This document shows positions 1-64,000 of a stretch of 64,000 nucleotides of DNA, one piece after another. The translations under genes were made by a program, and so were the position numbers. This DNA is from Mobula birostris. Lineage: Eukaryota. Position 1 is the first letter of the stretch. The number at the start of each line of letters is the position of its first letter. The notes under the pieces were generated by a model. The model was given only the letters and a program-made list of their open reading frames with translations, did no database searches and had not been told where the DNA came from. The stretch spans positions 70,305,717 to 70,369,716 of the forward strand of contig NC_092380.1 of the NCBI RefSeq assembly GCF_030028105.1. The letters are read 5' to 3'.

Positions 1-685
1 TCGCTGGCGTAGAATGGAAGGAGAAACTGAGTTAGTGTTTCAAGCTGATGACTCTCCATCAACACTATAAAATGTTAATGGTAATAAAAAAAATGCAGAG
101 GATGGAAGAGTAAAGGAAACAAAATGGAGGTTCTATGATAGGGAGAAGGCCAGAAGAGATTGAGTGGTACAATTATTGGCAGATTAACTTGACAGACTGC
201 AGTAGTTTTGAGATACGAGAAGAGTGAAGCTATGGTAAGAGATATGGGAGTGTTCCTCTGGGGCCAAGGTGCAAAACACAGTACCAACAGTCATACACAG
301 CACTGGAGGCAGCACACTACCACCGGCTGCAACAGGCAACACCACAGCATGAGGTCTAGTGCATGTTACAACTGAGGACGCACAGCTCCCCGTGTCTGTC
401 CTGCCAATAAAGCAGTGAATCAGACTTGTAGCATTACACGTTACCAATATCCACCAGGGGCTTGCGATTATAAGAAAAATGACTGAGACAATCACTGGCT
501 GTTAGACTGCACACTGCCTTCATGCACTGACCCCAATGCCTCTCTATAGCAGGCAGCAATATGATCACACCAAATCCAGCCCCTCTGCCAACATGCAACT
601 TGCTGATGGGGTAGACTTGCAGTGTCTGAAGTTCCTAGTGTCCAGCAGTGCCTTGCAATCATTAAAAAAAAGTTAAAAAAGGCCT

Positions 686-818
686 ACAACAGGAATTCTG
701 CAGATGCTGGAAATTCAAGCAACACACATAAAAGTTGCTGGTGAACGCAGCAGGCCAGGCAGCATCTCTAGGAAGAGGTACAGTCGACGTTTCAGGCCGA
801 GACCCTTCGTCAGGACTG
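686..818 (-). mobile_element. 133-bp Penelope-type retro-insertion with 16-17 bp target-site duplication
   Basis: Flanks aagttaaaaaaggcct (670-685) and aagtttaaaaaaggcct (819-835); the body ctgcagatgctggaaat..gcaggccaggcagcatc recurs at 33.2, 34.6, 54.8 and 57.6 kb. Confidence 0.75.
781..818 (-). ncRNA. Minimal type I hammerhead ribozyme
   Basis: Minus strand CAGTC-CTGACGA-AGG-gtctcgg-CCT-GAAAC-GTC-GACTG: stem I CAGUC/GACUG, core CUGACGA, stem II AGG/CCU, GAAA, palindromic ACGU stem III, GUC cleavage triplet. Confidence 0.82.
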
Positions 819-1834
819 AAGTTTAAAAAAGGCCTTGTGCATCTGCTGCATTCCAGTGCACTGCCATCTTACTGAAAACATGTCTTTATTACTTACTTAT
901 GAAATGACCTTGTAAACCGAATATGTTTGTCAAATTGGATACAAATGCTAATATCAAACATTCAATCACAAATGCTAGATATAATTGTTAGGAGGCAGTC
1001 ACATTCATATACACAAATTAAAATTTCTAGAATTCGAATATATTTAATGAAAATATATTTTAAAAGACAATAAAAAATGACATACAATGTACACTCATGC
1101 TTTTATTGCCCCACCAGAAATTCATCCAAGATTTTCTCTTCCAGTTCTCCTGGTGCAGCCCTCATTTCCTATTCCCATATCTGAAGCCAGTTGTTAACTA
1201 GCATAAAATTTTCAGTGAATGGTGTACTTGTTCCTTTTCCCACCAAAATTTCCAAGTCCCAGATGGCCTACCAAATCCCACTGCATCATACTTATAGCAG
1301 TTTCCTTGATCTCTCTGTAAAAATGAGAGAACTTAAGCATAGATTATTCAGTTATACTGGGGCCACAGCTTTAGTTGATATGATTCTAAGCTTAGGCTAA
1401 CACATGAAAGTTCAGACATTTCACATACATACTTGTATAACAAGGCTCAATAATTTTGCTGCCCAAACTGACATAACAAATACATGTAAATCTTAAAAAT
1501 TATGTTAATATACAAAATTTATATATCATCTTCAAATGTGTTCACATGCAGAGAGTCCAAAATTTAATTACTGATGTCTAAAGCGCTTTAAAAAATTAAA
1601 ACACCTTTCAGTAAACAATACACATAATTCTTAGATGCAATCAAGCTTTCTGGTGTCACAATGCTGGATTGCAGAAATCCCCTTTCTGGTTTATAATATA
1701 AAGTCAGAAAAGGGGTTCTGCATACGACAGGGATTGTTACATCCTTGGTATTAAATGGTCTGTGGCTGCAATTCTAGTCCATTATACTGAATTCCAACGA
1801 CCTTAACATTAGTTCCAAAATGTTAAAACCTTGT

Positions 1835-2425
1835 AATAATGAAGGGCTGGAGATGCAAGCAGGCCAGGCAGTGTCTATGGAAAAGAGTAAACAATACATG
1901 TTTCTGGCTGAGACTTTTCATCAAGAGTGGGAAAGAAAAGAGATCCGAGTAAGACGGCTGGGGGAAGGGAAAAAGTACAAAGTGGTAGGTGATGGGTGAA
2001 ACGGAGAGAGGGAGGGGTGAAGTAAAGTGTAAGATGGCTGGGGGAGGGGAGGAAAAAGTACAAAGTGGTAGGTGATGGGTGAAATGGAGAGGGGGAGGGG
2101 AGGGGTGAAGTGAAGAGTAAGATGGCTGGGGGAGGGGAGGAAAAAGTACAAAGTGGTAGGTGATAGGTGAAACAGAGTGGGGGAGGGGTGAAGTAAAGAG
2201 CTGGGGAGTTGGTTGGTGAAAGAGATAAAGGGCTGGAGAAGGGGAAATCAGAAAGGAGAGAATAGAAGACCACAGAAGAAAGGGAAGGGGGAGGACTACC
2301 AGAGGATGGGGATGGGCAGGTAAGGGGGATAAGGTAAGAGAGGGAAATAGCAATGGGGAATTTCTAAAGGGGGGAGCGGCAGGAAACAATGAAGGGGGGG
2401 CAATTACCAGAAGCTTGAAAATCTT
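1835..2425. mobile_element. Penelope-type repeat fragment with internal triplication of about 70 bp
   Basis: Starts with the same agatgc..gcaggccaggcag motif and a decayed hammerhead; ggaaaaagtacaaagtggtaggtgat occurs three times. Confidence 0.55.
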
Positions 2426-3178
2426 TTTTCGAGAATCCACTTGCCCATGATATTCCTTTAAAACCTTCCAATCCAGGTACTCATCCAAACACTTAAATGT
2501 TTTTATTGTACAAGTATCAGACTGTCCCACAGGTCTCTTTGATACTCTTCCCCTCTCACGTTAAACCTGTGCTCTGTATGTTTTTGATTCCTGTGTGCAT
2601 TGCCCCTTCATTCCTCTCAATAGATGCTGCCCAGCTTGCTGAAATCCTCTAGCATTTTGTTGTGTTTCTAGAAAATTTACAAAATTGATCAATGCATCTG
2701 ATCCACCTGATTAGCTGGGGCAAAGGGAGGAGAGAGGCATTGTTCCATAAATGCACTAATAGTAGTCACACTTTCGTGCAAATGGCATAAGAGTTCAACT
2801 TAACTGTAATAAATGATTCATGGATTTGTCCAGCAGATCGACACAATTACATCATAGTGGCTTAATGTGTCAGATCAGACAACTCCTATTGTACACGAGC
2901 TCTTGGGACACATCTGCCATCCTCAATTAATTTCTCCTTACACCTACAACTAAATCACTGTCTGCCTCACAATTATGTAACTTTTGTGACTTCAATAAAC
3001 AGTATGTTAACTAAAGTGGATTAATTTACCAATCAGAATGGTGAATGGATACTGGATGGTAAACTGCAAAAGAACAATGAAGTTGACAGTAAATTATTTT
3101 ACTCTCAGTTATAAATGAAGTGCTGTCTCCAATTAAAAAAGCTTCCATACTCACTCTTTAAGAAAATGCTACATAAAT

Positions 3179-3483
3179 TCAAATTAATATCAAGTCATAC
3201 TGTTTCATATGTTCTTCCAAATTAAATTCAATTTGAACTTGGATGTGTTGTTTATCATTTGGTTTTGGTGTATAAGTTAGTTCAGTGGTGAAACCGCCAC
3301 CATTGTGAAATGGCTTGTTTGTAACGTACTCCTTTTCATCAAAAGGATAAGCATCTCTGTACCAGATGATATGAGCCTCTTCAACAGCACATCCTTTAAC
3401 ATCGCAAGAAAGAGTTACTGGTTGACCAATTTTCGGACTTTTTGTGAGGCACTTTATTTCTGAAACCTTCTCCCATACATCTG
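3179..3483 (-). CDS. Terminal exon: Ig C-type domain lacking the F-strand Cys, then stop
   Basis: ttctctttttcag acceptor (NAGNAG). Open frame DVWEKVSEIKCLTKSPKIGQPVTLSCDVKGCAVEEAHIIWYRDAYPFDEKEYVTNKPFHNGGGFTTELTYTPKPNDKQHIQVQIEFNLEEHMKQYDLILI*. Resembles the 30904-31233 exon (KISEIK..P.IGKPLTLSC). Not in the ORF track. Confidence 0.85.
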
Positions 3484-6400
3484 CTGAAAAAGAGAATTTA
3501 CAATAAATAACATGAGAAGCTTAAAGGCATTTCAAAAATAAAGACCTATGTAAGTCAATATATATCACTGCACTCGTAAAGTCCTTATTTTAATTCTTAC
3601 AAATTTAAATGTTTACACTAAATCACCATTTGCCACCTGAACTACTGCAGTTGGGTGGATATGGAATATCATCCAGATGAAATATTTGCTGTCATGGCAT
3701 AGAATCATGGAAACATACAGCAGAGGAACAGGGCTTTGTCTCAATTCATCAACACTGACCAAGATGCCGGAAGTTAGACACATCTGCCCACATGGAATGT
3801 ATATCCCTGCCACACTATCCATGTACCTGTTCAAATGTCTTTTAGATGTTATTATTTTACCTGCTCCAACACTTCCTCTGGCAGCTTATTTGATATACTA
3901 TGTATCATTCTCTGCCTCAGGTCCCTTCAAAATTTTTCTCCTCTCACACTTAACTTATACTCTCTAATTTTCAATTCCCTTTGATGGGAAAAAGATCTGT
4001 GCATTCATTCTGACTATGCCCCATATTACATGATACACTTGTATGATCACCTCTCAGTCTCCGATACTCCAATAAATGAAGTCCTAACCTGCTCAGCCTC
4101 TCCCTATAACTCACCTCCCTGAGTCCTGAGAACATTCTCATAAATCTGCTTTGCACTCTTTCCATCCAATGACATCTTTTCTATAAGAAATATTATATCC
4201 ACTCTAAACACACTCATCTGGATTATGCTTCTCTTTTCTAGCTATTCTCAACACAGTAGATCACATGCTAGTTTACCTGTCTTGCCTTGTCAGCATTTCA
4301 TGGTCTGAACCACAATCATTCCCTATAATCATTGCTAACCTGTTTGATATATCTGAATTTATATTACTATATCGCGTAGTTACTAATAAACGAGTATTAG
4401 TTAACAGCAATACCAGACTCCAAGGTGTTTTCCATTTCTGCTGGTTCTTTAACCCTTTATAGGGTACGTAACAAAATTGGGGCCTGCGTTTGGGATTTGA
4501 ACAAATTGTTTGGGGGCTTATTTGGATTGACTGGGGAAAATCCCTTTTGATTTGGTTGTGTGGAAAAACAGCAGAAATGGAGGTTAGTATTGATGAGTTT
4601 CTGGGGCAACCAGCCGCTGAAGCGTTGGATGATGCTACGAGGGATATGCTGTTGGGAATCGCTCACAAGTTAAGGCTTATGGTGAATACTAGAATGAGGA
4701 AGGCTATTTAAACTTTCCCTGAGTTATCAAATACTTCGCTATTACCATCTGCGAAAGATGCAAACGGTAGTCGTGAAGTATTTTATAACCTAGGGAAAGT
4801 TTAATGAGGACATGTTGGAAATATTTGCTGAAGGTGGAGATTCAGCTTCAGTTGGAAAAATTAAAGATGGGCATGAATAACAATTAAAATGATTACAATG
4901 GTCTCTAGTTTTTCCATTCCCTTTGATGGGAAAAATATTTGTGCATTCATCCTGACTATGCCCCATATTATATTATACACCTGTATGATCACCTCTCAGT
5001 CTCCGATACTCCAATAAATGAATTCCTAACCTGCTGAGCCTCTCCCTGTAACTCACCTCCCTGAGTCCTGGCAACATTCTCATCAATCTGCTTTACACTC
5101 TTTCCAGCCAATGATATCTTTTCTAAAAGAAATATCATATCCACTCTAAACACACTCATCTGGACTATGCTTCTCCTTTCTAGCTATTCTCAACACAGTG
5201 GCTCACATGCCAGTTTACTCGTCTTGACTTGTCAGCATTTCAGGATCTGAACCATACTCATTCTCTCCATCCCATTCACTAGAGAAGAGACGTACAGTGA
5301 TAAAGGAGCTTGGTTGTTAATGCAGATGTCATGAATATGTATCAGATGAAAGTGTGGGATGCATGCTCGGCAAGATTCTTTACAACAGAGTCAGTATTCA
5401 TTGCCTTGTGGAAGAGAAGGGAAGTGATCTTGTTTTAAAATGGAGGCCTAAAGTGATTACAAGCATGTTCAGGTATGGAAGTTAGCGCCAGAATCTATCA
5501 TAAAAATCCAGTCTACGTTAGAATATTACGTTAGGGGAGGGGAGGAGAAGATGGCGGTGCGACGCAGCACGCGCAGCTCTCCGGTGAAATGATATTGTAT
5601 CTGTTAAATAGGGGCCGTGGACAACTCTGATTTGATGGAGACAGACGTGAAAGAACAGAGGAACATCTGGAGAAATCTCTGAAACGCCGGTTCGCTGCTG
5701 CTGTTACAGGGCGATCGAGAATCTTCCAGAGGGAAGGCCCCAAAATCCCCGACTTTGCCTGCTGCTGGTGACCGAGGCTGAGGTCGAATCGTTCCGATAG
5801 AGATGGTGCTCGGTACTCGGTGTTGGAGGGTTGATCAGAGGCTCGAAGTCTTCGGACGACTCAAGAGTCGGACTGTGGTCGGGCAACATTCTCATTAAAT
5901 CTGCTTTGCACTCTTTCTAACCAATGATATTTTTTCTATAGGAGAGTAAACAAAGCTGTGCACAATACTTCACATGCAGCACAAACAACACCTTGTACAA
6001 CTGTAATGCAATGCCCTAGCCCCCTACATTCAATTACCCTGATGAAGGCCATCATGCCAAATATGCTTTCTTTTCTGACTGACTATCGGTCATGCCACGT
6101 TCTCATAGTGACATTGAAAATGACGTGTCCACTCTAAACACACTCATTGGAACTATCCCTCTCCTTCCTGAGTATTCTCAACACAGAGGATCACATGCCA
6201 GTGTACTTGTCCTGCTTTGTCAGCATTTCAGTATCTGAACCACACTCATTCCGTCCTTCCCATTCACTTGAGAAGAGACATACAGGTGTCCCTCGCTTTT
6301 CAAACGTTCGCTTTACGAAACCTCACTGTTACGAAAGACCTACATTAGTTCCCTGTTTTTGCTAACAGAAGGTGTTTTCACTGTTACGAAAAAAGGCAGA

Positions 6401-9400
6401 GCGCGAAAAAAGCAGCACATGTCCCGAGCAGTCGCTGTCCCCCGGATTCGGAACTGCATTCTCGCCAGCATTGCTTAAACACGTGCCTGTGAGTAGCTGT
6501 TTGCAAGATGAGTTCTAAGGTATCGGAAAAGCCTGAAAGAGCTCGTAAGGGTGTTATGCTTAGCATAAATCTAGACATAATTAAGCGTTTTGATCATGGT
6601 GAACGAAGTAAGGACAAAGTGAGTTTGGCTTGTGGAAGTTGACGAAGATGATGTTGAAGAGGTTTCGCATCTCATGATCAAGAAACTAATAAATGAAGAG
6701 CTGATGCAATTAGAAGAGGAAAGGATAACAATCAAAATCAAATGCAGAAGCAAGCGGACGGAACATGAAGCAACTGCGTGAGATTTTCGCTGCAATGATA
6801 AACTACGACCTTAATTTTGAAAGGGTACGTCAGTTTAGGGTATATTTGCAAGATGGTTTACAAAGAACTGTATGATAGAAAAATGCGCGAGGCTAGCAGT
6901 CAAGCATATTGTCGTTTTTCAAGCCTTCCACATCAGTCACAGCAGACGACGAACCTCGACCTTCGACATCGAGGCAGGCAGACATAGAAAATGACCTGCC
7001 TTCCATGATTAACAATAAGATGACACCCCCCCGTGTCCCACCACCCCAGTGGACCCAACCCCCGGGCCACGGAGAGATACTGATTCACGGAGAATGGAGC
7101 GGTAGCTGGGAGGCATCCAGCAATCTTTAAGAAAAAAAAAAGCTGAAATAAACAAGCTAATTAATTAGGTGCCGCCCGGCAATTGCCTCTGTTCTAGGCT
7201 GACATTTACGTGCTGGGCTGCACCTAATTAATTAGCATGTTTGTTTTGGCTTTTTTCTTAACGACGTGTTGGATGCCTCATGGCTACCGCTGTACCCCTG
7301 CATGCTTCGCGGATCGGTATCGGTTCGCTGCCCGGAGGGTGGGGGCCATTGCACCACCCCAACCTCTCATGACTCAGCTTAACACACTATCATCAGTGTG
7401 CTCTGCGCTGACTTCCCAATTCCGGTAAGTGATACTACACTGTACATACATTATTTCTACCTTATATAGGCTGTGTATTTTTATGTGTTATTTGGTACGA
7501 TTTGGCAGCTTCATAGCTTAAAGGTTACTGGAGAGAGTGTTTTGCCAAGAGCGCTTGCGTGAGATTTTCTGCCGAGAGTGCTTGTGCTGTGTTTCTGCCA
7601 AGAGCACTTGCATGAGATTTTCACTACGGAGAACAGTGCAGGCAATCATTGTAGAGAAGTATTTCTAATTTATATAGGCTGTGTTTCTATCATATCATTC
7701 CTGCTTTTACTATATATTCCTGTTATTTTAGGTTTTATGTGTTATTTGGCATGATTTGGTAGGTTACTTTTGGGTCTGCGAATGCTCACAAATGTAAGGG
7801 GGTTTTGATTTTTATGTTTCTGCGGAGGCTAATTAAAATGGCGTCTTTGTTATGTTAATCTGGGGAATGCGGCTTTGTTGTGTTAAACACTGAGAAAGTT
7901 TGCGCTAACAGTTTGTTTTTGCTTTAGAGTCTGATAAGAGAGTGCTATTAACCAATTGGGATAGTTGTTATGGTTTTGGTGTATTTGAAGATACTGTATG
8001 CGCGGGGTTTTGCGGGAGAGCGAGACAGAGGATGGACGAGGTGCTGTGAGTCCGCTAACGAGGTCGGACCCTGAGCGGGACGCTCGGCGAGGAGATGGAG
8101 ACGGACTCGTGTGGAGCGTCTGGTCGACCACCGTTGTTGGTCCCAGGCGGCCGGTCGAGGTGGTCCGAGGGGGTCGCAGGGTGACGAAGAAGGTCCTTGA
8201 GCTCCAACGGTTTTTGTGCACGAAGAGATTGAACTTTGATAAGTGTGGCGCCTTTTATTTTCCTTTTATATTTTATTCTCTTTTAATTATATAGTTCCAG
8301 TAATATCTATAAACTGTATATCATTTAATTGCATCTGGTGTATTGTCTGTTATTTGGGTGGGGTGGGGTACCTCACACAGCATCCACACAAACGAATTAT
8401 CCAGTTTGGCGGGGCCGAGGCTGTTTCCCTAGACGACAGCGAGCCGAGCGACCCTGAGGGTGGCCGGGGGGGTTACACAAATTTTTCCCATATAAGTAAA
8501 TGGTATTTGCTTCTTCGCTTTACAACATTCTGGCTTATGAACCGTTTCATAGGAATACTCTACCTTCGGATAGCGGGGGAAACCTGTACAGCGATAAGTG
8601 AGTTTAGTTGTTAATGCAGTAGTCACAAATATGTATCAGATGAAAGTGTAGGCAAGATTCTTGACAACAGAGTCAGTATTCATTGCCTTGTGGAAGAAAA
8701 GGGAAGTGATCTTGCTTTAAAATGGAGGCCTAAAGCGATTACATGCATGTTAAGACATGGAAGTTGGCACCAGAATCCACCATAAAAATCTAGCCCACAT
8801 CAGAATAATTGAAGAGTGGATGACATGACAGAGCCTCAAGGGAAAAGTAGTTCACCGTAAGGTGCTCAAGTCTCTGTTTGGAGATGACTACTTCATTGAT
8901 ATATAATCAGGAGAAACAGAAGGTATACAAATGATGTGAGAAATTTAATTTTGTAAAGCTTAAGTAGATCTGTATTTGGCTCTATCACTGTGTTTTGTCA
9001 TCAGCTAAAGAACAGTGGAAATTTATTGGAAATAGGCACCCAGGAAATGAAGGCAGCAAACTGACAGGGCACTGAAATGGACTGGCAGCCTGTATACAAC
9101 AACTCAAATTCACCATTCCAAATACTAATGCTTATCTCATTTGTAAAAATCTAAAATTCTACTTTGCCCCAATAATTGAATTCAAATAAATGAACACTTT
9201 ACCTTCACTTGTTGCTCTATTGCTGCCATCTTCCTTGTCAGCATCATCTGTAGGGGGAAAAATAGTTTAATAAAACCCAACATTAGTCAAATCAAATTAG
9301 CTCTTAGAAATTTAAAACACTGATTATCTCATCTAACCAGATCTTAAACATCTGTATCCACCTACAATCATCTATCCCCAGCATTAGAAAAAAAATCCAC

Positions 9401-12400
9401 ACCCAGTTTAGTCAATGGGAGGACTTGATATGAACTGAATGGTTCAATTAATATTGTGTTAAGTTTAAAATAAATGATCATTGCATGTATTACTTTATTG
9501 AACTGAGTCACATGAACACACAAGCACTCTGCACTGCTCCCTGTTACAAATGATGGTGAGGACGTGGCTATGGAGTAGACAAAAGTGTGGGATACATGCT
9601 GAAAAAGATTATTGACACCAGAGTAGGGATTCACTGCTTCTTGGAAGAAAAGGGAAGTGATCCTGTTTTAACATGAATCCCTTAAGGGTAAAATGCATGT
9701 TCAGGCCTGGAAGGTGGCACTAGAATATACCATGAAAATCCAGTCCATGTTAGAATACATGAAGAGTGGACCACCTGACAGGGCCAAGGGAAAAGCACAT
9801 GATCCTGCTCCAGCTGCACATAGTTTACAGTGAGGAACTGCATTGTCTCTTTGGAGAGGACCACCTCTTTGATCTTTATTCATCTGATCAGACAAACATA
9901 GGTGTTCAAATGACAGGGAAAAATTAATTTGTAAAACTTAACTAGATCAGTATTTGGCTCGGAGTGTATTTCTGTCATCATTTCACAAACTATAGAAATT
10001 TATTGGATATGAGCACCCAAGAAATGAAGGCAGCAGACTGACAAATTATTGAAATGGACTGGCAGCTTGTATACAAGAGCTCAAATTCACCATTCCAAAT
10101 ACCAATGCTTGTCTCAAGTGCAATAATATAAAATTATACTTTGACCCAATAATGTGTTTCAAGTAAACCATGCCTAGTTCAGGAACATCCCAAAATGATC
10201 ACTTTACCCTCATCTTTTGCTCTACTGCTGCCATTGGTATGTTGTGGGAGATGGAAGATCTCTGGCTGTGTGCCCAGAGACCCGAGTTCTTAGGGCACAG
10301 AGCTCAGAAAAAACGATGCAAAGGACTTTTAACATTGTAAATCAGTGAGTTGTTTGTTATGTCTTCCTTCTCACTGTGAAACAGGGACATCTCTTTTTCC
10401 CTGATTAGGGAGAGAGGAGGGGAAGGGGGGGAAGGGAGAGAGAGGGGGGGAAGGGAGAGAGGGGAGGAAGGGAGAGGGGGGGGAGGGAGAGGGGGGGGGA
10501 GGGAGAGGGGGGGGAGGGAGAGGGGGGGAAGGGAGAGAGGGGGGAGAGGGAGAGGGAGAGAGAGAGAGAGAGACACACACACACACACAGCCCGTGGTGT
10601 ATCGAATTACCAGGTGAACAAGTAGATTTTGGGATACTGCAAGCCTGTGTCTTTACTGATGCTTCGCTGCACACTTGAGTGCTTGGTGGAGGGCGCCAAT
10701 GATTTTTTAACTGGTGTGGGAAGGGGGATTGCTCCTTTGCTGCTGCTTATGCATGGGAGTAGGGAGCTGGGGGGGGGGTCTTTGGGGTTCTAACATTTAA
10801 CTATCATTCATTCTCTGGGGCACTCCTCTGTTTTCACGGATGGTTGCAAAGAAAAAGAATTTCAGGATGTATATTGTATACATTTCTGACATTAAATGGA
10901 CCCATGAAACCTTTAAAATCTTCCTTACAGTCAGAGTCTGTAGGTTAAAACAAAAAGTGGTTTAATAAAACCTGACATTAGTCAAATCAAATTAGCTCTT
11001 TAACTTTAAAACATGAATTATTTCATCTAACTACATGTTAAATTGTAACCACCTAAAATTATCTATCCATAGCATTAGGAAAAAAAACACACCGTCTCAG
11101 TTAATAGGAGGTTTGATATGAAGTAAATGGTTAACGTTATATTTTGTTAAGTTTAAAATAAATGATTACTGCATCTATAACAACTTTATTGAAATGTGTC
11201 ACATGAACACACGAGTACTCTGCCCTACAACTGATGGTGAGCACATGGCTGTGCAGGGGATCTACAAGTCCATGGGGATGCACCTGGATGACAGTCTTGA
11301 GTGGAGCACCAACACAGAAGCGGTGTCCAAGAAGGGCCAGAGTTGCCTCTGCTTCTGGAGGAGATTTGAGGTCTTTTGCAGTATGCAGGCTTCTCCTTCA
11401 CTCCTTTGACCACTCTGTTGTCACCAGTACAATCTTCTATGTGGTAGTGTGCTGGGGCAATGGCATCCACACGGGTGAGGCCATCAGGCTCAATAAGCTG
11501 TTTAGAAAGGCTGGCTCTGTCATAGGAGTCTAACTGGACACACGGGAGGCTGTGGTAGAACAATGGACACTACGAAAAATCATGGCAATTCTGGACAATG
11601 ATTCTCGCCCTCTATATGGCACCTTGGCTGAACGGAGGAGAATTTTTAGTAATAGACTAAGACAACTGTGCTGTTCCAAGAGTGCTATATAAATTCATTC
11701 TACCTTCGGCCATTAGGATCAATAATGAGTCAGCTAGCAGCGGGTAGGTAATGACTCCCTCCTGTTAGACTGTTTGAAGTACCAGATTTTTTAAATTCTA
11801 TTTCCCTTCTGATATTTATATCTGTGCACTTTTAATGCTACTCTGACACTGTAATTTCCTTTGGGATCAATAAAGTATCTATATCTGTCTAGTACAAGAT
11901 CTCCCTTGAAGGCGTAATTTGAATTCTTTCCTCCTAACTTACTTTCTTCATGAACCACCTCACATTTGATACAACTCCCATGATCTGATTCTGCTGGTAT
12001 AAACTTCATGCTTGTAATTGATAAATTCAGACCATCTTCTGCAATCCCAGGATGACATGTTTTTGCACCTTTCCATCTTTACATCATGTTACTTAGATTT
12101 TTGCAGGAAAATAGCCCTTCATGGAGATGCTAAATGTTGCAGACTTTTTACTTCGAACTAGTTCCGGATCACTTTTAATATCAGATATCTCCTCTCAACT
12201 TAAACCTATGCTCTCGTTTTCAATTCCCTTTCATGGGAAAATGATTTGTGCATTCACAATGGAGGCCTAAAGCAAATACAAGCATATTCAGGCATGGAAG
12301 TTGGCACCAGAATCTACCATGAAAATCTAGCCTAGGTTAGAATATTTGAAGAGTGGACCACTGACAGAGCCGAAGGGAAAAGCACATGATCCTTCTACAA

Positions 12401-15400
12401 ATGCTCATATTTCATCGTAAGGTGCCAAAGAGTCTGGAAATGCGTACCCCACTGATTTTCACTCATCTGATCAGGAGAAATAAGAGTTATACAAATGACA
12501 GAAAAAGTTCATTTTTGCAAAGCTTAATCTGATCTGTATTTGGTTTTTTGAGTGTACTTTTATCATCTAAAGAACTGTGGAAATTTATTTGATTTGGGCA
12601 TCCAGGAAATGAAGGTGGCAGACTGACAGAAAATTGAAATGGGCTGGCAGTTTGTAGACAACAGCTCAAATTCACAATTCCAAATACTAATGATTGTCTC
12701 GTGTAATAATGTAAAAATCCACATTGATCTAATGATGGACTTCAAGTAAAACATATCCAGTTCAGGAACTTCCCACAATGAACACTTCACCTTCAATTTT
12801 TTCTTTACTGCTGCCATCTTTCTCAGAGATACAGTCTGTAGGTAAAAAAGAAAGTAGTTTAAGAAAACTTCAGATTCGTCCAATCAAATTGACTCTTGTA
12901 AATTTCAAACATTAATTATTTCATCCAACCATATGTTAAACAACTCCAACCACTTAGAATTATTTATTCATGGCATAGGAAAAAAACGCTCCGTTTCAGG
13001 CAATATGAGGTTTGATATGAAGTAAATAGTTAAATTAATATTCTGTTAAGTTTAAAATAAATGATCATGTCATCTAAAATTTATTTAGACTTTATTTAAA
13101 ACTTTATTGAAATATGCCTCATGAACAGACTGGTGCTCTGCATTGCTCCCTGTTACAAGTGATGATGAGGACCTACAAGTACCTGGCGGTGCACCTGGAT
13201 GACAGACTTGAGTGGAGTGCCAACACAGCGGCTGTGTCCTGGAAGGGCCAGAGTCACCTCTACCTCTTGAGAAGACTAAGGCCCTTTGGAATATGCTGGC
13301 GTCTCTTTCACCTATTCTAACAGTCTAATGTCACCAGTACAACCTTCCATGCAGTGGTGTGCTGGGGCAATGGCATCAACACGGATGATGCCAACAGGCT
13401 CAATAAACAATAAAATTTAACATTGAATATCTCCTCTTAATGATCTCTAGTTTTTCCATTCCCTTGTTGGGAAAAAGATTCATACATTCATCCTGACTAT
13501 GCCCCATATGATATTATACACCTCTTGGATCACCTCTCAGTTTCCAATACACCACAAATGAAGTCCTAACCTGCTCAGCCTCTCCCTATAACTCACCCCC
13601 TTGAGTCCTGGCAACATTCTCATGAATCTGCTTTGCAATCTTTCCAGCCAATGTTATATTTTCTATAAGAGAGTAAATAAAGCTGTGCACAATACTCCAT
13701 GTGCAGCATTACCAACATCTTGTACAAGTGTAATGCAATGCCCTAGCCCTCTACATTCAATGCTCTAATGAAGGGTACCATGCCAAATATGCCTTCTTAT
13801 TCACATATCAACCTGTTATGTTCTCATAGGGACATTAAAAATATCACATCCACTCTAACCACACTCATCTGGACTATGCTTCTCCTTTCTAGCTATTCTC
13901 AACACAGTGGCTCACATGCCAGTTTACTCGTCTTGCCTCGTCAGCATTTCATGATCTGAACCATACTCATTCTCTCCATCCCATTCACTAGAGAAGAGTG
14001 ATAGTGATAAGGGAGTTTATTTATCAATGCAGAAGTCACAAATACACATCAGATGAAAGTGTGGGATGCATGCTCGGCAAGATTCTTGACAACAGAGTCA
14101 GTACGTATTTCCTTGTGGAAGAGAAAGGAAGTGACCTTGTTTTAAATTGGAGGCCTAAAGTGATTACAAGCATTTTCAGGTCAGGAAGTTGGCACCAGAA
14201 TGTACCATAATAATATCCAGCCCACGTTAGACTATTTGAAGAGTGGACAACATGACAAAGCCACAAGGGAAAAGTAGCTCACCGTTAGGTGCTCAAGTGT
14301 TTGTTTGGAGATGGCTACTTCGTTGATATTTACTTATACGATCAGGAGAAACAGGTATATACAAATGACATGAGAAATTTAATTTTGTAAAGATTAATCA
14401 GATTGTATTTGGCTCTTTCAGTGTATTCTTGTCATCATCTAAAGATCAGTAGAAATTTACTGGATATGGACACCCAAGAAATGAAGGCAGCAGACTGACA
14501 AGAGTTTTGAAATGGACTGGCAGCTTGTATACAACAGCTTAAATTCACCATTCCAAATACCAATGCACATCTCATGTGCAATAATATAAGATTCTACCTT
14601 GACCCAATAATGTGTTTCAAGTAAACCATGTCCAGTTCAGGAACTTCCCAAAATGATCACTTTATTTTCATCTTTTGCTCTACTGCTGCCATTGGTATGT
14701 CGTGGGAGATGGAAGATCTCCGGCTATGTGCCCAGAGACCCGAGCTCTTTGGGCACAGAGCTCGGAAAAAGTTATGCAGTGGACTGTTAGCATCATAAAA
14801 TCAGAAAATTGTTTGTTATGTCTCCCCACTTGCAGTGAAACAGGGACACCTCTTTTTCCCTTGAGAGGGGGGGAGAGAGGGGGGGAGAGGGGGGGGAGGG
14901 GGGGGGGAGGGGGGGAGAGAGCGCGCGAGCGAGCCTGTGGTGTATCAATCTACCAGATGAACAAGTAGACTTTGGGGTACTGCAAGCCTGTGTTTTTATT
15001 GATGCTTTGCTGCACTTTTGAGTGCTTGGTGGAGGGTGCCAATGATTTTTTAGCTGGTGTGGGAAGGGGAATTGTCCCTTTGCTGCTGCTTATGTATGGG
15101 AGTAGGGAGCTGGGGGGGGGGTCTTTGGGGTTCTAACATTTAACTATCATTCATTCTCTGGGGCACTCCTCTGTTTTCACGGATGGTTGCAAAGAAAAAG
15201 AATTTCAGGATGTATATTGTATACATTTCTGACATTAAATGGACCCATGAAACCTTTAAAATCTTCCTTACAGTCAGAGTCTGTAGGTTAAAACAAAAAG
15301 TGGTTTAATAAAACCTGACATTAGTCAAATCAAATTAGCTCTTTAACTTTAAAACATGAATTATTTCATCTAACTACATGTTAAATTGTAACCACCTAAA

Positions 15401-18400
15401 ATTATCTATCCATAGCATTAGGAAAAAAAACACACCGTCTCAGTTAATAGGAGGTTTGATATGAAGTAAATGGTTAACGTTATATTTTGTTAAGTTTAAA
15501 ATAAATGATTACTGCATCTATAACAACTTTATTGAAATGTGTCACATGAACACACGAGTACTCTGCCCTACAACTGATGGTGAGCACATGGCTGTGCAGG
15601 GGATCTACAAGTCCATGGGGATGCACCTGGATGACAGTCTTGAGTGGAGCACCAACACAGAAGCGGTGTCCAAGAAGGGCCAGAGTTGCCTCTGCTTCTG
15701 GAGGAGATTTGAGGTCTTTTGCAGTATGCAGGCTTCTCCTTCACTCCTTCGACCACTCTGTTGTCACCAGTACAATCTTCTATGTGGTGGTGTGCTGGGG
15801 CAATGGCATCCACACGGGTGATGCCATCAGGCTCAATAAGCTGTTCAGAAAGGCTGGCTCTGTCATAGGAGTCTAACTGGACACACGGGAGGCTGTGGTA
15901 GAACAATGGACACTACGAAAAATCATGGCAATTCTGGACAATGATTCTCGCCCTCTATATGGCACCTTGGCTGAACGGAGGAGAATTTTTAGTAATAGAC
16001 TAAGACAACTGTGCTGTTCCAAGAGTGCTATATAAATTCATTCTACCTTCGGCCATTAGGATCAATAATGAGTCAGCTAGCAGCGGGTAGGTAATGACTC
16101 CCTCCTGTTAGACTGTTTGAAGTACCAGATTTTTTAAATTCTATTTCCCTTCTGATATTTATATCTGTGCACTTTTAATGCTACTCTGACACTGTAATTT
16201 CCTTTGGGATCAATAAAGTATCTATATCTGTCTAGTACAAGATCTCCCTTGAAGGCGTAATTTGAATTCTTTCCTCCTAACTTACTTTCTTCATGAACCA
16301 CCTCACATTTGATACAACTCCCATGATCTGATTCTGCTGGTATAAACTTCATGCTTGTAATTGATAAATTCAGACCATCTTCTGCAATCCCAGGATGACA
16401 TGTTTTTGCACCTTTCCATCTTTACATCATGTTACTTAGATTTTTGCAGGAAAATAGCCCTTCATGGAGATGCTAAATGTTGCAGACTTTTTACTTCGAA
16501 CTAGTTCCGGATCACTTTTAATATCAGATATCTCCTCTCAACTTAAACCTATGCTCTCGTTTTCAATTCCCTTTCATGGGAAAATGATTTGTGCATTCAC
16601 AATGGAGGCCTAAAGCAAATACAAGCATATTCAGGCATGGAAGTTGGCACCAGAATCTACCATGAAAATCTAGCCTAGGTTAGAATATTTGAAGAGTGGA
16701 CCACTGACAGAGCCGAAGGGAAAAGCACATGATCCTTCTACAAATGCTCATATTTCATCGTAAGGTGCCAAAGAGTCTGGAAATGCGTACCCCACTGATT
16801 TTCACTCATCTGATCAGGAGAAATAAGAGTTATACAAATGACAGAAAAAGTTCATTTTTGCAAAGCTTAATCTGATCTGTATTTGGTTTTTTGAGTGTAC
16901 TTTTATCATCTAAAGAACTGTGGAAATTTATTTGATTTGGGCATCCAGGAAATGAAGGTGGCAGACTGACAGAAAATTGAAATGGGCTGGCAGTTTGTAG
17001 ACAACAGCTCAAATTCACAACTCCAAATACTAATGATTGTCTCGTGTAATAATGTAAAAATCCACATTGATCTAATGATGGACTTCAAGTAAAACATATC
17101 CGGTTCAGGAACTTCCCACAATGAACACTTCACCTTCAATTTTTTCTTTACTGCTGCCATCTTTCTCAGAGATACAGTCTGTAGGTAAAAAAGAAAGTAG
17201 TTTAAGAAAACTTCAGATTCGTCCAATCAAATTGACTCTTGTAAATTTCAAACATTAATTATTTCATCCAACCATATGTTAAACAACTCCAACCACTTAG
17301 AATTATTTATTCATGGCATAGGAAAAAAACGCTCCGTTTCAGGCAATATGAGGTTTGATATGAAGTAAATAGTTAAATTAATATTCTGTTAAGTTTAAAA
17401 TAAATGATCATGTCATCTAAAATTTATTTAGACTTTATTTAAAACTTTATTGAAATATGCCTCATGAACAGACTGGTGCTCTGCATTGCTCCCTGTTACA
17501 AGTGATGATGAGGACCTACAAGTACCTGGCGGTGCACCTGGATGACAGACTTGAGTGGAGTGCCAACACAGCGGCTGTGTCCTGGAAGGGCCAGAGTCAC
17601 CTCTACCTCTTGAGAAGACTAAGGCCCTTTGGAATATGCTGGCGTCTCTTTCACCTATTCTAACAGTCTAATGTCACCAGTACAACCTTCCATGCAGTGG
17701 TGTGCTGGGGCAATGGCATCAACACGGATGATGCCAACAGGCTCAATAAACAATAAAATTTAACATTGAATATCTCCTCTTAATGATCTCTAGTTTTTCC
17801 ATTCCCTTGTTGGGAAAAAGATTCATACATTCATCCTGACTATGCCCCATATGATATTATACACCTCTTGGATCACCTCTCAGTTTCCAATACACCACAA
17901 ATGAAGTCCTAACCTGCTCAGCCTCTCCCTATAACTCACCCCCTTGAGTCCTGGCAACATTCTCATGAATCTGCTTTGCAATCTTTCCAACCAATGTTAT
18001 ATTTTCTATAAGAGAGTAAATAAAGCTGTGCACAATACTCTATGTGCAGCATTACCAACATCTTGTACAAATGTAATGCAATGCCCTAGCCCTCTACATT
18101 CAATGCTCTAATGAAGGGTACCATGCCAAATATGCCTTCTTATTCACATATCAACCTGTTATGTTCTCATAGGGACATTAAAAATATCATATCCACTCTA
18201 ACCACACTCATCTGGACTATGCTTCTCCTTTCTAGCTATTCTCAACACAGTGGCTCACATGCCAGTTTACTCGTCTTGCCTCGTCAGCATTTCATGATCT
18301 GAACCATACTCATTCTCTCCATCCCATTCACTAGAGAAGAGTGATAGTGATAAGGGAGTTTATTTATCAATGCAGAAGTCACAAATACACATCAGATGAA

Positions 18401-21400
18401 AGTGTGGGATGCATGCTCGGCAAGATTCTTGACAACAGAGTCAGTACGTATTTCCTTGTGGAAGAGAAAGGAAGTGACCTTGTTTTAAATTGGAGGCCTA
18501 AAGTGATTACAAGCATTTTCAGGTCAGGAAGTTGGCACCAGAATGTACCATAATAATATCCAGCCCACGTTAGACTATTTGAAGAGTGGACAACATGACA
18601 AAGCCACAAGGGAAAAGTAGCTCACCGTTAGGTGCTCAAGTGTTTGTTTGGAGATGGCTACTTCGTTGATATTTACTTATACGATCAGGAGAAACAGGTA
18701 TACAAATGACATGAGAAATTTAATTTTGTAAAGATTAATCAGATTGTATTTGGCTCTTTCAGTGTATTCTTGTCATCATCTAAAGATCAGTAGAAATTTA
18801 CTGGATATGGACACCCAAGAAATGAAGGCAGCAGACTGACAAGAGTTTTGAAATGGACTGGCAGCTTGTATACAACAGCTTAAATTCACCATTCCAAATA
18901 CCAATGCACATCTCATGTGCAATAATATAAGATTCTACCTTGACCCAATAATGTGTTTCAAGTAAACCATGTCCAGTTCAGGAACTTCCCAAAATGATCA
19001 CTTTATTTTCATCTTTTGCTCTATTGCTGCCATTGGTATGTCGTGGGAGATGGAAGATCTCCGGCTATGTGCCCAGAGACCCGAGCTCTTTGCGCACAGA
19101 GCTCGGAAAAAGTTATGCAGTGGACTGTTAGCATCATAAAATCAGAAGATTGTTTGTTATGTCTCCCCACTTGCAGTGAAACAGGGACATCTCTTTTTCC
19201 TTTGGGGNNNNNNNNNNNNNNNNNNNNNNNNNNNNNNNNNNNNNNNNNNNNNNNNNNNNNNNNNNNNNNNNNNNNNNNNNNNNNNNNNNNNNNNNNNNNN
19301 NNNNNNNNNNNNNNNNNNNNNNNNNNNNNNNNNNNNNNNNNNNNNNNNNNGGGGGGGAGAGAGAGCCTGTGGTGTATCAATCTACCAGATGAACCAGTAG
19401 ACTTTGGGGTACTGCAAGCCTGTGTTTTTATTGATGCTTTGCTGCACTTTTGAGTGCTTGGTGGAGGGCGCCAATGATTTTTTAGCTGGTGTGGGAAGGG
19501 GAATTGTCCCTTTGCTGCTGCTTATGCGTGGGAGTAGGGAGCTGGGGGGGGGGGTCTTTGGGGTTCTAACATCTAACTATCATTCATTCTCTGGGGCACT
19601 CCTCTGTTTTCACGGATGGTTGCAAAGAAAAAGAATTTCAGGATGTATATTGTATACATTTCTGACATTAAATGGACCCATGAAACCTTTAAAATCTTCC
19701 TTACAGTTGGAGTCTGTAGGTTAAAACAAAAAGTGGTTTAATAAAAACTGACATTAGTCAAATCAAATTAGCTCTTATAACTTTAAAACATGAATTATTT
19801 CATCTAACTACATGTTAAATTGTAACCACCTAAAATTATCTATCCATAGCATTGGGAAAAAAAACACACCGACTCAGTTAATAGGAGGTTTGATATGAAG
19901 TAAATGGTTAACGTTATAATTTGTTAAGTTTAAAATAAATGATTACTGCATCTATAACAACTTTATTGAAATGTGTCACATGAACACACGAGTACTCTGC
20001 CCTACAACTGATGGTGAGCACATGGCTGTGCAGGGGATCTACAAGTCCATGGGGATGCACCTGGATGACAGTCTTGAGTGGAGCACCAACACAGAAGCGG
20101 TGTCCAAGAAGGGCCAGAGTTGCCTCTGCTTCTGGAGGAGATTTGAGGTCTTTTGCAGTATGCAGGCTTCTCCTTCACTCCTTCGACCACTCTGTTGTCA
20201 CCAGTACAATCTTCTATGTGGTGGTGTGCTGGGGCAATGGCATCCACACAGGTGAGGCCATCAGGCTCAATAAGCTGTTCAGAAAGGCTGGCTCTGTCAT
20301 AGGAGTCTAACTGGACACACGGGAGGCTGTGGTAGAACAATGGACACTACGAAAAATCATGGCAATTCTGGACAATGATTCTCGCCCTCTATATGGCACC
20401 TTGGCTGAACGGAGGAGAATTTTTAGTAATAGACTAAGACAACTGTGCTGTTCCAAGAGTGCTATATAAATTCATTCTACCTTCGGCCATTAGGATCAAT
20501 AATGAGTCAGCTAGCAGCGGGTAGGTAATGACTCCCTCCTGTTAGACTGTTTGAAGTACCAGATTTTTTAAATTCGATTTCCCTTCTGATATTTATATAT
20601 GTGCACTTTTAATGCTACTCTGACACTGTAATTTCCTTTGGGGTCAATAAAGTATCTATATCTATCTAGTACAAGATCTCCCTTGAAGGCGTAATTTGAA
20701 TTCTTTCTTCCCAACTTTCTTTCCTCATGAACCACCTCACATTTGATACAACTCCCATGATCTGATTTTGCTGGTATAAACTTTATGCTTCTAATTGATA
20801 AATTCAGACCATCTTCTGCAAACTCAGGATGACCTGTTTTTGCGCCTTTCCATCTTTATATCATGTTACTTTGATTTTCGCAGGAAAATAGCCCTTCATG
20901 GAGATGCTAAATGTTGCAGGCTTTTTACCTTGAACTATTTCGGGATCACTTTTAATATCAGATATCTCCTCTCAACTTAAACCTGTGCTCTCTTGTTTTC
21001 AATTCCCTTTCAAGGGAAAATGATTTGTGCATTCACAACGGAGAACTAAAGCAATTACAACCATGTTCAGGCATGGAAGATGGCACCAGAATCTACCATG
21101 AAAATCTAGCCTAGGTTAGAATATTTGAAGAGTGGACCACTGACAGAGCCGAAGGGAAAAGCACATGATCCTTCTACAAATGCTCATATTTCACCATAAG
21201 GTGCCAAAGAGTCTGGAAATGAGAATCCCATTGATTTTTACTGATCTGATCAGGAGAAATAAGAGGTATACAAATGACAGAAAAAGTTCATTTCTGTAAA
21301 GCTTGATCTGATCTGTATTTGGTTTTTTGAGTGTACTTTTATCATCTAAAGAACTGTGGAAATTTATTTGATTTGGGCACCCAGGAAATGAAGGTGGCAG

Positions 21401-24400
21401 ACTGACAGAGAATTGAAATGGGCTGGCAGCTTGTAGACAACAGCTCAAATTCACAATTCCAAATACTAATGATTGTCTCATGTGTAATAATGTAAAATCC
21501 TACTTTGACCTAATGATGGACTTCAAGTAAAACATATCCAGTTCAGGAACTTCCCACAATGAACACTTTACCTTCAATTATTGCTTTACTGCTGCCATCT
21601 TTCTTAGAGGTATGGTCTGTAGGTAAAAAAGAAAGTAGTTTAAGAAAACTTCAGATTCGTCAAATCAAATTGCCTCTTGTAAATTTCAAACATTAATTAT
21701 TTCATCCAACCATATGTTAAACAACTCCAACCACCTAGAATTATTTATTCATTGCATAAGGAAAAAAACACTCCGTTTCAGTCAATTTGAGGTTTGATAT
21801 GAAGTAAATAATTAAGTTAATATTTTGTTAAGTTTAAAATAAGTGATCATGTCATCTAAAACAACTTCACACAGACTGGTGCTCTGCATTGCTCCCTGTT
21901 ACAATTGATGATGACGACCTACAAGTACCTGGGGGTGCACCTGGATGACAAACTTGAGTGGAGTGCCAACACAGAGGCTGTGTTCTGGAAGGGCCAGAGT
22001 CACCTCTACCTCTTGAGAAGACCAAGGCCCTTTGGAATATGCTGGCGTCTCTTTCACCTATTCTAACAGGCTAATGTCACCAGTACAACCTTCCATGCAG
22101 TGGTGTGCTGGGGCAATGGCAACAACACGGATGATGCCAACAGGCTCAATAAACTTCGTAGAAAGGCTGGCTCTGTTATAGAAGTCAAAGTGGATGCTGT
22201 GGTCGAACAAAAGACACTACAGAAAATCCTGGCAATTTTGGACAATGATTCTCATCTCTGTATGCCATCTTGGCAGAATGGAGAACTTTTAGTAACAGAC
22301 TAAGTTAACTGCGCTGCTCCAAACGGCACTATATCAGGACATTCGTACCCTTCGCCTCTAGTCGGGATAGTGATGATCCCCTCCTGTTATGCTGTTTAAG
22401 ATAACTTATTTTTAATTCCTTTGACTTCTGTTCTAATATTTATATCTGTGCACTTGTAATGCTACCGTGACACTGCAAGTTCCTTTGGGATCAATAAAGT
22501 ATCTATATTTATCAAGTACAAGTTCTCTCCCGAAGGTGTAATTTAAATTCTTTCTATTGAACTTTGTCTCTTTGTGAACCACCTCACATTTGATACAACT
22601 GCCATGATCTGTTTTTGCTGGTGTAAACTTTATGCTTGTAATTGATGAAATCAGACCTTCTTCTGCAATCTCACGGTGACCTGTTTTTGCGTCTTTCCAT
22701 CTTTCTACCATGTTACTTTGATTTTTGCAAGAACACAGCCATTCAAGATGCTAAATGTTGCAGGCTATTTAGCTTGAAGTAGTTCTGGATCACTTTTAAT
22801 ATCAGGTATCTCCTCTCAATGCTCCCTAGTTTTTGCATTCCCTTTGATGGGAAAAAGATTCATACATTAATCCTGACTATGCCCATATGATATTATACAC
22901 CTCCAGGATCACCTCTCAGTCTCCGATAAATGACAAATAAAATCCTAGCCTGTTCAGCCTCTCCTTATAACTCACCCCCTTGAGTCCTGGCAAAATTCTC
23001 ATAAATCTGCATTGTACTCTTTCCAGCCAATGTTACATTTTCTATAAGAGAGTAAACAAAACTGTGCATAATACTGCATGTGCAGCATTACCAACATCGT
23101 GTACAACTGTAATGCAATGCCCTAGCCGTATACATTCAATGTGCTGATGAAGGCCATCATGCCAAGTCTGCCTTCTTATTCACCTATCTACCTGTTATGT
23201 TCTCATAGGGACATTAAAAATATCATATCCACTCTAAACACACTCATCTGGACTATGCTTCTCCTTTCTAGCTATTCTCAACACAGTGGCTCACATGCCA
23301 GTTTACTCATCTTGCCTTGTCAGCATTTCAGGATCTGAACCATACTCATTCTCTCCATCCCATTCACTAGAGAAGAGCGATACAGTGATAAGGGAGTTTA
23401 TTTATCAATGCAGAAGTCACAAATACACATCAGATGAAAGTGTGGGATGCATGCTCGGCAAGATTCTTGACAACAGAGTCAGTACTTATTGCCCTGTGGA
23501 AGAGAAGGGAAGTGATCTTGTTTTAATTTGGAGGCCTAAAGTGATTACAAGCATGTTCAGGTAGAGAAGTTGTCACCAGAATCTACCATAAAAATCCAGC
23601 CCACGTTAGACTATTTGAAGAGTGGACGACATGACAAAGCCACAAGGGAAAAGTAGCTCACCGTTAGGTGCTCAAGTGTTTGTTTGGAGATGGCTACTTC
23701 ATTGACATTTACAGGAGAAACAGGAGGTACACAAATGACATGAGAAATTTAATTTTGTAAAGAATAATCAGATTGTATTTGGCTCTTTCAGTGTATTCTT
23801 GTCATCATCTAAAGATCAGTGGAAATTTACTGGATATGGACACCCAAGAGATGAAGGCAGCAGACTGACAGAGCATTGAAGTGGACTGGCAGCTTGTATA
23901 CAACAGCTTAAATTCACAATTCCAAGTACCAATGCACATCTCATGTGCAATAATATAAGTTTCTACTTTGACCCAATAATGTGTTTCAAGTAAACCATGT
24001 CCCTTTCAGGAACATCCCAAAATCATTACATTACCTTCATCTTTTGCTCTACTGCTGCCATTGGTATGTCGTGGGAGATGGAAGATCTCTGGCTATGTGC
24101 CCAGAGATCCGAGTTCTTTGGGCAGAGAGCTTGGAAAAAGTGACCCAACGGACTTTTAACATCATAAAATCAGAAAATTGTTTGTTATGTCTCCGCTCTC
24201 GCTGTGAAACAGGGACACCTCTTTTTTCCCTTATTGGGCAGAAAGAAAAAGCCTGTGGTATATCCAATTAGGTGAACGAGTAGAATTTGGGGTCCTGCAA
24301 GTCTGTATCTTTATCGATGCTTTGCTGCAAGCTTGAGTGTTCAGTGGAGGGGGCCGATGCTTCTTTTGCTGGTGGAGGAGGGGGGATCGCTGCTTTGCTG

Positions 24401-27400
24401 CTGCTTATGATTGAGAGTGGGGAGCTGGGGGGGGCTTTGGGGTTCTATCATTTAACTGTCATTCATTCTTTGGGGCACTCCTGTTTTCGTGGATGGTTAG
24501 AAGAAAAAGAATTTCAGGATGTATATGGTATACATTTCTCTGACATTAAACGTACCTTTTGAAAGGGAAGATCTTCTGGAACCTTTCATATGGGCAGAGT
24601 CAAAGTAAAAGCAGTTTAATAAAACCTGACATTAGTCAAATCAAATTAGCTCTTGAAATTTAAAACATTAATCATTTTACCTAAACAGATATTAAACTGT
24701 AACCACCTAGAATTATCTATCCACAGCATTAGGAAAAAACCACACTGTTTCAGTCAATGTGAGGTTGGATATGAAGTAAATGGTAAAATTAATATTATTT
24801 TTAAGTTTAAAATAACTGATCATTGCATCTCTAACAACTTTATTGAAATGTGTCACATGGACACACGAGTACTCTGCACTACAGTTGCTGATGAGGACGT
24901 GGCTGTGCTGAGGACCTACAAGTACCTGGGGGTGCACTTGGATAACAGACTTGAGTGGAGCACCAACACAGAGGCTTTGTCCAAGAAGGGCCAGAGTCCC
25001 CTCTACCTCTAGAGAAGACTAAGCTCCTTTGAAGTATATAGGCCTTCTTTTCACTTGTTCTAACAGTCTGCAGTGGCCAGTACAATCTTCTATGTGGTAG
25101 TGTGCTGGGGCAATGGCATCAACATGGGTGATGCCATCAGGCTCAATAAACTGTTCAGAAAGGCTGGCTCTATCATAGGAGTCTAAATGGATACACGTTT
25201 GACTGTGGTAGTACAATGGACACTATAAAGAATCATGGCAATTCTAGACAAGTACAAGTTCTCCCTTGAAGATGTAATTTGAATTCTTACTTTTGAAGTT
25301 TGTCTCTGTGTCAACAACCTCACATTTGATACAACTTCCATGATCTGTTTTTGCTGGTGTAAACTTTATGCTTGTAATTGATGAAATCAGACCTTCTTCT
25401 GAAATCTCACAATGACCTGTTTTTGCATCTTTCCATCTTTATACCACATTTTTATGCCACATATTATACACCTGTATGATCACCTCTCAGTCTCCGATAC
25501 TCCAATAAACGAAGCCCTAACTTGTTCAGCCTCTCCCTATACCTCACCTCCGAGTCCTGACACCATTCTCATCAATCTGCTGTGCACACTTTCCAGCCAA
25601 TGATATTATTTCTATGAGAAATATCATATCCACTCTTAACACACTCATCTGGACTATGCTTCTCCTTTCTAGCTATTCTCAACACAGTGGCTCACATGCT
25701 AGTTTACCCGTCTTGCCTTGTCAGCGTTTCATGATCTGAACCACACTCATTCCCTCCATCCCTTTCACTAGAGAAGAGCGATACAGTGATAAGGGAGTTT
25801 ATTTATCAAGGCAGAAGTCACAAATACACATCAGATGAAAGTGTGGGATTCATGCTCGACAAGATTCTTGACAACAGAGTCAGTATTTATTGACTTGTGG
25901 AAGAGAAGGGAAGTGATCTTGTTTTAATTCGGAGGCCTAAAGTGATTACAAGCATGTTCAGGTAGGGAAGTTGGCACCAGAATCTACCATAAAAATCTAG
26001 TCCACATTAGACTATTTGAAGAGTGGATGACATGACAAAGCCATGGCCTGTTCTTCATCAACTTATGGTATTGCTGCACTGTTGTAACTATATGTTATAA
26101 TTATGTGGTTTTTGTTAGTTTTTCAGTCTTGGTCTGTCCTGTATTTTCGTGATATCAAACTGGAGGAATATTGTATCATTTCTTAATGCATGCATTACTA
26201 AATGACAATAAAACAGGACTACGTGTCCTCAGAATCTGATCTAATATTTGAAGAGTTGACAACATGATGGAGCCTAAAGGGAAAAGTAGTTCGCCAGAAG
26301 GTGCTCAAGTGTCTGTTTGGAGATGACTACTTCATTGATACTTACATATATAATCAGGAGAAACAGCTGGTATACAAATGACGTGAGAAATTTAATTTTG
26401 TAAAGCTTAATCAGATCTATATTTGGCTGTTTCAGTGTATACTTGTTATCATCTACAGAACAGTGGAAGTTTATTGGATAGGGGCACCCAAGAAATGAGG
26501 CAGCAATCAGACAGGTCCATTAAAATGGGCTGGCAGCTTGCAGACAACAGTTCAAATTCACCATTCCAAATACTAATGCTTGTATCATGTGTAATAATCT
26601 AAAATTCTACTTTGCCCCAATAATGGATTTCAAGTAAATGAACACTTTACCTTCACTGTTGCTTCATCACTGCCATCTTCCTTGACAGCATTGTAAGGGG
26701 AAAATAGTAGTTTAATAAAACCCAACATTAGTCAAATCAAATTAGCTCTTAGAAATTTAAAACACTAATTATCTCATCTAACCAGACCTTAAACATCTCC
26801 ATCCTCCTAGAATCATCTATTCCCAGCATTAGAAAAAAATCCACACCAGTTTAGTCAATGGGAGGACTTGATATGAACTGAATGGTTCAATTAATATTGT
26901 GTTAAGTTTAACATAAATGATCACTGCATGTATTACTTTATTGAAATGAGTCACATGAACACACAAGCACTCTGCACTGCTCCCTGTTACAATTGATGGT
27001 GAGGATGTGGCTATGGAGTGGACAAAAGTGTGGGATACATGCTGAAAAAGATTATTGACACCAGAGTAGGGATTCACTGCTTCTTGGAAGAAAAGGGAAG
27101 TGATCCTGTTTCAACATGAATCCCTGAAGGATAAAATGCATGTTCAGGCACGGAAGGTGGCACTAGAATATACCATGAAAATCCAGTCCATGTTAGAATA
27201 CGTGAAGAGTGGACCACCTGACAGGGCCAAGGGAAAAGCACATGATCCTGCTACAGCTGCACATAGTTTACAGTAAGGTAGTGAAGTGTCTCTTTGGAGA
27301 GGACCACCTCTTTGATCTTTACTCATCTGATCAGACAAAGATAGGTGTTCAAATGACAGGGAAAAATTAAATTGTAAAGCTTAACTAGATCTGTATTTGG

Positions 27401-30400
27401 CTCTGAGTATATTTCTGTCATCATCTCACGCACTACAGAAATTTATTGGATATGGGCACCCAAGAAATGAAGGCAGCAGACTGACAAATTATTGAAATGG
27501 ACTGGCAGCTTGTATACAACAGCATAAATTCACCATTCCAAATACCAATGCACATCTCATCTGCAATAATATAAGATTGTACTTTGACACAATAATGTGT
27601 TTCAAGTAAACCATGTCCAGTTTAGGAACATCCCAAAATCATTACTTTACCTTCATCTTTTGCTCTACTGCTGCCATTGGTGTGTCGTGGGAGATGGAAG
27701 ATCTCTGGCTATGTGCCCAGAGACCCGACTTCTTTGGGCAGAGAGCTCGGAAAAAGTGACCCAACGGACTTTTAACATCATAAAATCAGAGAATTGTTTC
27801 TTATGTCTCTTCTCTCGCTGTGAAACAGGGACACCCCTTTTTTCTCTTATTAGGCAGAGAGAGAAAGCCTGTGGTATATCCAATAAGGAGAACGAATAGA
27901 ATTTGGGGTCCTGCAAGTCTGTATCTTTATCGATACTTTGCTGCAAGCTTGAGTGTTCAGTGGTGGGGGCCGATGCTTTATCCTGCTGGTGGAGGGGGGG
28001 GGGGGGATCGTTGCTTTGCTGCTGCTTATGCTTGAGAGTGGGGAGCTGGGGGGGGGGGCTAGTTTGGGGTTCTAACATTTAACTGTTATTCATTCTTTGG
28101 GGCACTCCTCTGTTTTCGTGGATGGTTGAGAAGAAAAAGAATTTCAGGATGTATATAGTATACATTTCTCTGACATTAAATGTACCTTTTGAAAGGGAGG
28201 AACTCCTGGAACCTTTCATATGGGCAGAGTCAGAGTCTTACCCTCCACCACTAGGCTCTATTATGTGTCAGCCATTATAGGGTAGTGATGATCCCCTCCT
28301 GTTACACTGCTTGAGATAATTTTTATTCTTTTGACTTCTTTTCTAATATTTACATCTGTGTACTTGTAATGCTATTGTGACACTGTAATTCCCTTTGGGA
28401 TGACTGAAGTACCTATATCTATCTGGTACAATAAGTTCTCCCTTGAAGGTGTAATTTGAATTCTTTCTTTTAACCTTTCTTTCTCTGTTTGTGAACCAGC
28501 TCACATTTGATACAACTCACATGATCTGTTTTTGCTGGTGTAAATTTTATGCTTGTAATTGATGAAATCAGACCATCTTCTGCAATCTCAGGATGACCTG
28601 TTTCTGCGTCTTTCCATCTTTATACCACATTACCTTGATTTTCACAGGAACATAGCCCTTCAAGGGATTGCTAAATGTCGCAGGCTTTTTAGCTTTTGGA
28701 TCACATCTCATACAGTAAATCTGCTTTGCACTATTTCTAGCTAATGATACCTTTTCTATAGGAAAGTAAACCAAGCTGTGTACAATATTCCATGTGCGGC
28801 ACTAACAACATCTTGTATGACTGTAATGCAATGCCCCATCCCCCTACATTCAATGCCCTGCTGAAGGCCAGCATGCCAAATATATCTTCTTATTCACCTA
28901 TCCACCCCTCATGTCATGTTCTCAAAGAGACATTAAAAATATCATATCCACTCATTTGGACTATCCTTCTCCTTTCTAGGTATTCTCAATACAGAGTACC
29001 ACAGGCCAGTTTACCTGTCTTGCCATGTCAGCATTTCAGGATCTGAACCACACTCATTCCCTACCTCCCATTCACTACAGCTGAAACATACAGTGATAAA
29101 GGAGTTTGTTTATTAATGCAGAAGTCACATATGTTTGAAAGACAAATGTGTGGCCAACATGCTGGGAAAGATTCTTGACACCAGAGTCAGGATTCATCAC
29201 TTCATGGAAGAAAAGGAAAGTGATTTTGTTTTAAACTTGATTCCTGAAGGGTATACATGCATGCTCAGCCATGGAAGTTGGTACCAGAATCATCCATGGA
29301 AATCCAGTCCATGTTAGTATACTTGAAGAGCCACTGACTGAGCCAAAAGGAAAAGCACATGACCCTTCTACAACTACTCAACGTTCGCCATAACCTGCTG
29401 ACGTATCTGGAAATGAGCATCTCATTGACCTTCATTCATCTGATCAGGAGGCATACAAATAACAGAAAAAAATTAATTTTGTAAAGCTTACTCAGATCTG
29501 TATTTTGCTCTTCGTGGGTATTTTGTCATCATGTAAAGAACTGCGTTGAAATTTATTGGATATGGGCACCCAAGAATTGATGGCAACAGAATGACAGCGT
29601 TGAAATGGAATGGCAGCACAAACTCACTATTCCGAATACTACTGCTTGTCTCATATGCAATATAAAATTCTACTTTGACCCAATAATGGATTTCAAGTAA
29701 AACATATCCAGTACCATAATTACTTATTTGCATGTTAACGGGTCCCAACATTTTACACAATACTTTCAACTCTTTATGATATTTAAACTCCTCCAGTAAA
29801 AGTATTGTTCCAATCATTTCACTAACTGTGCCAGTTAAAAATTACACAATTCACACTGAGGATTTGTCATAAAATCTGATCACACAGCTGTTAAACATCA
29901 GTGATATCCCCTCCCACACCCATCCCTCCCCTACCCCGTTAAACTGCTGTTCTGCAGCAGTAAGCATCAGCTGACAGAAATCCATTCCACAATGACTGGG
30001 AGATTTTCTCAGTGAGATCGGGCATATTGGTGCTTCACTGCTTTGTTATTAACCATATGGTCCAGCAAAGAACCTTCTAACAAAGGAATTTTAATTGCGC
30101 ACAAATTATTGTTACCCTCTACCTCGTTGGTAAGTGCTGTTGTCACTGGGCAAAAAAATTGCACAGTGCTAGATTTTTTGCACACAATAGTCATTAAAAA
30201 TTAGAGGGAACATTGTGTTCTAGTCCTTTTATTTCTGAAAATCTGTAACATTACCAGCCTCTGTTACTCCCCAGCAATGGGCTACACCCAAGCCCTGCAC
30301 CATTGCACTGGTTAGTTACCTTACTTGATCCAACACTTTCCAGTGCCAGCCATCAGAGGCACAGTCTGCACACTGTCTCCATGGCTCCCTCTGCATCCGA

Positions 30401-33400
30401 TCTGTGCACTGAGGCGATCACAGTGCTATCCTCACTGAGATGCCAGTTCTAGGCACTCACTATATGTAACTGTGGCCAAGATACTATGCTCTGTGGGATA
30501 GCAGCAAATGATGTACTGGTGGTCTTATCAGAATAAGGAGAGTCAATCTCATTGAAATGTACAAACCTCTTATCTGTTTGGACAGGGATTAATGTGCAGT
30601 TGATGTTTCAACTGGCTGATATACTGAGAACAAGGAATCAGTGTCTTAACAGTTTTGATATGGGAAAAAAAAAATTCCATCATTCAGAGCTGTGAGGAAG
30701 CTATGAAGCCATCTTCAAGGCAGAAATTGAAACATATTGGAAAATAAAGTCTGTGGGGCCAGTACAGGGATATAACACTGCAATAAAAACACAAAGCCCG
30801 GCATGATCTTACTGAATAGAAAAGCAGCCATCAGAGGCCAAATGGCATAACCTGCTTCTTATGGTACAATGTGACTGCAGACTTGGTTAGAATGGGTATT
30901 CACCTCTTAATCGCAGACAGTAACTGGATGTGACAGGCTTGCTTGAAGTTTCAGAATGAAGGATTTGCATCTTGAACTCTTTCCCATGATCACGAGCAGT
31001 TGGTTTAAATGTCCAACGGGATGATCGTGAGTACAAACCACTGGAATCCTTTGTACTTTCTTCAGTGACTATTCCTGATTGTGATGCATCTTGAAATTTA
31101 CTATCATCTTTGAACCAGAATATCTGATTTCCTTCCGGAAAAAATCCATAAGCCCTGCAGGAAAGTGTTAAAGGCTTTCCTATTTCAGGGCAAGTTGGAT
31201 CTGCCTTAATTTCTGAGATCTTTGGCAATGATACTAGACATAAAAAAGGAAGAAAAATAAGTTAAACTAAATACGCAACTTAAAGAATATTACAATTTAA
31301 ACCAAAACTGACAAGCATTTCTTAGTAAGTAGTTCAAGACTGAAAACTATTAAAAGCAATGAAAAAAAAAACTATTGTCATGTCTTTCCTGATTTGGATT
31401 ATTATTTTATTTCTAATTACTGGATCTCACTGCTTTCTTGTGGGTTCTCAGCTGTTATTGATTGCTCATTATTCTCTTGTTAAGGAATTAGCTTTCATCA
31501 TCAGGGCAGCCATTTTACATTGTTCATATATTTCATGTAGTAGTTAGAAGTAATTAAAAAATAGAATCATTCAGGAGAGTTCTTTAAACTATCCTATATC
31601 CTTTGAATTGTGTGAAATACTGTCAAACACCCTTGATAAGTATAGTCATATGGTGGCTGGTTTTGATCAAATAATTTCAGTTTTTACAATCAATAGCAAT
31701 TAAAAGTTTTATACTTTTTCCTCTTAACTATATCTATATATTAACTTTTATTTATTTACCAACAAATCAATGAATTCACCCATTTTCATTTACTTTCATT
31801 TTCCAAGGAATTCTCTATTCAATCAAATCCACCATGTTCACCTTCCTTTGCAGTAATACAATTAGCCTGTAGGCTTTGTGACACCCTGCTTGCTGTCTTG
31901 GTAAACCGATGCCAAAAAATTACAAGGGTATGTCCTAGTACCAACAGTTATCATTAGACATCCATCCTTTATGAATTTCAAATCGATTGTAGAAAAAAAC
32001 AACTTCAGAAACAAAAAACGTGTTACTTACTCACTTCACCAGCTACCCAGTGAGTCTCTATTGGCCTTGATAAGCTCTCATGTGCTACTTGGCATGTGTA
32101 TTTTGTCTCAGTGTCAGCGCTGCTAAGAACAATCTGCACATCAGCTGTGAAATAATAGAGTTCATCCTGTCCAATCACTGCATCATTAACTTCAGAATTT
32201 TGTTGTATTTCTGAGCCATCTTTGAGCCATTTAACTATGATATCTCTGGGGTAAAATGCACTTATTTGACAGCTTAAATTCATGGGCACTTCTGCAATTG
32301 GTTTTGCTGCTTCACACTTTATAGTGCCCAGTTTTGGAGGAGCTGGAAAAGAAAACAAGGTTTGAAACATGAGCAGATTTTCAAAAGTGGGGGACTAGAT
32401 ATTGCACTTTCCGTATGTAATTACTTATAGCTTTGAAAACTTTGGCGAAAGACATAGAATATAATTACTTAATTTATTAATTTCAGTACAATCCTACCCT
32501 ATTGATTTAGCTTGCTATATACTTAAATTATCTCAAATCTTTTCCCTTATAACATTATTACTAACTTGTAACAATAAGAGAAATATGGCATCAAGACAAT
32601 GCATTCATCAGAGGAGCCTCCAAATGAAATAAGCAATCTGGATCCTTCCTTGTTGCAAGGCTTAGATAATAGTATACCTGTAATTCTTAGGGTTATTTCT
32701 TTCTCTTGCTTGTCGTTAGTGGAGTGGTGCAGTATGCTACATAAGTACTGCGAGTTCAGGTCTTGCTGTATATTTGGCACAATAACTAATACACTAGCAA
32801 TGCTGTAAGTTTTGTCTTCATGCTCCACTTCACTGATGTAATGCTTTGCCTTCAAATTCATCCTGTTGTCATCGTGTTTGTTTGTCGTATTGTCCAGCTG
32901 CAACCGGACAAGTTCTTCCAAATCTTTATTCTTTCTCTTTTGTTGCCATATAATACTTAATGGCCTTGGTTTAAATCCACTGACTGAACAAGACAAAGCC
33001 ACAGGTTCCTTGTCTTTGATGAGAGGTGGCGTCAAAATGTTTAAAACCTTAGGTGGCACTTAGAAAAGAGGAAATGAAAAATTAATCTCACAAACTGAAA
33101 TGCAAAGAAAGAAAAAAATACTGAATTGTTTTAAATGTTTAATGACTGAGTCCACCTGATGAAGAACGGTATTCAACATAGCTATCAACATCATTGACAT
33201 AAGAGATTCTACTGGTGCTGGAAATCTTGAGCAAAACATGCAAAATGCTGGAGAAGCTCAGCAGGTCAGGCAATATCTACGGAAGGCAAAACAGCTGACG
33301 TTTTGGGCCATAACCCATCAGTACTCTTCACCATAGTTGCTGCCTGACCTGCTGAGTTCCTCCAGAATTTTGTGTATCCACATCAATGTCAAATACCATA

Positions 33401-36400
33401 TATGTTAATGAAAGACATTCAAAATGGAGCCACAAAAGACAGCAATTAATAATTAAAGAAAATATTTGCAATTTACCTCCTTTAACGTCTAGTCTCAGTG
33501 TCTTAGTTATAGGCTCTTTAAGTGCTTGATGTTGAACTTCGATACTTAACTCAGCCCCATCATCCTGAGAAATATCTGGATGTATTCTGACACTGACTTC
33601 TACACTGCAAATCTTTCGTGTGTTAGTTTTTAATTCAGAAATCTGTGCTTTAAAGGATGCATCTTCGTCATCTGACTGCATAAGGATTTTCGTTTCATTA
33701 CAGTCAGGTCCATTTGTTGATGTATACTGACTGCAGATTTTTTTCCCATCCTTACTGCTCCAATTCAGAAGCCGACATTTATCGTTCTGCTTCCTCTTTG
33801 CGTAGATCACAATTGTAATCTCATAAGGTCGAAATGAGCTAACCATCCAATTGACTACGCTTTCTTCAAGATGTTTCAAAACTTGATGTTCACTGCATCC
33901 AGTAATTTTTGGAGGAACTAATCAAAACAAAATAAGTAGTTAACGCTTAACAATGTAAATGTTCTTTCTTGCATCCTCAGTTTTTATTGCCTTTCTGGAA
34001 TTACAGAAATAAGACACAACTAGTGTAAACAGACAAGGTCAGAATTTCTATTAGTTTGTACCATTTTTATTCAGCATATTATGGCCCAAAATAACGAAAC
34101 CAACAAAAATTGCATCCAGTGGAATTAAGAGTATTTTAAAAAATTGCACTATTTGCTTATTCCGAAACACTGGAGGGCTATTTATTTATTTATTTTCTTA
34201 CGTCCAAGGGAGTAAAAATCTTCATGTATCTCCATCGCAATGTACAAGCAACGAAGAGGGACAATGTGGGAGGATATTGCCCTAACATTGAAATTGTATA
34301 CATGATTGTTTTGCATACATGCACAGTCAGATACACAATTAGATCAAAGTACAGTCAGATATGCAATCAGATCTAACTTCTGATTTCAGATTTTTGTTAA
34401 TTGCTTCCGTTGGTGAACTTTAAAGCAGGTTCTTAAAAAAATCTAGGTGGTAAGAACCGAGAAAATTCATCACTTAGCACAGTTTATTTCTAAACATGAG
34501 AACATATTTTTTTCTCTACCCCCCCTCCACCCACCAAATTCCTCTGCAGATAAAGCATTTCACAAACAAGAGAAAATCTGCAGATGCTGATAATCCAAGC
34601 AACACACACAAAATCCTGGAAAACTCAGCAGGCCAGGCAGCATCCATGGAGAAAAGTAAACATGTGATGTTGTGGGCTGAGACCCTTCATCAATCCTGAA
34701 GAAGGGTTTTGGGCCCAGACTTTGTCTATTTACTCTTTTCTATAGATGCTGCCTAGCCTGCTGAGTTTCTCCAGCGTTTTCTGTGTGTTGCTTCATGCTC
34801 ATTTCATGTCAAGAGCAAATTCAGCAATTGAAGTGACAGAAAAAAGGATAAGAACCCATGAAATGGGCCACATTTAGTGGTGCTCCACATTGTGCTATTA
34901 AAACAGTGCCCAATGACAGGTGAACCTGGAGGAAATTCAACTAGCTTCCTAGGGAAGAAGCTTATTGGGGAAGTCAATCTACATTATCCAAAAGGAACTT
35001 TGAAAATTGAATGATGTAATTTATGGCATCATAAAAATTAACTGTGCATCAATTCCAAATTCAAATGTGTTTGAAGGGAAATATAATTATAAAAAAAAAT
35101 CAAAATTAAATGGAGGTTGCATCTAGAGTATCAAATTCCATTCAATGGAGAAACACCAAGCAAGACTTTCTGTTGAACACCAATGGAGGAGTACAATTAC
35201 TGCAGATTAGCTGTAATCAAAGCAAAAAGATCATCACTTCCCAATTTGGGGAAGAGATACAAGAAACAGTCAAAGAATCAGAACAGCCATGCAAATTCAC
35301 AGCCAGCAACCCAGGTTCAATGCTAACCTCTGGCACTACCTGTGTGGAGTTTCCACACTGGCCATGATGCAGGAATTTCCTCCAGGTGCTTTGGTTGCCT
35401 TCCGCATCACCAAAAAAATATGCAGGCCAATAGGTGAATGAAATCTGTGAATTTCTCCAAGTGTAGGTGAATGGTAGAACCTGGGGGGAGCTAGTGAGAA
35501 ATTGGGGAAAATAAAATGGGATTTTGTAAACCAGTGTTTGATAGCTGGCATGGACACAGTGAGCCAAATGGCCAGTTTCTTGGCTGCATCTTCTATGACT
35601 CAATGCACAAACTGCAACACACCAAAATGATTTCACTGTCTTCATATTACCTGCTTGAAATCTCCACCAATAAGCAAGTGGTCCTGCAGCAAACAGGAAA
35701 CATAACACAAATCCTCCTATAAATGCAGCTCCCACTGCTGCTGTTGAATCTGATTCAGGCTCTGAAACTTAGAAAACCAAAACAAAAATATGAGCATTTA
35801 GACACATGAATAAACTTCATCATCTTGAGACACTTATGAGTTTTTGCAAGTTATAAATCACCATTCATAAGCCCTGTAACGATTTTCAAGAAATTGAAAG
35901 CAAAATTGTGCAACTTATTTTCACTTTAAGTCATGGTCTGGGAAATTTATTCCGTAGTTTTGTTATTTTTCATATAATCTGGAATAAGTGATGGGCTCAG
36001 AGTTACTGGTATCTCAACTTTTGACTCAACTTATTTACAAATGACATCAGCTGCAAGTTGTGCTGTTGAATATTAAAATAGCAAGTTTAAAAACTAGCCC
36101 TGGGTAAGGGTGGTGACAGAAGGCTAGAACGATGCCTGCAAACCTGCCTCAATTATTTTTGGGACATATTAAAAGAATATCTAACCCACTGGCTGAAGAC
36201 AGAGGCAGAAGGACAGGGCCCCTCTTACTCAACCAAATCAAGTACAGGAAAGATAGACAATGGTATGCAGAAAATGAAATGATATGATAAAGGTAAAAAC
36301 TAATTACTCATGGCATGGAAAGAATCAGCAGTTGCATTGGCACAAACAGTTAAATGATTTAATGAGCAAGTTACTAACAGGCAGTCACCAAGAGTCTCTG

Positions 36401-39400
36401 TAGAAATTCAAAATGTGTCAGCCTACTGTTTATTTGCAGGCATGACTGAACTTCTCAGCCAATATCTTTCTGTGATGAAATAACAAACAATGAAACTTTG
36501 ATTTAAATCAGTGCAACTAGAGTCAAACATTTTTAAAAAACACTGTTACAAATATTGCTACATAGTATCCCCAACTTATTCAAAGTATGGAACATACCTT
36601 CAACTGTGAGTTTCACCTCTTGTGGAAGTTCATCTGGAAGGGACTGATGTCTCACTGTACACTTGTATACATTACCATCATCATTCGGAGTTGGTTCAAT
36701 TCTAATATTACTGGAAACATTAAACGTTCCATCATTATTAGAAACTGCAGCTCCAGTGCAGACATATCTTTCCAATCTCTCAGTTTTCCCTCTGGATATC
36801 TTTTCCCAGAAGATTTCATGCTTCTGAGGATAAAATCCCGTCGCATCACATCGGACAGATTTCTCTGTACCATTCAGAATGGTAATGTGTTGCGTGGATA
36901 GAAGCACCTTTGGCTTAGCTGTATTAAAAGGCAAATCCAACCTTAAGTCAGATAGGATGAAGTGTATTATCATAAATATCTAAAGCCAAGTCTAAGATAT
37001 TGCTATGTTAACATAAACAAAATGTACCACTTTCCTTCCTTCAATTATTGCTCCAAAACACAGGATTTTCCTTTACTATTACTCCTGAAAGATAATTGGC
37101 TTGTTCAACATTCAACGCAGTTCCATGTGAGAGTTTTTAAATTAGTTATTCCTTCTGATCCAGAGTCTCCAAATAATAAATTAACAGACAGTGGAGAAGT
37201 GCATCGGTAATTCTGCAGAAATTATATGCATTATGGATAGTGTAGGCAATTGCCAAAGGATATGGCAGGATATAGATCAGTTATAGACATGGGCAGAGAA
37301 ATGGCAGATAGAGTTTAATACAGCTAAGTAATAAGTTTTACAATTTGGGAACTCAAATATGAAGGGATAGTACACTTTTAATTGCAAAATCTTTAACAAC
37401 ATTGATCTACAGAGGGATTTTGTGACCCAAGGCCACAGTCTCTTAAAACAGCACAGGTTGATAGGGTGGTAAGGAAGTACATGGCACACTTGTCTTTATT
37501 AGTTGAGGCATTGAGGTCAAGAGTTGATAAGTTACTTTTGCAGCTTTATAAAACTCTGCTTATGCCACATCTAGAGCACTGCTTCCAGTTCTGGTTGTCC
37601 CCATAATAGGAATAGAGTGGAGGGTTTGAAGAGGGTACAGAAGTGGGATGTTGTCTCAGCAAAAGAGCATGTGCTACAAGGAGAGGATGGACAAACTTGA
37701 GGCAGCATCTATGAAGGGAAATGGACAGGCGATGTTTCAGATTAAAACCATTCAAATGAACTAGGGTTGCTTTCCCTGGAGTTTCAAGGTGAGGGAAAAC
37801 CTGATGGAAATTTATAAGATTATGAGAGGCAAAAATAGAAAAGACAGCTAGTGTCTTTATCCCAGGGTCAAAGTGCCTAAAGCTGACAGGAGGCAAGTTT
37901 AAAGATGACGTGAGCAGCAGGTTTTCTTTCTTTTAATAAAAAGACATAGAGCAGTGGGTGCCTGCAATGCACTGCCAGAGGGGGTAGCAGAGGCAGATGT
38001 GATAGATGCATTTAAAAAGCTCTGAGATAGACACATGAATGTGCAGAGAGTTGAGGGGTAAGGACACTGTGTAGACAGAAGGGATTACTTAACTTCCTAG
38101 CTAATTACTAGTTTAATTAGTTTGGCACAACATCATGGGCCAAATGGCTTGTTCCTATGCTGTGCTGTTCTCTGTTCACAACAGGTAATGTTTTAGAAGT
38201 CTCTTACCCAAGACCACAATTTGTGAGCTCCTTTCCACTTTGTCAGGAGTGACAAGTACAACACAAATGTATTCTCCTGCTTCATTTAATTGGATATTTG
38301 GAAGATAAAGTGAAGCATCTCCTTTCTGTAATTCAGTTTCAAATATTTTGGCTCCATGTCGTTTAGCCATAGCATTTCCTGCATTAAAGATGTAGATTTC
38401 TTTCCTTTGGGATCCATACAACCACTTAACACCTACGTTTGATAGGTCAAGAAGTGGCGTTCCAAAATCAGTAACTTTACATTCCAAGGTAACGTCCGTA
38501 TTCAATAATACATCCTTTGGACTTCTAAAAATGGTCATATCCAACGTTTCTAAATGCAAACAGAAAAATGAGATAAGTTTATCTTCAATCACATATTACA
38601 AATAGAAATTAAAAAGATCCAAGTTACAGTGCAAGTTATGGCATTCTTTCTAGCAAAATCACAAGTCAGTAAGTTGTTCAACTCCAGGATCGCAGATTGA
38701 TTTGTGGACTGAAGTGGATGCTGTATTGTTTGAAATCACAGATTTCAGATGAGTCACTAAACCTTCAGCAACGTAATATGAAGATACAAAATTCCTCATC
38801 AATATTAAATAAGTCCCTCAGCACTACCTTGAACATAAACTTTAGTCAACATTACTAACATCTCAGGTTAGTAAAGGTTAAGTATTGGGTTGTGTCTCAG
38901 ACGTTAGTAACAGTGCATACTCTTTAAAAGGTACTTCCTTAATTGTAAAGTTTATTTTGGGTACATTGTTATAGGAATGACAACATTAAGCTGGGAAGAA
39001 TGCAGAGAAAATGTACAAGTATGTTGCTAGAGAAACCTCTTTTTACTGGGAGTCTCTGTAAATGCAGCTCAATAGCCGCTCACTAACAGCCACTGGACTC
39101 TACAGCAAAGAAACCACCTTTCTCAGGCTCAGTATGTATAGGGTGTATACGACTTTGGTCCCACCATACCCATGAGGCTGGGATGTCTTGCCCACCCAAA
39201 CTTTGGTTTGTGTGAATGCTGTGTGATTTACTGACACCACATCGCCGGCCGCCACCGCCACCCCCCCCCCCACCCTCTGCCGCCGCCGGCAATCGCTATT
39301 GGCAAGAAATAACAGACCGTACACTGCATACAATTACAATGTAGTATAATTAACAATGTTAACTTAACCTAACAGTTATTAAAGTAAGCAAAACAAAAAA

Positions 39401-42400
39401 CGGCCCATCATAACTAAACAGTCAATTGTGCACAGAAGTTGGAGCTCATCTTGAGTTGTCTAATTCAGCACTGGACCCTCGGTCTGAGTGAAAACACACA
39501 CCGCCTTCCAAATGTCGCTTGAAATTCATCTCGAACAAACGCGATTTCCCACAGAAGTATTGGTCCTTCCTCCTGGAACCCATTCATCTGCACAAAGCAC
39601 CTTGTGCAACAGGAACAGCATCCTCAGCCATCTTCCTTCATGTCTTCTCTCAGTTCCTGCCAAAAAGACCTCAACCAACACCATTGCCCTTCAAAAAAAA
39701 CTCTCCACCCATCGTTCCCTAGAACTTCCCAATTCCACCATCCTGATTGGCTGACACCACATTGCTAAGGTCAACAACAAACTACCTTATCTCAGCTCAA
39801 ACCCAAACAGGCTGAAAGCAGAACAGACTGCTCTACAGAACTGCTGAAATGGAATATCTACAGCATAGCTGGTCGCACAGTGACATCAGCGCCGGACTCC
39901 GGAGCAAAGGTTCCCCAGTTCGAATCCAGTCGGGCATGCTTTCCATCCGTGCCGGGTTGAGTGTCGAGCTTGTAACTTGGCCTCGTAAAAAAAACTGTGC
40001 TGTGAGAAGGCCGTGGGGGACCACTCACAGAATCTTTCCTCCAAAACAATCACTTGGAAAAAAGTGGTCGCCAAGGCACTGGCAGAGTATGGCACACATA
40101 AAAAAAACAGCATAGCAGTAAAAATATTAACCAGGGTGTTACACTCTCCCCCCGCCGAAAATAGTCATGTCCTCATGACTTTGAAACTTATCAATCCATC
40201 ATTAACAACACAGTTTTCAAAGGAATTTCGTGGTGTCAGGACCTCCAATCCATTTGTGAATGGTAGTGATATATCTCACTGGGGGAAAGATGCAACACTC
40301 TGTTTCCCCAGTGCATCATAAGCCAGCCTATCTAAGGGTGTCCGAACTCTGAGACCTCCGTATCCCACCTTCAGTTATCTATTCCTTATCTTTTGGAATT
40401 ATTAAATGATTTTGGAAAATTTTCAGGATATAAACTTAATTTAAATAAAAGTGAATTGTTCCCTTTAAATGTTCTGTTTTTATATACAGGTGTCCCCCGC
40501 TTTTCGAACGTTCGCTTTACGAACCTCACTGTTACGAAAGACCTACATTAGTACCCTGTTTTCGCTAACAGAAGGTGTTTTCATTGTTACCAAAAAAGCA
40601 GCGTGCGAAACAAACAGCCCGTGATAAAAGGCCGTGCGCGCCCCGAGCAGCCGCTCTCCCCCGGATTCGGAACGGCATTCTCACCGGCATTGCTTAAACA
40701 TGTGCCTGTGAGCAGCCGTTTGCAAGTTGACTTCTATGGTATAGGTTTCCCCCGCCATCCGAAGGTACAGCGTTCCTATGAAACGGTTCATAAGCCGAAA
40801 TGTCGTAAAGCGAAGAAGCAATTACTGTTTATTTATATGGGAAAATTTTGTGAGCATTCGTAGACCCAAAAATAACCTACCAAATCATACCAAATAACAC
40901 ATAAAACCTAAAATAACAGTAACATATAGTAAAAGCAGGAATGATATGATAAATACACAGCTTATATAAAGTAGAAATACTTTTCCACAATCATTGCTCA
41001 ACTGTTCTCCGTAGCGAAAATCTCGCACAAGCGCCGTTGGCAGAAAATCTCACACAAGCGCTGTTGGCAAAAACACGGCGCAAGCGCTCTCCAGTAACCT
41101 TTAAGCTATGAAGCTGCCAAATTATACCAAATAACACATAAAAATACACAGCCTATATAAAGTAGAAATAATGCATGTACAGTGTAGTATCACTTACCAG
41201 AATCAGGACAGAGCCAAGCACACTGATGGTGGTGTGTTAGGCTGAGTCGTCGCAGGTTGGGTGGTGCAGTGGCCCCCACCCTCCGGGCCACCAGCCGATA
41301 CATTGTCGCAAAGCATGCAGGGGTCCAGCGGTAGCCGGGAGGCACACAGCACATCTTTAAGAAAAAAGCCTAAATAAACATGCTAATTAATTTAGTGCCA
41401 CCTGACACATAATTGTCGGCCCAAATCCGAGCCGATTTCCGATTTCGTCACCTCTGATCTGGGCCGACATTTACGTGTGGGGCGGCACCTAATTTATTAG
41501 CATGTTTATTTCGGCTTTTTTCTTAAAGATGTGCTGTGTGCCTCCCGGCTACTGCTGCATTCTCCGCGAATCAGTACAGTATCTGCCCGCGGCCTGGGTG
41601 TTGGGGTGGTGGGACACTGGGGTGTCATCTCATCGTCTGTTTCCATTAGAGCAAGCAGCTCATCTTCTCCTATGACTGCCCGCCTCGATGTCGAAGGTCG
41701 TGGTTCGTCGTCTGCTGTGGAAGGCTTGCTTGACTGCTGAGCCTCACGCATTTTTCAATCATACAGTTCTTTGTAAGGACTCAAAGAATCTTGCAAATAT
41801 CCCCTAAACCTACGTTCTCTTTCAAAATTAAAGTCTTACTTTATCATTACTCATTCGGTTTCGATTGTTATCCTTTCCTCTTCCAATTGCATCAGCTCTT
41901 CATCTATCAGTTCTTGATCATGGGATGCCAAAACCTCTTCAACATCATCTTCGTCAACCTCCACAAGCCAAACTCACTTTGTCCTTGCTTCGTTCACCAC
42001 GACTGAAACGCTTAATTATGTCTAGTTTTACGCTAAGTGTAACACCCTTATGAGCTCTTTCAGGCTTTTCTGACACCATAGAACTCATCTTGCAAACAAC
42101 TGCTCACGTGTTAAAGCAATCCCGTTCCAAATCCAGGTGAGAGCGGCTGCTCGGGGCGCGCGCTGCCTTTTATTGCGCGCTGAATTTTTTTCGTAACAAT
42201 GAAAACACCTTCTGAAAGCGAAAACAGGGTACTAATGTAGGTCTTTTGTAACAGTGAGGTTTCGTAAAGCAAATATTTGAAAAGCGGGGGACACCTGTAT
42301 TGGAAAAGCCTGAAAGAGCTTGTAAGAGTGTTACACTTAAAACTAGTTTTACACTGTAAAACTAGACAAAATTTTGCAATATTTTCAGGTTGGGCATTTT

Positions 42401-45400
42401 TTTAACAAAAATACGTTTCTACATTTCCATATATGCAAGAATCTGATTTGTTAGATACTATTTTGAATATGAATACTTTAGTGAGAGATTCCATTGGTAG
42501 AATTTATAATTTATTTTTACTACAAAAAGATAACCTCTCACTAAAGATTAAACAAGATTGGGACAGAGAACTTAATATGACTTCCGTTAATGAAGATTGG
42601 ATGCGAGTTCTGAAAATGGTTAATTCTTCTTCGATATGTGCCAATCATTGTTTAATTCAATTTAAAATTGTTCACCGTTATTATTTAACAAAGGAGAGGC
42701 TATCCAAAATACAAACCCCATTTCCAGAAAAGTTGGGATATTTTCCAAAATGCAATAAAAACAAAAATCTGTGATATGTTAATTCACATGAACCTTTATT
42801 TAACTGACAAAAGTACAAAGAAAAGATTTCTAATAGTTTTACTGACCAACTTAATTGTATTTTGTAAATATACACAGATTTAGAATTTGATGGCTGCAAC
42901 ATACAACAGAAGTTGGGACAGAGTCAAAATAAGATTGAAAAGTGCACAGAATATTCAAGCAACACTGGTTTGGAAGACTCCACATTAAGCAGGCTAATTG
43001 GTAGCAGGAGAGGTATCATGACTGGGTATAAAAGTAGCGTCCATCAAAGGCTCAGTCTTTGCAAGCAAGGATGAGTCGTGGCTCACCCCTTTGTGCCAAA
43101 ATTCATGAGAGAATTGTTAGTCAGTTCAAAAGGAACATTTCTCAATGCAAGATTGCAGAGAATTTAGGTCTTTCAACATCTACAGTACATAATATTGTGA
43201 AAAGATTCAGAGAATTCAGAGACATCTCAGTGCGTAAAGGGCAAGGTCGGAAACCACTGTTGAATGTGCGTGATCTTCGAGCCCTCAGGCGGCACTGCCT
43301 AAGAAACCGTCATGCTACTGTAACAATTATAGCCACCTGGGCTTGGGAGTACTTCGGAAAACCATTGTCACTCAACACAGTCCGTCGCCGCATCGAGAAA
43401 TGCAACTTGAAACTGTATTACACAAGGAGGAAGCCATACATCAACTCTATGCAGAAACGCCGGCGAGTTCTCTGGACCCAAGCTCATCTCAGATGGACCA
43501 AAAGACTGTGGAACCGTGTGCTGTGGTCAGATGAGTCTACATTTCAGCTAGTTTTCAGAAAAAACATGCATCGAGTTCTCCGTGCCAAAGATGAAAATGA
43601 CCATCCAGATTGTTATCAGTGAAAGGTGCAAAAGCCAGCATCTGTGATGGTATGGGGGTGCAGCAGTGCCCACGGCATGGGTGAGTTGCATGTATGTGAA
43701 GGTACCATTGACTCTGAGGCGTATAATTAGGATTTTAGAGAGACATATGTTGCCATCAAGGCGACATCTCTTTCCGGGACGTCCACGCTTATTTCAGCAG
43801 GACAATGCCAGACCACATTCTGCACAGGCTACAACAGCGTGGCTTTGTAGTGCGACGACAAACCAAGTTCTCAGAAGATTGATGCTGATGAGAGAGATAA
43901 GAGAGACAATGGAGAAACATTCAAAATGCTAATAAGAGAGAGAGATTAACGAGAAAGAAACACATTTCAGAATATTGACAGACCGGTTGCTTTGAACCTG
44001 AACTGTTTGAAGTTTGATGGACAGGCGATACCCCAGCAGGGGGATAAAAAGAACAGGTTTGCTAAGGCACGACACACACCACGAGATCACGAGATAACGA
44101 GACCCTGGAAGAGCAGTGTGCCCCCACAAGTTGGTAGGAGTTTGGAGGTCTGGTCGCGGGAACCGACCATAGACACACAGGGTGAAAAGGTACGATCAGC
44201 AGGAACCTGGTGTGTGTGTCCGCCCTTGCCTGGGTGCCGGGTTCACCGCAGAAGAACAGTCATATCCGGAACGGAGGGGTCACAGTCGGTGACCACAGAA
44301 GACATTAAAAGGGTTCACCCGAAAGCTAACTGCGAAGAACATCAAAGGTCTGTCTGAATCAGATTTGTATATTATCTCTCTCTCTCTCTCTAACGGCACA
44401 AGAGCGACTACTGCGAACTGTACTAAGCTGAACTGAACTCTGCGCCACTTGAGACTGATCATTTTACCCCTAGACTGCGATAGAGCTTGGGTGATTCCTA
44501 TTACCCTAGTTCTGTGTACATGTGTGTTTTATCATTGCTAACCTGTTGCATTTATATCCTTACGATTAGAATACTGTGTTGCTTATTTCTTTACTAAAAC
44601 TTTATTCGTTTCTGTTAACCAGACTCCAACTAAGTGGTCCATTTCTACTGGCTTGGCAACCCAGTTACGGGGTACGTAACATAAGTGGGGATCTCGTCCG
44701 CGATTTTGAACACCAAATTTGGGACTGGGTAAATTGATTGGGTTAAAATTCCCGAAAGAAAGGAAGGGCAAACAGCAGAAATGGTGATTGAGGAATTTCT
44801 AAAGGTGCCAACCTTGGAGGCATTAGAGGATGCCAGGAAATCAGAATTGGCAACTGTTGCCAAATGGTTGAATCTTTTTAAGGGGAAGTCGACAATGAGG
44901 ACAGAGCTATCATAGAGCATTATGTATCTAAAGGTGTGTTTCCCCAAGGGGAGCTGGAGGTGGTATCTATGGGCAAACCTGGTGGAGAAGCAGTACAGCT
45001 GCAGATTGAAAAATTGAGACTCGAGCACAAGTTCCGGTTAAAACAGCTGGAACGAGAAGAGAGGAACAGGCAGCGAGAGCGAGAAGAGAGGGACAGGCAG
45101 CTAGAGCGAGAAGAGAGGGACAGGCAGCTAGAGCGAGAAGAGAGGGACAGGCAGTTGGAGCGAAAAGAGAGGGACAGGCAGTTAGAGCGAGAAGAGAGAG
45201 TGAAACAGAGGGAAAGGGAATTTGAGCTGGAGAAGTTAAGGATGACACTAGCGCAGGGGCCCATGCCGAACCAAGGTGGAGGGTTCAGGGCGACCCAGGA
45301 TGTTAGGCTGGTTCCCCCATTTGACGAGACCGATGTTGATCGGTACTTTCTCCATTTTGAAAAAGTCGCTGCAAGTCAGGACTGGCCGAGGGGTAAGTGG

Positions 45401-48400
45401 GCTGTTTTGCTTCAGAGCGTACTTAAAAGAAGAGCTCAACAGGCTTACTCAGCATTGTCCGCAGAAGATGCCCAGAGGTATGATGTGGTGAAAGGGGCAA
45501 TACTCAGGATAAATGAGTTGGTCCCGGAGGCATACCGGCAGAGGTTCCAGAATGTGAGGAAGCAGTGGGGCCGCATGTATTTAGAGTTTGCCCGTGAGAT
45601 GCAGATGTATTGTGAGCGTTGGTGCGCCTCGAAAGGGGTCAATGGGGATTATGACAGACTGCTACAGCTAATACTGATTGAGCAGTTTAAAGGTTGTGTC
45701 CCTGAAGGTATGAGGCCCCATCTAGATAAGAGAGAGGCAGAAACCTTAGCCGCAACTGCTAAGTTAGCGGATGAATACGCGTTAACGCACAAAGTGAAGT
45801 TTACCCCGAATAAAAGCTACCAGAAGGGTAGTCAAGAGAGCGGAGAGAGTCCGCCAGAAAGTCAGAAAGTAAGCCAGGGACTAGTGAGAAGGATAAGGAA
45901 GACCGGGAACAGTTTGGTAGGAAGTCTCCTGGGGTCGTATGCTATAATTGTGGGAAAGCCGGACACTTTGCGTCCAGGTGCTTTGCCCCAAAGAAGGAGA
46001 CGGGGAAAGGAAAAACGACCGTTCCGACTGGCTGTATTGCGCCGGCAAACAAACCGCTAGGGGAGAAGAGGTCTGATAAAGTTCAGGAAGGGTGCGAGAA
46101 GTTTATCTCCGCCGGATTGGTGTCGGTGAAGGAGGGGTTAAACCCGGTTCCAGTACGGATCTGGAGAGACACTGCGGCTTATCAGTCATTGATCTTAAGG
46201 AGTGTTTTAGACTTTAGTTCAGAGACCCAGACTGGGGAGGTCAGGGTGATAAAAGGCATTGGGAAAGGGACTGAAGCAGTACCTTTGCACCAGATACACC
46301 TAAAAAGCGACTTGGTCTCCGGACCGGTCACGATCGGGGTGAGGCCCGAACTACCGATGGAAGATGTGGAGGTCTTACTCGGTAATGACCTCAGCAGCGG
46401 AAGTATGTTCTCAGCAGTAAAACTGACAGGCCAGCCTGCCAGCATTAAGGCTCCGCCCATGGACTCACAGGTTTATCCCGTTTGCGCAGTGACTCAGCGC
46501 ATGTCCAGAAAGGCTGCCGAAGCAAATATAGATTTAGCTGAGACGTTTTTACCAGCCTTGTACCAGGAGGAGGTTAGAAAGTGAGAAGAAGGGGCGTAGT
46601 GAAACGGACGTTGAGGTAGACTTGTCATTAGCAAGGAAGGAATTTATACAGGCACAGGAGCGAGATGAGGAGCTGATGGTTTTGGCGGAGACAGCTCTCT
46701 CCGAAGCAGAATTAAAAAGGGAGCCAGTGGGCTATTATGTGAAGGAGGGAGTACTAATGAGGAAATGGAGACCACGTACCGTGCCCGCAGATGAGGAATG
46801 GGGGGGGAGGGGGGTGCCGAAAATTTATGGGGATGAGATTTTTAACCTGGCCCACAAGATACCCCTCGGTGGACATTTTGGGGTGAGGAAAACAGTCAAT
46901 AGAATCATGAAAGAGTTCTACTGGGCGCACAGGAGGAAGGATGCTATTGACTATTGTAGACATGAGCTAACACAATTACAGGCTATTGATATGCTAACAG
47001 CTTGCCACGATAGGCTTGCAGACCTAGTCGGTGTTATCACGAAAATTAATGAGGCTAGAGTGCCACCTGATAAGGGGAAAGCCCATTTTGAAAAGATAAT
47101 TATGGTGCCGACCAGATGGGAGAAGTCTATTGTTTTGGCCAACTTTGCTGATGAGTTCTCTCACTTAGCCCCCGAACAGAACGAGCCGCTGAGAAAGATA
47201 ATTAACCGGCACGTACACGTATGTATGGATGTCCCGAGGCAATGCAAAGAGCCGGTACATGGTGTTGTTGTCACATCAGGTCAGCCTAGTAAGCAACGCC
47301 CCTGTAGGATGATTAATTCAGTGACAAAAGGGCTAAAGAACGCAGAAGCGTATATTGGTGATTTAGTGGTCTGGAGTGACACGTGGAAGGGGCACATCGT
47401 GGCAGTAGAGGAGCTGTTTAAAAAGCTGTTTGAAGCCAGCCTGACAGTGAACCTCGCAAAAAGTGAATTCGGCCATGGAAAGATCACTTATCTGGGATTT
47501 GTGGTAAGACAGGGGCCGCTGGAACCGGTGCAGGCTATCTCTGAAGTCCCCACCCCGACAGACAAGAGAACCCTGAGAAGGTTCTTGGGTATGGTGGGGT
47601 ACTATCGGAAGTTTTGCAAAAACTTTGCGGATATTACCCTCCCTCTTACTAAGCTCTTGCCAAAGAATGCTAAGTTTGTGTGGGACGGCCCTTGTTATAC
47701 TTGTCTGGGACGGAAACCACTGAGAATTTACACTGATCACAACCCACTAGTGTTTTTGGCCACTATGAAGGATAAAAACAAAAGGTTGCTAAGTTGGAGC
47801 CTGGTCTTAGAGGATATTAAAATAACACATATAAAAGGAACGGATAATGTGATTGCTGACTGTCTGTCAAGGTGTTGAAAACTTAAAGTTCTCCGTATTA
47901 GCCGAACAGCTGATGACCCTGCATATTAGTGTGTATCTAATAATGTATTCATGCTCATAATTTTTACCCCTGTAAAAATCCTTTGAAGGATAGGGGTGTG
48001 ACCACAAACCAAGTTATCAGAAGATTGATGCTGATGAGAGAGTTAAGACAGACAATGGAGAAACATTCAAAATGCTAATAAGAGAGAGAAATTAACGAGA
48101 AGGAAACACATTTCAGAATATTGACAGACCGGTTGCTTTGAACCTGAACTGTTTGAAGTTTGATGGACAGGCGATACCCCAGCAGGGGGACAAAAAGAAC
48201 AGGTTCGCTAAGGCACGACACACACCACGAGATCACGAGATAACGAGACCCTGGAAGAGCGGAGTGCCCCCACAAGTTGGTGGGAGTTTGGAGGTCTGGT
48301 CGCGGGAACTGACCATAGATGCACAGGGTGAAAAGGTACGATCGGCGGGAACCTGGTGCGTGTGTCCGCCCTTGCCTGGGTGCCGGGTTCACCGCGGAAG

Positions 48401-51400
48401 AACGGTCGTATCCAGAACGGAGGGGGTCACAGTCGGTGACCACAGAAGACATTAAAAGGGTTTGCCCGAAAGCTAACTGCGAAGAGCATTAAAGGTCTGT
48501 CTGAATCAGATTTGTATATTATCTCTAACGGCACAAGGGCGACTACTGCAAACTGTACTAAGCTGAACTGAACTCTGTGTCACTTAAGACTGATCATTTT
48601 ACCCCTAGACTGCGATAGAGCTTGGGTGATTCCTATTACCCTAGTTCTGTGTGCATGTGTGTTTTATCATTGCTAACCTGTTGCATTTATATCCTTATGA
48701 TTAGAATACTGTGTTACTTATTTCTTTAATAAAACTTTATTAGTTTCTGTTAAATAGTTTCTGTTAACCAGACTCCAACTAAGTGGTCCATTTCTGCTGG
48801 TTTGGCAACCCAGTTACGGGGTACGTAACAGTAGACACAGAGTGCGTGTGCTTGACTGGCCTGCTGCCAGTCCAGATCTATCTCCTATTGAAAATGTATG
48901 GCGCATCATGAAGAGGAGAATCAGGCAACGGAGACCATGGACTGTTGAGCAGCTGAAGTCTTATATCAAGCAAGAATGGACAAAATTTCCAATTGAGGAT
49001 ACTACAATTAGTATCCTCAGTTCCAAAACGATTAAAAAGTGTTATTAAAAGGAAAGGTGATGTAACACAATGGTAAACATGCCTCTGTCCCAACTTTTGT
49101 TGAGTGTGTTGCAGCCATCAAATTCTAAATTTGTGTATGTTTACAAAATACAATTAAGTTGGTCAGTAAAACTATTGAAGATCTTTTCTTTGTACTTTTG
49201 TCAGTTAAATGAAGGTTCACGTGAATTAACATATCACAGATTTTCGTTTTTATTGCATTTTGGGAATTATCCCAACTTTTCTGGAAATGGGGTTTGTATT
49301 TCCTAATATAGATAATTATTGTGATAGGTGCAAAAATGAAGTAGCTACTTTGTAACATATGTTCTGGTCATGTCCCTCATTGCAATCGTTTTGGAAATCT
49401 TTATTTTCTACAATTACTAAAGCTTTGAAAATTAATTTACAACCTAATACACTGACTGCTCTATTTGGAATAGTTCCGCATCATATTCCCAGTGTATTTC
49501 ATTTTCAAACCAACATGCAATTGCATTCGTTACATTGTTGGCAAGAAGGGCTATTTTATTGAAGTGGAAAGATACCTCTGCTCCTACACTAATTCAATGG
49601 TTTTCCCAAGTAATGTTATGTCTTAGTTTGGAAAAAATTAGAAGCAGAACTTTTAATCCCCGATTCGATTTTGAGAGAAGGTGGGGCTCTTTTGCCAAAT
49701 ATTATCATTTAATTTGAATTAATTTAAATGGTTTCCTTCCAATTTTATGTTATATAAATGTGATTTGGCGGTTGTTGTTTTCTTTTTATATATATATAAA
49801 AATGATTGTAAGACGTATTGCTCCGGGAGTTGGTTCCTAATGGTTTTTTTTTTCTTAGTGGTTTATTTTTCAGTTAGTTGGTGTTCTCTTTGTTCCTTCT
49901 TTTTCTTATATAATTTTTTCTTTCATTAGCATACATAAGGTTTTTTCCAGCTTTATTAATTATATATATACTAATTTGCTGAACTTCTGTATTATATAGC
50001 TGTAGAAGATTATATATCAATAAAAAGATTTTAAAAATGGAAAAATGTAAACGATGGAGAATACCACATCTTGTGGGTCATTAGAATACGTAGAGCAATT
50101 ATGTCATGTGACAATGTGCCCTTCACAACTTGCTCCATCAAGCAATTTCTCTCAGACAGGTGAAAGCCCCCTTTGTGGCACAAACAGTGCAGCAGCTTCC
50201 CCAACCTGAAAATGTAGTCAGACAACTTGTCTCCTTTCTTCCTCCTGGAATGTGTCTTTAAACTTCATCCTAAGATCCGCTGCACTTCCAGCAGTGCCAA
50301 AAGCATCTTTCAGAGCTTGCAGATAATTAGCTGATGTGGCCAATGGATTTTCTGCCTTGAGGAACCTCACCATATCAGCCGCTGGCCCCTTTGAACTCTC
50401 TACCAGTCTCAGTTTGTTTATGTTATCTCAGCAGTGCCATTCATCCAGTAACTGAATGAATGGTCTGCTCAGCCCAAGCCTCATATTCTTCCTCCCATCG
50501 GGTGTGGGCTTGACCCCAGAGAACACTCCCAACCTACAACAACTTCGGCTGTCACAGATATACTTCTGCATTTATCAACCACTAATGTAATAGCTGAAAC
50601 AAGCTCAGAATTTACATCAACAGCTGAAGGGCTCAGTAGATCTTTCACATCAGGCAAGTCCTTCTCCTCACTCTGTAGAAACGAGAGCAACTTTTCTTTA
50701 AAGTCTCTGCTCTCAGCTACAGGAAACTCAACGTCCAATTCCGCACTCGCCTACACTTCCGCTTCTCTGAAAGCATGGACAGCCCGTGCCCCTGCCTCTC
50801 CTGGGACCCCAATGATACCAGGCAGATCCACTCCCATCAAGTCATTGCTAGTCTGAACTAAAACCACATCTATACCTGTCATTCGGTCAAACTGCCGTCC
50901 CATGATCAACTTCCCCTAATATTTCAAGGTTACTTAAAACCCTTATCAATAATTCATCTGGGCTGCAGGTGTCCAAGAACACAAGCATCAGATAGGGGCA
51001 GTATCTTTGAATTGCACCAGCGCTTAATCCCTGCGCCATCCACAATCACGTATCTTAATCACTTTCCTAGACAGTAGTTAAACACAGGATTAAACACAAA
51101 CCCACTTTATCAATTCTCAGGGCAATCACACTACGTTCAATGAATTCAATCGAGGATGATAGCCCCTGCAATGAAACCCCTTTCTATTGGGCTCCTCTGG
51201 AAAGTCAGCTTGTTGGCCCCTTGCTAACAGCCACTGGACTCTGCGGCAAGGAAACCATTTTTCCCAGGCTCCGTACGTCTAGGGTGTATGCAACTTTGAT
51301 CCTGCTGAACCCAAGAGGTTGGGGTGTCTCGCCCACATGAATCCCAGTTTGTCTGAATACTGTGTGATTTACTGCCCCCCCCCCACCCCATCGTCGCTGG

Positions 51401-54400
51401 CAAGAAATAACAGACCGTACACTGCATACAATTAGAAAGAATATATAATTAAGAATGTTAACTTAACCTAACAGTTATTAAAGACTGAAAAAAAACAAAA
51501 GGGCCCATCATAACCAGTCAGTCAAATGTGCACATAAGTAGGAGCTCATCTTGCAGTTGTCTAACTCATGCACTGGACCCTTAGTCTGCGTGAAAGGACA
51601 CACCACCTTCCAAATGTCCCTCAAAATCCAACTCGAACAAATGGGATCTCCCATGGGAGTACTGGTCCTTCCTCTTTGAAACCATTCGTCTGCACAAAGC
51701 ACCTTGTGCAACAGGGACGGCATCCTCAGCCATCTTCCCTCCTGTCTGCTCCCAGCTCCCGCCAAAAAGAGGTCGACCCACACCTGTGTCCCTCAAAAAA
51801 ATCCTCTCTGCCCAGCGTTCTCTAGAACCTTCTCCCAATTCCACCATCCTGATTGGCTGACACCACATTCCTAAGTTGAAGAGCAAAGCCCCTTCTTTCA
51901 GCCCATACCCAAAAAAGGCTGACAGCAGAACAGACTGCTTATAGAACTGCTAAGATGAAATATCTACAGCACAGCAATTAAAAACTTAACAGGGTGCTAC
52001 ACCAGTAGATGTGGGTCTGAGGCTATAGGGGGAGGTTGACCAAGTTAGGACTTTATTTCTTAGAACCTAAGAGACTGAGAGGAGCCTTATGGAGGTGGAC
52101 AAAATCATGTGGGCTCTGGATATGGTGAATGCACAAGGCCTTTCTCCCAAGGAAAGGGGATCAGAGAGAAAGACATAGGTTTAAGATGGGAAGGGAAAGA
52201 TTTAAAAGGGACCTGAGGGGCTTTCTTCACACAGAGTCAGATGTATATGGAACAAGCTGGCAGAAGTTGTTGAGGCAGGTACAATAACAATTTAAATACA
52301 TTTTGAACAGGTCCATGGATAGAAAATGTATAAGGGATACAGACCAAACACAGGCAAATGGGATGAGCTATGATGGGCATCTTGGCACGAGATGGACTGA
52401 AGGACATGTTTCTGTACTGTATGGCTGCCGTGTAGCAACGTGCCAGAAGCTATATTCAAATCAGCCTTGGGCTACAGCACAGGTCCCATCTTTGCTTTAT
52501 TTGGTAGTCATCTTACCGAACTACTTACAGCAAATTACGGTGCACCCCTGCAATACAGGAGGGATGCATTCCTAGAGAGCTATTCAAAATGCTATTTTCC
52601 ATAATGTCAAGGAAGTTTTTCCTCTCTGCCCTGCTGGTTGGCCGATCTGTAGACAAGAGAATGTGGATCGTATTGTAGACAGAAGTGAAGGTTGCTGTTC
52701 TAATTATTTCTGTTACCCCAACTGTATAATGTGGGAGCTTTGCTAAGCCAGAGTCAATTTAACAGTTGTTCACTTCAGTGCTGTATTGTGGATAAGATTT
52801 TCTATTTAAACAAAAAGGTATTTTTCATGTCAATCCGAAAGAAAATGTCACTTTTATTAACATATAAATCTCAGATAACCTGGCATCCTCGGAACTTTGG
52901 TGGTGCAAGCCTCACCGATGTTCTAAATCATTGGATGCTAGTCTACTAACATGAAAGCAATTTCATTTCTTTGTTTCACATGTTACACAGTATTATAATA
53001 TTTTTCCAATGAAAGAGTACGGGGAATAGAACCCAAGCAATTTCAGATTGACTACGGGTATCCCAGCACTTTCTCACATTGGATCCCCAGCTTTGGCCAC
53101 ATAACACAAACCAACTCACACTCTTTAGAGTGTAGATGGTGCACAAGCATTAGGATTTCTGAACAACTGCGTGCAGCCTTTTCAGTTTTAAATGTATTAG
53201 TACTTGGTAATCCTTGCATTTATATAGTGAAATAAAGGAAAGATACTCCCAAGGTATTCTGAAGGAGTGATTTTTTTCCAAATACATTAAATCACATAAA
53301 ACACACAAATGACTTAGAATCTTAAATTAAGTCATTGGCTACTTTTTCAAATAATCCAAAAGGACCCCAACCTTAACGTGGTTTGGAGGCTCATGTGCCT
53401 TAATGACCTGGAGAACTACAGCGGCTGAAGTCAGGGCTTTAAACATTGGCTATTTGTTGGATCAGCCATGTTATACAGGTCAAAGGGTAGAAGCCAGACT
53501 ATGAGTGGTCCACTGATCCTCCAGGTTCAGGGGTTCAGCTCAGGGCTAACAACCTTGACTGATCAAACAAAACTGTTTGAAACAGCAATGAAGAATCCTA
53601 ATACATCTGAGTGCGACAGTATTCCTGAGTCTCCAGCTGGGACTTGCATGACTGACAGTAAACAGAGATGAAGCTACTGACATGATGAAGGAAGCCCTGA
53701 ACACTACCAGAAATGGAGGACTTTCACTGCTGCCCAAAACACCAGTGGTGTGACATGCAAAAGAAGATCTTCTTTTACTCAAATAAGGTAAAACTTCCCA
53801 AACAAAATTTTAAGCACTACTTTAATTTTAGATTATTTTCTGATTTGCAGTTTTGCCATGGTCTCACTCCACCCCTCCTGTACTTTTCTATAAACCCACC
53901 AACCCTCTAAAATATTAACACTTAAACACTTCCCATGTATCCCTAATTTTTTGAGATAATTCTAAAGTGAGAACTTCAGCAGCTGAAAATGCAACCACTA
54001 TCCATGCAGTGAGTAAACTCTGGAATGATTTAGAGCCAAAATTGAAGGCTGGAGATATTTCAGAGGGTATGGGGTTGGGAAAGAGTAGAATAAGGGAGAA
54101 AACATTTTGAGAAAAAGAAAATGGTGCAAAATTAAAGTTCTGCTTAACACTGCAATTGACTGTCTCCACACTACCAAGAAGGATATCAAAAGAATTTTCT
54201 TTGACTATAACCTACCCAGAGACAATTTGATTCAATGAGCACAGGGTTGAAGGGTGCAAGTTTTAACGAGAATACCTCACCCTTTACCAATTAAAATAGG
54301 GAAATCACTTAAGAGTCCAGTCACTTTGGGAGTAGGCTAAAGCCATGATCAAATCTAGAAGGAGTATAATACCTCCAGTCCAACTAACCAACCTGTCAAA

Positions 54401-55297
54401 GCAAGCACCTCCTACTCCACCTGGGTAGAGTTTGCAGGTACCACATTGGCCTCAACAATACCTCAGAAATACAGGGGTTGCAAGTTAGCTTTTACCCTGA
54501 GGAATTGCCAAAGAAGGGGTAAAAACGGGCACAGAGGGGAGAGGAATTCATCAAGACAAATTACAGCAAACAAAAACCACTTCACAATCCAATCTGGAAT
54601 TATGACAAATTTTGACTGGTGTCAACCAAATCCGTAAGTGGCCCAATTATATAAATTTAACCAACATAAATGAAATAATAACCTGAACATCCTATTTTAG
54701 AGGCGGAAAACGTTTTTATGGGTAGGGCACTCTAGTTAGAGCGTAGTTTAAAATGTATAATCATACCACAAAAGAAATATCACAAACAAGAGAAAATCTG
54801 CAGATGCTGGAAATCCAAGTAACTCAGAAATTGCTGGAGGACTCAGTAGGCCAGGCAGCAACCATGGAAAAGAATACAGTCGACGCTCTTGCTGAATGGT
54901 CTCGGCCCAAAACATCGACTGCACTTTAATCCCTAACCGGGTTGGCCTGCTGAGTTCCTCCAACATTTTTTGTGTGTTGCCATAAAATAAATAACCCATC
55001 CGCGTTTTACTTGAAAGAATTGACAATAAACACACTACAAAAGTTTTAAGGTTCTTTGTCCAATTCTCGAGAATGATCTTTTAAAGGAAACCTTAGCCAG
55101 ACTCCATTTTATGCCCCGCCGTTTAAACCAGTTTTACCCAGAGGAGAGCAGTAACCGCACTCTGACACCTTACCTGCCGCAGGGGTGAGCCACACAACAA
55201 TCAGAAACAACACCAGGGGTCCCGAAGCCCCTGACCACCGGTATCGCCGCGACCCCGCCCAAGCGCGGCTGGAAGAAAAACCCAGCTCCGCCGCCAT
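3179..55297 (-). CDS. Multi-exon IgSF type I membrane protein gene: SP-V-C1-TM-(C1)x4-acidic micro-exon linker-Ig; B7-H6/tapasin-like ectodomain; about 950 aa
   Basis: Exons 55174-55297, 38208-38549, 36598-36918, 35651-35767, 33477-33917, 32678-33058, 32031-32342, 30904-31233, 21572-21616, 17134-17178, 12791-12835, 9203-9247, 3179-3483. All have AG/GT boundaries and all internal exons are phase 1-1 with lengths divisible by 3. They sum to 2853 nt (951 codons including stop) with no internal stop. Micro-exon inclusion is inferred. Confidence 0.8.
3690..4190 (-). mobile_element. CR1 LINE 3' fragment
   Basis: ERVQSRFMRMFSGLREVSYRERLSRLGLHLLEYRRLRGD is the CR1 ORF2 C-terminal motif; similar pieces at about 4890-5125, 13440-13760, 17785-18100 and 22820-23140. 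Confidence 0.8.
4325..4885 (+). mobile_element. Gypsy fragment: LTR 3' end, PBS and gag start
   Basis: accagactccaa..gggtacgtaaca matches the LTR end at 44620-44681; tgggggcc PBS; MEVSIDEFLGQPAAEALDDA resembles MVIEEFLKVPTLEALEDA at 44781. Confidence 0.75.
5531..5880 (+). mobile_element. GC-rich insertion, probably a retroelement 5' region
   Basis: Begins ggagaagatggcgg, is CpG-rich and abruptly interrupts the AT-rich repeat unit; family not identified. Confidence 0.4.
6283..8586 (+). mobile_element. Tigger/pogo-like non-autonomous DNA transposon
   Basis: Termini CAGGTGTCCCTCGC and GCGGGGGAAACCTG, TA duplication; removing it restores gaagagacatacagcgataag of the repeat unit; acidic transposase C-terminal remnant VDEDDVEEV. 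Confidence 0.85.
7793..8477. mobile_element. Solo LTR inside the Tigger-like element
   Basis: TGTAAG..TTACA termini and 4-bp TSD CAAA; the flanks rejoin to match the sister Tigger copy at about 40840. Confidence 0.8.
9203..9247 (-). CDS. 45-nt micro-exon ((D)DADKEDGSNRATSE)
   Basis: ttttccccctacag acceptor and GAAG|gtaaag donor; phase 1-1, open. Confidence 0.7.
10208..10937 (-). pseudogene. 45-nt micro-exon split by an insertion of about 680 bp
   Basis: Halves ACTCTGACTGTAAGGAAGAT (10918-10937) and ATGGCAGCAGTAGAGCAAAAGATGAGG (10208-10234) rejoin, sharing the AT, to a 45-nt exon ((D)SDCKEDGSSRAKDE). Acceptor and donor are intact. Confidence 0.75.
10406..10587 (+). repeat. G-rich (GGGGGGAGGGAGA-like) tract followed by (GA)n(CA)n
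   Basis: Many runs of 3 or more G separated by short loops (G-quadruplex-capable), then gagaga and cacaca. Confidence 0.9.
11255..11890 (+). mobile_element. Rex1/Babar-type LINE 3' fragment (copies at about 13160, 15598, 17503, 20032, 21910, 24905)
   Basis: YKYL.VHLDD.LEWS.NT..V..KGQS.L, VVCWGNGI and RLNKLFRKAGSVIG motifs; aataaa plus tatc tail abutting the dead Ig exon. Confidence 0.8.
11891..12197 (-). pseudogene. Dead Ig C1 exon, copy 1
   Basis: EISDIKSDPELVRSKKSATFSISMKGYFPAKI*VT*CKDGK, then a frameshift, then ..SITSMKFIPAESDHGSCIKCEVVHEE..NYAFKGDLVL. Flanked by CR1 and Rex-type insertions. Confidence 0.8.
12791..12835 (-). CDS. 45-nt micro-exon ((D)CISEKDGSSKEKIE)
   Basis: tttttacctacag acceptor and GAAG|gtgaag donor; phase 1-1, open. 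Confidence 0.66.
14666..15280 (-). pseudogene. Split 45-nt micro-exon with lost donor
   Basis: Same insertion as at 10235-10917; the donor reads ataaag instead of gtaaag. Confidence 0.7.
16234..16540 (-). pseudogene. Dead Ig C1 exon, copy 2
   Basis: Same sequence as 11891-12197 shifted by 4343. Confidence 0.78.
17134..17178 (-). CDS. 45-nt micro-exon ((D)CISEKDGSSKEKIE), duplicate copy
   Basis: tttttacctacag acceptor and GAAG|gtgaag donor; identical to 12791-12835 at an offset of 4343. Confidence 0.58.
19007..19713 (-). pseudogene. Split 45-nt micro-exon with lost donor (spans the N gap)
   Basis: Copy of 14666-15280. Confidence 0.68.
19208..19350. other. Assembly gap (143 N) at a G-rich tract
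   Basis: N run flanked by gggg and ggggggagagag, at the position of the G tracts seen at about 10406-10560 and 14866-14915. Confidence 0.98.
20668..20974 (-). pseudogene. Dead Ig C1 exon, copy 3
   Basis: EISDIKSDPEIVQGKKPATFSISMKGYFPAKIKVT*YKDGK, same frameshift, then ..KFIPAKSDHGSCIKCEVVHEE. Confidence 0.8.
21572..21616 (-). CDS. 45-nt micro-exon ((D)HTSKKDGSSKAIIE)
   Basis: ttttttacctacag acceptor and GAAG|gtaaag donor; phase 1-1, open. Confidence 0.68.
22515..22818 (-). pseudogene. Dead Ig C1 exon, copy 4
   Basis: EIPDIKSDPELLQAK*PATFS.. with stops; the ORF track shows its 3' half ISSITSIKFTPAKTDHGSCIKCEVVH. Confidence 0.78.
24035..24600 (-). pseudogene. Split 45-nt micro-exon with 5' half lost
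   Basis: 3' half ..GGCAGCAGTAGAGCAAAAGATGAAG|gtaatg is retained; same insertion; no acceptor half recognisable. Confidence 0.62.
25251..25450 (-). pseudogene. Dead Ig C1 exon, partial copy 5
   Basis: WYKDGK, frameshift, then ISSITSIKFTPAKTDHGSCIKCEVV; 5' part deleted. Confidence 0.7.
26651..26695 (-). pseudogene. Degenerate 45-nt micro-exon
   Basis: Homologous to 9203-9247, but a small deletion removes the acceptor AG (ttacaATGCTG) and a further 1-nt deletion is present. Confidence 0.65.
27651..28200 (-). pseudogene. Split 45-nt micro-exon with 5' half lost
   Basis: As 24035-24600; donor gtaaag is retained. Confidence 0.62.
28425..28705 (-). pseudogene. Dead Ig C1 exon, partial copy 6
   Basis: KKPATFSNPLKGYVPVKIKVMWYKDGK, same frameshift, then ..SITSIKFTPAKTDHVSCIKCELVH. 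Confidence 0.75.
29724..29825 (-). CDS. Candidate 102-nt exon ((V)SEMIGTILLLEEFKYHKELKVLCKMLGPVNMQI)
   Basis: tttttaactggcacag acceptor and A|gtaatt donor; phase 1-1 and open. Sits where the repeated intron unit begins. No recognisable domain. Confidence 0.33.
30904..31233 (-). CDS. Post-TM C1-like Ig exon lacking the F-strand Cys
   Basis: ttttatgtctag acceptor and G|gtgaat donor, 330 nt. Motifs LSCRAYGFFP, FWFKD, SGLYSRSSRW, FKMQILH (M at the Cys position). Confidence 0.88.
32031..32342 (-). CDS. Post-TM Ig C1-set exon
   Basis: cttttccag acceptor and A|gtaagt donor, 312 nt. Motifs LSCQISAFYP, VKWLKDG, YTCQVAHESL. Confidence 0.9.
32678..33058 (-). CDS. Post-TM Ig C1-set exon
   Basis: cttttctaag acceptor and G|gtatac donor, 381 nt. 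Motifs LSCSVSGFKP, IIW, KTYSIASVL, YLCSILH. Confidence 0.9.
33477..33917 (-). CDS. Post-TM C1-like Ig exon with both canonical Cys replaced and a long central insertion
   Basis: ttttgattag acceptor and G|gtaaat donor, 441 nt. (V)PPKI start, SSFRP (C1 GFYP equivalent), VEVSVRIHP, IEVQHQAL (F strand-H motif without Cys). Confidence 0.82.
35651..35767 (-). CDS. Transmembrane exon ((V)SEPESDSTAAVGAAFIGGFVLCFLFAAGPLAYWWRFQA)
   Basis: ggttttctaag acceptor and GCAG|gtaata donor; 117 nt, phase 1-1, open. Short acidic stalk, about 25 hydrophobic residues, then YWWR interface residues. Confidence 0.85.
36598..36918 (-). CDS. Ig C1-set exon (ectodomain)
   Basis: ttttaatacag acceptor and G|gtatgt donor, 321 nt. 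Motifs VRCDATGFYP, IFW, DGTFNVSS, YKCTVRH; N-glycan sequons NGT and NVS. Confidence 0.92.
37190..38170 (+). mobile_element. CR1 LINE 3' portion
   Basis: Decayed ORF2 C-terminus (ggtggtaaggaag, ttctggttgtcccca, gaggggaaacctgat) and the CR1 3' end gggccaaatggcttgttcct..tgttct. Confidence 0.75.
38208..38549 (-). CDS. Ig V-set exon
   Basis: ttgcatttag acceptor and G|gtaaga donor, 342 nt. Motifs TLEC, VKW, GDASLYLPNIQLNEAGEYICVV (V-set D-x-G-x-Y-x-C). Confidence 0.92.
39075..40380 (-). mobile_element. Gypsy 3' end: integrase tail, polypurine tract and 3' LTR
   Basis: Minus strand RRSQRVRTPLDRLAY, then GGGGGGAGAG PPT, then TGTAACACCCT at 40143; the LTR is homologous to 51211-52001. Confidence 0.7.
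39870..40106 (+). mobile_element. tRNA-derived SINE in the LTR
   Basis: B-box GTTCGAATCC, A-rich tail and 10-bp TSD ACAGCATAGC (39860-39869 / 40107-40116). Confidence 0.85.
40487..42345 (+). mobile_element. Tigger-like element (outer, truncated)
   Basis: TA-CAGGTGTCCCCCGC start; the sequence ..ttctatggTA resumes as TAttggaaaagcctgaaagagc at 42298, matching the 6283 copy. Confidence 0.75.
40742..42297 (-). mobile_element. Tigger-like element (inner, complete ends, opposite orientation)
   Basis: Ends (T)AGGTTTCCCCCGC and GCGGGGGACACCTG; TA TSD at 40740-40741 / 42298-42299. Confidence 0.82.
42712..49296 (+). mobile_element. Tc1-family transposon with long IR/DR-type TIRs, transposase disrupted
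   Basis: CAAACCCCATTTCCAGAAAAGTTGGGA..TCCCAACTTTTCTGGAAATGGGGTTTG, TA TSD, TIRs over 200 bp with a repeated aagttggga site. Transposase from ATG 43071 with WSDE, FQQDNA and SPIE; stop at about 43620; Gypsy insertion. Confidence 0.93.
43851..48830 (+). mobile_element. Gmr1-like Gypsy LTR retrotransposon, internally deleted
   Basis: LTRs 43851-44681 and 47997-48830 (TG..CA), TSD GTAG, PBS tggggatctcgtccgcgat (tRNA-Pro-like), PPT gaaggatagggg. Gag has a SCAN-like region and CYNCGKAGHFASRC; protease DTA; integrase H-H-C region precedes RT (YIGD) and RNase H (YTDHNPL). Confidence 0.92.
50040..52001 (-). mobile_element. Gypsy 5' end: LTR (about 51211-52001) and decayed PNMA-type gag
   Basis: The LTR starts TGTAGCACCCT. 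Gag pieces FKEKLLSFLQSE.., GEEEYEAWAEQT and KLSDYIFRLGKLL..LMEQVVKG. Confidence 0.72.
52030..52420 (+). mobile_element. CR1 LINE 3' fragment
   Basis: gagactgagaggagccttat, gaaagatttaaaagggacctgagggg and other CR1 ORF2/3' motifs. Confidence 0.7.
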
Positions 55298-55720
55298 TTC
55301 AGAAGGAAAAAACAATTGCTTTCACTTTCGTATTCTTCACGTGGTTTGTTCGGGTAAGTACCCATCATCATAGAATATGTTTTAATTTAAGTCTTGTCAA
55401 CCGCTGTCTCCGCAAGACTGGCCGTATACATTGCATTGCCCTTAATGTTGTAAGGACGTATCGAAAACTGAGGCTGCAGTCTACAGAGATGGGCGGAAAG
55501 CGGTGTCTGGGTAACGAGCTGCGGGGTGACGGTGACCCTGCTCATCCTCGGAGAGAGAGAATCATTCAGTGCTTCGGGAGGCGGCGACTGCTGCCGATCC
55601 AGCGCCTCTCATGCTCGACCCTTTACCAAAATAAAACCTGTGACCAAAGGGACCCCTGCGTTCCGTGATGGGAATTTTTAACATTAGCTGGCGCTGAGAC
55701 CTTTCTACTGGCAATCCGTA
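55100..55720. promoter_or_regulatory. CpG-rich promoter/first-exon region of the IgSF gene
   Basis: Locally GC/CpG-rich in AT-rich surroundings; contains the ATG exon and an E-box CACGTG at 55338-55343. Confidence 0.6.
55174..55297 (-). CDS. Exon 1, signal peptide (MAAELGFSSSRAWAGSRRYRWSGASGPLVLFLIVVWLTPAA)
   Basis: ATG in gaaATGG context; hydrophobic core LVLFLIVVWL then PAA; donor GCAG|gtaagg, phase 1; lies in a GC/CpG-rich patch. Confidence 0.85.
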
Positions 55721-56254
55721 ACCAATCTACCTAGTCTGGCCCTTGTTCTTCATTTGTTTGCCTGCACTTGACCTATCTAAATACATCACTATAAAATGCA
55801 TTCTGTTATTTTTGCAACCTGAATATACTTATTTATGGAATGATATGTCTGGATGGCTTCTAAACAAAAACGTGTCACTAAATCTTGGTACAGTATTGGT
55901 ATTATTGTCACATACCAATACCAGTGGTAGCAATCATGGTGTTGATAAAATGCAAGGGTGTCTGATGTTCAGCAACATTGTAGCCCTGGTGGTATCATAT
56001 TCTGGCTCTCTAGGTCAAGTCTTGGGAGCTCCCAAGTGCAGGCATGAAATACATAAAGCAAATCAAGCGGTGAAACCTTTCATATTTCATGTGTCTGACA
56101 GATGACAAGCGAATCTGTCTTCCTTTCGGCTTTTTTGTTTTGAGAGAAAACAAATAAAACTGCAGATACTGGAATATGAAACAAACAACATGTGCAGAAA
56201 GATAAATCACTTAGTTGAAGAATGAGGGGTGTATTAACATCATCTGGCATTGAT

Positions 56255-57100
56255 GTAGTTTTGCACAACAACCTTGCTCTCAATATCAATAAGACCAAGG
56301 AATTGACTGTGGACCTGAGGAAGGGGAAGGATGAAGAACACACTCCAGTCCTCGTTGAGGGGTCAGCAGTGGAAATGGTAAGTGGTTTCAAGTTTCTAAA
56401 TGTCAACAACTCTGAAGATCTATCTTTGGCCCAACGTATTGACGTAAATAAGAAGAAAGCATGCCTGCGGCTATATTTCATTAGGGGTTTGAGGAAATTT
56501 TTTAATGTCACAAAGACTTCAGAAAATGTCTACTGATATGTGCTGGAGAGCATTCTGACTGGTTACATCACAATCTGTTATGGAGGTGCCAATACACAGG
56601 ATCAGGAAAAGCTGCAGGGGGTTGTAAACTCAGCCCGCTCCATCATGGGCACGAGCCTCCTCACCATCGACGACATAAGATCATAAGATGTAGGAGCACG
56701 ATTAGGCCATTCTGTGATTTCATTATGGCTGATCCATTTCCTTCTCAGCCCCAAACTATAAGACTATAGGACATCTTCAAAAGGCGATGCCTCCATCGTT
56801 AAGGACTCCCACCACCCAGGACATGCCCTCTTCTCATTACTACCACCAGGGAGCAGGTACAGGAGCCTGAAGCCACACTCAGTTTTAGGAACAGCTTCTT
56901 CCCCTCGGCCATCTGAAATCTGAATGGTTGATGACCCATGAATACAACCTCGCTATTTTGCCTTCGTTTTGCAGGGCTTGTTTATTCTTATATTTCTTAC
57001 TGTAACTTATTGTTTTTTAAATGTTTTGCACTAAAATGCTGCCGCCAAACTGCAAATTTCAAAACCAGTGTCAGTGATGATAAACCTGATTCTGATTCTG
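56255..57100 (+). mobile_element. Rex1/Babar-type LINE 3' fragment
   Basis: NNLALNINKTKELTVDLRK..FKFL..KKACLRLYFIRGL; tail gataaacctgattctgattctg. Confidence 0.78.
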
Positions 57101-58329
57101 GGATTGAGCTGTTGCTGAACTGAAATCATTAGTCATGAGCTTTTTAGGCTATCCAGCCCCCACCCTGCTCCCCATTCTCTCTGCTGCTCGATGGCAGAAT
57201 GGGTTGCAATGACACAATGGGTTGCAATGACACATCCAAATGCCAGGTTGGGCTGAGGAAGTAGAATATGTGCAGGAGCAGCCTATGCCCCAAACATCTC
57301 CATGCAGCATGGAATGGCACGGAGAGCATATGTGAGAGATGGCTCATATTGTATGGGACCAACTCCCAAGAAGGATTTCAGTGCCGGTGTCTAATAACAA
57401 TTCCATCTGAATGAGGTTCAGCCTGATCAGGCCTGACCACTCCTGACCCCACCCCGCTGAATCCCTAGTATTGTCATGCCATATTAATGTCATTTGTACA
57501 CTCTCGTATTACAATTGACAATTGATACACAACATGAGAAATTAGAAGTAACAATAATTTATTTTACTTTGAGCAAGAATATTGGGAAATCATAAATACA
57601 AAAGATTCTGTAGATTCTGGTAATCTTAAGCAATAAACACAAAATGCTGGAGGACCTCACCAAGTCAGACAGCATCTATAGAAGGGAATAAGCATTAAAT
57701 ATTTTGGCTTTGAATGAAGGGTCTCATCATAAAACATCGATTGTACATTATATTCTCCTCTACAGATGCTGCCTGACTTGCTGAGTTCTTACCACAAATT
57801 GAGAAATTGCATTTTTATAGTAATAAACAGAAGAGATTCTGCAGATGCTGGAAATCCAGAGCAACACACAAAATGCTGGAGGAACTTAGCACTTTCACAG
57901 TACCTTTTCTGATCATTCAAAACAGTATCGCAGCTAATACAATACTTGAGATCTTTAGTCACTACAATGTTCTGGAAAGGAAATAGTTGATTATTTTTCT
58001 CTCTCTGCTTTACAGTTCAGATCAAGAATTTAATTATTGGACAAGCTTAATTAGTAAAGAACAACATTATGCTCTGAATCTTGGCTAAATTTGTTTCAGT
58101 ATTAATTGTAAAATACGTTTGAATAAATGTACAATTTCAGACTTAACCTCACAGAAGGAAAATAATCTGAATGTGAACGAAATGATTAATTCTACACTGG
58201 CATACTGAGTGCATCAATAGCCTTGTTTTTTTAAAAATTATGTTACTGAAATGAAATAGCAATTGTTAGACTGTTGGAAAATGTTCTGAGGAAAGGATAT
58301 TATTTTGGAGTCACCTGACTTGCATTTTG

Positions 58330-58780
58330 GCTTTTATGTCTCTTATGGCCAGAAGGACACTCTTGCTTAAATGGAAAGATGCGGCCCCTCCTATTCACGC
58401 CCAATGGTTACGTGATGTCATGTCATGTTTAAATTTAGAGAAGATTCGATGTTCAATCTCTGAATCTAGTCAAGACCTTCAAACATTGTGGGGACCTTTT
58501 CTGAATTATTTTCAAAACCTTTGATTTGCTGTTAAAGCACAGATGATGACTAGTAATTTTTTTCATTTTTTTCTTTACTAATCAGCTTTGGTCTTAGTGG
58601 TGCGTTGGATTTTTTTAATATAATAAAATTCTTATATTTCAATGTTACAAATTAATTAACTTGTATGAATATAGGGTAAGGAGCCTTTATATACGATTTT
58701 GTATAATGTATTGATATATATTTGTTTTCCTGTACTCTGTATTCTTGTATGTAAATTAATAAAAATGCTGGAAAAGAAAA
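58330..58780 (+). mobile_element. L1/Tx1 3' end
   Basis: ARRTLLLKWKD..W..VMSCLNLEKIR, homologous to 49540-49700; aataaa near 58760. Confidence 0.72.
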
Positions 58781-59299
58781 TGTTCTTTTCAATTATGAAG
58801 ATGGGAAATTGTACAAGTTGCATGTTGTTAAAACAGAATTGTAGTTGAAATGTTAGCCCATTTGGCCAATTGCATTATTTGATTTGTAGACCTTATTTAT
58901 TGATGTTCAACTTTAAATTCATTTTCATATGTTCTTGATTTCTTCATGCAATAATGGTTTTTATTATTCTGTTCCACTCCTTTATTATTTTCAATTTTAA
59001 TAAAAATCCATTCTTCATATGACTCCATTTTATAATTTGTGGTAACAGTACTTCCGGTTTGTATTTCTTTCCACATTTTCTTTCATTTTGATGCCTCATT
59101 AACACAAATGAAAGAGCTTAATAATCAAAGTAAGACAATATTAAAAGCTGCAAAATGTTCCATATATGATTTACATAATTCATGTATGAATTAAGTGAAT
59201 CTAATTCAAGTCAAAACCAATTTAAACAGAATATATGCTTTGATCTGCTAATTCTGTTGAGAAAAAAAGCAAATATAATGGTTTAAAATTTCTTTGCCA

Positions 59300-59830
59300 T
59301 TCTTAAAAAGGACTGAGGTCCTTTAACATCTGTCGGACGATGCTGAGGATGTTCTATGAGTCTGTGGTTGCCAGTGCGGTCATGTTTGCTCTTGTGTGCT
59401 GGGGCAGCAGGCTGAGGGTAGCAGACACCAACAGAATCAACAACCTCATTCGTAAGGCCAGTGATGTTGTGGGGATGGAACTGGACTCTCTGACGCTGGT
59501 GTCTGAAAAGAGGATGCTGTCCAAGTTGCATGCCATCTTGGACAATGTCTCCCATCCACTACATAATGTACTGGATGGGCACAGGAGTACATTCAGCCAG
59601 AGACTCATTCCACCGAGATGCAACACAGAGCGTCATAGGAAGTCATTCCTGCCTGTGGCCATCAAACCTTACAACTCCTCCCTTGGAGGGTCAGACACCC
59701 TGAGCCAATAGGCTGGTCCTGGACTTATTTCCTGGGATAATTTACATATTACTATTTAATTATTTATGGTGCAACTGTAACGAAAACCAATTTCCCTCGG
59801 GATCAATAAAGTATGACTATGACTATGACT
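59300..59830 (+). mobile_element. Rex1/Babar-type LINE 3' fragment
   Basis: MLRMFYESVVASAVMFALVCWG..KSFLPVAIK; tail aataaag(tatgac)3. Confidence 0.82.
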
Positions 59831-59879
59831 ATAAAACCATCACTTCATTGTTGAAAGAGAATATCCTCAAAGTCTCCAA

Positions 59880-60390
59880 AAACAAGGCTTTGGAGAGGTG
59901 CAGAAGAGGTTTACCAGGATGCTGCCTGGATTAGAGGGCCTGTGCAATAATGAGAGATTGGACAAATTTAGGTTGTTTTCTCTAAAGCAGAGGAGGCTTA
60001 GGGGAGATCTGATAGAGGTTTATAAGATTATGAGAGCCACAGAGTACTGTATATAGACAGTATCTTTTTTCAAGGCTTGAAATGTCAGATACCAGAGCCC
60101 ATTTAAGGTAAGAGGGGTTAAATTCAAAGGAGATATGAGGGGCTAGATGCTTTTACACAGAGATTGTTGGGTACCTGGAATGTGCTGCCTGGGGTAGTGG
60201 TAGAGACTGACACATGAGGGAATTTTAGGAGACTTTTAGATAGGGACATGAACGTGAGGGAAATGGAAGGATATCACCATTGCGTAGCAGAAGCGAAGAG
60301 TTAAGTTGGCCATTTGATTACTAATTTAATTGGTTTGGCATAACATTGTGGGCTGAAGGGTCAGTTCCTGTGCTGTACTGTTCTATTTTC
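59880..60390 (+). mobile_element. CR1 LINE 3' fragment
   Basis: tggagaggtgcagaagaggtttaccaggatgctgcctgga.. and a CR1-type 3' end. Confidence 0.78.
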
Positions 60391-62459
60391 TATATGGGTA
60401 AGAAGTAGGAACAAAAAAGAGTATTGTCACTTGACTGGGGATGTATTACAGACATTCAAACGGTCAAAAATAAATTGAACAGATATATAGGCAGATGTCA
60501 GGGAGGTGCAAGAAAAATGTTATAGTATCAGGGGATTTTAATTTCCTGAAAAATAATAGGAAATATCTTCAAATAAAAGGCTTCGTGAAGGAACCTTGTT
60601 TATTTTAGATGTATTCAAGAGAGTGTTGGATTGGCGTATAGAATTGTTAATTTTCTTGCTTTTTAACTTTGTTTTGCTTGCTTATATTTTTATACAATCA
60701 GCTATATAATGTAGCTTTTCAATGAATTTTCCAACAATTACAGCACAGTTGGCTCTGTATTTTTCAAGAAACTTTTCAGATTCAGTAGCAAGTGTCATAC
60801 AACTTGAATCTGGATATTTTATTAGTTAACTGTTATCAGTACAATGTCTGTTAACTGTCTGGTTATAAGAAGGCCATGATTACTTTTTAGTCTAGTCTTT
60901 TCTTTGAACTCTCAACGCTTCTTCTTGTTCTTCTTTGCTATTATAACATTTAATAAAACAATAGTAAGCATCAATTCTATGCTTCATTCTTGTTCTCCGA
61001 AGAACCTTTAGATTGCTTAAACATTGGGATCCAACAGCTTGGTGGAGACAGCAGGATGGTTGCGAAAAATTAAGGGGTAGAATAATCCCAGATGAAGGGA
61101 AATATTTTGCTCCACACATGCAACCTTCCTCCTTACTTTACTAACAGTCAGAGAAATCTCATTCTTGCTTCAATACAGCATCTAAACAAAGGAGATTTAG
61201 GATAAAGTTAAATGTGAAAAAAATTAAATTTGGTTGCAAATCTAGTGATTAAAAAATGGAAGTAACAATTAAAGTGTTCTGCATAACAAAAATTGTTACA
61301 AGCTGGAAGAGTATCAATAAAATTAAAATTGTTACAAGCTTTGTTGAGTGTCAATAAAATTATCATCAGATCATTAAGTTCACAAATTAAGCGTTATGTG
61401 CAGCGAAGCAGTGTCCAAAGTAGTGCAACCCACGACAGAACAAGGAACTGATCCCCCAGTCGTTAGGTGTGAACAGATGACTGAGAGTTAGGGTTCTTGC
61501 CTGTACAAAATATTTCAATTTTCCAAGATTAATGAAGAAATCAGAGTGAAATATGCTGTCAGTGTTGAGTCTCATGAAACTTGGCTGCTAGTAAATATTA
61601 AAAAAATCATGAGAAAAACCTTGGGAATGCTTGAGGGAAAGAAAAAAAAAACTGCATGTGTGTTATCACAGTTAAAAGAGAAATGAACATGCTGAGTTGG
61701 AAGATCAAATATGTGGTTTTAAAAGTGAACACGTTGAGTCAGAAGACTGAACATGTAAGTTAACAGAATAAGTAAAAAAGTTAACTAAACAAGTGGAAAA
61801 GGAAAACTGATGAACTACAGAAACTGCATGACAGAGACAGTAAAAATTCTAAGGAGCAAATCTTAGAATTAACTGAACGAGCGAAAGAACTATGGACTAA
61901 GTGTAATCGCATGAAATTGCATTGCATGGAGCTTCAAGATAAAATGAAGTAGTGTCAGAAAATCCAGCAGAGACCTCAAGTGGAGTGATGCTCCTCCTTG
62001 GAAAACACTCCGGATATTGGACAGTCTTATGAGGCAATGCCACATGCCCAACTCAGAGGAATTAGGGGATGGAAATTGCAAGGACTGTACAGAGAGCTAT
62101 AGTGACACAAGTGAAGATGGCAATAATGGAACAATAGGTTACCCAACCATATAATGACTTGCCCCAATAAAGACCAAGGAAGTGATAATACCCAGAACTG
62201 AAGATGGGAATTATGAAAAGAGACAGGTTTATCATCAACCAGCTGGATTGGAAAAGATTGATAAATGGTCCAAAGAGTTTTCACATCCTAAAAAAGGAGG
62301 TTTAACATCTTCAATGTATTAAGAACCTATACAACACCCATTTTGTTGGAGGAAGGTGGTTGAGTGCAAGCAAAAGACTTTTGAAAGCATTTCTGAATAT
62401 GAGGAACACTACAGAACAGTGTGGTTGAGTTACTCAGGAGTTAATAACAGTCAACCATC

Positions 62460-64000
62460 CCCTAATGGTCGATCCATCAACAATTTTCAATGCCCTAAAG
62501 CCATCGCGCAACTGGTTTAAAATTATCAATGTGGCCAGTGGATTCTGGTTTGTACCACTGGCATAGGAATGTCAGCCATAGTTGGCTTTTACACTTAATG
62601 GACAACACTATCCCACTGACTACCACATGGCTCTGAGACAACATCTTAGGGACTTACCAGCCATAAATTTGACTATCATACAGTATGTAGATGACAAACT
62701 AATTGCATTTTACAATGAAGAGCAAAATGAACATGAAGTGTTTTATTTGCTTGATTTATCCTCCAAAGGTTCACAAAGCAAATTTGGACAAGGCACAATT
62801 GCAACAATAAGAAGCAATTTATTTGGGACAGAAAATTTCAAAAGTTCAAAGTAAAATTTATTATCAGAGTACAGACATTTCACCATGTACAACCCTGAGA
62901 TTCTATTTTTTGTGGGCATACTCAGACAATCTATAGAACTATAACTGTAAACAGGATGAATGAAAAACAAACGGTGCAAATGCAAATATAAATAAATAGC
63001 AATAAATAACAAGAGCATGAAATAACAAGATAAAGAGTCCTTAAAGTGAGATCATTGGTTGTGGGAACACCAGATGTAGAATGAGTGTAGTTACCCTCTT
63101 TTGTCAAGAGCCTGAAGCTTGAGGGGTAGTAAGTGTTCTTGAACCCAGGGGCGTGAGTCCTGAGGCACTGATGGCAGCAGCTGGAAAAGTACGTGGCCTG
63201 GGGTGGTGAGGATCTTTGATGATGGATGCTGCTTTTCTTACAATGTTACATGTAGATGTGCTCAATGGTTGGGAGGTTTTTACCCATGATGCTCTGGGCT
63301 GAATTCATGACTTTTTGTAAGATTTCCCGCTCAGAAGCATTGGTGTTCCTCTACCAGGTCATAACGCAGCCAGTCAGTACATCACACCACACATCTATTG
63401 TCAAAGTTTTTGAGCACATGCCAAATCTCCGCAGACTCCTAAGGAAATAGAGGCACTGTCATGCTTTCTTTGTAATTACAATTATATGATGACTCCAGGA
63501 CTTGACGTATGAGATAGTGACAGCCATGAATTTAATGTTTCTGACACTCTCCACCTCTGCTCCTCCGTTGAATTCTGTCTCATGAACCCCTGGTTTCCTT
63601 CTCCTGAAGTCTACTATCAATTCCTCGGTTTTGCTGACATTGAGTAAGAGGTTGTTGTTATGACACGACACCGTCAAATTTTCAATCTCCCTCCTGCAAA
63701 GGCTGGCAAATCTGCAACCACCTACAACAATCCAGCAACTGTGATAATTTCTGGGTTTGTGTAACTACAGCAGAGCGTGGGTTGAATCATCTCCTGAAAT
63801 TGGACTACCACTCAACATCTCTTGAAGGGGAGAAACTGCTTAGATGATCGTGTGATTCTGAATGAAGAACAACTGGAAGCATTTCAAACTTTAATAGTGA
63901 CAGGATGTGCAGGTCCTGCATTAGGAATCCATGATATGTGTAAACCATTTACCCTGTACGTCAAGGGGAAACATGGCTGCATGATGGCAGTCATAGCTCA
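62460..64000 (+). mobile_element. Endogenous-retrovirus-like pol remnants
   Basis: DPSTIFNAL..WFKIINVASGFWFVPLA*..LAFTLNGQHY, IIQYVDD, FLGLCNYSRAWV and GPALGIHDMCKPFTLYV; split by a LINE at about 62830-63690. Confidence 0.72.
62830..63690 (-). mobile_element. Rex1/Babar-type LINE 3' fragment
   Basis: NNLLLNVSKTEELIVDFRR on the minus strand; tail (tttgaac)2 at 62835. Confidence 0.75.

What the first reader, a model, noticed from the sequence alone, without database searches (positions are those of the whole stretch)
3179..55297. B7-H6/tapasin-like receptor whose predicted cytoplasmic tail is built from five Ig C1-type domains
Seen: a clean 117-nt TM exon (35651-35767) sits between the first C1 exon and four more C1-type exons plus a terminal Ig exon. 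No second hydrophobic segment follows. Established: C1-set domains are normally extracellular or luminal (Ig, TCR, MHC, tapasin, SIRP, B7-H6), and human B7-H6 is V-C1-TM with a non-Ig tail. Inference: with a cleaved leader and one TM, about 650 residues including five Ig folds face the cytosol. This would be an immune receptor with an intracellular C1 array, possibly a scaffold or decoy. I do not recognise a described family with this layout, but could not search.
Basis: partly seen in the sequence, partly recalled or inferred. Interest (0 to 1): 0.92.

Follow-up and report, generated by a model that had tools for sequence, protein, structure and literature searches.

The report
B7-H6 homologue with post-membrane Ig tail
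This manta-ray gene is a relative of the natural-killer-cell ligand B7-H6 in which a membrane anchor sits in the middle of the protein, so by the usual rules five antibody-type (C1) domains lie inside the cell; the layout is conserved from chimaeras to reptiles and I found no description of it.

Summary
Thirteen phase-1 exons on the minus strand splice into an intact 950-aa ORF. It is letter-identical to RefSeq XP_072128567.1, "uncharacterized protein" of Mobula birostris.

The layout is leader, V, C1, TM, four Ig exons, four 45-nt micro-exons and a terminal Ig exon. No second hydrophobic segment follows. The assembly gap is intronic, inside a 4.34-kb tandem repeat.

V-C1 is a B7-H6 (NCR3LG1) homologue, not tapasin-like. 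The same V-C1-TM-(Ig)n layout occurs in chimaera, sharks, rays, sturgeon, bichir, coelacanth, lungfish, amphibians, turtles, squamates and crocodilians. None of these has a C-terminal TM.

A cytosolic tail is supported by:
- a strong positive-inside charge bias at the TM;
- loss of the canonical disulfide in 61% of post-TM domains, against none in V or C1a;
- N-glycosylation sequons at chance level.

It is not proven. D4 and D5 always keep their cysteines, the tail evolves fast (dN/dS about 0.8-1), and a few predicted isoforms in other species skip the TM exon. I found no published description, but the key 2012 B7H6 paper was not readable.

The parts
55174..55297 (-). Exon 1: ATG and signal peptide (MAAELGF...LIVVWLTPAA), phase-1 donor CAG|gtaagg
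   Evidence: Identical to the N-terminus of P0099.
38208..38549 (-). V-set exon, B7-H6-like, no J motif
   Evidence: Pfam V-set E 7e-8. The V-C1 pair's best solved match is human B7-H6, E 1e-33; Foldseek TM 0.85-0.91.
36598..36918 (-). C1a: extracellular C1-set exon
   Evidence: Pfam C1-set E 5e-11. Cys pair kept in 30/30 homologues. N-glycosylation site FNVSS kept in 15/25.
35651..35767 (-). 117-nt phase 1-1 exon encoding the single transmembrane anchor (STAAVGAAFIGGFVLCFLFAAGPLAYWW, then RFQA)
   Evidence: RNA joints 36598>35767 and 35651>33917 in 4 runs. KD 2.31. Positive-inside flanks across the family. AF2 helix 282-299.
33477..33917 (-). D3: degenerate C1-like Ig domain directly after the TM. 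Both canonical Cys are absent here (W and I instead). It has a disordered 25-aa insert.
   Evidence: No Pfam hit. phmmer finds 65 homologues with this domain at about residues 280-330. Matched by the family HMM. AF2 beta-sandwich, pLDDT 82-91.
32678..33058 (-). D4: C1-set domain with conserved Cys pair and GFKPRPL motif
   Evidence: Pfam C1-set E 8e-7. Cys kept in 26-28/30. RNA joints.
32031..32342 (-). D5: canonical C1-set domain (YTCQVAHESL)
   Evidence: Pfam C1-set E 1e-14. Cys kept in 29-30/30. RNA shows the donor at 32031.
30904..31233 (-). D6: C1-set domain with B-strand Cys but Met at the F-strand Cys position
   Evidence: Pfam C1-set E 9e-8. F-strand Cys in 0/30 homologues.
21572..21616 (-). 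Micro-exon 1 (45 nt, ..KKDGSSKAIIE)
   Evidence: Part of the 950-aa ORF identical to P0099. AF2 disordered, 791-853.
17134..17178 (-). Micro-exon 2 (45 nt), identical to micro-exon 3
   Evidence: RefSeq isoform X3 (P0100) lacks one such 15-aa unit.
12791..12835 (-). Micro-exon 3 (45 nt)
9203..9247 (-). Micro-exon 4 (45 nt, ..DKEDGSNRATSE)
3179..3483 (-). Terminal Ig exon with stop codon. There is no hydrophobic segment; the protein ends ...QYDLILI.
   Evidence: Weak Pfam Ig hits only. Homologous C-terminal domain in Narcine, Latimeria and others. AF2 pLDDT 72-91.
19208..19350 (.). Assembly gap, intronic, inside the tandem repeat
10589..22154 (.). About 4.34-kb tandem repeat units inside the long last-but-one introns. 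Each carries a micro-exon and a dead D8-type Ig exon.
   Evidence: units 98-99.6% alike
11794..28801 (-). Six decayed copies of a D8-type Ig exon (at about 12.0, 16.4, 20.8, 22.7, 25.4 and 28.6 kb), with frameshifts and stop codons. They are not in the mRNA model.
   Evidence: tblastn with Narcine P0005 residues 888-987. Three-frame translations show the stops and the frame change.

Best explanation
This is the Mobula birostris member of the non-mammalian B7-H6 (NCR3LG1) family, a type-I membrane protein.

Proposed topology. A cleaved leader puts the V-C1 ectodomain outside the cell. By homology that ectodomain is a ligand for an NKp30-type receptor. A single stop-transfer anchor is encoded by the 117-nt exon. 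The remaining 650 or so residues therefore face the cytosol. They are four C1-derived Ig domains (D3-D6), a disordered acidic and Ser-rich linker made of four micro-exons, and a terminal Ig domain.

Proposed function. I propose the tail is a disulfide-independent structural array. It would be a rod or pairing module that dimerises, clusters or anchors the ligand under the membrane, rather than an enzymatic signalling domain.

Shown:
- the exon structure
- the single mRNA
- the Ig folds (predicted)
- B7-H6 homology of the ectodomain
- conservation of the layout over roughly 450 million years (my dating of the chimaera-to-tetrapod span; no tool gave it)

Inferred:
- the cytosolic location, from topology rules, charge bias, cysteine loss and sequon statistics

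Speculative:
- the scaffold or pairing function
For: Gene model:
- The 950-aa ORF from 13 exons is identical to an independent RefSeq model.
- RNA contigs of 4 runs join C1a-TM-D3-D4-D5-D6.

Topology:
- There is one strong TM and no later one, in this protein and in nearly all of about 100 homologues.
- TM flanks across 31 sequences: outside KR 61 / DE 90; inside KR 100 / DE 38.
- The canonical Cys pair is kept in 30/30 V and C1a domains. The F-strand Cys is present in 1/30 D3 and 0/30 D6. 61% of 196 post-TM domains lack the pair.
- Extra cysteines in the tail vary between close species.
- N-glycosylation sequons before the TM: 59 observed against 46 expected, with one site kept in 15/25. After the TM: 109 against 113.5, with no deeply kept site.

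Folds and homology:
- AF2 gives beta-sandwiches for all seven domains, pLDDT 80-93.
- The ectodomain matches human B7-H6: E 1e-33, TM-score 0.85-0.91.
- The tail's best solved matches are SIRP-alpha C1 domains (best, E 3e-18), then Ig heavy-chain constant and UrIg2 domains, E about 1e-17.

Distribution:
- The layout is present from Callorhinchus to Alligator, turtles and squamates, and in the Xenopus gene cluster.
Against: - No experiment on topology exists, and no dedicated predictor (DeepTMHMM, SignalP) could be run.
- To my knowledge C1-set domains have never been shown in the cytosol.
- D4 and D5 keep both cysteines in essentially every species, as if a disulfide still mattered.
- The tail is Cys-rich, and the Cys-parity test was uninformative.
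- The tail evolves as fast as the ectodomain. dN/dS is 0.80 against 0.68 in zebra shark versus whale shark, and about 1 in Mobula versus Hypanus. This is more usual for exposed immune domains than for cytosolic scaffolds.
- Predicted isoforms without the TM exon exist in Heterodontus, Lepidochelys and Varanus. They would put the whole array outside the cell.
Confidence: 0.62

Rival explanations
1. Cassette-TM model. The 117-nt phase 1-1 exon is optional. Skipping it gives a secreted V-(C1)n protein in which all the Ig domains are extracellular. Selection on that soluble form is then what preserves the array. In the membrane form the tail is a passenger.
For: - Skipping is in frame.
- Predicted isoforms lacking the TM exon occur in Heterodontus (P0117), Lepidochelys (P0127, which skips TM plus D3) and Varanus (P0131).
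- D4 and D5 keep their disulfide cysteines.
- dN/dS of 0.8-1 is typical of exposed immune domains.
- The tail's closest relatives are extracellular C1 domains.
Against: - In Mobula the TM-included path is the main one. It is continuous in X3 and X5, and no C1a>D3 joint is among the best-supported joints.
- All three M. birostris and both M. hypostoma RefSeq isoforms keep the TM.
- 42 of 52 further long homologues keep it.
- Disulfide loss in D3, D6, D7 and D8 and chance-level sequons fit a secreted glycoprotein poorly.
Confidence: 0.2
2. Unconventional topology. The hydrophobic segment does not act as a stop-transfer anchor, or the tail is translocated by some other route. The array would then be luminal or extracellular even in the TM-containing protein.
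For: C1-set domains are otherwise always extracytosolic (established knowledge). D4 and D5 cysteines are conserved.
Against: - The uncharged span is 19-32 residues with KD 2.2-3.7 and a clear positive-inside bias in 31 sequences.
- It is too short for a hairpin.
- There is no second hydrophobic segment that could restart translocation.
Confidence: 0.08
3. Relic tail. An ancestral fusion of a B7-H6-like gene with a downstream multi-C1 gene left a tail that is transcribed and translated but has no function. Only V-C1-TM matters.
For: - dN/dS is near 1 in the tail.
- Domain number is plastic. D7 and D8 are lost here and dead D8 exons remain. D6 is present six times in a paralogue and D3-type domains seven times in Heterodontus.
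Against: - Tail ORFs of 650-900 codons are intact, with conserved phase-1 exons and domain-by-domain orthology, in dozens of species from chimaera to crocodilians.
- Fold-core residues are invariant or nearly so.
- The ectodomain, which is clearly functional, has the same dN/dS.
Confidence: 0.07

Closest known systems
Human B7-H6 (NCR3LG1), ligand of NKp30
   Same: Leader, V-set, C1-set and a single TM in the same order. The ray V-C1 (tested on the close homologue P0001) has it as best solved sequence match, E 1e-33. The model superposes at TM 0.85-0.91, rmsd 2.1-2.9 A, 33-34% identity. NCBI names the long-tailed reptile and amphibian homologues NCR3LG1.
   Different: The human tail is short and non-Ig. 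From my own knowledge (Brandt et al. 2009, not checked here) it is gag-related. Here the tail is five Ig domains plus a micro-exon linker. Binding to an NKp30-type receptor is untested.
SIRP-alpha / SIRP family (V-C1-C1-TM)
   Same: The tail domains' best solved matches are SIRP C1 domains, E 3e-18. The Atlas nearest cluster is an SHPS1 fragment.
   Different: In SIRP all Ig domains precede the TM and keep their disulfides. Here the C1 array follows the TM.
UrIg2 and Ig heavy chains (VJ + many C1 + C-terminal TM)
   Same: Long arrays of C1-set domains that expand by exon duplication (PMC12227049). Sequence similarity E 3e-17.
   Different: Those have a VJ-type V domain, a TM at the C-terminus and extracellular C domains. 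This gene has a B7-type V without a J motif and the TM after the first C domain.
Cytosolic Ig arrays (titin, obscurin, MyBP-C I-set domains)
   Same: Strings of disulfide-free Ig folds in a reducing compartment. Titin I65-I70 is the top Foldseek multi-domain hit.
   Different: Those are I-set domains of soluble sarcomeric proteins and have no sequence kinship with this tail. Here the domains are C1-set derived and tethered to a membrane ligand.
Tapasin / TAPBPR
   Same: Their V-like and C1 Ig parts give weaker matches, E 3e-14.
   Different: No tapasin N-terminal domain is present. The match is about 20 orders of magnitude weaker than to B7-H6.

Membership tests
B7-H6 / NCR3LG1 | V-set plus C1-set ectodomain most similar to B7-H6 among B7 members | tested here: met
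   phmmer against PDB: B7-H6 E 1e-33 against CD276 1e-16. Foldseek TM 0.85-0.91 to 3pv6, 3pv7, 6yjp and 4zso.
B7-H6 / NCR3LG1 | Type-I single-pass anchor directly after the C1 domain | tested here: met
   The 117-nt TM exon is spliced after C1a. Hydropathy and charge bias agree.
B7-H6 / NCR3LG1 | Short non-Ig cytoplasmic tail, as in the human protein | tested here: not met
   The tail is about 650 aa with five Ig domains.
B7-H6 / NCR3LG1 | Binds NKp30 (NCR3) | not testable with these tools
   Needs a binding assay with a ray NKp30-type receptor.
B7-H6 / NCR3LG1 | Orthology by synteny or phylogeny with mammalian NCR3LG1 | not tested
   The only evidence is NCBI's automatic naming of reptile and amphibian homologues.
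Pfam C1-set (PF07654) | Score above the gathering threshold of 21 bits | tested here: met
   C1a 43.2, D4 29.7, D5 54.9, D6 32.9 bits.
Pfam C1-set (PF07654) | The same threshold, for D3 and the terminal domain | tested here: not met
   D3 has no hit and the terminal domain scores 15.3 bits. Both are recognised by a family-built HMM and fold as beta-sandwiches.
Pfam C1-set (PF07654) | Canonical B-F disulfide | tested here: not met
   For D3, D6 and the terminal domain: W/I, C/M and C/V here. The F-strand Cys is present in 1/30 D3 and 0/30 D6 across the family. The pair is kept in C1a, D4 and D5.
Tapasin / TAPBPR | Tapasin N-terminal domain ahead of the Ig domains | tested here: not met
   The protein starts leader then V. 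There is no such region, and only Ig-part similarity, E 3e-14.
UrIg / UrIg2 / Ig heavy chain | VJ-type V domain and TM, if any, after the last C domain | tested here: not met
   The V ends ...SSQIVVLA with no FGxG J motif. The TM follows the first C domain. UrIg2 is described in PMC12227049.

The most novel reading that the evidence does not exclude
The C1-set Ig domain is the hallmark fold of Ig, TCR and MHC. Here it would have an ancient, conserved intracellular use. The ancestral B7-H6 of jawed vertebrates would carry a cytosolic array of 5-10 C1-derived domains under the membrane. Mammals would have lost or replaced this array. It could pair chains, or read out an intracellular state such as stress or a pathogen factor, and couple that state to display of an NK-cell ligand. 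The fast evolution of the tail would then reflect an intracellular arms race.
Probability: 0.3. Interest if true: 0.9.

Novelty: new variant of a known kind. Interest (0 to 1): 0.78.

Why it matters
B7-H6 is studied as a stress-induced tumour ligand for NKp30. Nothing I could find says that its non-mammalian counterparts carry a long Ig tail behind the membrane anchor.

If the tail is cytosolic, it would be, to my knowledge, the first C1-set array working in a reducing compartment. That bears on three things:
- how far the Ig fold can do without its disulfide;
- what B7-H6 did before mammals swapped its tail;
- how NK-ligand display may be coupled to the inside of the cell.

If instead the TM exon is a switch between membrane and secreted forms, this is an unusual way of making a soluble multi-Ig immune protein.

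Either way the gene family is large and clustered in Xenopus (several of the Xenopus homologues lie on one contig; the clustering itself is recalled from the 2012 abstract). It is fast-evolving and currently labelled "uncharacterized".

Tried and rejected
Models rejected:
- Two adjacent genes (V-C1-TM, then a separate Ig gene with its own leader). RNA contigs run through the TM exon into D3-D6, and there is no leader or Met in between.
- A second TM or a C-terminal anchor. None is found in this protein or in about 100 homologues.
- UrIg or UrIg2 identity. Those have a VJ domain and a C-terminal TM.
- Tapasin kinship. Only a weak Ig-part match.

Steps that led nowhere:
- The search for related loci on genome contigs. 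That collection is bacterial and archaeal, so there was nothing to find and the scan was wasted.
- The look-up of encoding contigs for P0001 and P0071. Not on record. P0069, P0078 and P0077 worked.
- The Cys-parity test per domain. It was uninformative because C1a itself carries a conserved third Cys.
- Short-range dN/dS from M. hypostoma differences. There were too few changes.
- Literature. Seven full-text searches found no description of a post-TM Ig array in B7-H6 homologues. The two most relevant papers are Flajnik et al. 2012, PMC3709836, and Ohta & Flajnik 2015, PMC4594805. Neither is held, so prior mention cannot be excluded.

Full report
**What is there**

Every exon after the leader has a polypyrimidine-AG acceptor and a GT donor in phase 1. 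The exons are:

- leader 55297-55174
- V 38549-38208
- C1a 36918-36598
- hydrophobic exon 35767-35651, exactly 117 nt
- D3 33917-33477
- D4 33058-32678
- D5 32342-32031
- D6 31233-30904
- terminal Ig exon 3483-3179

An earlier scan note pointed to 45-nt micro-exons. I found four with strong splice signals, at 21616-21572, 17178-17134, 12835-12791 and 9247-9203.

Joined, the 13 exons give an open 2853-nt CDS of 950 aa. That protein is letter-for-letter identical to P0099, RefSeq XP_072128567.1, "uncharacterized protein isoform X1 [Mobula birostris]". So the window is giant manta ray, and an independent annotation pipeline reached the same model.

**Assembly gap (tested first, as asked)**

N 19208-19350 lies inside the second copy of a roughly 4.34-kb tandem unit. 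Its flanks align colinearly with the neighbouring unit, 99.6% over 3163 bp on one side and 98.6% over 1126 bp on the other. The gap replaces a 63-nt CT-rich simple repeat.

The gap is in the intron between micro-exons 1 and 2. No exon or frame crosses it. What it leaves open is the number of repeat units, and so the number of identical micro-exons 2 and 3. RefSeq isoform X3 lacks one 15-aa unit.

**Transcripts**

RNA contigs from four runs were laid on 30880-36870. Three runs are organism A. One is organism B, whose differences match the M. hypostoma orthologue P0071.

All four also show 33477>33058 and 32678>32342, and organism A's three runs show a clean 32031>31233; organism B's contig joins there with two extra letters (table 5c).

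- In X3 one 2758-nt contig carries C1a-TM-D3-D4-D5-D6.
- In X5 one 4098-nt contig does the same and continues 1440 nt beyond D6.
- In X1 and X2 the contig breaks at the C1a/TM border. The break coincides with a low-depth unspliced-intron contig (depth 7-12 against 90-220).
- No C1a>D3 joint, which would show TM skipping, is among the best-supported joints listed.

The two-gene reading and the "always skipped" reading are therefore refuted for Mobula.

**Domains**

| Domain | Pfam result |
|---|---|
| V | V-set, E 7e-8 |
| C1a | C1-set, 43 bits |
| D4 | C1-set, 30 bits |
| D5 | C1-set, 55 bits |
| D6 | C1-set, 33 bits |
| Terminal | only weak Ig hits |
| D3 | none |

A family-built HMM recognises D3 and the terminal domain as the same kind of domain.

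AlphaFold2 with a 30-sequence alignment gives the following:

- beta-sandwiches with pLDDT 80-93 for all seven domains
- a helix at 282-299 for the anchor
- disorder for a 25-aa insert in D3
- disorder for the micro-exon stretch 791-853

**What the parts resemble**

The V-C1 ectodomain is a B7-H6 homologue.

| Solved match to V-C1 of the close homologue P0001 | E-value |
|---|---|
| Human B7-H6 | 1e-33 |
| CD276 | 1e-16 |
| TAPBPR | 3e-14 |

The model superposes on B7-H6 crystal structures at TM 0.85-0.91, rmsd 2.1-2.9 A and 33-34% identity. "Tapasin-like" should therefore be dropped.

The tail's best solved relatives are SIRP C1 domains, Ig heavy-chain constant domains and UrIg2, E about 1e-17 to 1e-18. 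UrIg2 itself is a different gene: VJ, nine C1 domains and a C-terminal TM (PMC12227049).

**The family**

An exhaustive phmmer search with the D3 exon found 65 cluster representatives. In most full-length ones the D3-like domain sits at about residues 280-330 of a 600-1200-aa protein.

The family occurs in:

- rays, skates and sharks
- Callorhinchus, including a UniProt entry (V9K7L7) that I believe is cDNA-derived
- sturgeon, reedfish, coelacanth and lungfish
- caecilians, salamanders and many anurans, including the Xenopus gene cluster
- turtles, geckos, monitor, wall lizard and crocodilians

Most are labelled "uncharacterized". Many reptile and amphibian ones are named "natural cytotoxicity triggering receptor 3 ligand 1".

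Nearly all full-length members have exactly one strong hydrophobic segment, at about 230-330 (about 495 in two skate proteins with a doubled V-C1). None has a C-terminal one.

Tail length varies through exon duplication and loss:

- Narcine, sharks and the coelacanth have D7, D8 and further domains.
- A Mobula paralogue has D6 six times.
- A Heterodontus paralogue has a D3-type domain seven times.
- In this window D7 is gone, and six decayed D8-type exons with frameshifts and stops sit in the tandem repeat.

**Is the tail cytosolic?**

Four lines of evidence support it.

1. Topology rules. There is a cleavable-looking leader, one anchor with a 19-32-residue uncharged span, and nothing that could restart translocation.
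2. Charge bias. Over 31 diverse sequences, the 15 residues before the anchor hold 61 K/R against 90 D/E. The 15 residues after it hold 100 K/R against 38 D/E. This is the classic positive-inside pattern.
3. Cysteines.

   | Domain | Canonical cysteines across 30 aligned homologues |
   |---|---|
   | V, C1a | both present in 30/30 |
   | D3 | F-strand Cys in 1/30; B-strand Cys in 17/30 |
   | D6 | F-strand Cys in 0/30 |
   | D7, D8 | each retain only one of the two |

   Overall 120 of 196 post-TM domains (61%) lack the pair. Extra cysteines in the tail differ between close species.
4. Sequons. Before the TM there are 59 observed against 46 expected, with FNVSS kept in 15/25. After the TM there are 109 against 113.5, with no deeply conserved site.

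Four points count against it.

- D4 and D5 keep both cysteines almost everywhere.
- Cys parity does not discriminate.
- The tail evolves as fast as the ectodomain.

  | Comparison | Result |
  |---|---|
  | Stegostoma vs Rhincodon | dN/dS 0.80 over 763 tail codons; 0.68 over 213 ectodomain codons |
  | Mobula vs Hypanus | about 1 in all domains |

- Predicted isoforms without the TM exon exist in Heterodontus, Lepidochelys (TM plus D3 skipped) and Varanus. Because the exon is phase 1-1, skipping it would give a secreted all-Ig protein.

Intact ORFs, conserved exon phases and near-invariant core residues across the whole range rule out a dead relic.

**Verdict**

The cytosolic location is the most likely reading, at about 0.6-0.7. 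The main rival is a TM-cassette model in which a secreted isoform explains why the array is preserved.

I propose a structural pairing or anchoring role for the tail. That step is speculative.

I found no description of this layout in the searchable literature. The 2012 B7H6 evolution paper and the 2015 review could not be read.

I class this as a new variant of a known kind: the B7-H6 family with an unprecedented post-membrane C1 array.

Noticed in passing
window 10589-22154 (units about 11701-16043 and 16044-20477; partial copies to about 28000): A 4.34-kb tandem repeat, with units 98-99.6% alike, carries both a used 45-nt micro-exon and a dead D8-type Ig exon. The micro-exon linker seems to have grown by duplication of a unit that once held a real Ig exon.
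   Followed up: partly
window 42400-48500, + strand, inside intron 1: Transposon debris in the 16.6-kb first intron. There is a Tc1/mariner-like transposase ORF (43059-43932) and an LTR-retrotransposon-like gag/pol region (ORFs 44936-46060, 46117-46584, 46622-47878). Near-identical 105-121-aa ORFs lie on each side (43992-44357 and 48138-48455).
   Followed up: no
window 33230-33375 and 34565-34790: Intronic interspersed repeats with RNA-contig depths up to about 140,000 and many chimeric joints. These are highly expressed repeat families (SINE-like), not part of the gene.
   Followed up: no
window 35250-36870 against 30904-33917: Divergence between M. birostris and M. hypostoma is uneven. It is about 4.5-4.8% in C1a and its downstream intron. 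It is about 1-1.7% in the TM-D3 intron and the D3-D6 exons. The TM exon differs at 8 of 39 residues. This could reflect old alleles, paralogue exchange at the 5' end, or homogenisation of the 3' end.
   Followed up: partly
P0106 / P0067 (Mobula paralogue), P0002 (Heterodontus): Paralogues in the same gene cluster have tails with one domain type multiplied: D6 six times in Mobula and a D3-type domain seven times in Heterodontus. The tail array is a hotspot of tandem exon duplication.
   Followed up: partly
C1a, residue C209 of the 950-aa protein (window about 36760): The extracellular C1 domain carries a third, nearly invariant cysteine (YVCTGA) besides the canonical pair. It is a candidate for an interchain disulfide in the ectodomain.
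   Followed up: no

Follow-up and report, generated by a model that had tools for sequence, protein, structure and literature searches.

An array of 45-nucleotide linker exons between two immunoglobulin-like domains of a B7-H6-like gene in Mobula birostris

Described genes with repeated linker exons

The repeated exons that encode the hinge of human IgG3 are 45 nt long. In the human gene (IGHG3) these short exons lie between C1-set Ig exons and are tandemly duplicated, such that copy number sets the length of the linker: there is one hinge exon in IgG1/2/4 and up to four in IgG3, and the number varies between allotypes (PMC4202688). The locus analysed here lies in a window of 64,000 nucleotides from contig NC_092380.1 of the manta ray Mobula birostris and has a comparable layout, with short exons of the same phase (1-1) located between Ig-domain exons and duplicated in tandem; as in the IgG3 hinge, copy number differs, here among species and paralogues (1-6 units). 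However, the IgG3 hinge is extracellular, rich in proline and cysteine, and forms inter-chain disulfides and a polyproline helix, whereas the manta units are acidic, rich in lysine and serine, and predicted to be disordered. They also lie after the transmembrane (TM) segment, within 4.3-kb repeats that carry a dead Ig exon, and they share no sequence homology with the IgG3 hinge. Thus, the manta linker is hinge-like in layout but is not an IgG3-type member by sequence.

A second comparison is offered by UrIg2, a non-rearranging Ig superfamily gene with multiple C domains, in which skates and rays acquired short hinge exons and lost C domains still present in sharks (PMC12227049). The B7-H6-like gene described below resembles it in combining domain loss with a gain of short exons in the same animal group; however, UrIg2 is a different gene, its hinge exons are proline-rich and extracellular, and amplification of large tandem units was not reported for it (PMC12227049). 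Human B7-H6 (NCR3LG1) shares the V-C1-TM order with the ray protein and supplies the best solved relatives of its V exon. We know of no Ig-like domains or linker exons following the membrane span of human B7-H6. Chicken BG and butyrophilin genes are also related to B7, and their tails are encoded by arrays of tiny symmetric exons, with lengths differing between genes. Those micro-exons are 21 nt long and encode coiled-coil heptads, whereas the manta exons are 45 nt long (51 nt in paralogues), lack a heptad pattern and are modelled by AlphaFold without helix.

In the papers searched, neither tails of Ig domains nor linker exons are described for B7H6 homologues. Likewise, we found no account of this old, uncharacterised B7-H6 branch with its long Ig-like tail, nor of a linker that has grown from one exon to up to six in rays and skates while being homogenised within species. 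For comparative immunologists the locus would be a small, naturally occurring case in which a hinge formed through the loss of a domain and the amplification of exons.

Four spliced linker exons in a long-form B7-H6-like gene

Positions are those of the window, and all exons, exon relics and repeat units described here lie on its minus strand. The gene encodes, in order, a signal peptide, a V domain, a C1 domain, a TM segment and five Ig-like domains (Ig3-Ig7). On sequence grounds it is an uncharacterised long-form relative of B7-H6 (NCR3LG1): Pfam assigns a V-set (1.4e-7) and a C1-set domain (1.3e-10), the closest solved structures to the V exon are human B7-H6 chains (E 9e-14), and the alligator orthologue carries the NCBI name NCR3LG1. 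An exhaustive protein search with the Ig6 exon recovered the family, and the same domain order was found in chimaera, coelacanth, electric-ray and stingray proteins. The sole hydropathy peak besides the signal peptide spans residues 266-297 and corresponds to the TM exon (35651..35767, phase 1-1) upstream of Ig3-Ig7. The exon preceding the linker (Ig6, 30904..31233) is of the C1-set and has lost its second cysteine. The terminal Ig-like exon (Ig7, 3179..3483) contains the stop codon and a NAGNAG acceptor (3483/3480), and it encodes a well-conserved domain holding most of the invariant columns in a 12-species alignment. A two-gene model, in which a V-C1-TM gene is followed by a separate multi-Ig gene, was rejected; no leader-like exon is present between the TM exon and Ig3, and both the RefSeq product and all orthologues are continuous.

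The preliminary description, made from the letters of the window, had proposed four 45-nt phase 1-1 exons, and the sequence agrees with their positions, acceptors and donors. They are located at 21572..21616 (exon 1, DHTSKKDGSSKAIIE), 17134..17178 (exon 2, DCISEKDGSSKEKIE), 12791..12835 (exon 3, identical to exon 2, DCISEKDGSSKEKIE) and 9203..9247 (exon 4, DDADKEDGSNRATSE), and their translations match those first read exactly, with a G carried from the preceding phase-1 exon. Inspection showed that all four units have an open frame, a ...(c)ctacag acceptor and a GAAG|gt(a/g)aag donor. The first two bases of each unit complete an Asp codon and its last four are GAA-G, so that any number or combination of units remains in frame with ...E-D... 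junctions. Exons 2 and 3 are identical not only in themselves but also in their flanks (0 differences over 600 nt upstream); the four units therefore comprise three distinct sequences, belonging to about two independent lineages.

Open frames of 45 nt arise by chance, and the majority of unit copies in the array are damaged or dead, so that the units could in principle be exon-like relics outside any mRNA. Intactness by itself is indeed not beyond chance, and it is the RNA and the annotation that decide. Splicing together 13 exons of the window, including all four units, yields a protein identical at 950/950 positions to M. birostris XP_072128567.1 (950 aa), whose CDS includes exons 1 and 2. 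Dropping one of the two identical units gives exactly XP_072128569.1 (the 935 aa isoform), and using the acceptor at 3480 instead of 3483 gives exactly XP_072128568.1. Exon 3 appears in RefSeq, and an exon of its type in RNA contigs, while the exon at 21572 and the junction with Ig6 take RefSeq as their basis.

RNA contigs from four runs were aligned to positions 3290-9289 of the window, the joints upstream of exon 3 lying outside that range. The RNA status of the runs was guessed, and one was flagged as "probably DNA", yet it has an exon-like depth profile. The joint 3483<->9203, which connects exon 4 to Ig7, was present in 4/4 runs, with CT..AC on the plus strand corresponding to GT..AG on the minus strand, and contig depth at this joint was 112-270, in line with that of the exon-7 contig, versus 0-6 in the adjacent intron. 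Contigs of 1.1-1.3 kb extend from the terminal Ig exon into the 3′ UTR. At the other end, contigs that run past exon 4 (a loose end beyond 9249) continue as the reverse complement of the last 27-29 nt of a 12791/17134-type exon, showing that an exon of this type is spliced directly to exon 4. In 4/4 runs the contigs stop exactly 29 nt into this exon, as would be expected of a de Bruijn branch point if this exon end can also be followed by an AC-starting sequence, for example the next identical exon.

With a splice joint, exon-to-exon continuation in the contigs and exact identity to three RefSeq isoforms, it is hardly credible that the units are relics outside any mRNA. We conclude that the four units are very probably genuine spliced coding exons of one M. 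birostris gene, located between Ig6 and Ig7 of a single transcript as the preliminary description had supposed. The array had also been called hidden, which holds for the open reading frame track that missed it; however, all four exons, the one-unit-shorter isoform and the NAGNAG variant are already in public RefSeq models of this genome, and the sequence feature is not new. This is a caution for genome scans, since symmetric micro-exons missed by ORF tracks are found by standard RNA-guided annotation.

Cassette splicing of the units had been proposed as well. In agreement with this proposal, five ray species have RefSeq isoforms that differ from one another by one or several whole units, but in the four RNA runs the contig crosses the exon-7 boundary of the 9203 exon unbranched. 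This exon looks constitutive there rather than a cassette, in contigs that drop rare forms and so attest presence only.

A nested tandem array with dead Ig exons

The intron between Ig6 and Ig7 is filled by a nested tandem array (3937..29712). Tandem Repeats Finder did not detect the array, because its period exceeds 500. The youngest units, of ~4.3 kb (21616-17179, 17178-12836 and 12835-10503), are 96.5-100% identical to each other and 73-92% identical to older units, and each ~4.3-kb module contains a linker unit, a dead Ig exon and decayed exons of a 51-nt type.

The dead Ig exon, present once per unit (20571..20971 in the first young unit), has a shared frameshift, in-frame stops and a lost B-strand Cys; further copies are found at 16137-16534, 11794-12191, 22436-22854, 25250-25450 and 28346-28720. 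It is most similar, at 44-56% identity, to the penultimate Ig domain in the orthologues from sawfish, electric ray and catshark. Judged by these matches, its orthologue in single-unit species is the domain in front of the linker. The 51-nt type is represented by an exon at 28187..28237 (DSDSAHMKGSRSSSLSK; phase 1-1, weak acceptor), which is absent from the RefSeq models of this gene, and by a second copy without AG at 24556-24606; both the M. hypostoma orthologue and the M. birostris paralogue use this type as coding sequence. A decayed copy at 10886..11021 has a good acceptor, 36 nt of open frame and a poor donor (G|gtccat), with sister copies near 15230-15364 and 19660-19798, and a dead 45-nt copy at 26637..26772, which has lost its AG and suffered a 1-nt deletion, is the nearest relative of the 9203 unit. 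We also considered whether the partial copies at 10918/10234, 15261/14692, 19694/19033 and 24608/24061 each represent one micro-exon split by an inserted element, and rejected this; alignments resolve them into two relic types, a decayed 51-nt-type exon that shares the upstream intron and a 3′-half relic. Together, the dead Ig exons and decayed sister exons in each repeat form a genomic record of amplification.

According to the model that we favour, a single linker exon would at first have followed an Ig exon; this Ig exon would have died, and the dead exon together with the linker exons would then have been tandemly amplified as a module by unequal recombination. The length of the linker would be set by copy number, plus exon skipping in some species, and the linker itself would act as a flexible charged tether that determines how far the terminal Ig domain lies from the tail and how freely it can move relative to it.

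An assembly gap (N run, 19208..19350) falls within an intron in the first young unit, where the closest of the four exons is 2.0-2.2 kb away, and it disrupts neither an exon nor a reading frame. The sequence on either side aligns colinearly with the sister unit (unit positions 5-2252 and 2316-4343), and the stretch missing in the gap is the site of a GA-rich microsatellite in that sister; the gap may nevertheless hide extra whole 4.3-kb units, making the unit count uncertain. The identical exons at 17134 and 12791 might be an assembly duplication of one unit, with a true array of three exons or of some other number behind the gap, and the 100% identity over a 4.3-kb unit and the gap in the neighbouring unit are compatible with this. 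The RefSeq models were built from the same assembly and provide no independent proof of two identical exons. However, the RNA contigs of 4/4 runs break where a second AC-starting junction would branch the graph, identical unit pairs also occur in Hemitrygon and in the M. birostris paralogue, and the third young unit differs by 2.4% from the second, so that the copies are not all collapsed duplicates. We consider this reading very unlikely.

Linker composition, divergence and copy number across species

The four units encode 60 residues (790-849 of the protein) between Ig6 and Ig7, rich in Asp, Glu, Lys and Ser (32% D/E, 18% K/R, 22% S/T, no Pro); only two of the units contain Cys, one residue each. 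AlphaFold gives pLDDT 34-45 over the linker, without secondary structure, and 86-95 over the flanking Ig folds. The linker is thus predicted to be disordered between two confident Ig folds, consistent with the charged linker first proposed.

That linker length follows exon copy number was borne out by comparison across species. Catshark, whale shark, sawfish, electric ray and elephant shark (chimaera) have one linker unit (16-24 residues), whereas Hemitrygon, Hypanus, Mobula, Amblyraja and Leucoraja have 3-6 units (45-90 residues; stingrays 3-6, skates 4-6). RefSeq isoforms in rays and skates step by 15 residues, and for the Amblyraja, Hemitrygon and M. hypostoma orthologues the exon structure is read solely from these steps. 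Skates and stingrays could have independently lost the penultimate Ig domain and then each multiplied the 15-residue linker exon to 3-6 copies, replacing a rigid domain with an adjustable-length hinge, as proposed for antibody hinges. Amplification of the linker exon would then be a recurrent evolutionary response to the loss of an Ig domain from this ancient tail; we put this forward tentatively and regard it as somewhat unlikely.

The preliminary description had taken exon copies diverging as fast as the flanking intron as evidence against its linker, and the exons do diverge at least as fast: 13% versus 6.6% for the young pair and 16% versus 5% for the 9203 unit and its dead sister copy. 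Since the exons are used despite fast divergence, such a comparison cannot serve to refute a disordered linker. Neither exon-versus-flank divergence nor pN/pS among units (~0.7-0.9) gave a signal of purifying selection on the linker peptide. The young pair differs by 6 non-synonymous and 0 synonymous changes, and the Fisher p values of the selection test (0.12 and 0.013) come from counts too small for a claim of positive selection. Because divergence of the units equals or exceeds that of their introns, constraint seems confined to length, charge and a K-x-D-G-S core, and with no visible purifying selection, linker length may be tolerated rather than tuned.

These data raise the question of whether the units are neutral passengers, spliced merely through inherited strong splice sites and symmetric phase, with a non-adaptive length that drifts with unequal crossing-over. 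Exon divergence at or above that of introns and pN/pS near 1 are in line with this, as are units that are homogenised within species but differ between species, and a locus that amplifies other exons too (Ig6 sixfold in one M. hypostoma gene, an Ig5+Ig6 block fourfold in Hypanus). However, a linker exon is kept at this position from chimaera to alligator, an acidic, hydrophilic composition persists through the turnover of sequence, and expansion occurred in skates and stingrays, the two lineages that lost the preceding Ig domain. Neutral passenger exons are a possibility we take seriously, short of thinking it probable.

Finally, the linker lies downstream of the only TM segment. Should the tail indeed be cytosolic, such an intracellular C1-type Ig array with a length-polymorphic hinge would be without precedent. 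Ser/Thr residues beside acidic ones could then serve as CK2-type sites in a regulated phospho-linker that switches the terminal Ig domain. S-x-x-E/D patterns can be read in every manta unit, and one or both of the disulfide cysteines are missing from several of the Ig domains after the TM segment. Against this, both cysteines of Ig4 and Ig5 are present in all species seen, an observation at least as compatible with a luminal or extracellular location, and a phospho-linker appears improbable: skate units contain only 1-2% Ser/Thr, arguing that phosphorylation is not the conserved role of the linker.

Four 45-nt exons in a B7-H6-like gene

Direct reading of the minus strand showed a 45-nt unit at each of four sites (21616-21572, 17178-17134, 12835-12791 and 9247-9203), preceded by a pyrimidine tract with the final bases ctacag and followed by a GAAG/gtaaag or GAAG/gtgaag donor. 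With the G carried from the preceding phase-1 exon, the units translate to DHTSKKDGSSKAIIE, DCISEKDGSSKEKIE (twice) and DDADKEDGSNRATSE, reproducing the peptides of the preliminary description. The 17134 and 12791 units are identical, flanks included, and the four units therefore represent three distinct sequences from about two independent lineages. All are symmetric phase-1 exons, and the frame is kept whichever subset of them is spliced in. Taken alone, a 45-nt stretch that is open and bounded by AG and GT could arise by chance; that the array consists of real exons is supported by joints in RNA contigs and by identity with RefSeq products.

In an exhaustive protein search, the Ig6 exon matched a protein family whose members span 750-1400 residues and bear the label 'uncharacterized' or, for those of alligators, 'natural cytotoxicity triggering receptor 3 ligand 1'. 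The closest solved structures to the V exon are human B7-H6 chains, and the other exons are C1-set. Thirteen minus-strand exons were joined: leader (55297-55174), V (38549-38208), C1 (36918-36598), transmembrane (35767-35651), Ig3 (33917-33477), Ig4 (33058-32678), Ig5 (32342-32031), Ig6 (31233-30904), the four 45-nt units and Ig7 (3483-3179). The resulting 950-residue product is identical to Mobula birostris XP_072128567.1. Leaving out one DCISEK unit yielded XP_072128569.1, and using an acceptor three bases downstream at the Ig7 exon yielded XP_072128568.1; a tandem NAGNAG acceptor (cag/cag; 3480-3486, minus strand) produces isoforms with or without one Ala. Isoforms of Hemitrygon and M. hypostoma show the same one-residue difference. 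These matches indicate that the four exons are already in RefSeq for the M. birostris genome. The four-exon finding is real and its original interpretation largely right; the exons were not new to annotation.

Within the first intron (leader to V), long plus-strand ORFs at 43038-49045 have, by eye, the look of retroelement gag-pol: a CCHC zinc-knuckle motif lies at 45832-46581, and an ORF of 446 residues occupies 46538-47875; two further ORFs (43038-43619 and 48758-49045, plus strand) appear transposase-like.

Splicing of the units in assembled contigs

Transcript evidence was drawn from four runs of one study, in which 26-38% of sampled words from the exon-rich interval 30800-38700 were present. 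Contigs of these runs, assembled and only presumed to derive from RNA, were aligned to 3290-9289. Contig depth was 109-320 over the terminal Ig exon versus 0-6 over the adjacent intron. A joint from 3483 to 9203 was present in all four runs, the skipped ends reading GT..AG on the minus strand, as for splicing of the 9203 exon to Ig7. In run X1 the contig continues past 9249 into sequence that, reverse-complemented, equals the final 27 nt of the 12791/17134-type exon, indicating that an exon of this type is spliced directly to the 9203 exon and then to Ig7. No contig of the four runs branched at the Ig7 boundary, indicating that the 9203 exon is included in the dominant form. All contigs end exactly 29 nt into the exon upstream of 9203. 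We infer a k=31 branch point at which the exon end is followed by both AT and AC, where AT would lead to the 9203 exon and AC to the next identical exon or to a decayed copy of a 51-nt type.

Run X2 was flagged 'probably DNA' by the tool; its exon-only depth and spliced joint match the other three runs, which implies a mistaken label or cDNA-like material in the sample. At 5490-5889 and 6290-8689, in the last intron, summed RNA-contig depths reach thousands, and variants and short joints are numerous, a pattern to be expected from an expressed multi-copy repeat family and not from the B7-H6-like gene.

A tandem array in the Ig6-Ig7 intron

A nested tandem repeat fills the whole Ig6-Ig7 intron (~3937-29712). 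Three young units on the minus strand (21616-17179; 17178-12836, 4343 nt; and 12835-10503) are 96.5-100% alike, each with a single intact 45-nt exon, a dead Ig exon, a decayed exon of a second type and a 3'-half relic. The dead Ig exon carries a frameshift common to all six copies as well as in-frame stops, and its B-strand cysteine is gone. The second type, with a length of 51 nt, is best preserved at 28237-28187 (minus strand; DSDSAHMKGSRSSSLSK, weak acceptor) and 24606-24556 (minus strand; no AG); decayed copies of it measure 36 nt, remain open and have a poor donor. An additional 45-nt copy near 26650 lacks the AG and one base.

The sole run of N in the window (19208-19350) is intronic, and the closest of the four 45-nt exons is ~2 kb away, so no reading frame depends on it. 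When unit 17178-12836 was aligned to the window, its positions 5-2252 matched 21612-19359 and 2316-4343 matched 19204-17179; thus, the flanks of the gap belong to a single unit and are colinear there. The 64 unaccounted positions correspond to the sister unit's GA-rich microsatellite (14863-14921). Whole extra 4.3-kb units could sit inside the gap. GA-rich microsatellites at 10407-10570 and 14863-14921 hold equivalent places in successive units, and the gap occupies that place in the first.

Properties and evolution of the linker

The linker comprises 60 residues (790-849; 32% Asp/Glu, 18% Lys/Arg, 22% Ser/Thr). Residues 690-950 were modelled with AlphaFold using 12 orthologues; pLDDT was 86-95 for both flanking Ig folds versus 34-45 for the linker, which had no secondary structure. 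The charged segment is thus predicted to be disordered, with a folded Ig-like domain on either side, in agreement with the charged linker originally proposed between Ig domains 6 and 7. Across 35767-3179 (minus strand; proteins P0002, P0005, P0168), Ig-like domains 3-7 all follow the sole transmembrane segment, which predicts a cytosolic tail. The V-C1-TM-many-Ig order recurs in elephant shark, coelacanth, electric-ray and stingray proteins, and lungfish and alligator relatives are of similar length. A C1-type Ig-domain tail behind a membrane span is unusual, its placement being a prediction. In Ig4 and Ig5 the disulfide cysteines are retained; several other domains of the tail are missing one or both. 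Phosphorylation, suggested previously, is unlikely as a conserved role because skate units contain almost no Ser/Thr.

Unit number varies from one to six among relatives. Catshark, whale shark, sawfish, electric ray and elephant shark have one unit, 16-24 acidic residues before the terminal Ig domain. Hemitrygon akajei has four (isoforms lack one or another), Hypanus sabinus three in one gene and six in a paralogue, and Mobula hypostoma five (15, 15, 17, 15 and 15 residues); in paralogues of M. hypostoma and M. birostris, units of 15 and 17 alternate. Amblyraja radiata has four, or three in shorter isoforms, and Leucoraja erinacea six, five or four by isoform. Units are near-identical inside a species and dissimilar from species to species.

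Against the expectation of the preliminary description, exons diverged no more slowly than introns. The first and second units differ at 6/45 exon positions versus 6.6% of flanks, all six changes being non-synonymous; the 9203 unit differs from a dead sister copy by 16% in the exon versus 5% in the flank; and old unit pairs give pN/pS of 0.7-0.9. Judged by these comparisons, the peptide appears barely constrained apart from a K-x-D-G-S core and the terminal Asp and Glu imposed by the splice phases. Such weak constraint is typical of a disordered spacer and is also compatible with neutral drift.

The dead Ig exon best matches the penultimate Ig domain of one-unit species, a domain also missing from skates and retained in sawfish and electric rays. 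Skates are usually placed as sister to other rays, and loss of the domain and linker expansion thus look independent in skates and stingrays. The neighbouring Ig exon may have died first, the linker then lengthening through unequal recombination between 4.3-kb units, and the product could act as a tether that determines how far the conserved terminal Ig domain extends. The IgG3 hinge has up to four duplicated hinge exons, their number depending on allotype (PMC4202688), and batoid UrIg2 has hinge exons in place of C domains retained in sharks (PMC12227049). The manta units resemble both hinges in layout and origin, but differ from both in sequence and chemistry.

Neighbouring paralogues carry six near-identical tandem Ig6 copies (M. 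hypostoma, P0173/P0194) or an Ig5+Ig6 block in four copies (Hypanus sabinus, P0174), indicating that exon-block amplification is common in this gene family; part of it could be an assembly or model artefact. An intron-less 1.1-kb skate Logan contig encodes a 270-residue product (P0207) that spans the Ig3/Ig4 junction of the Leucoraja orthologue and continues into a different tail, pointing to an alternative 3' terminus downstream of Ig4 in skates.
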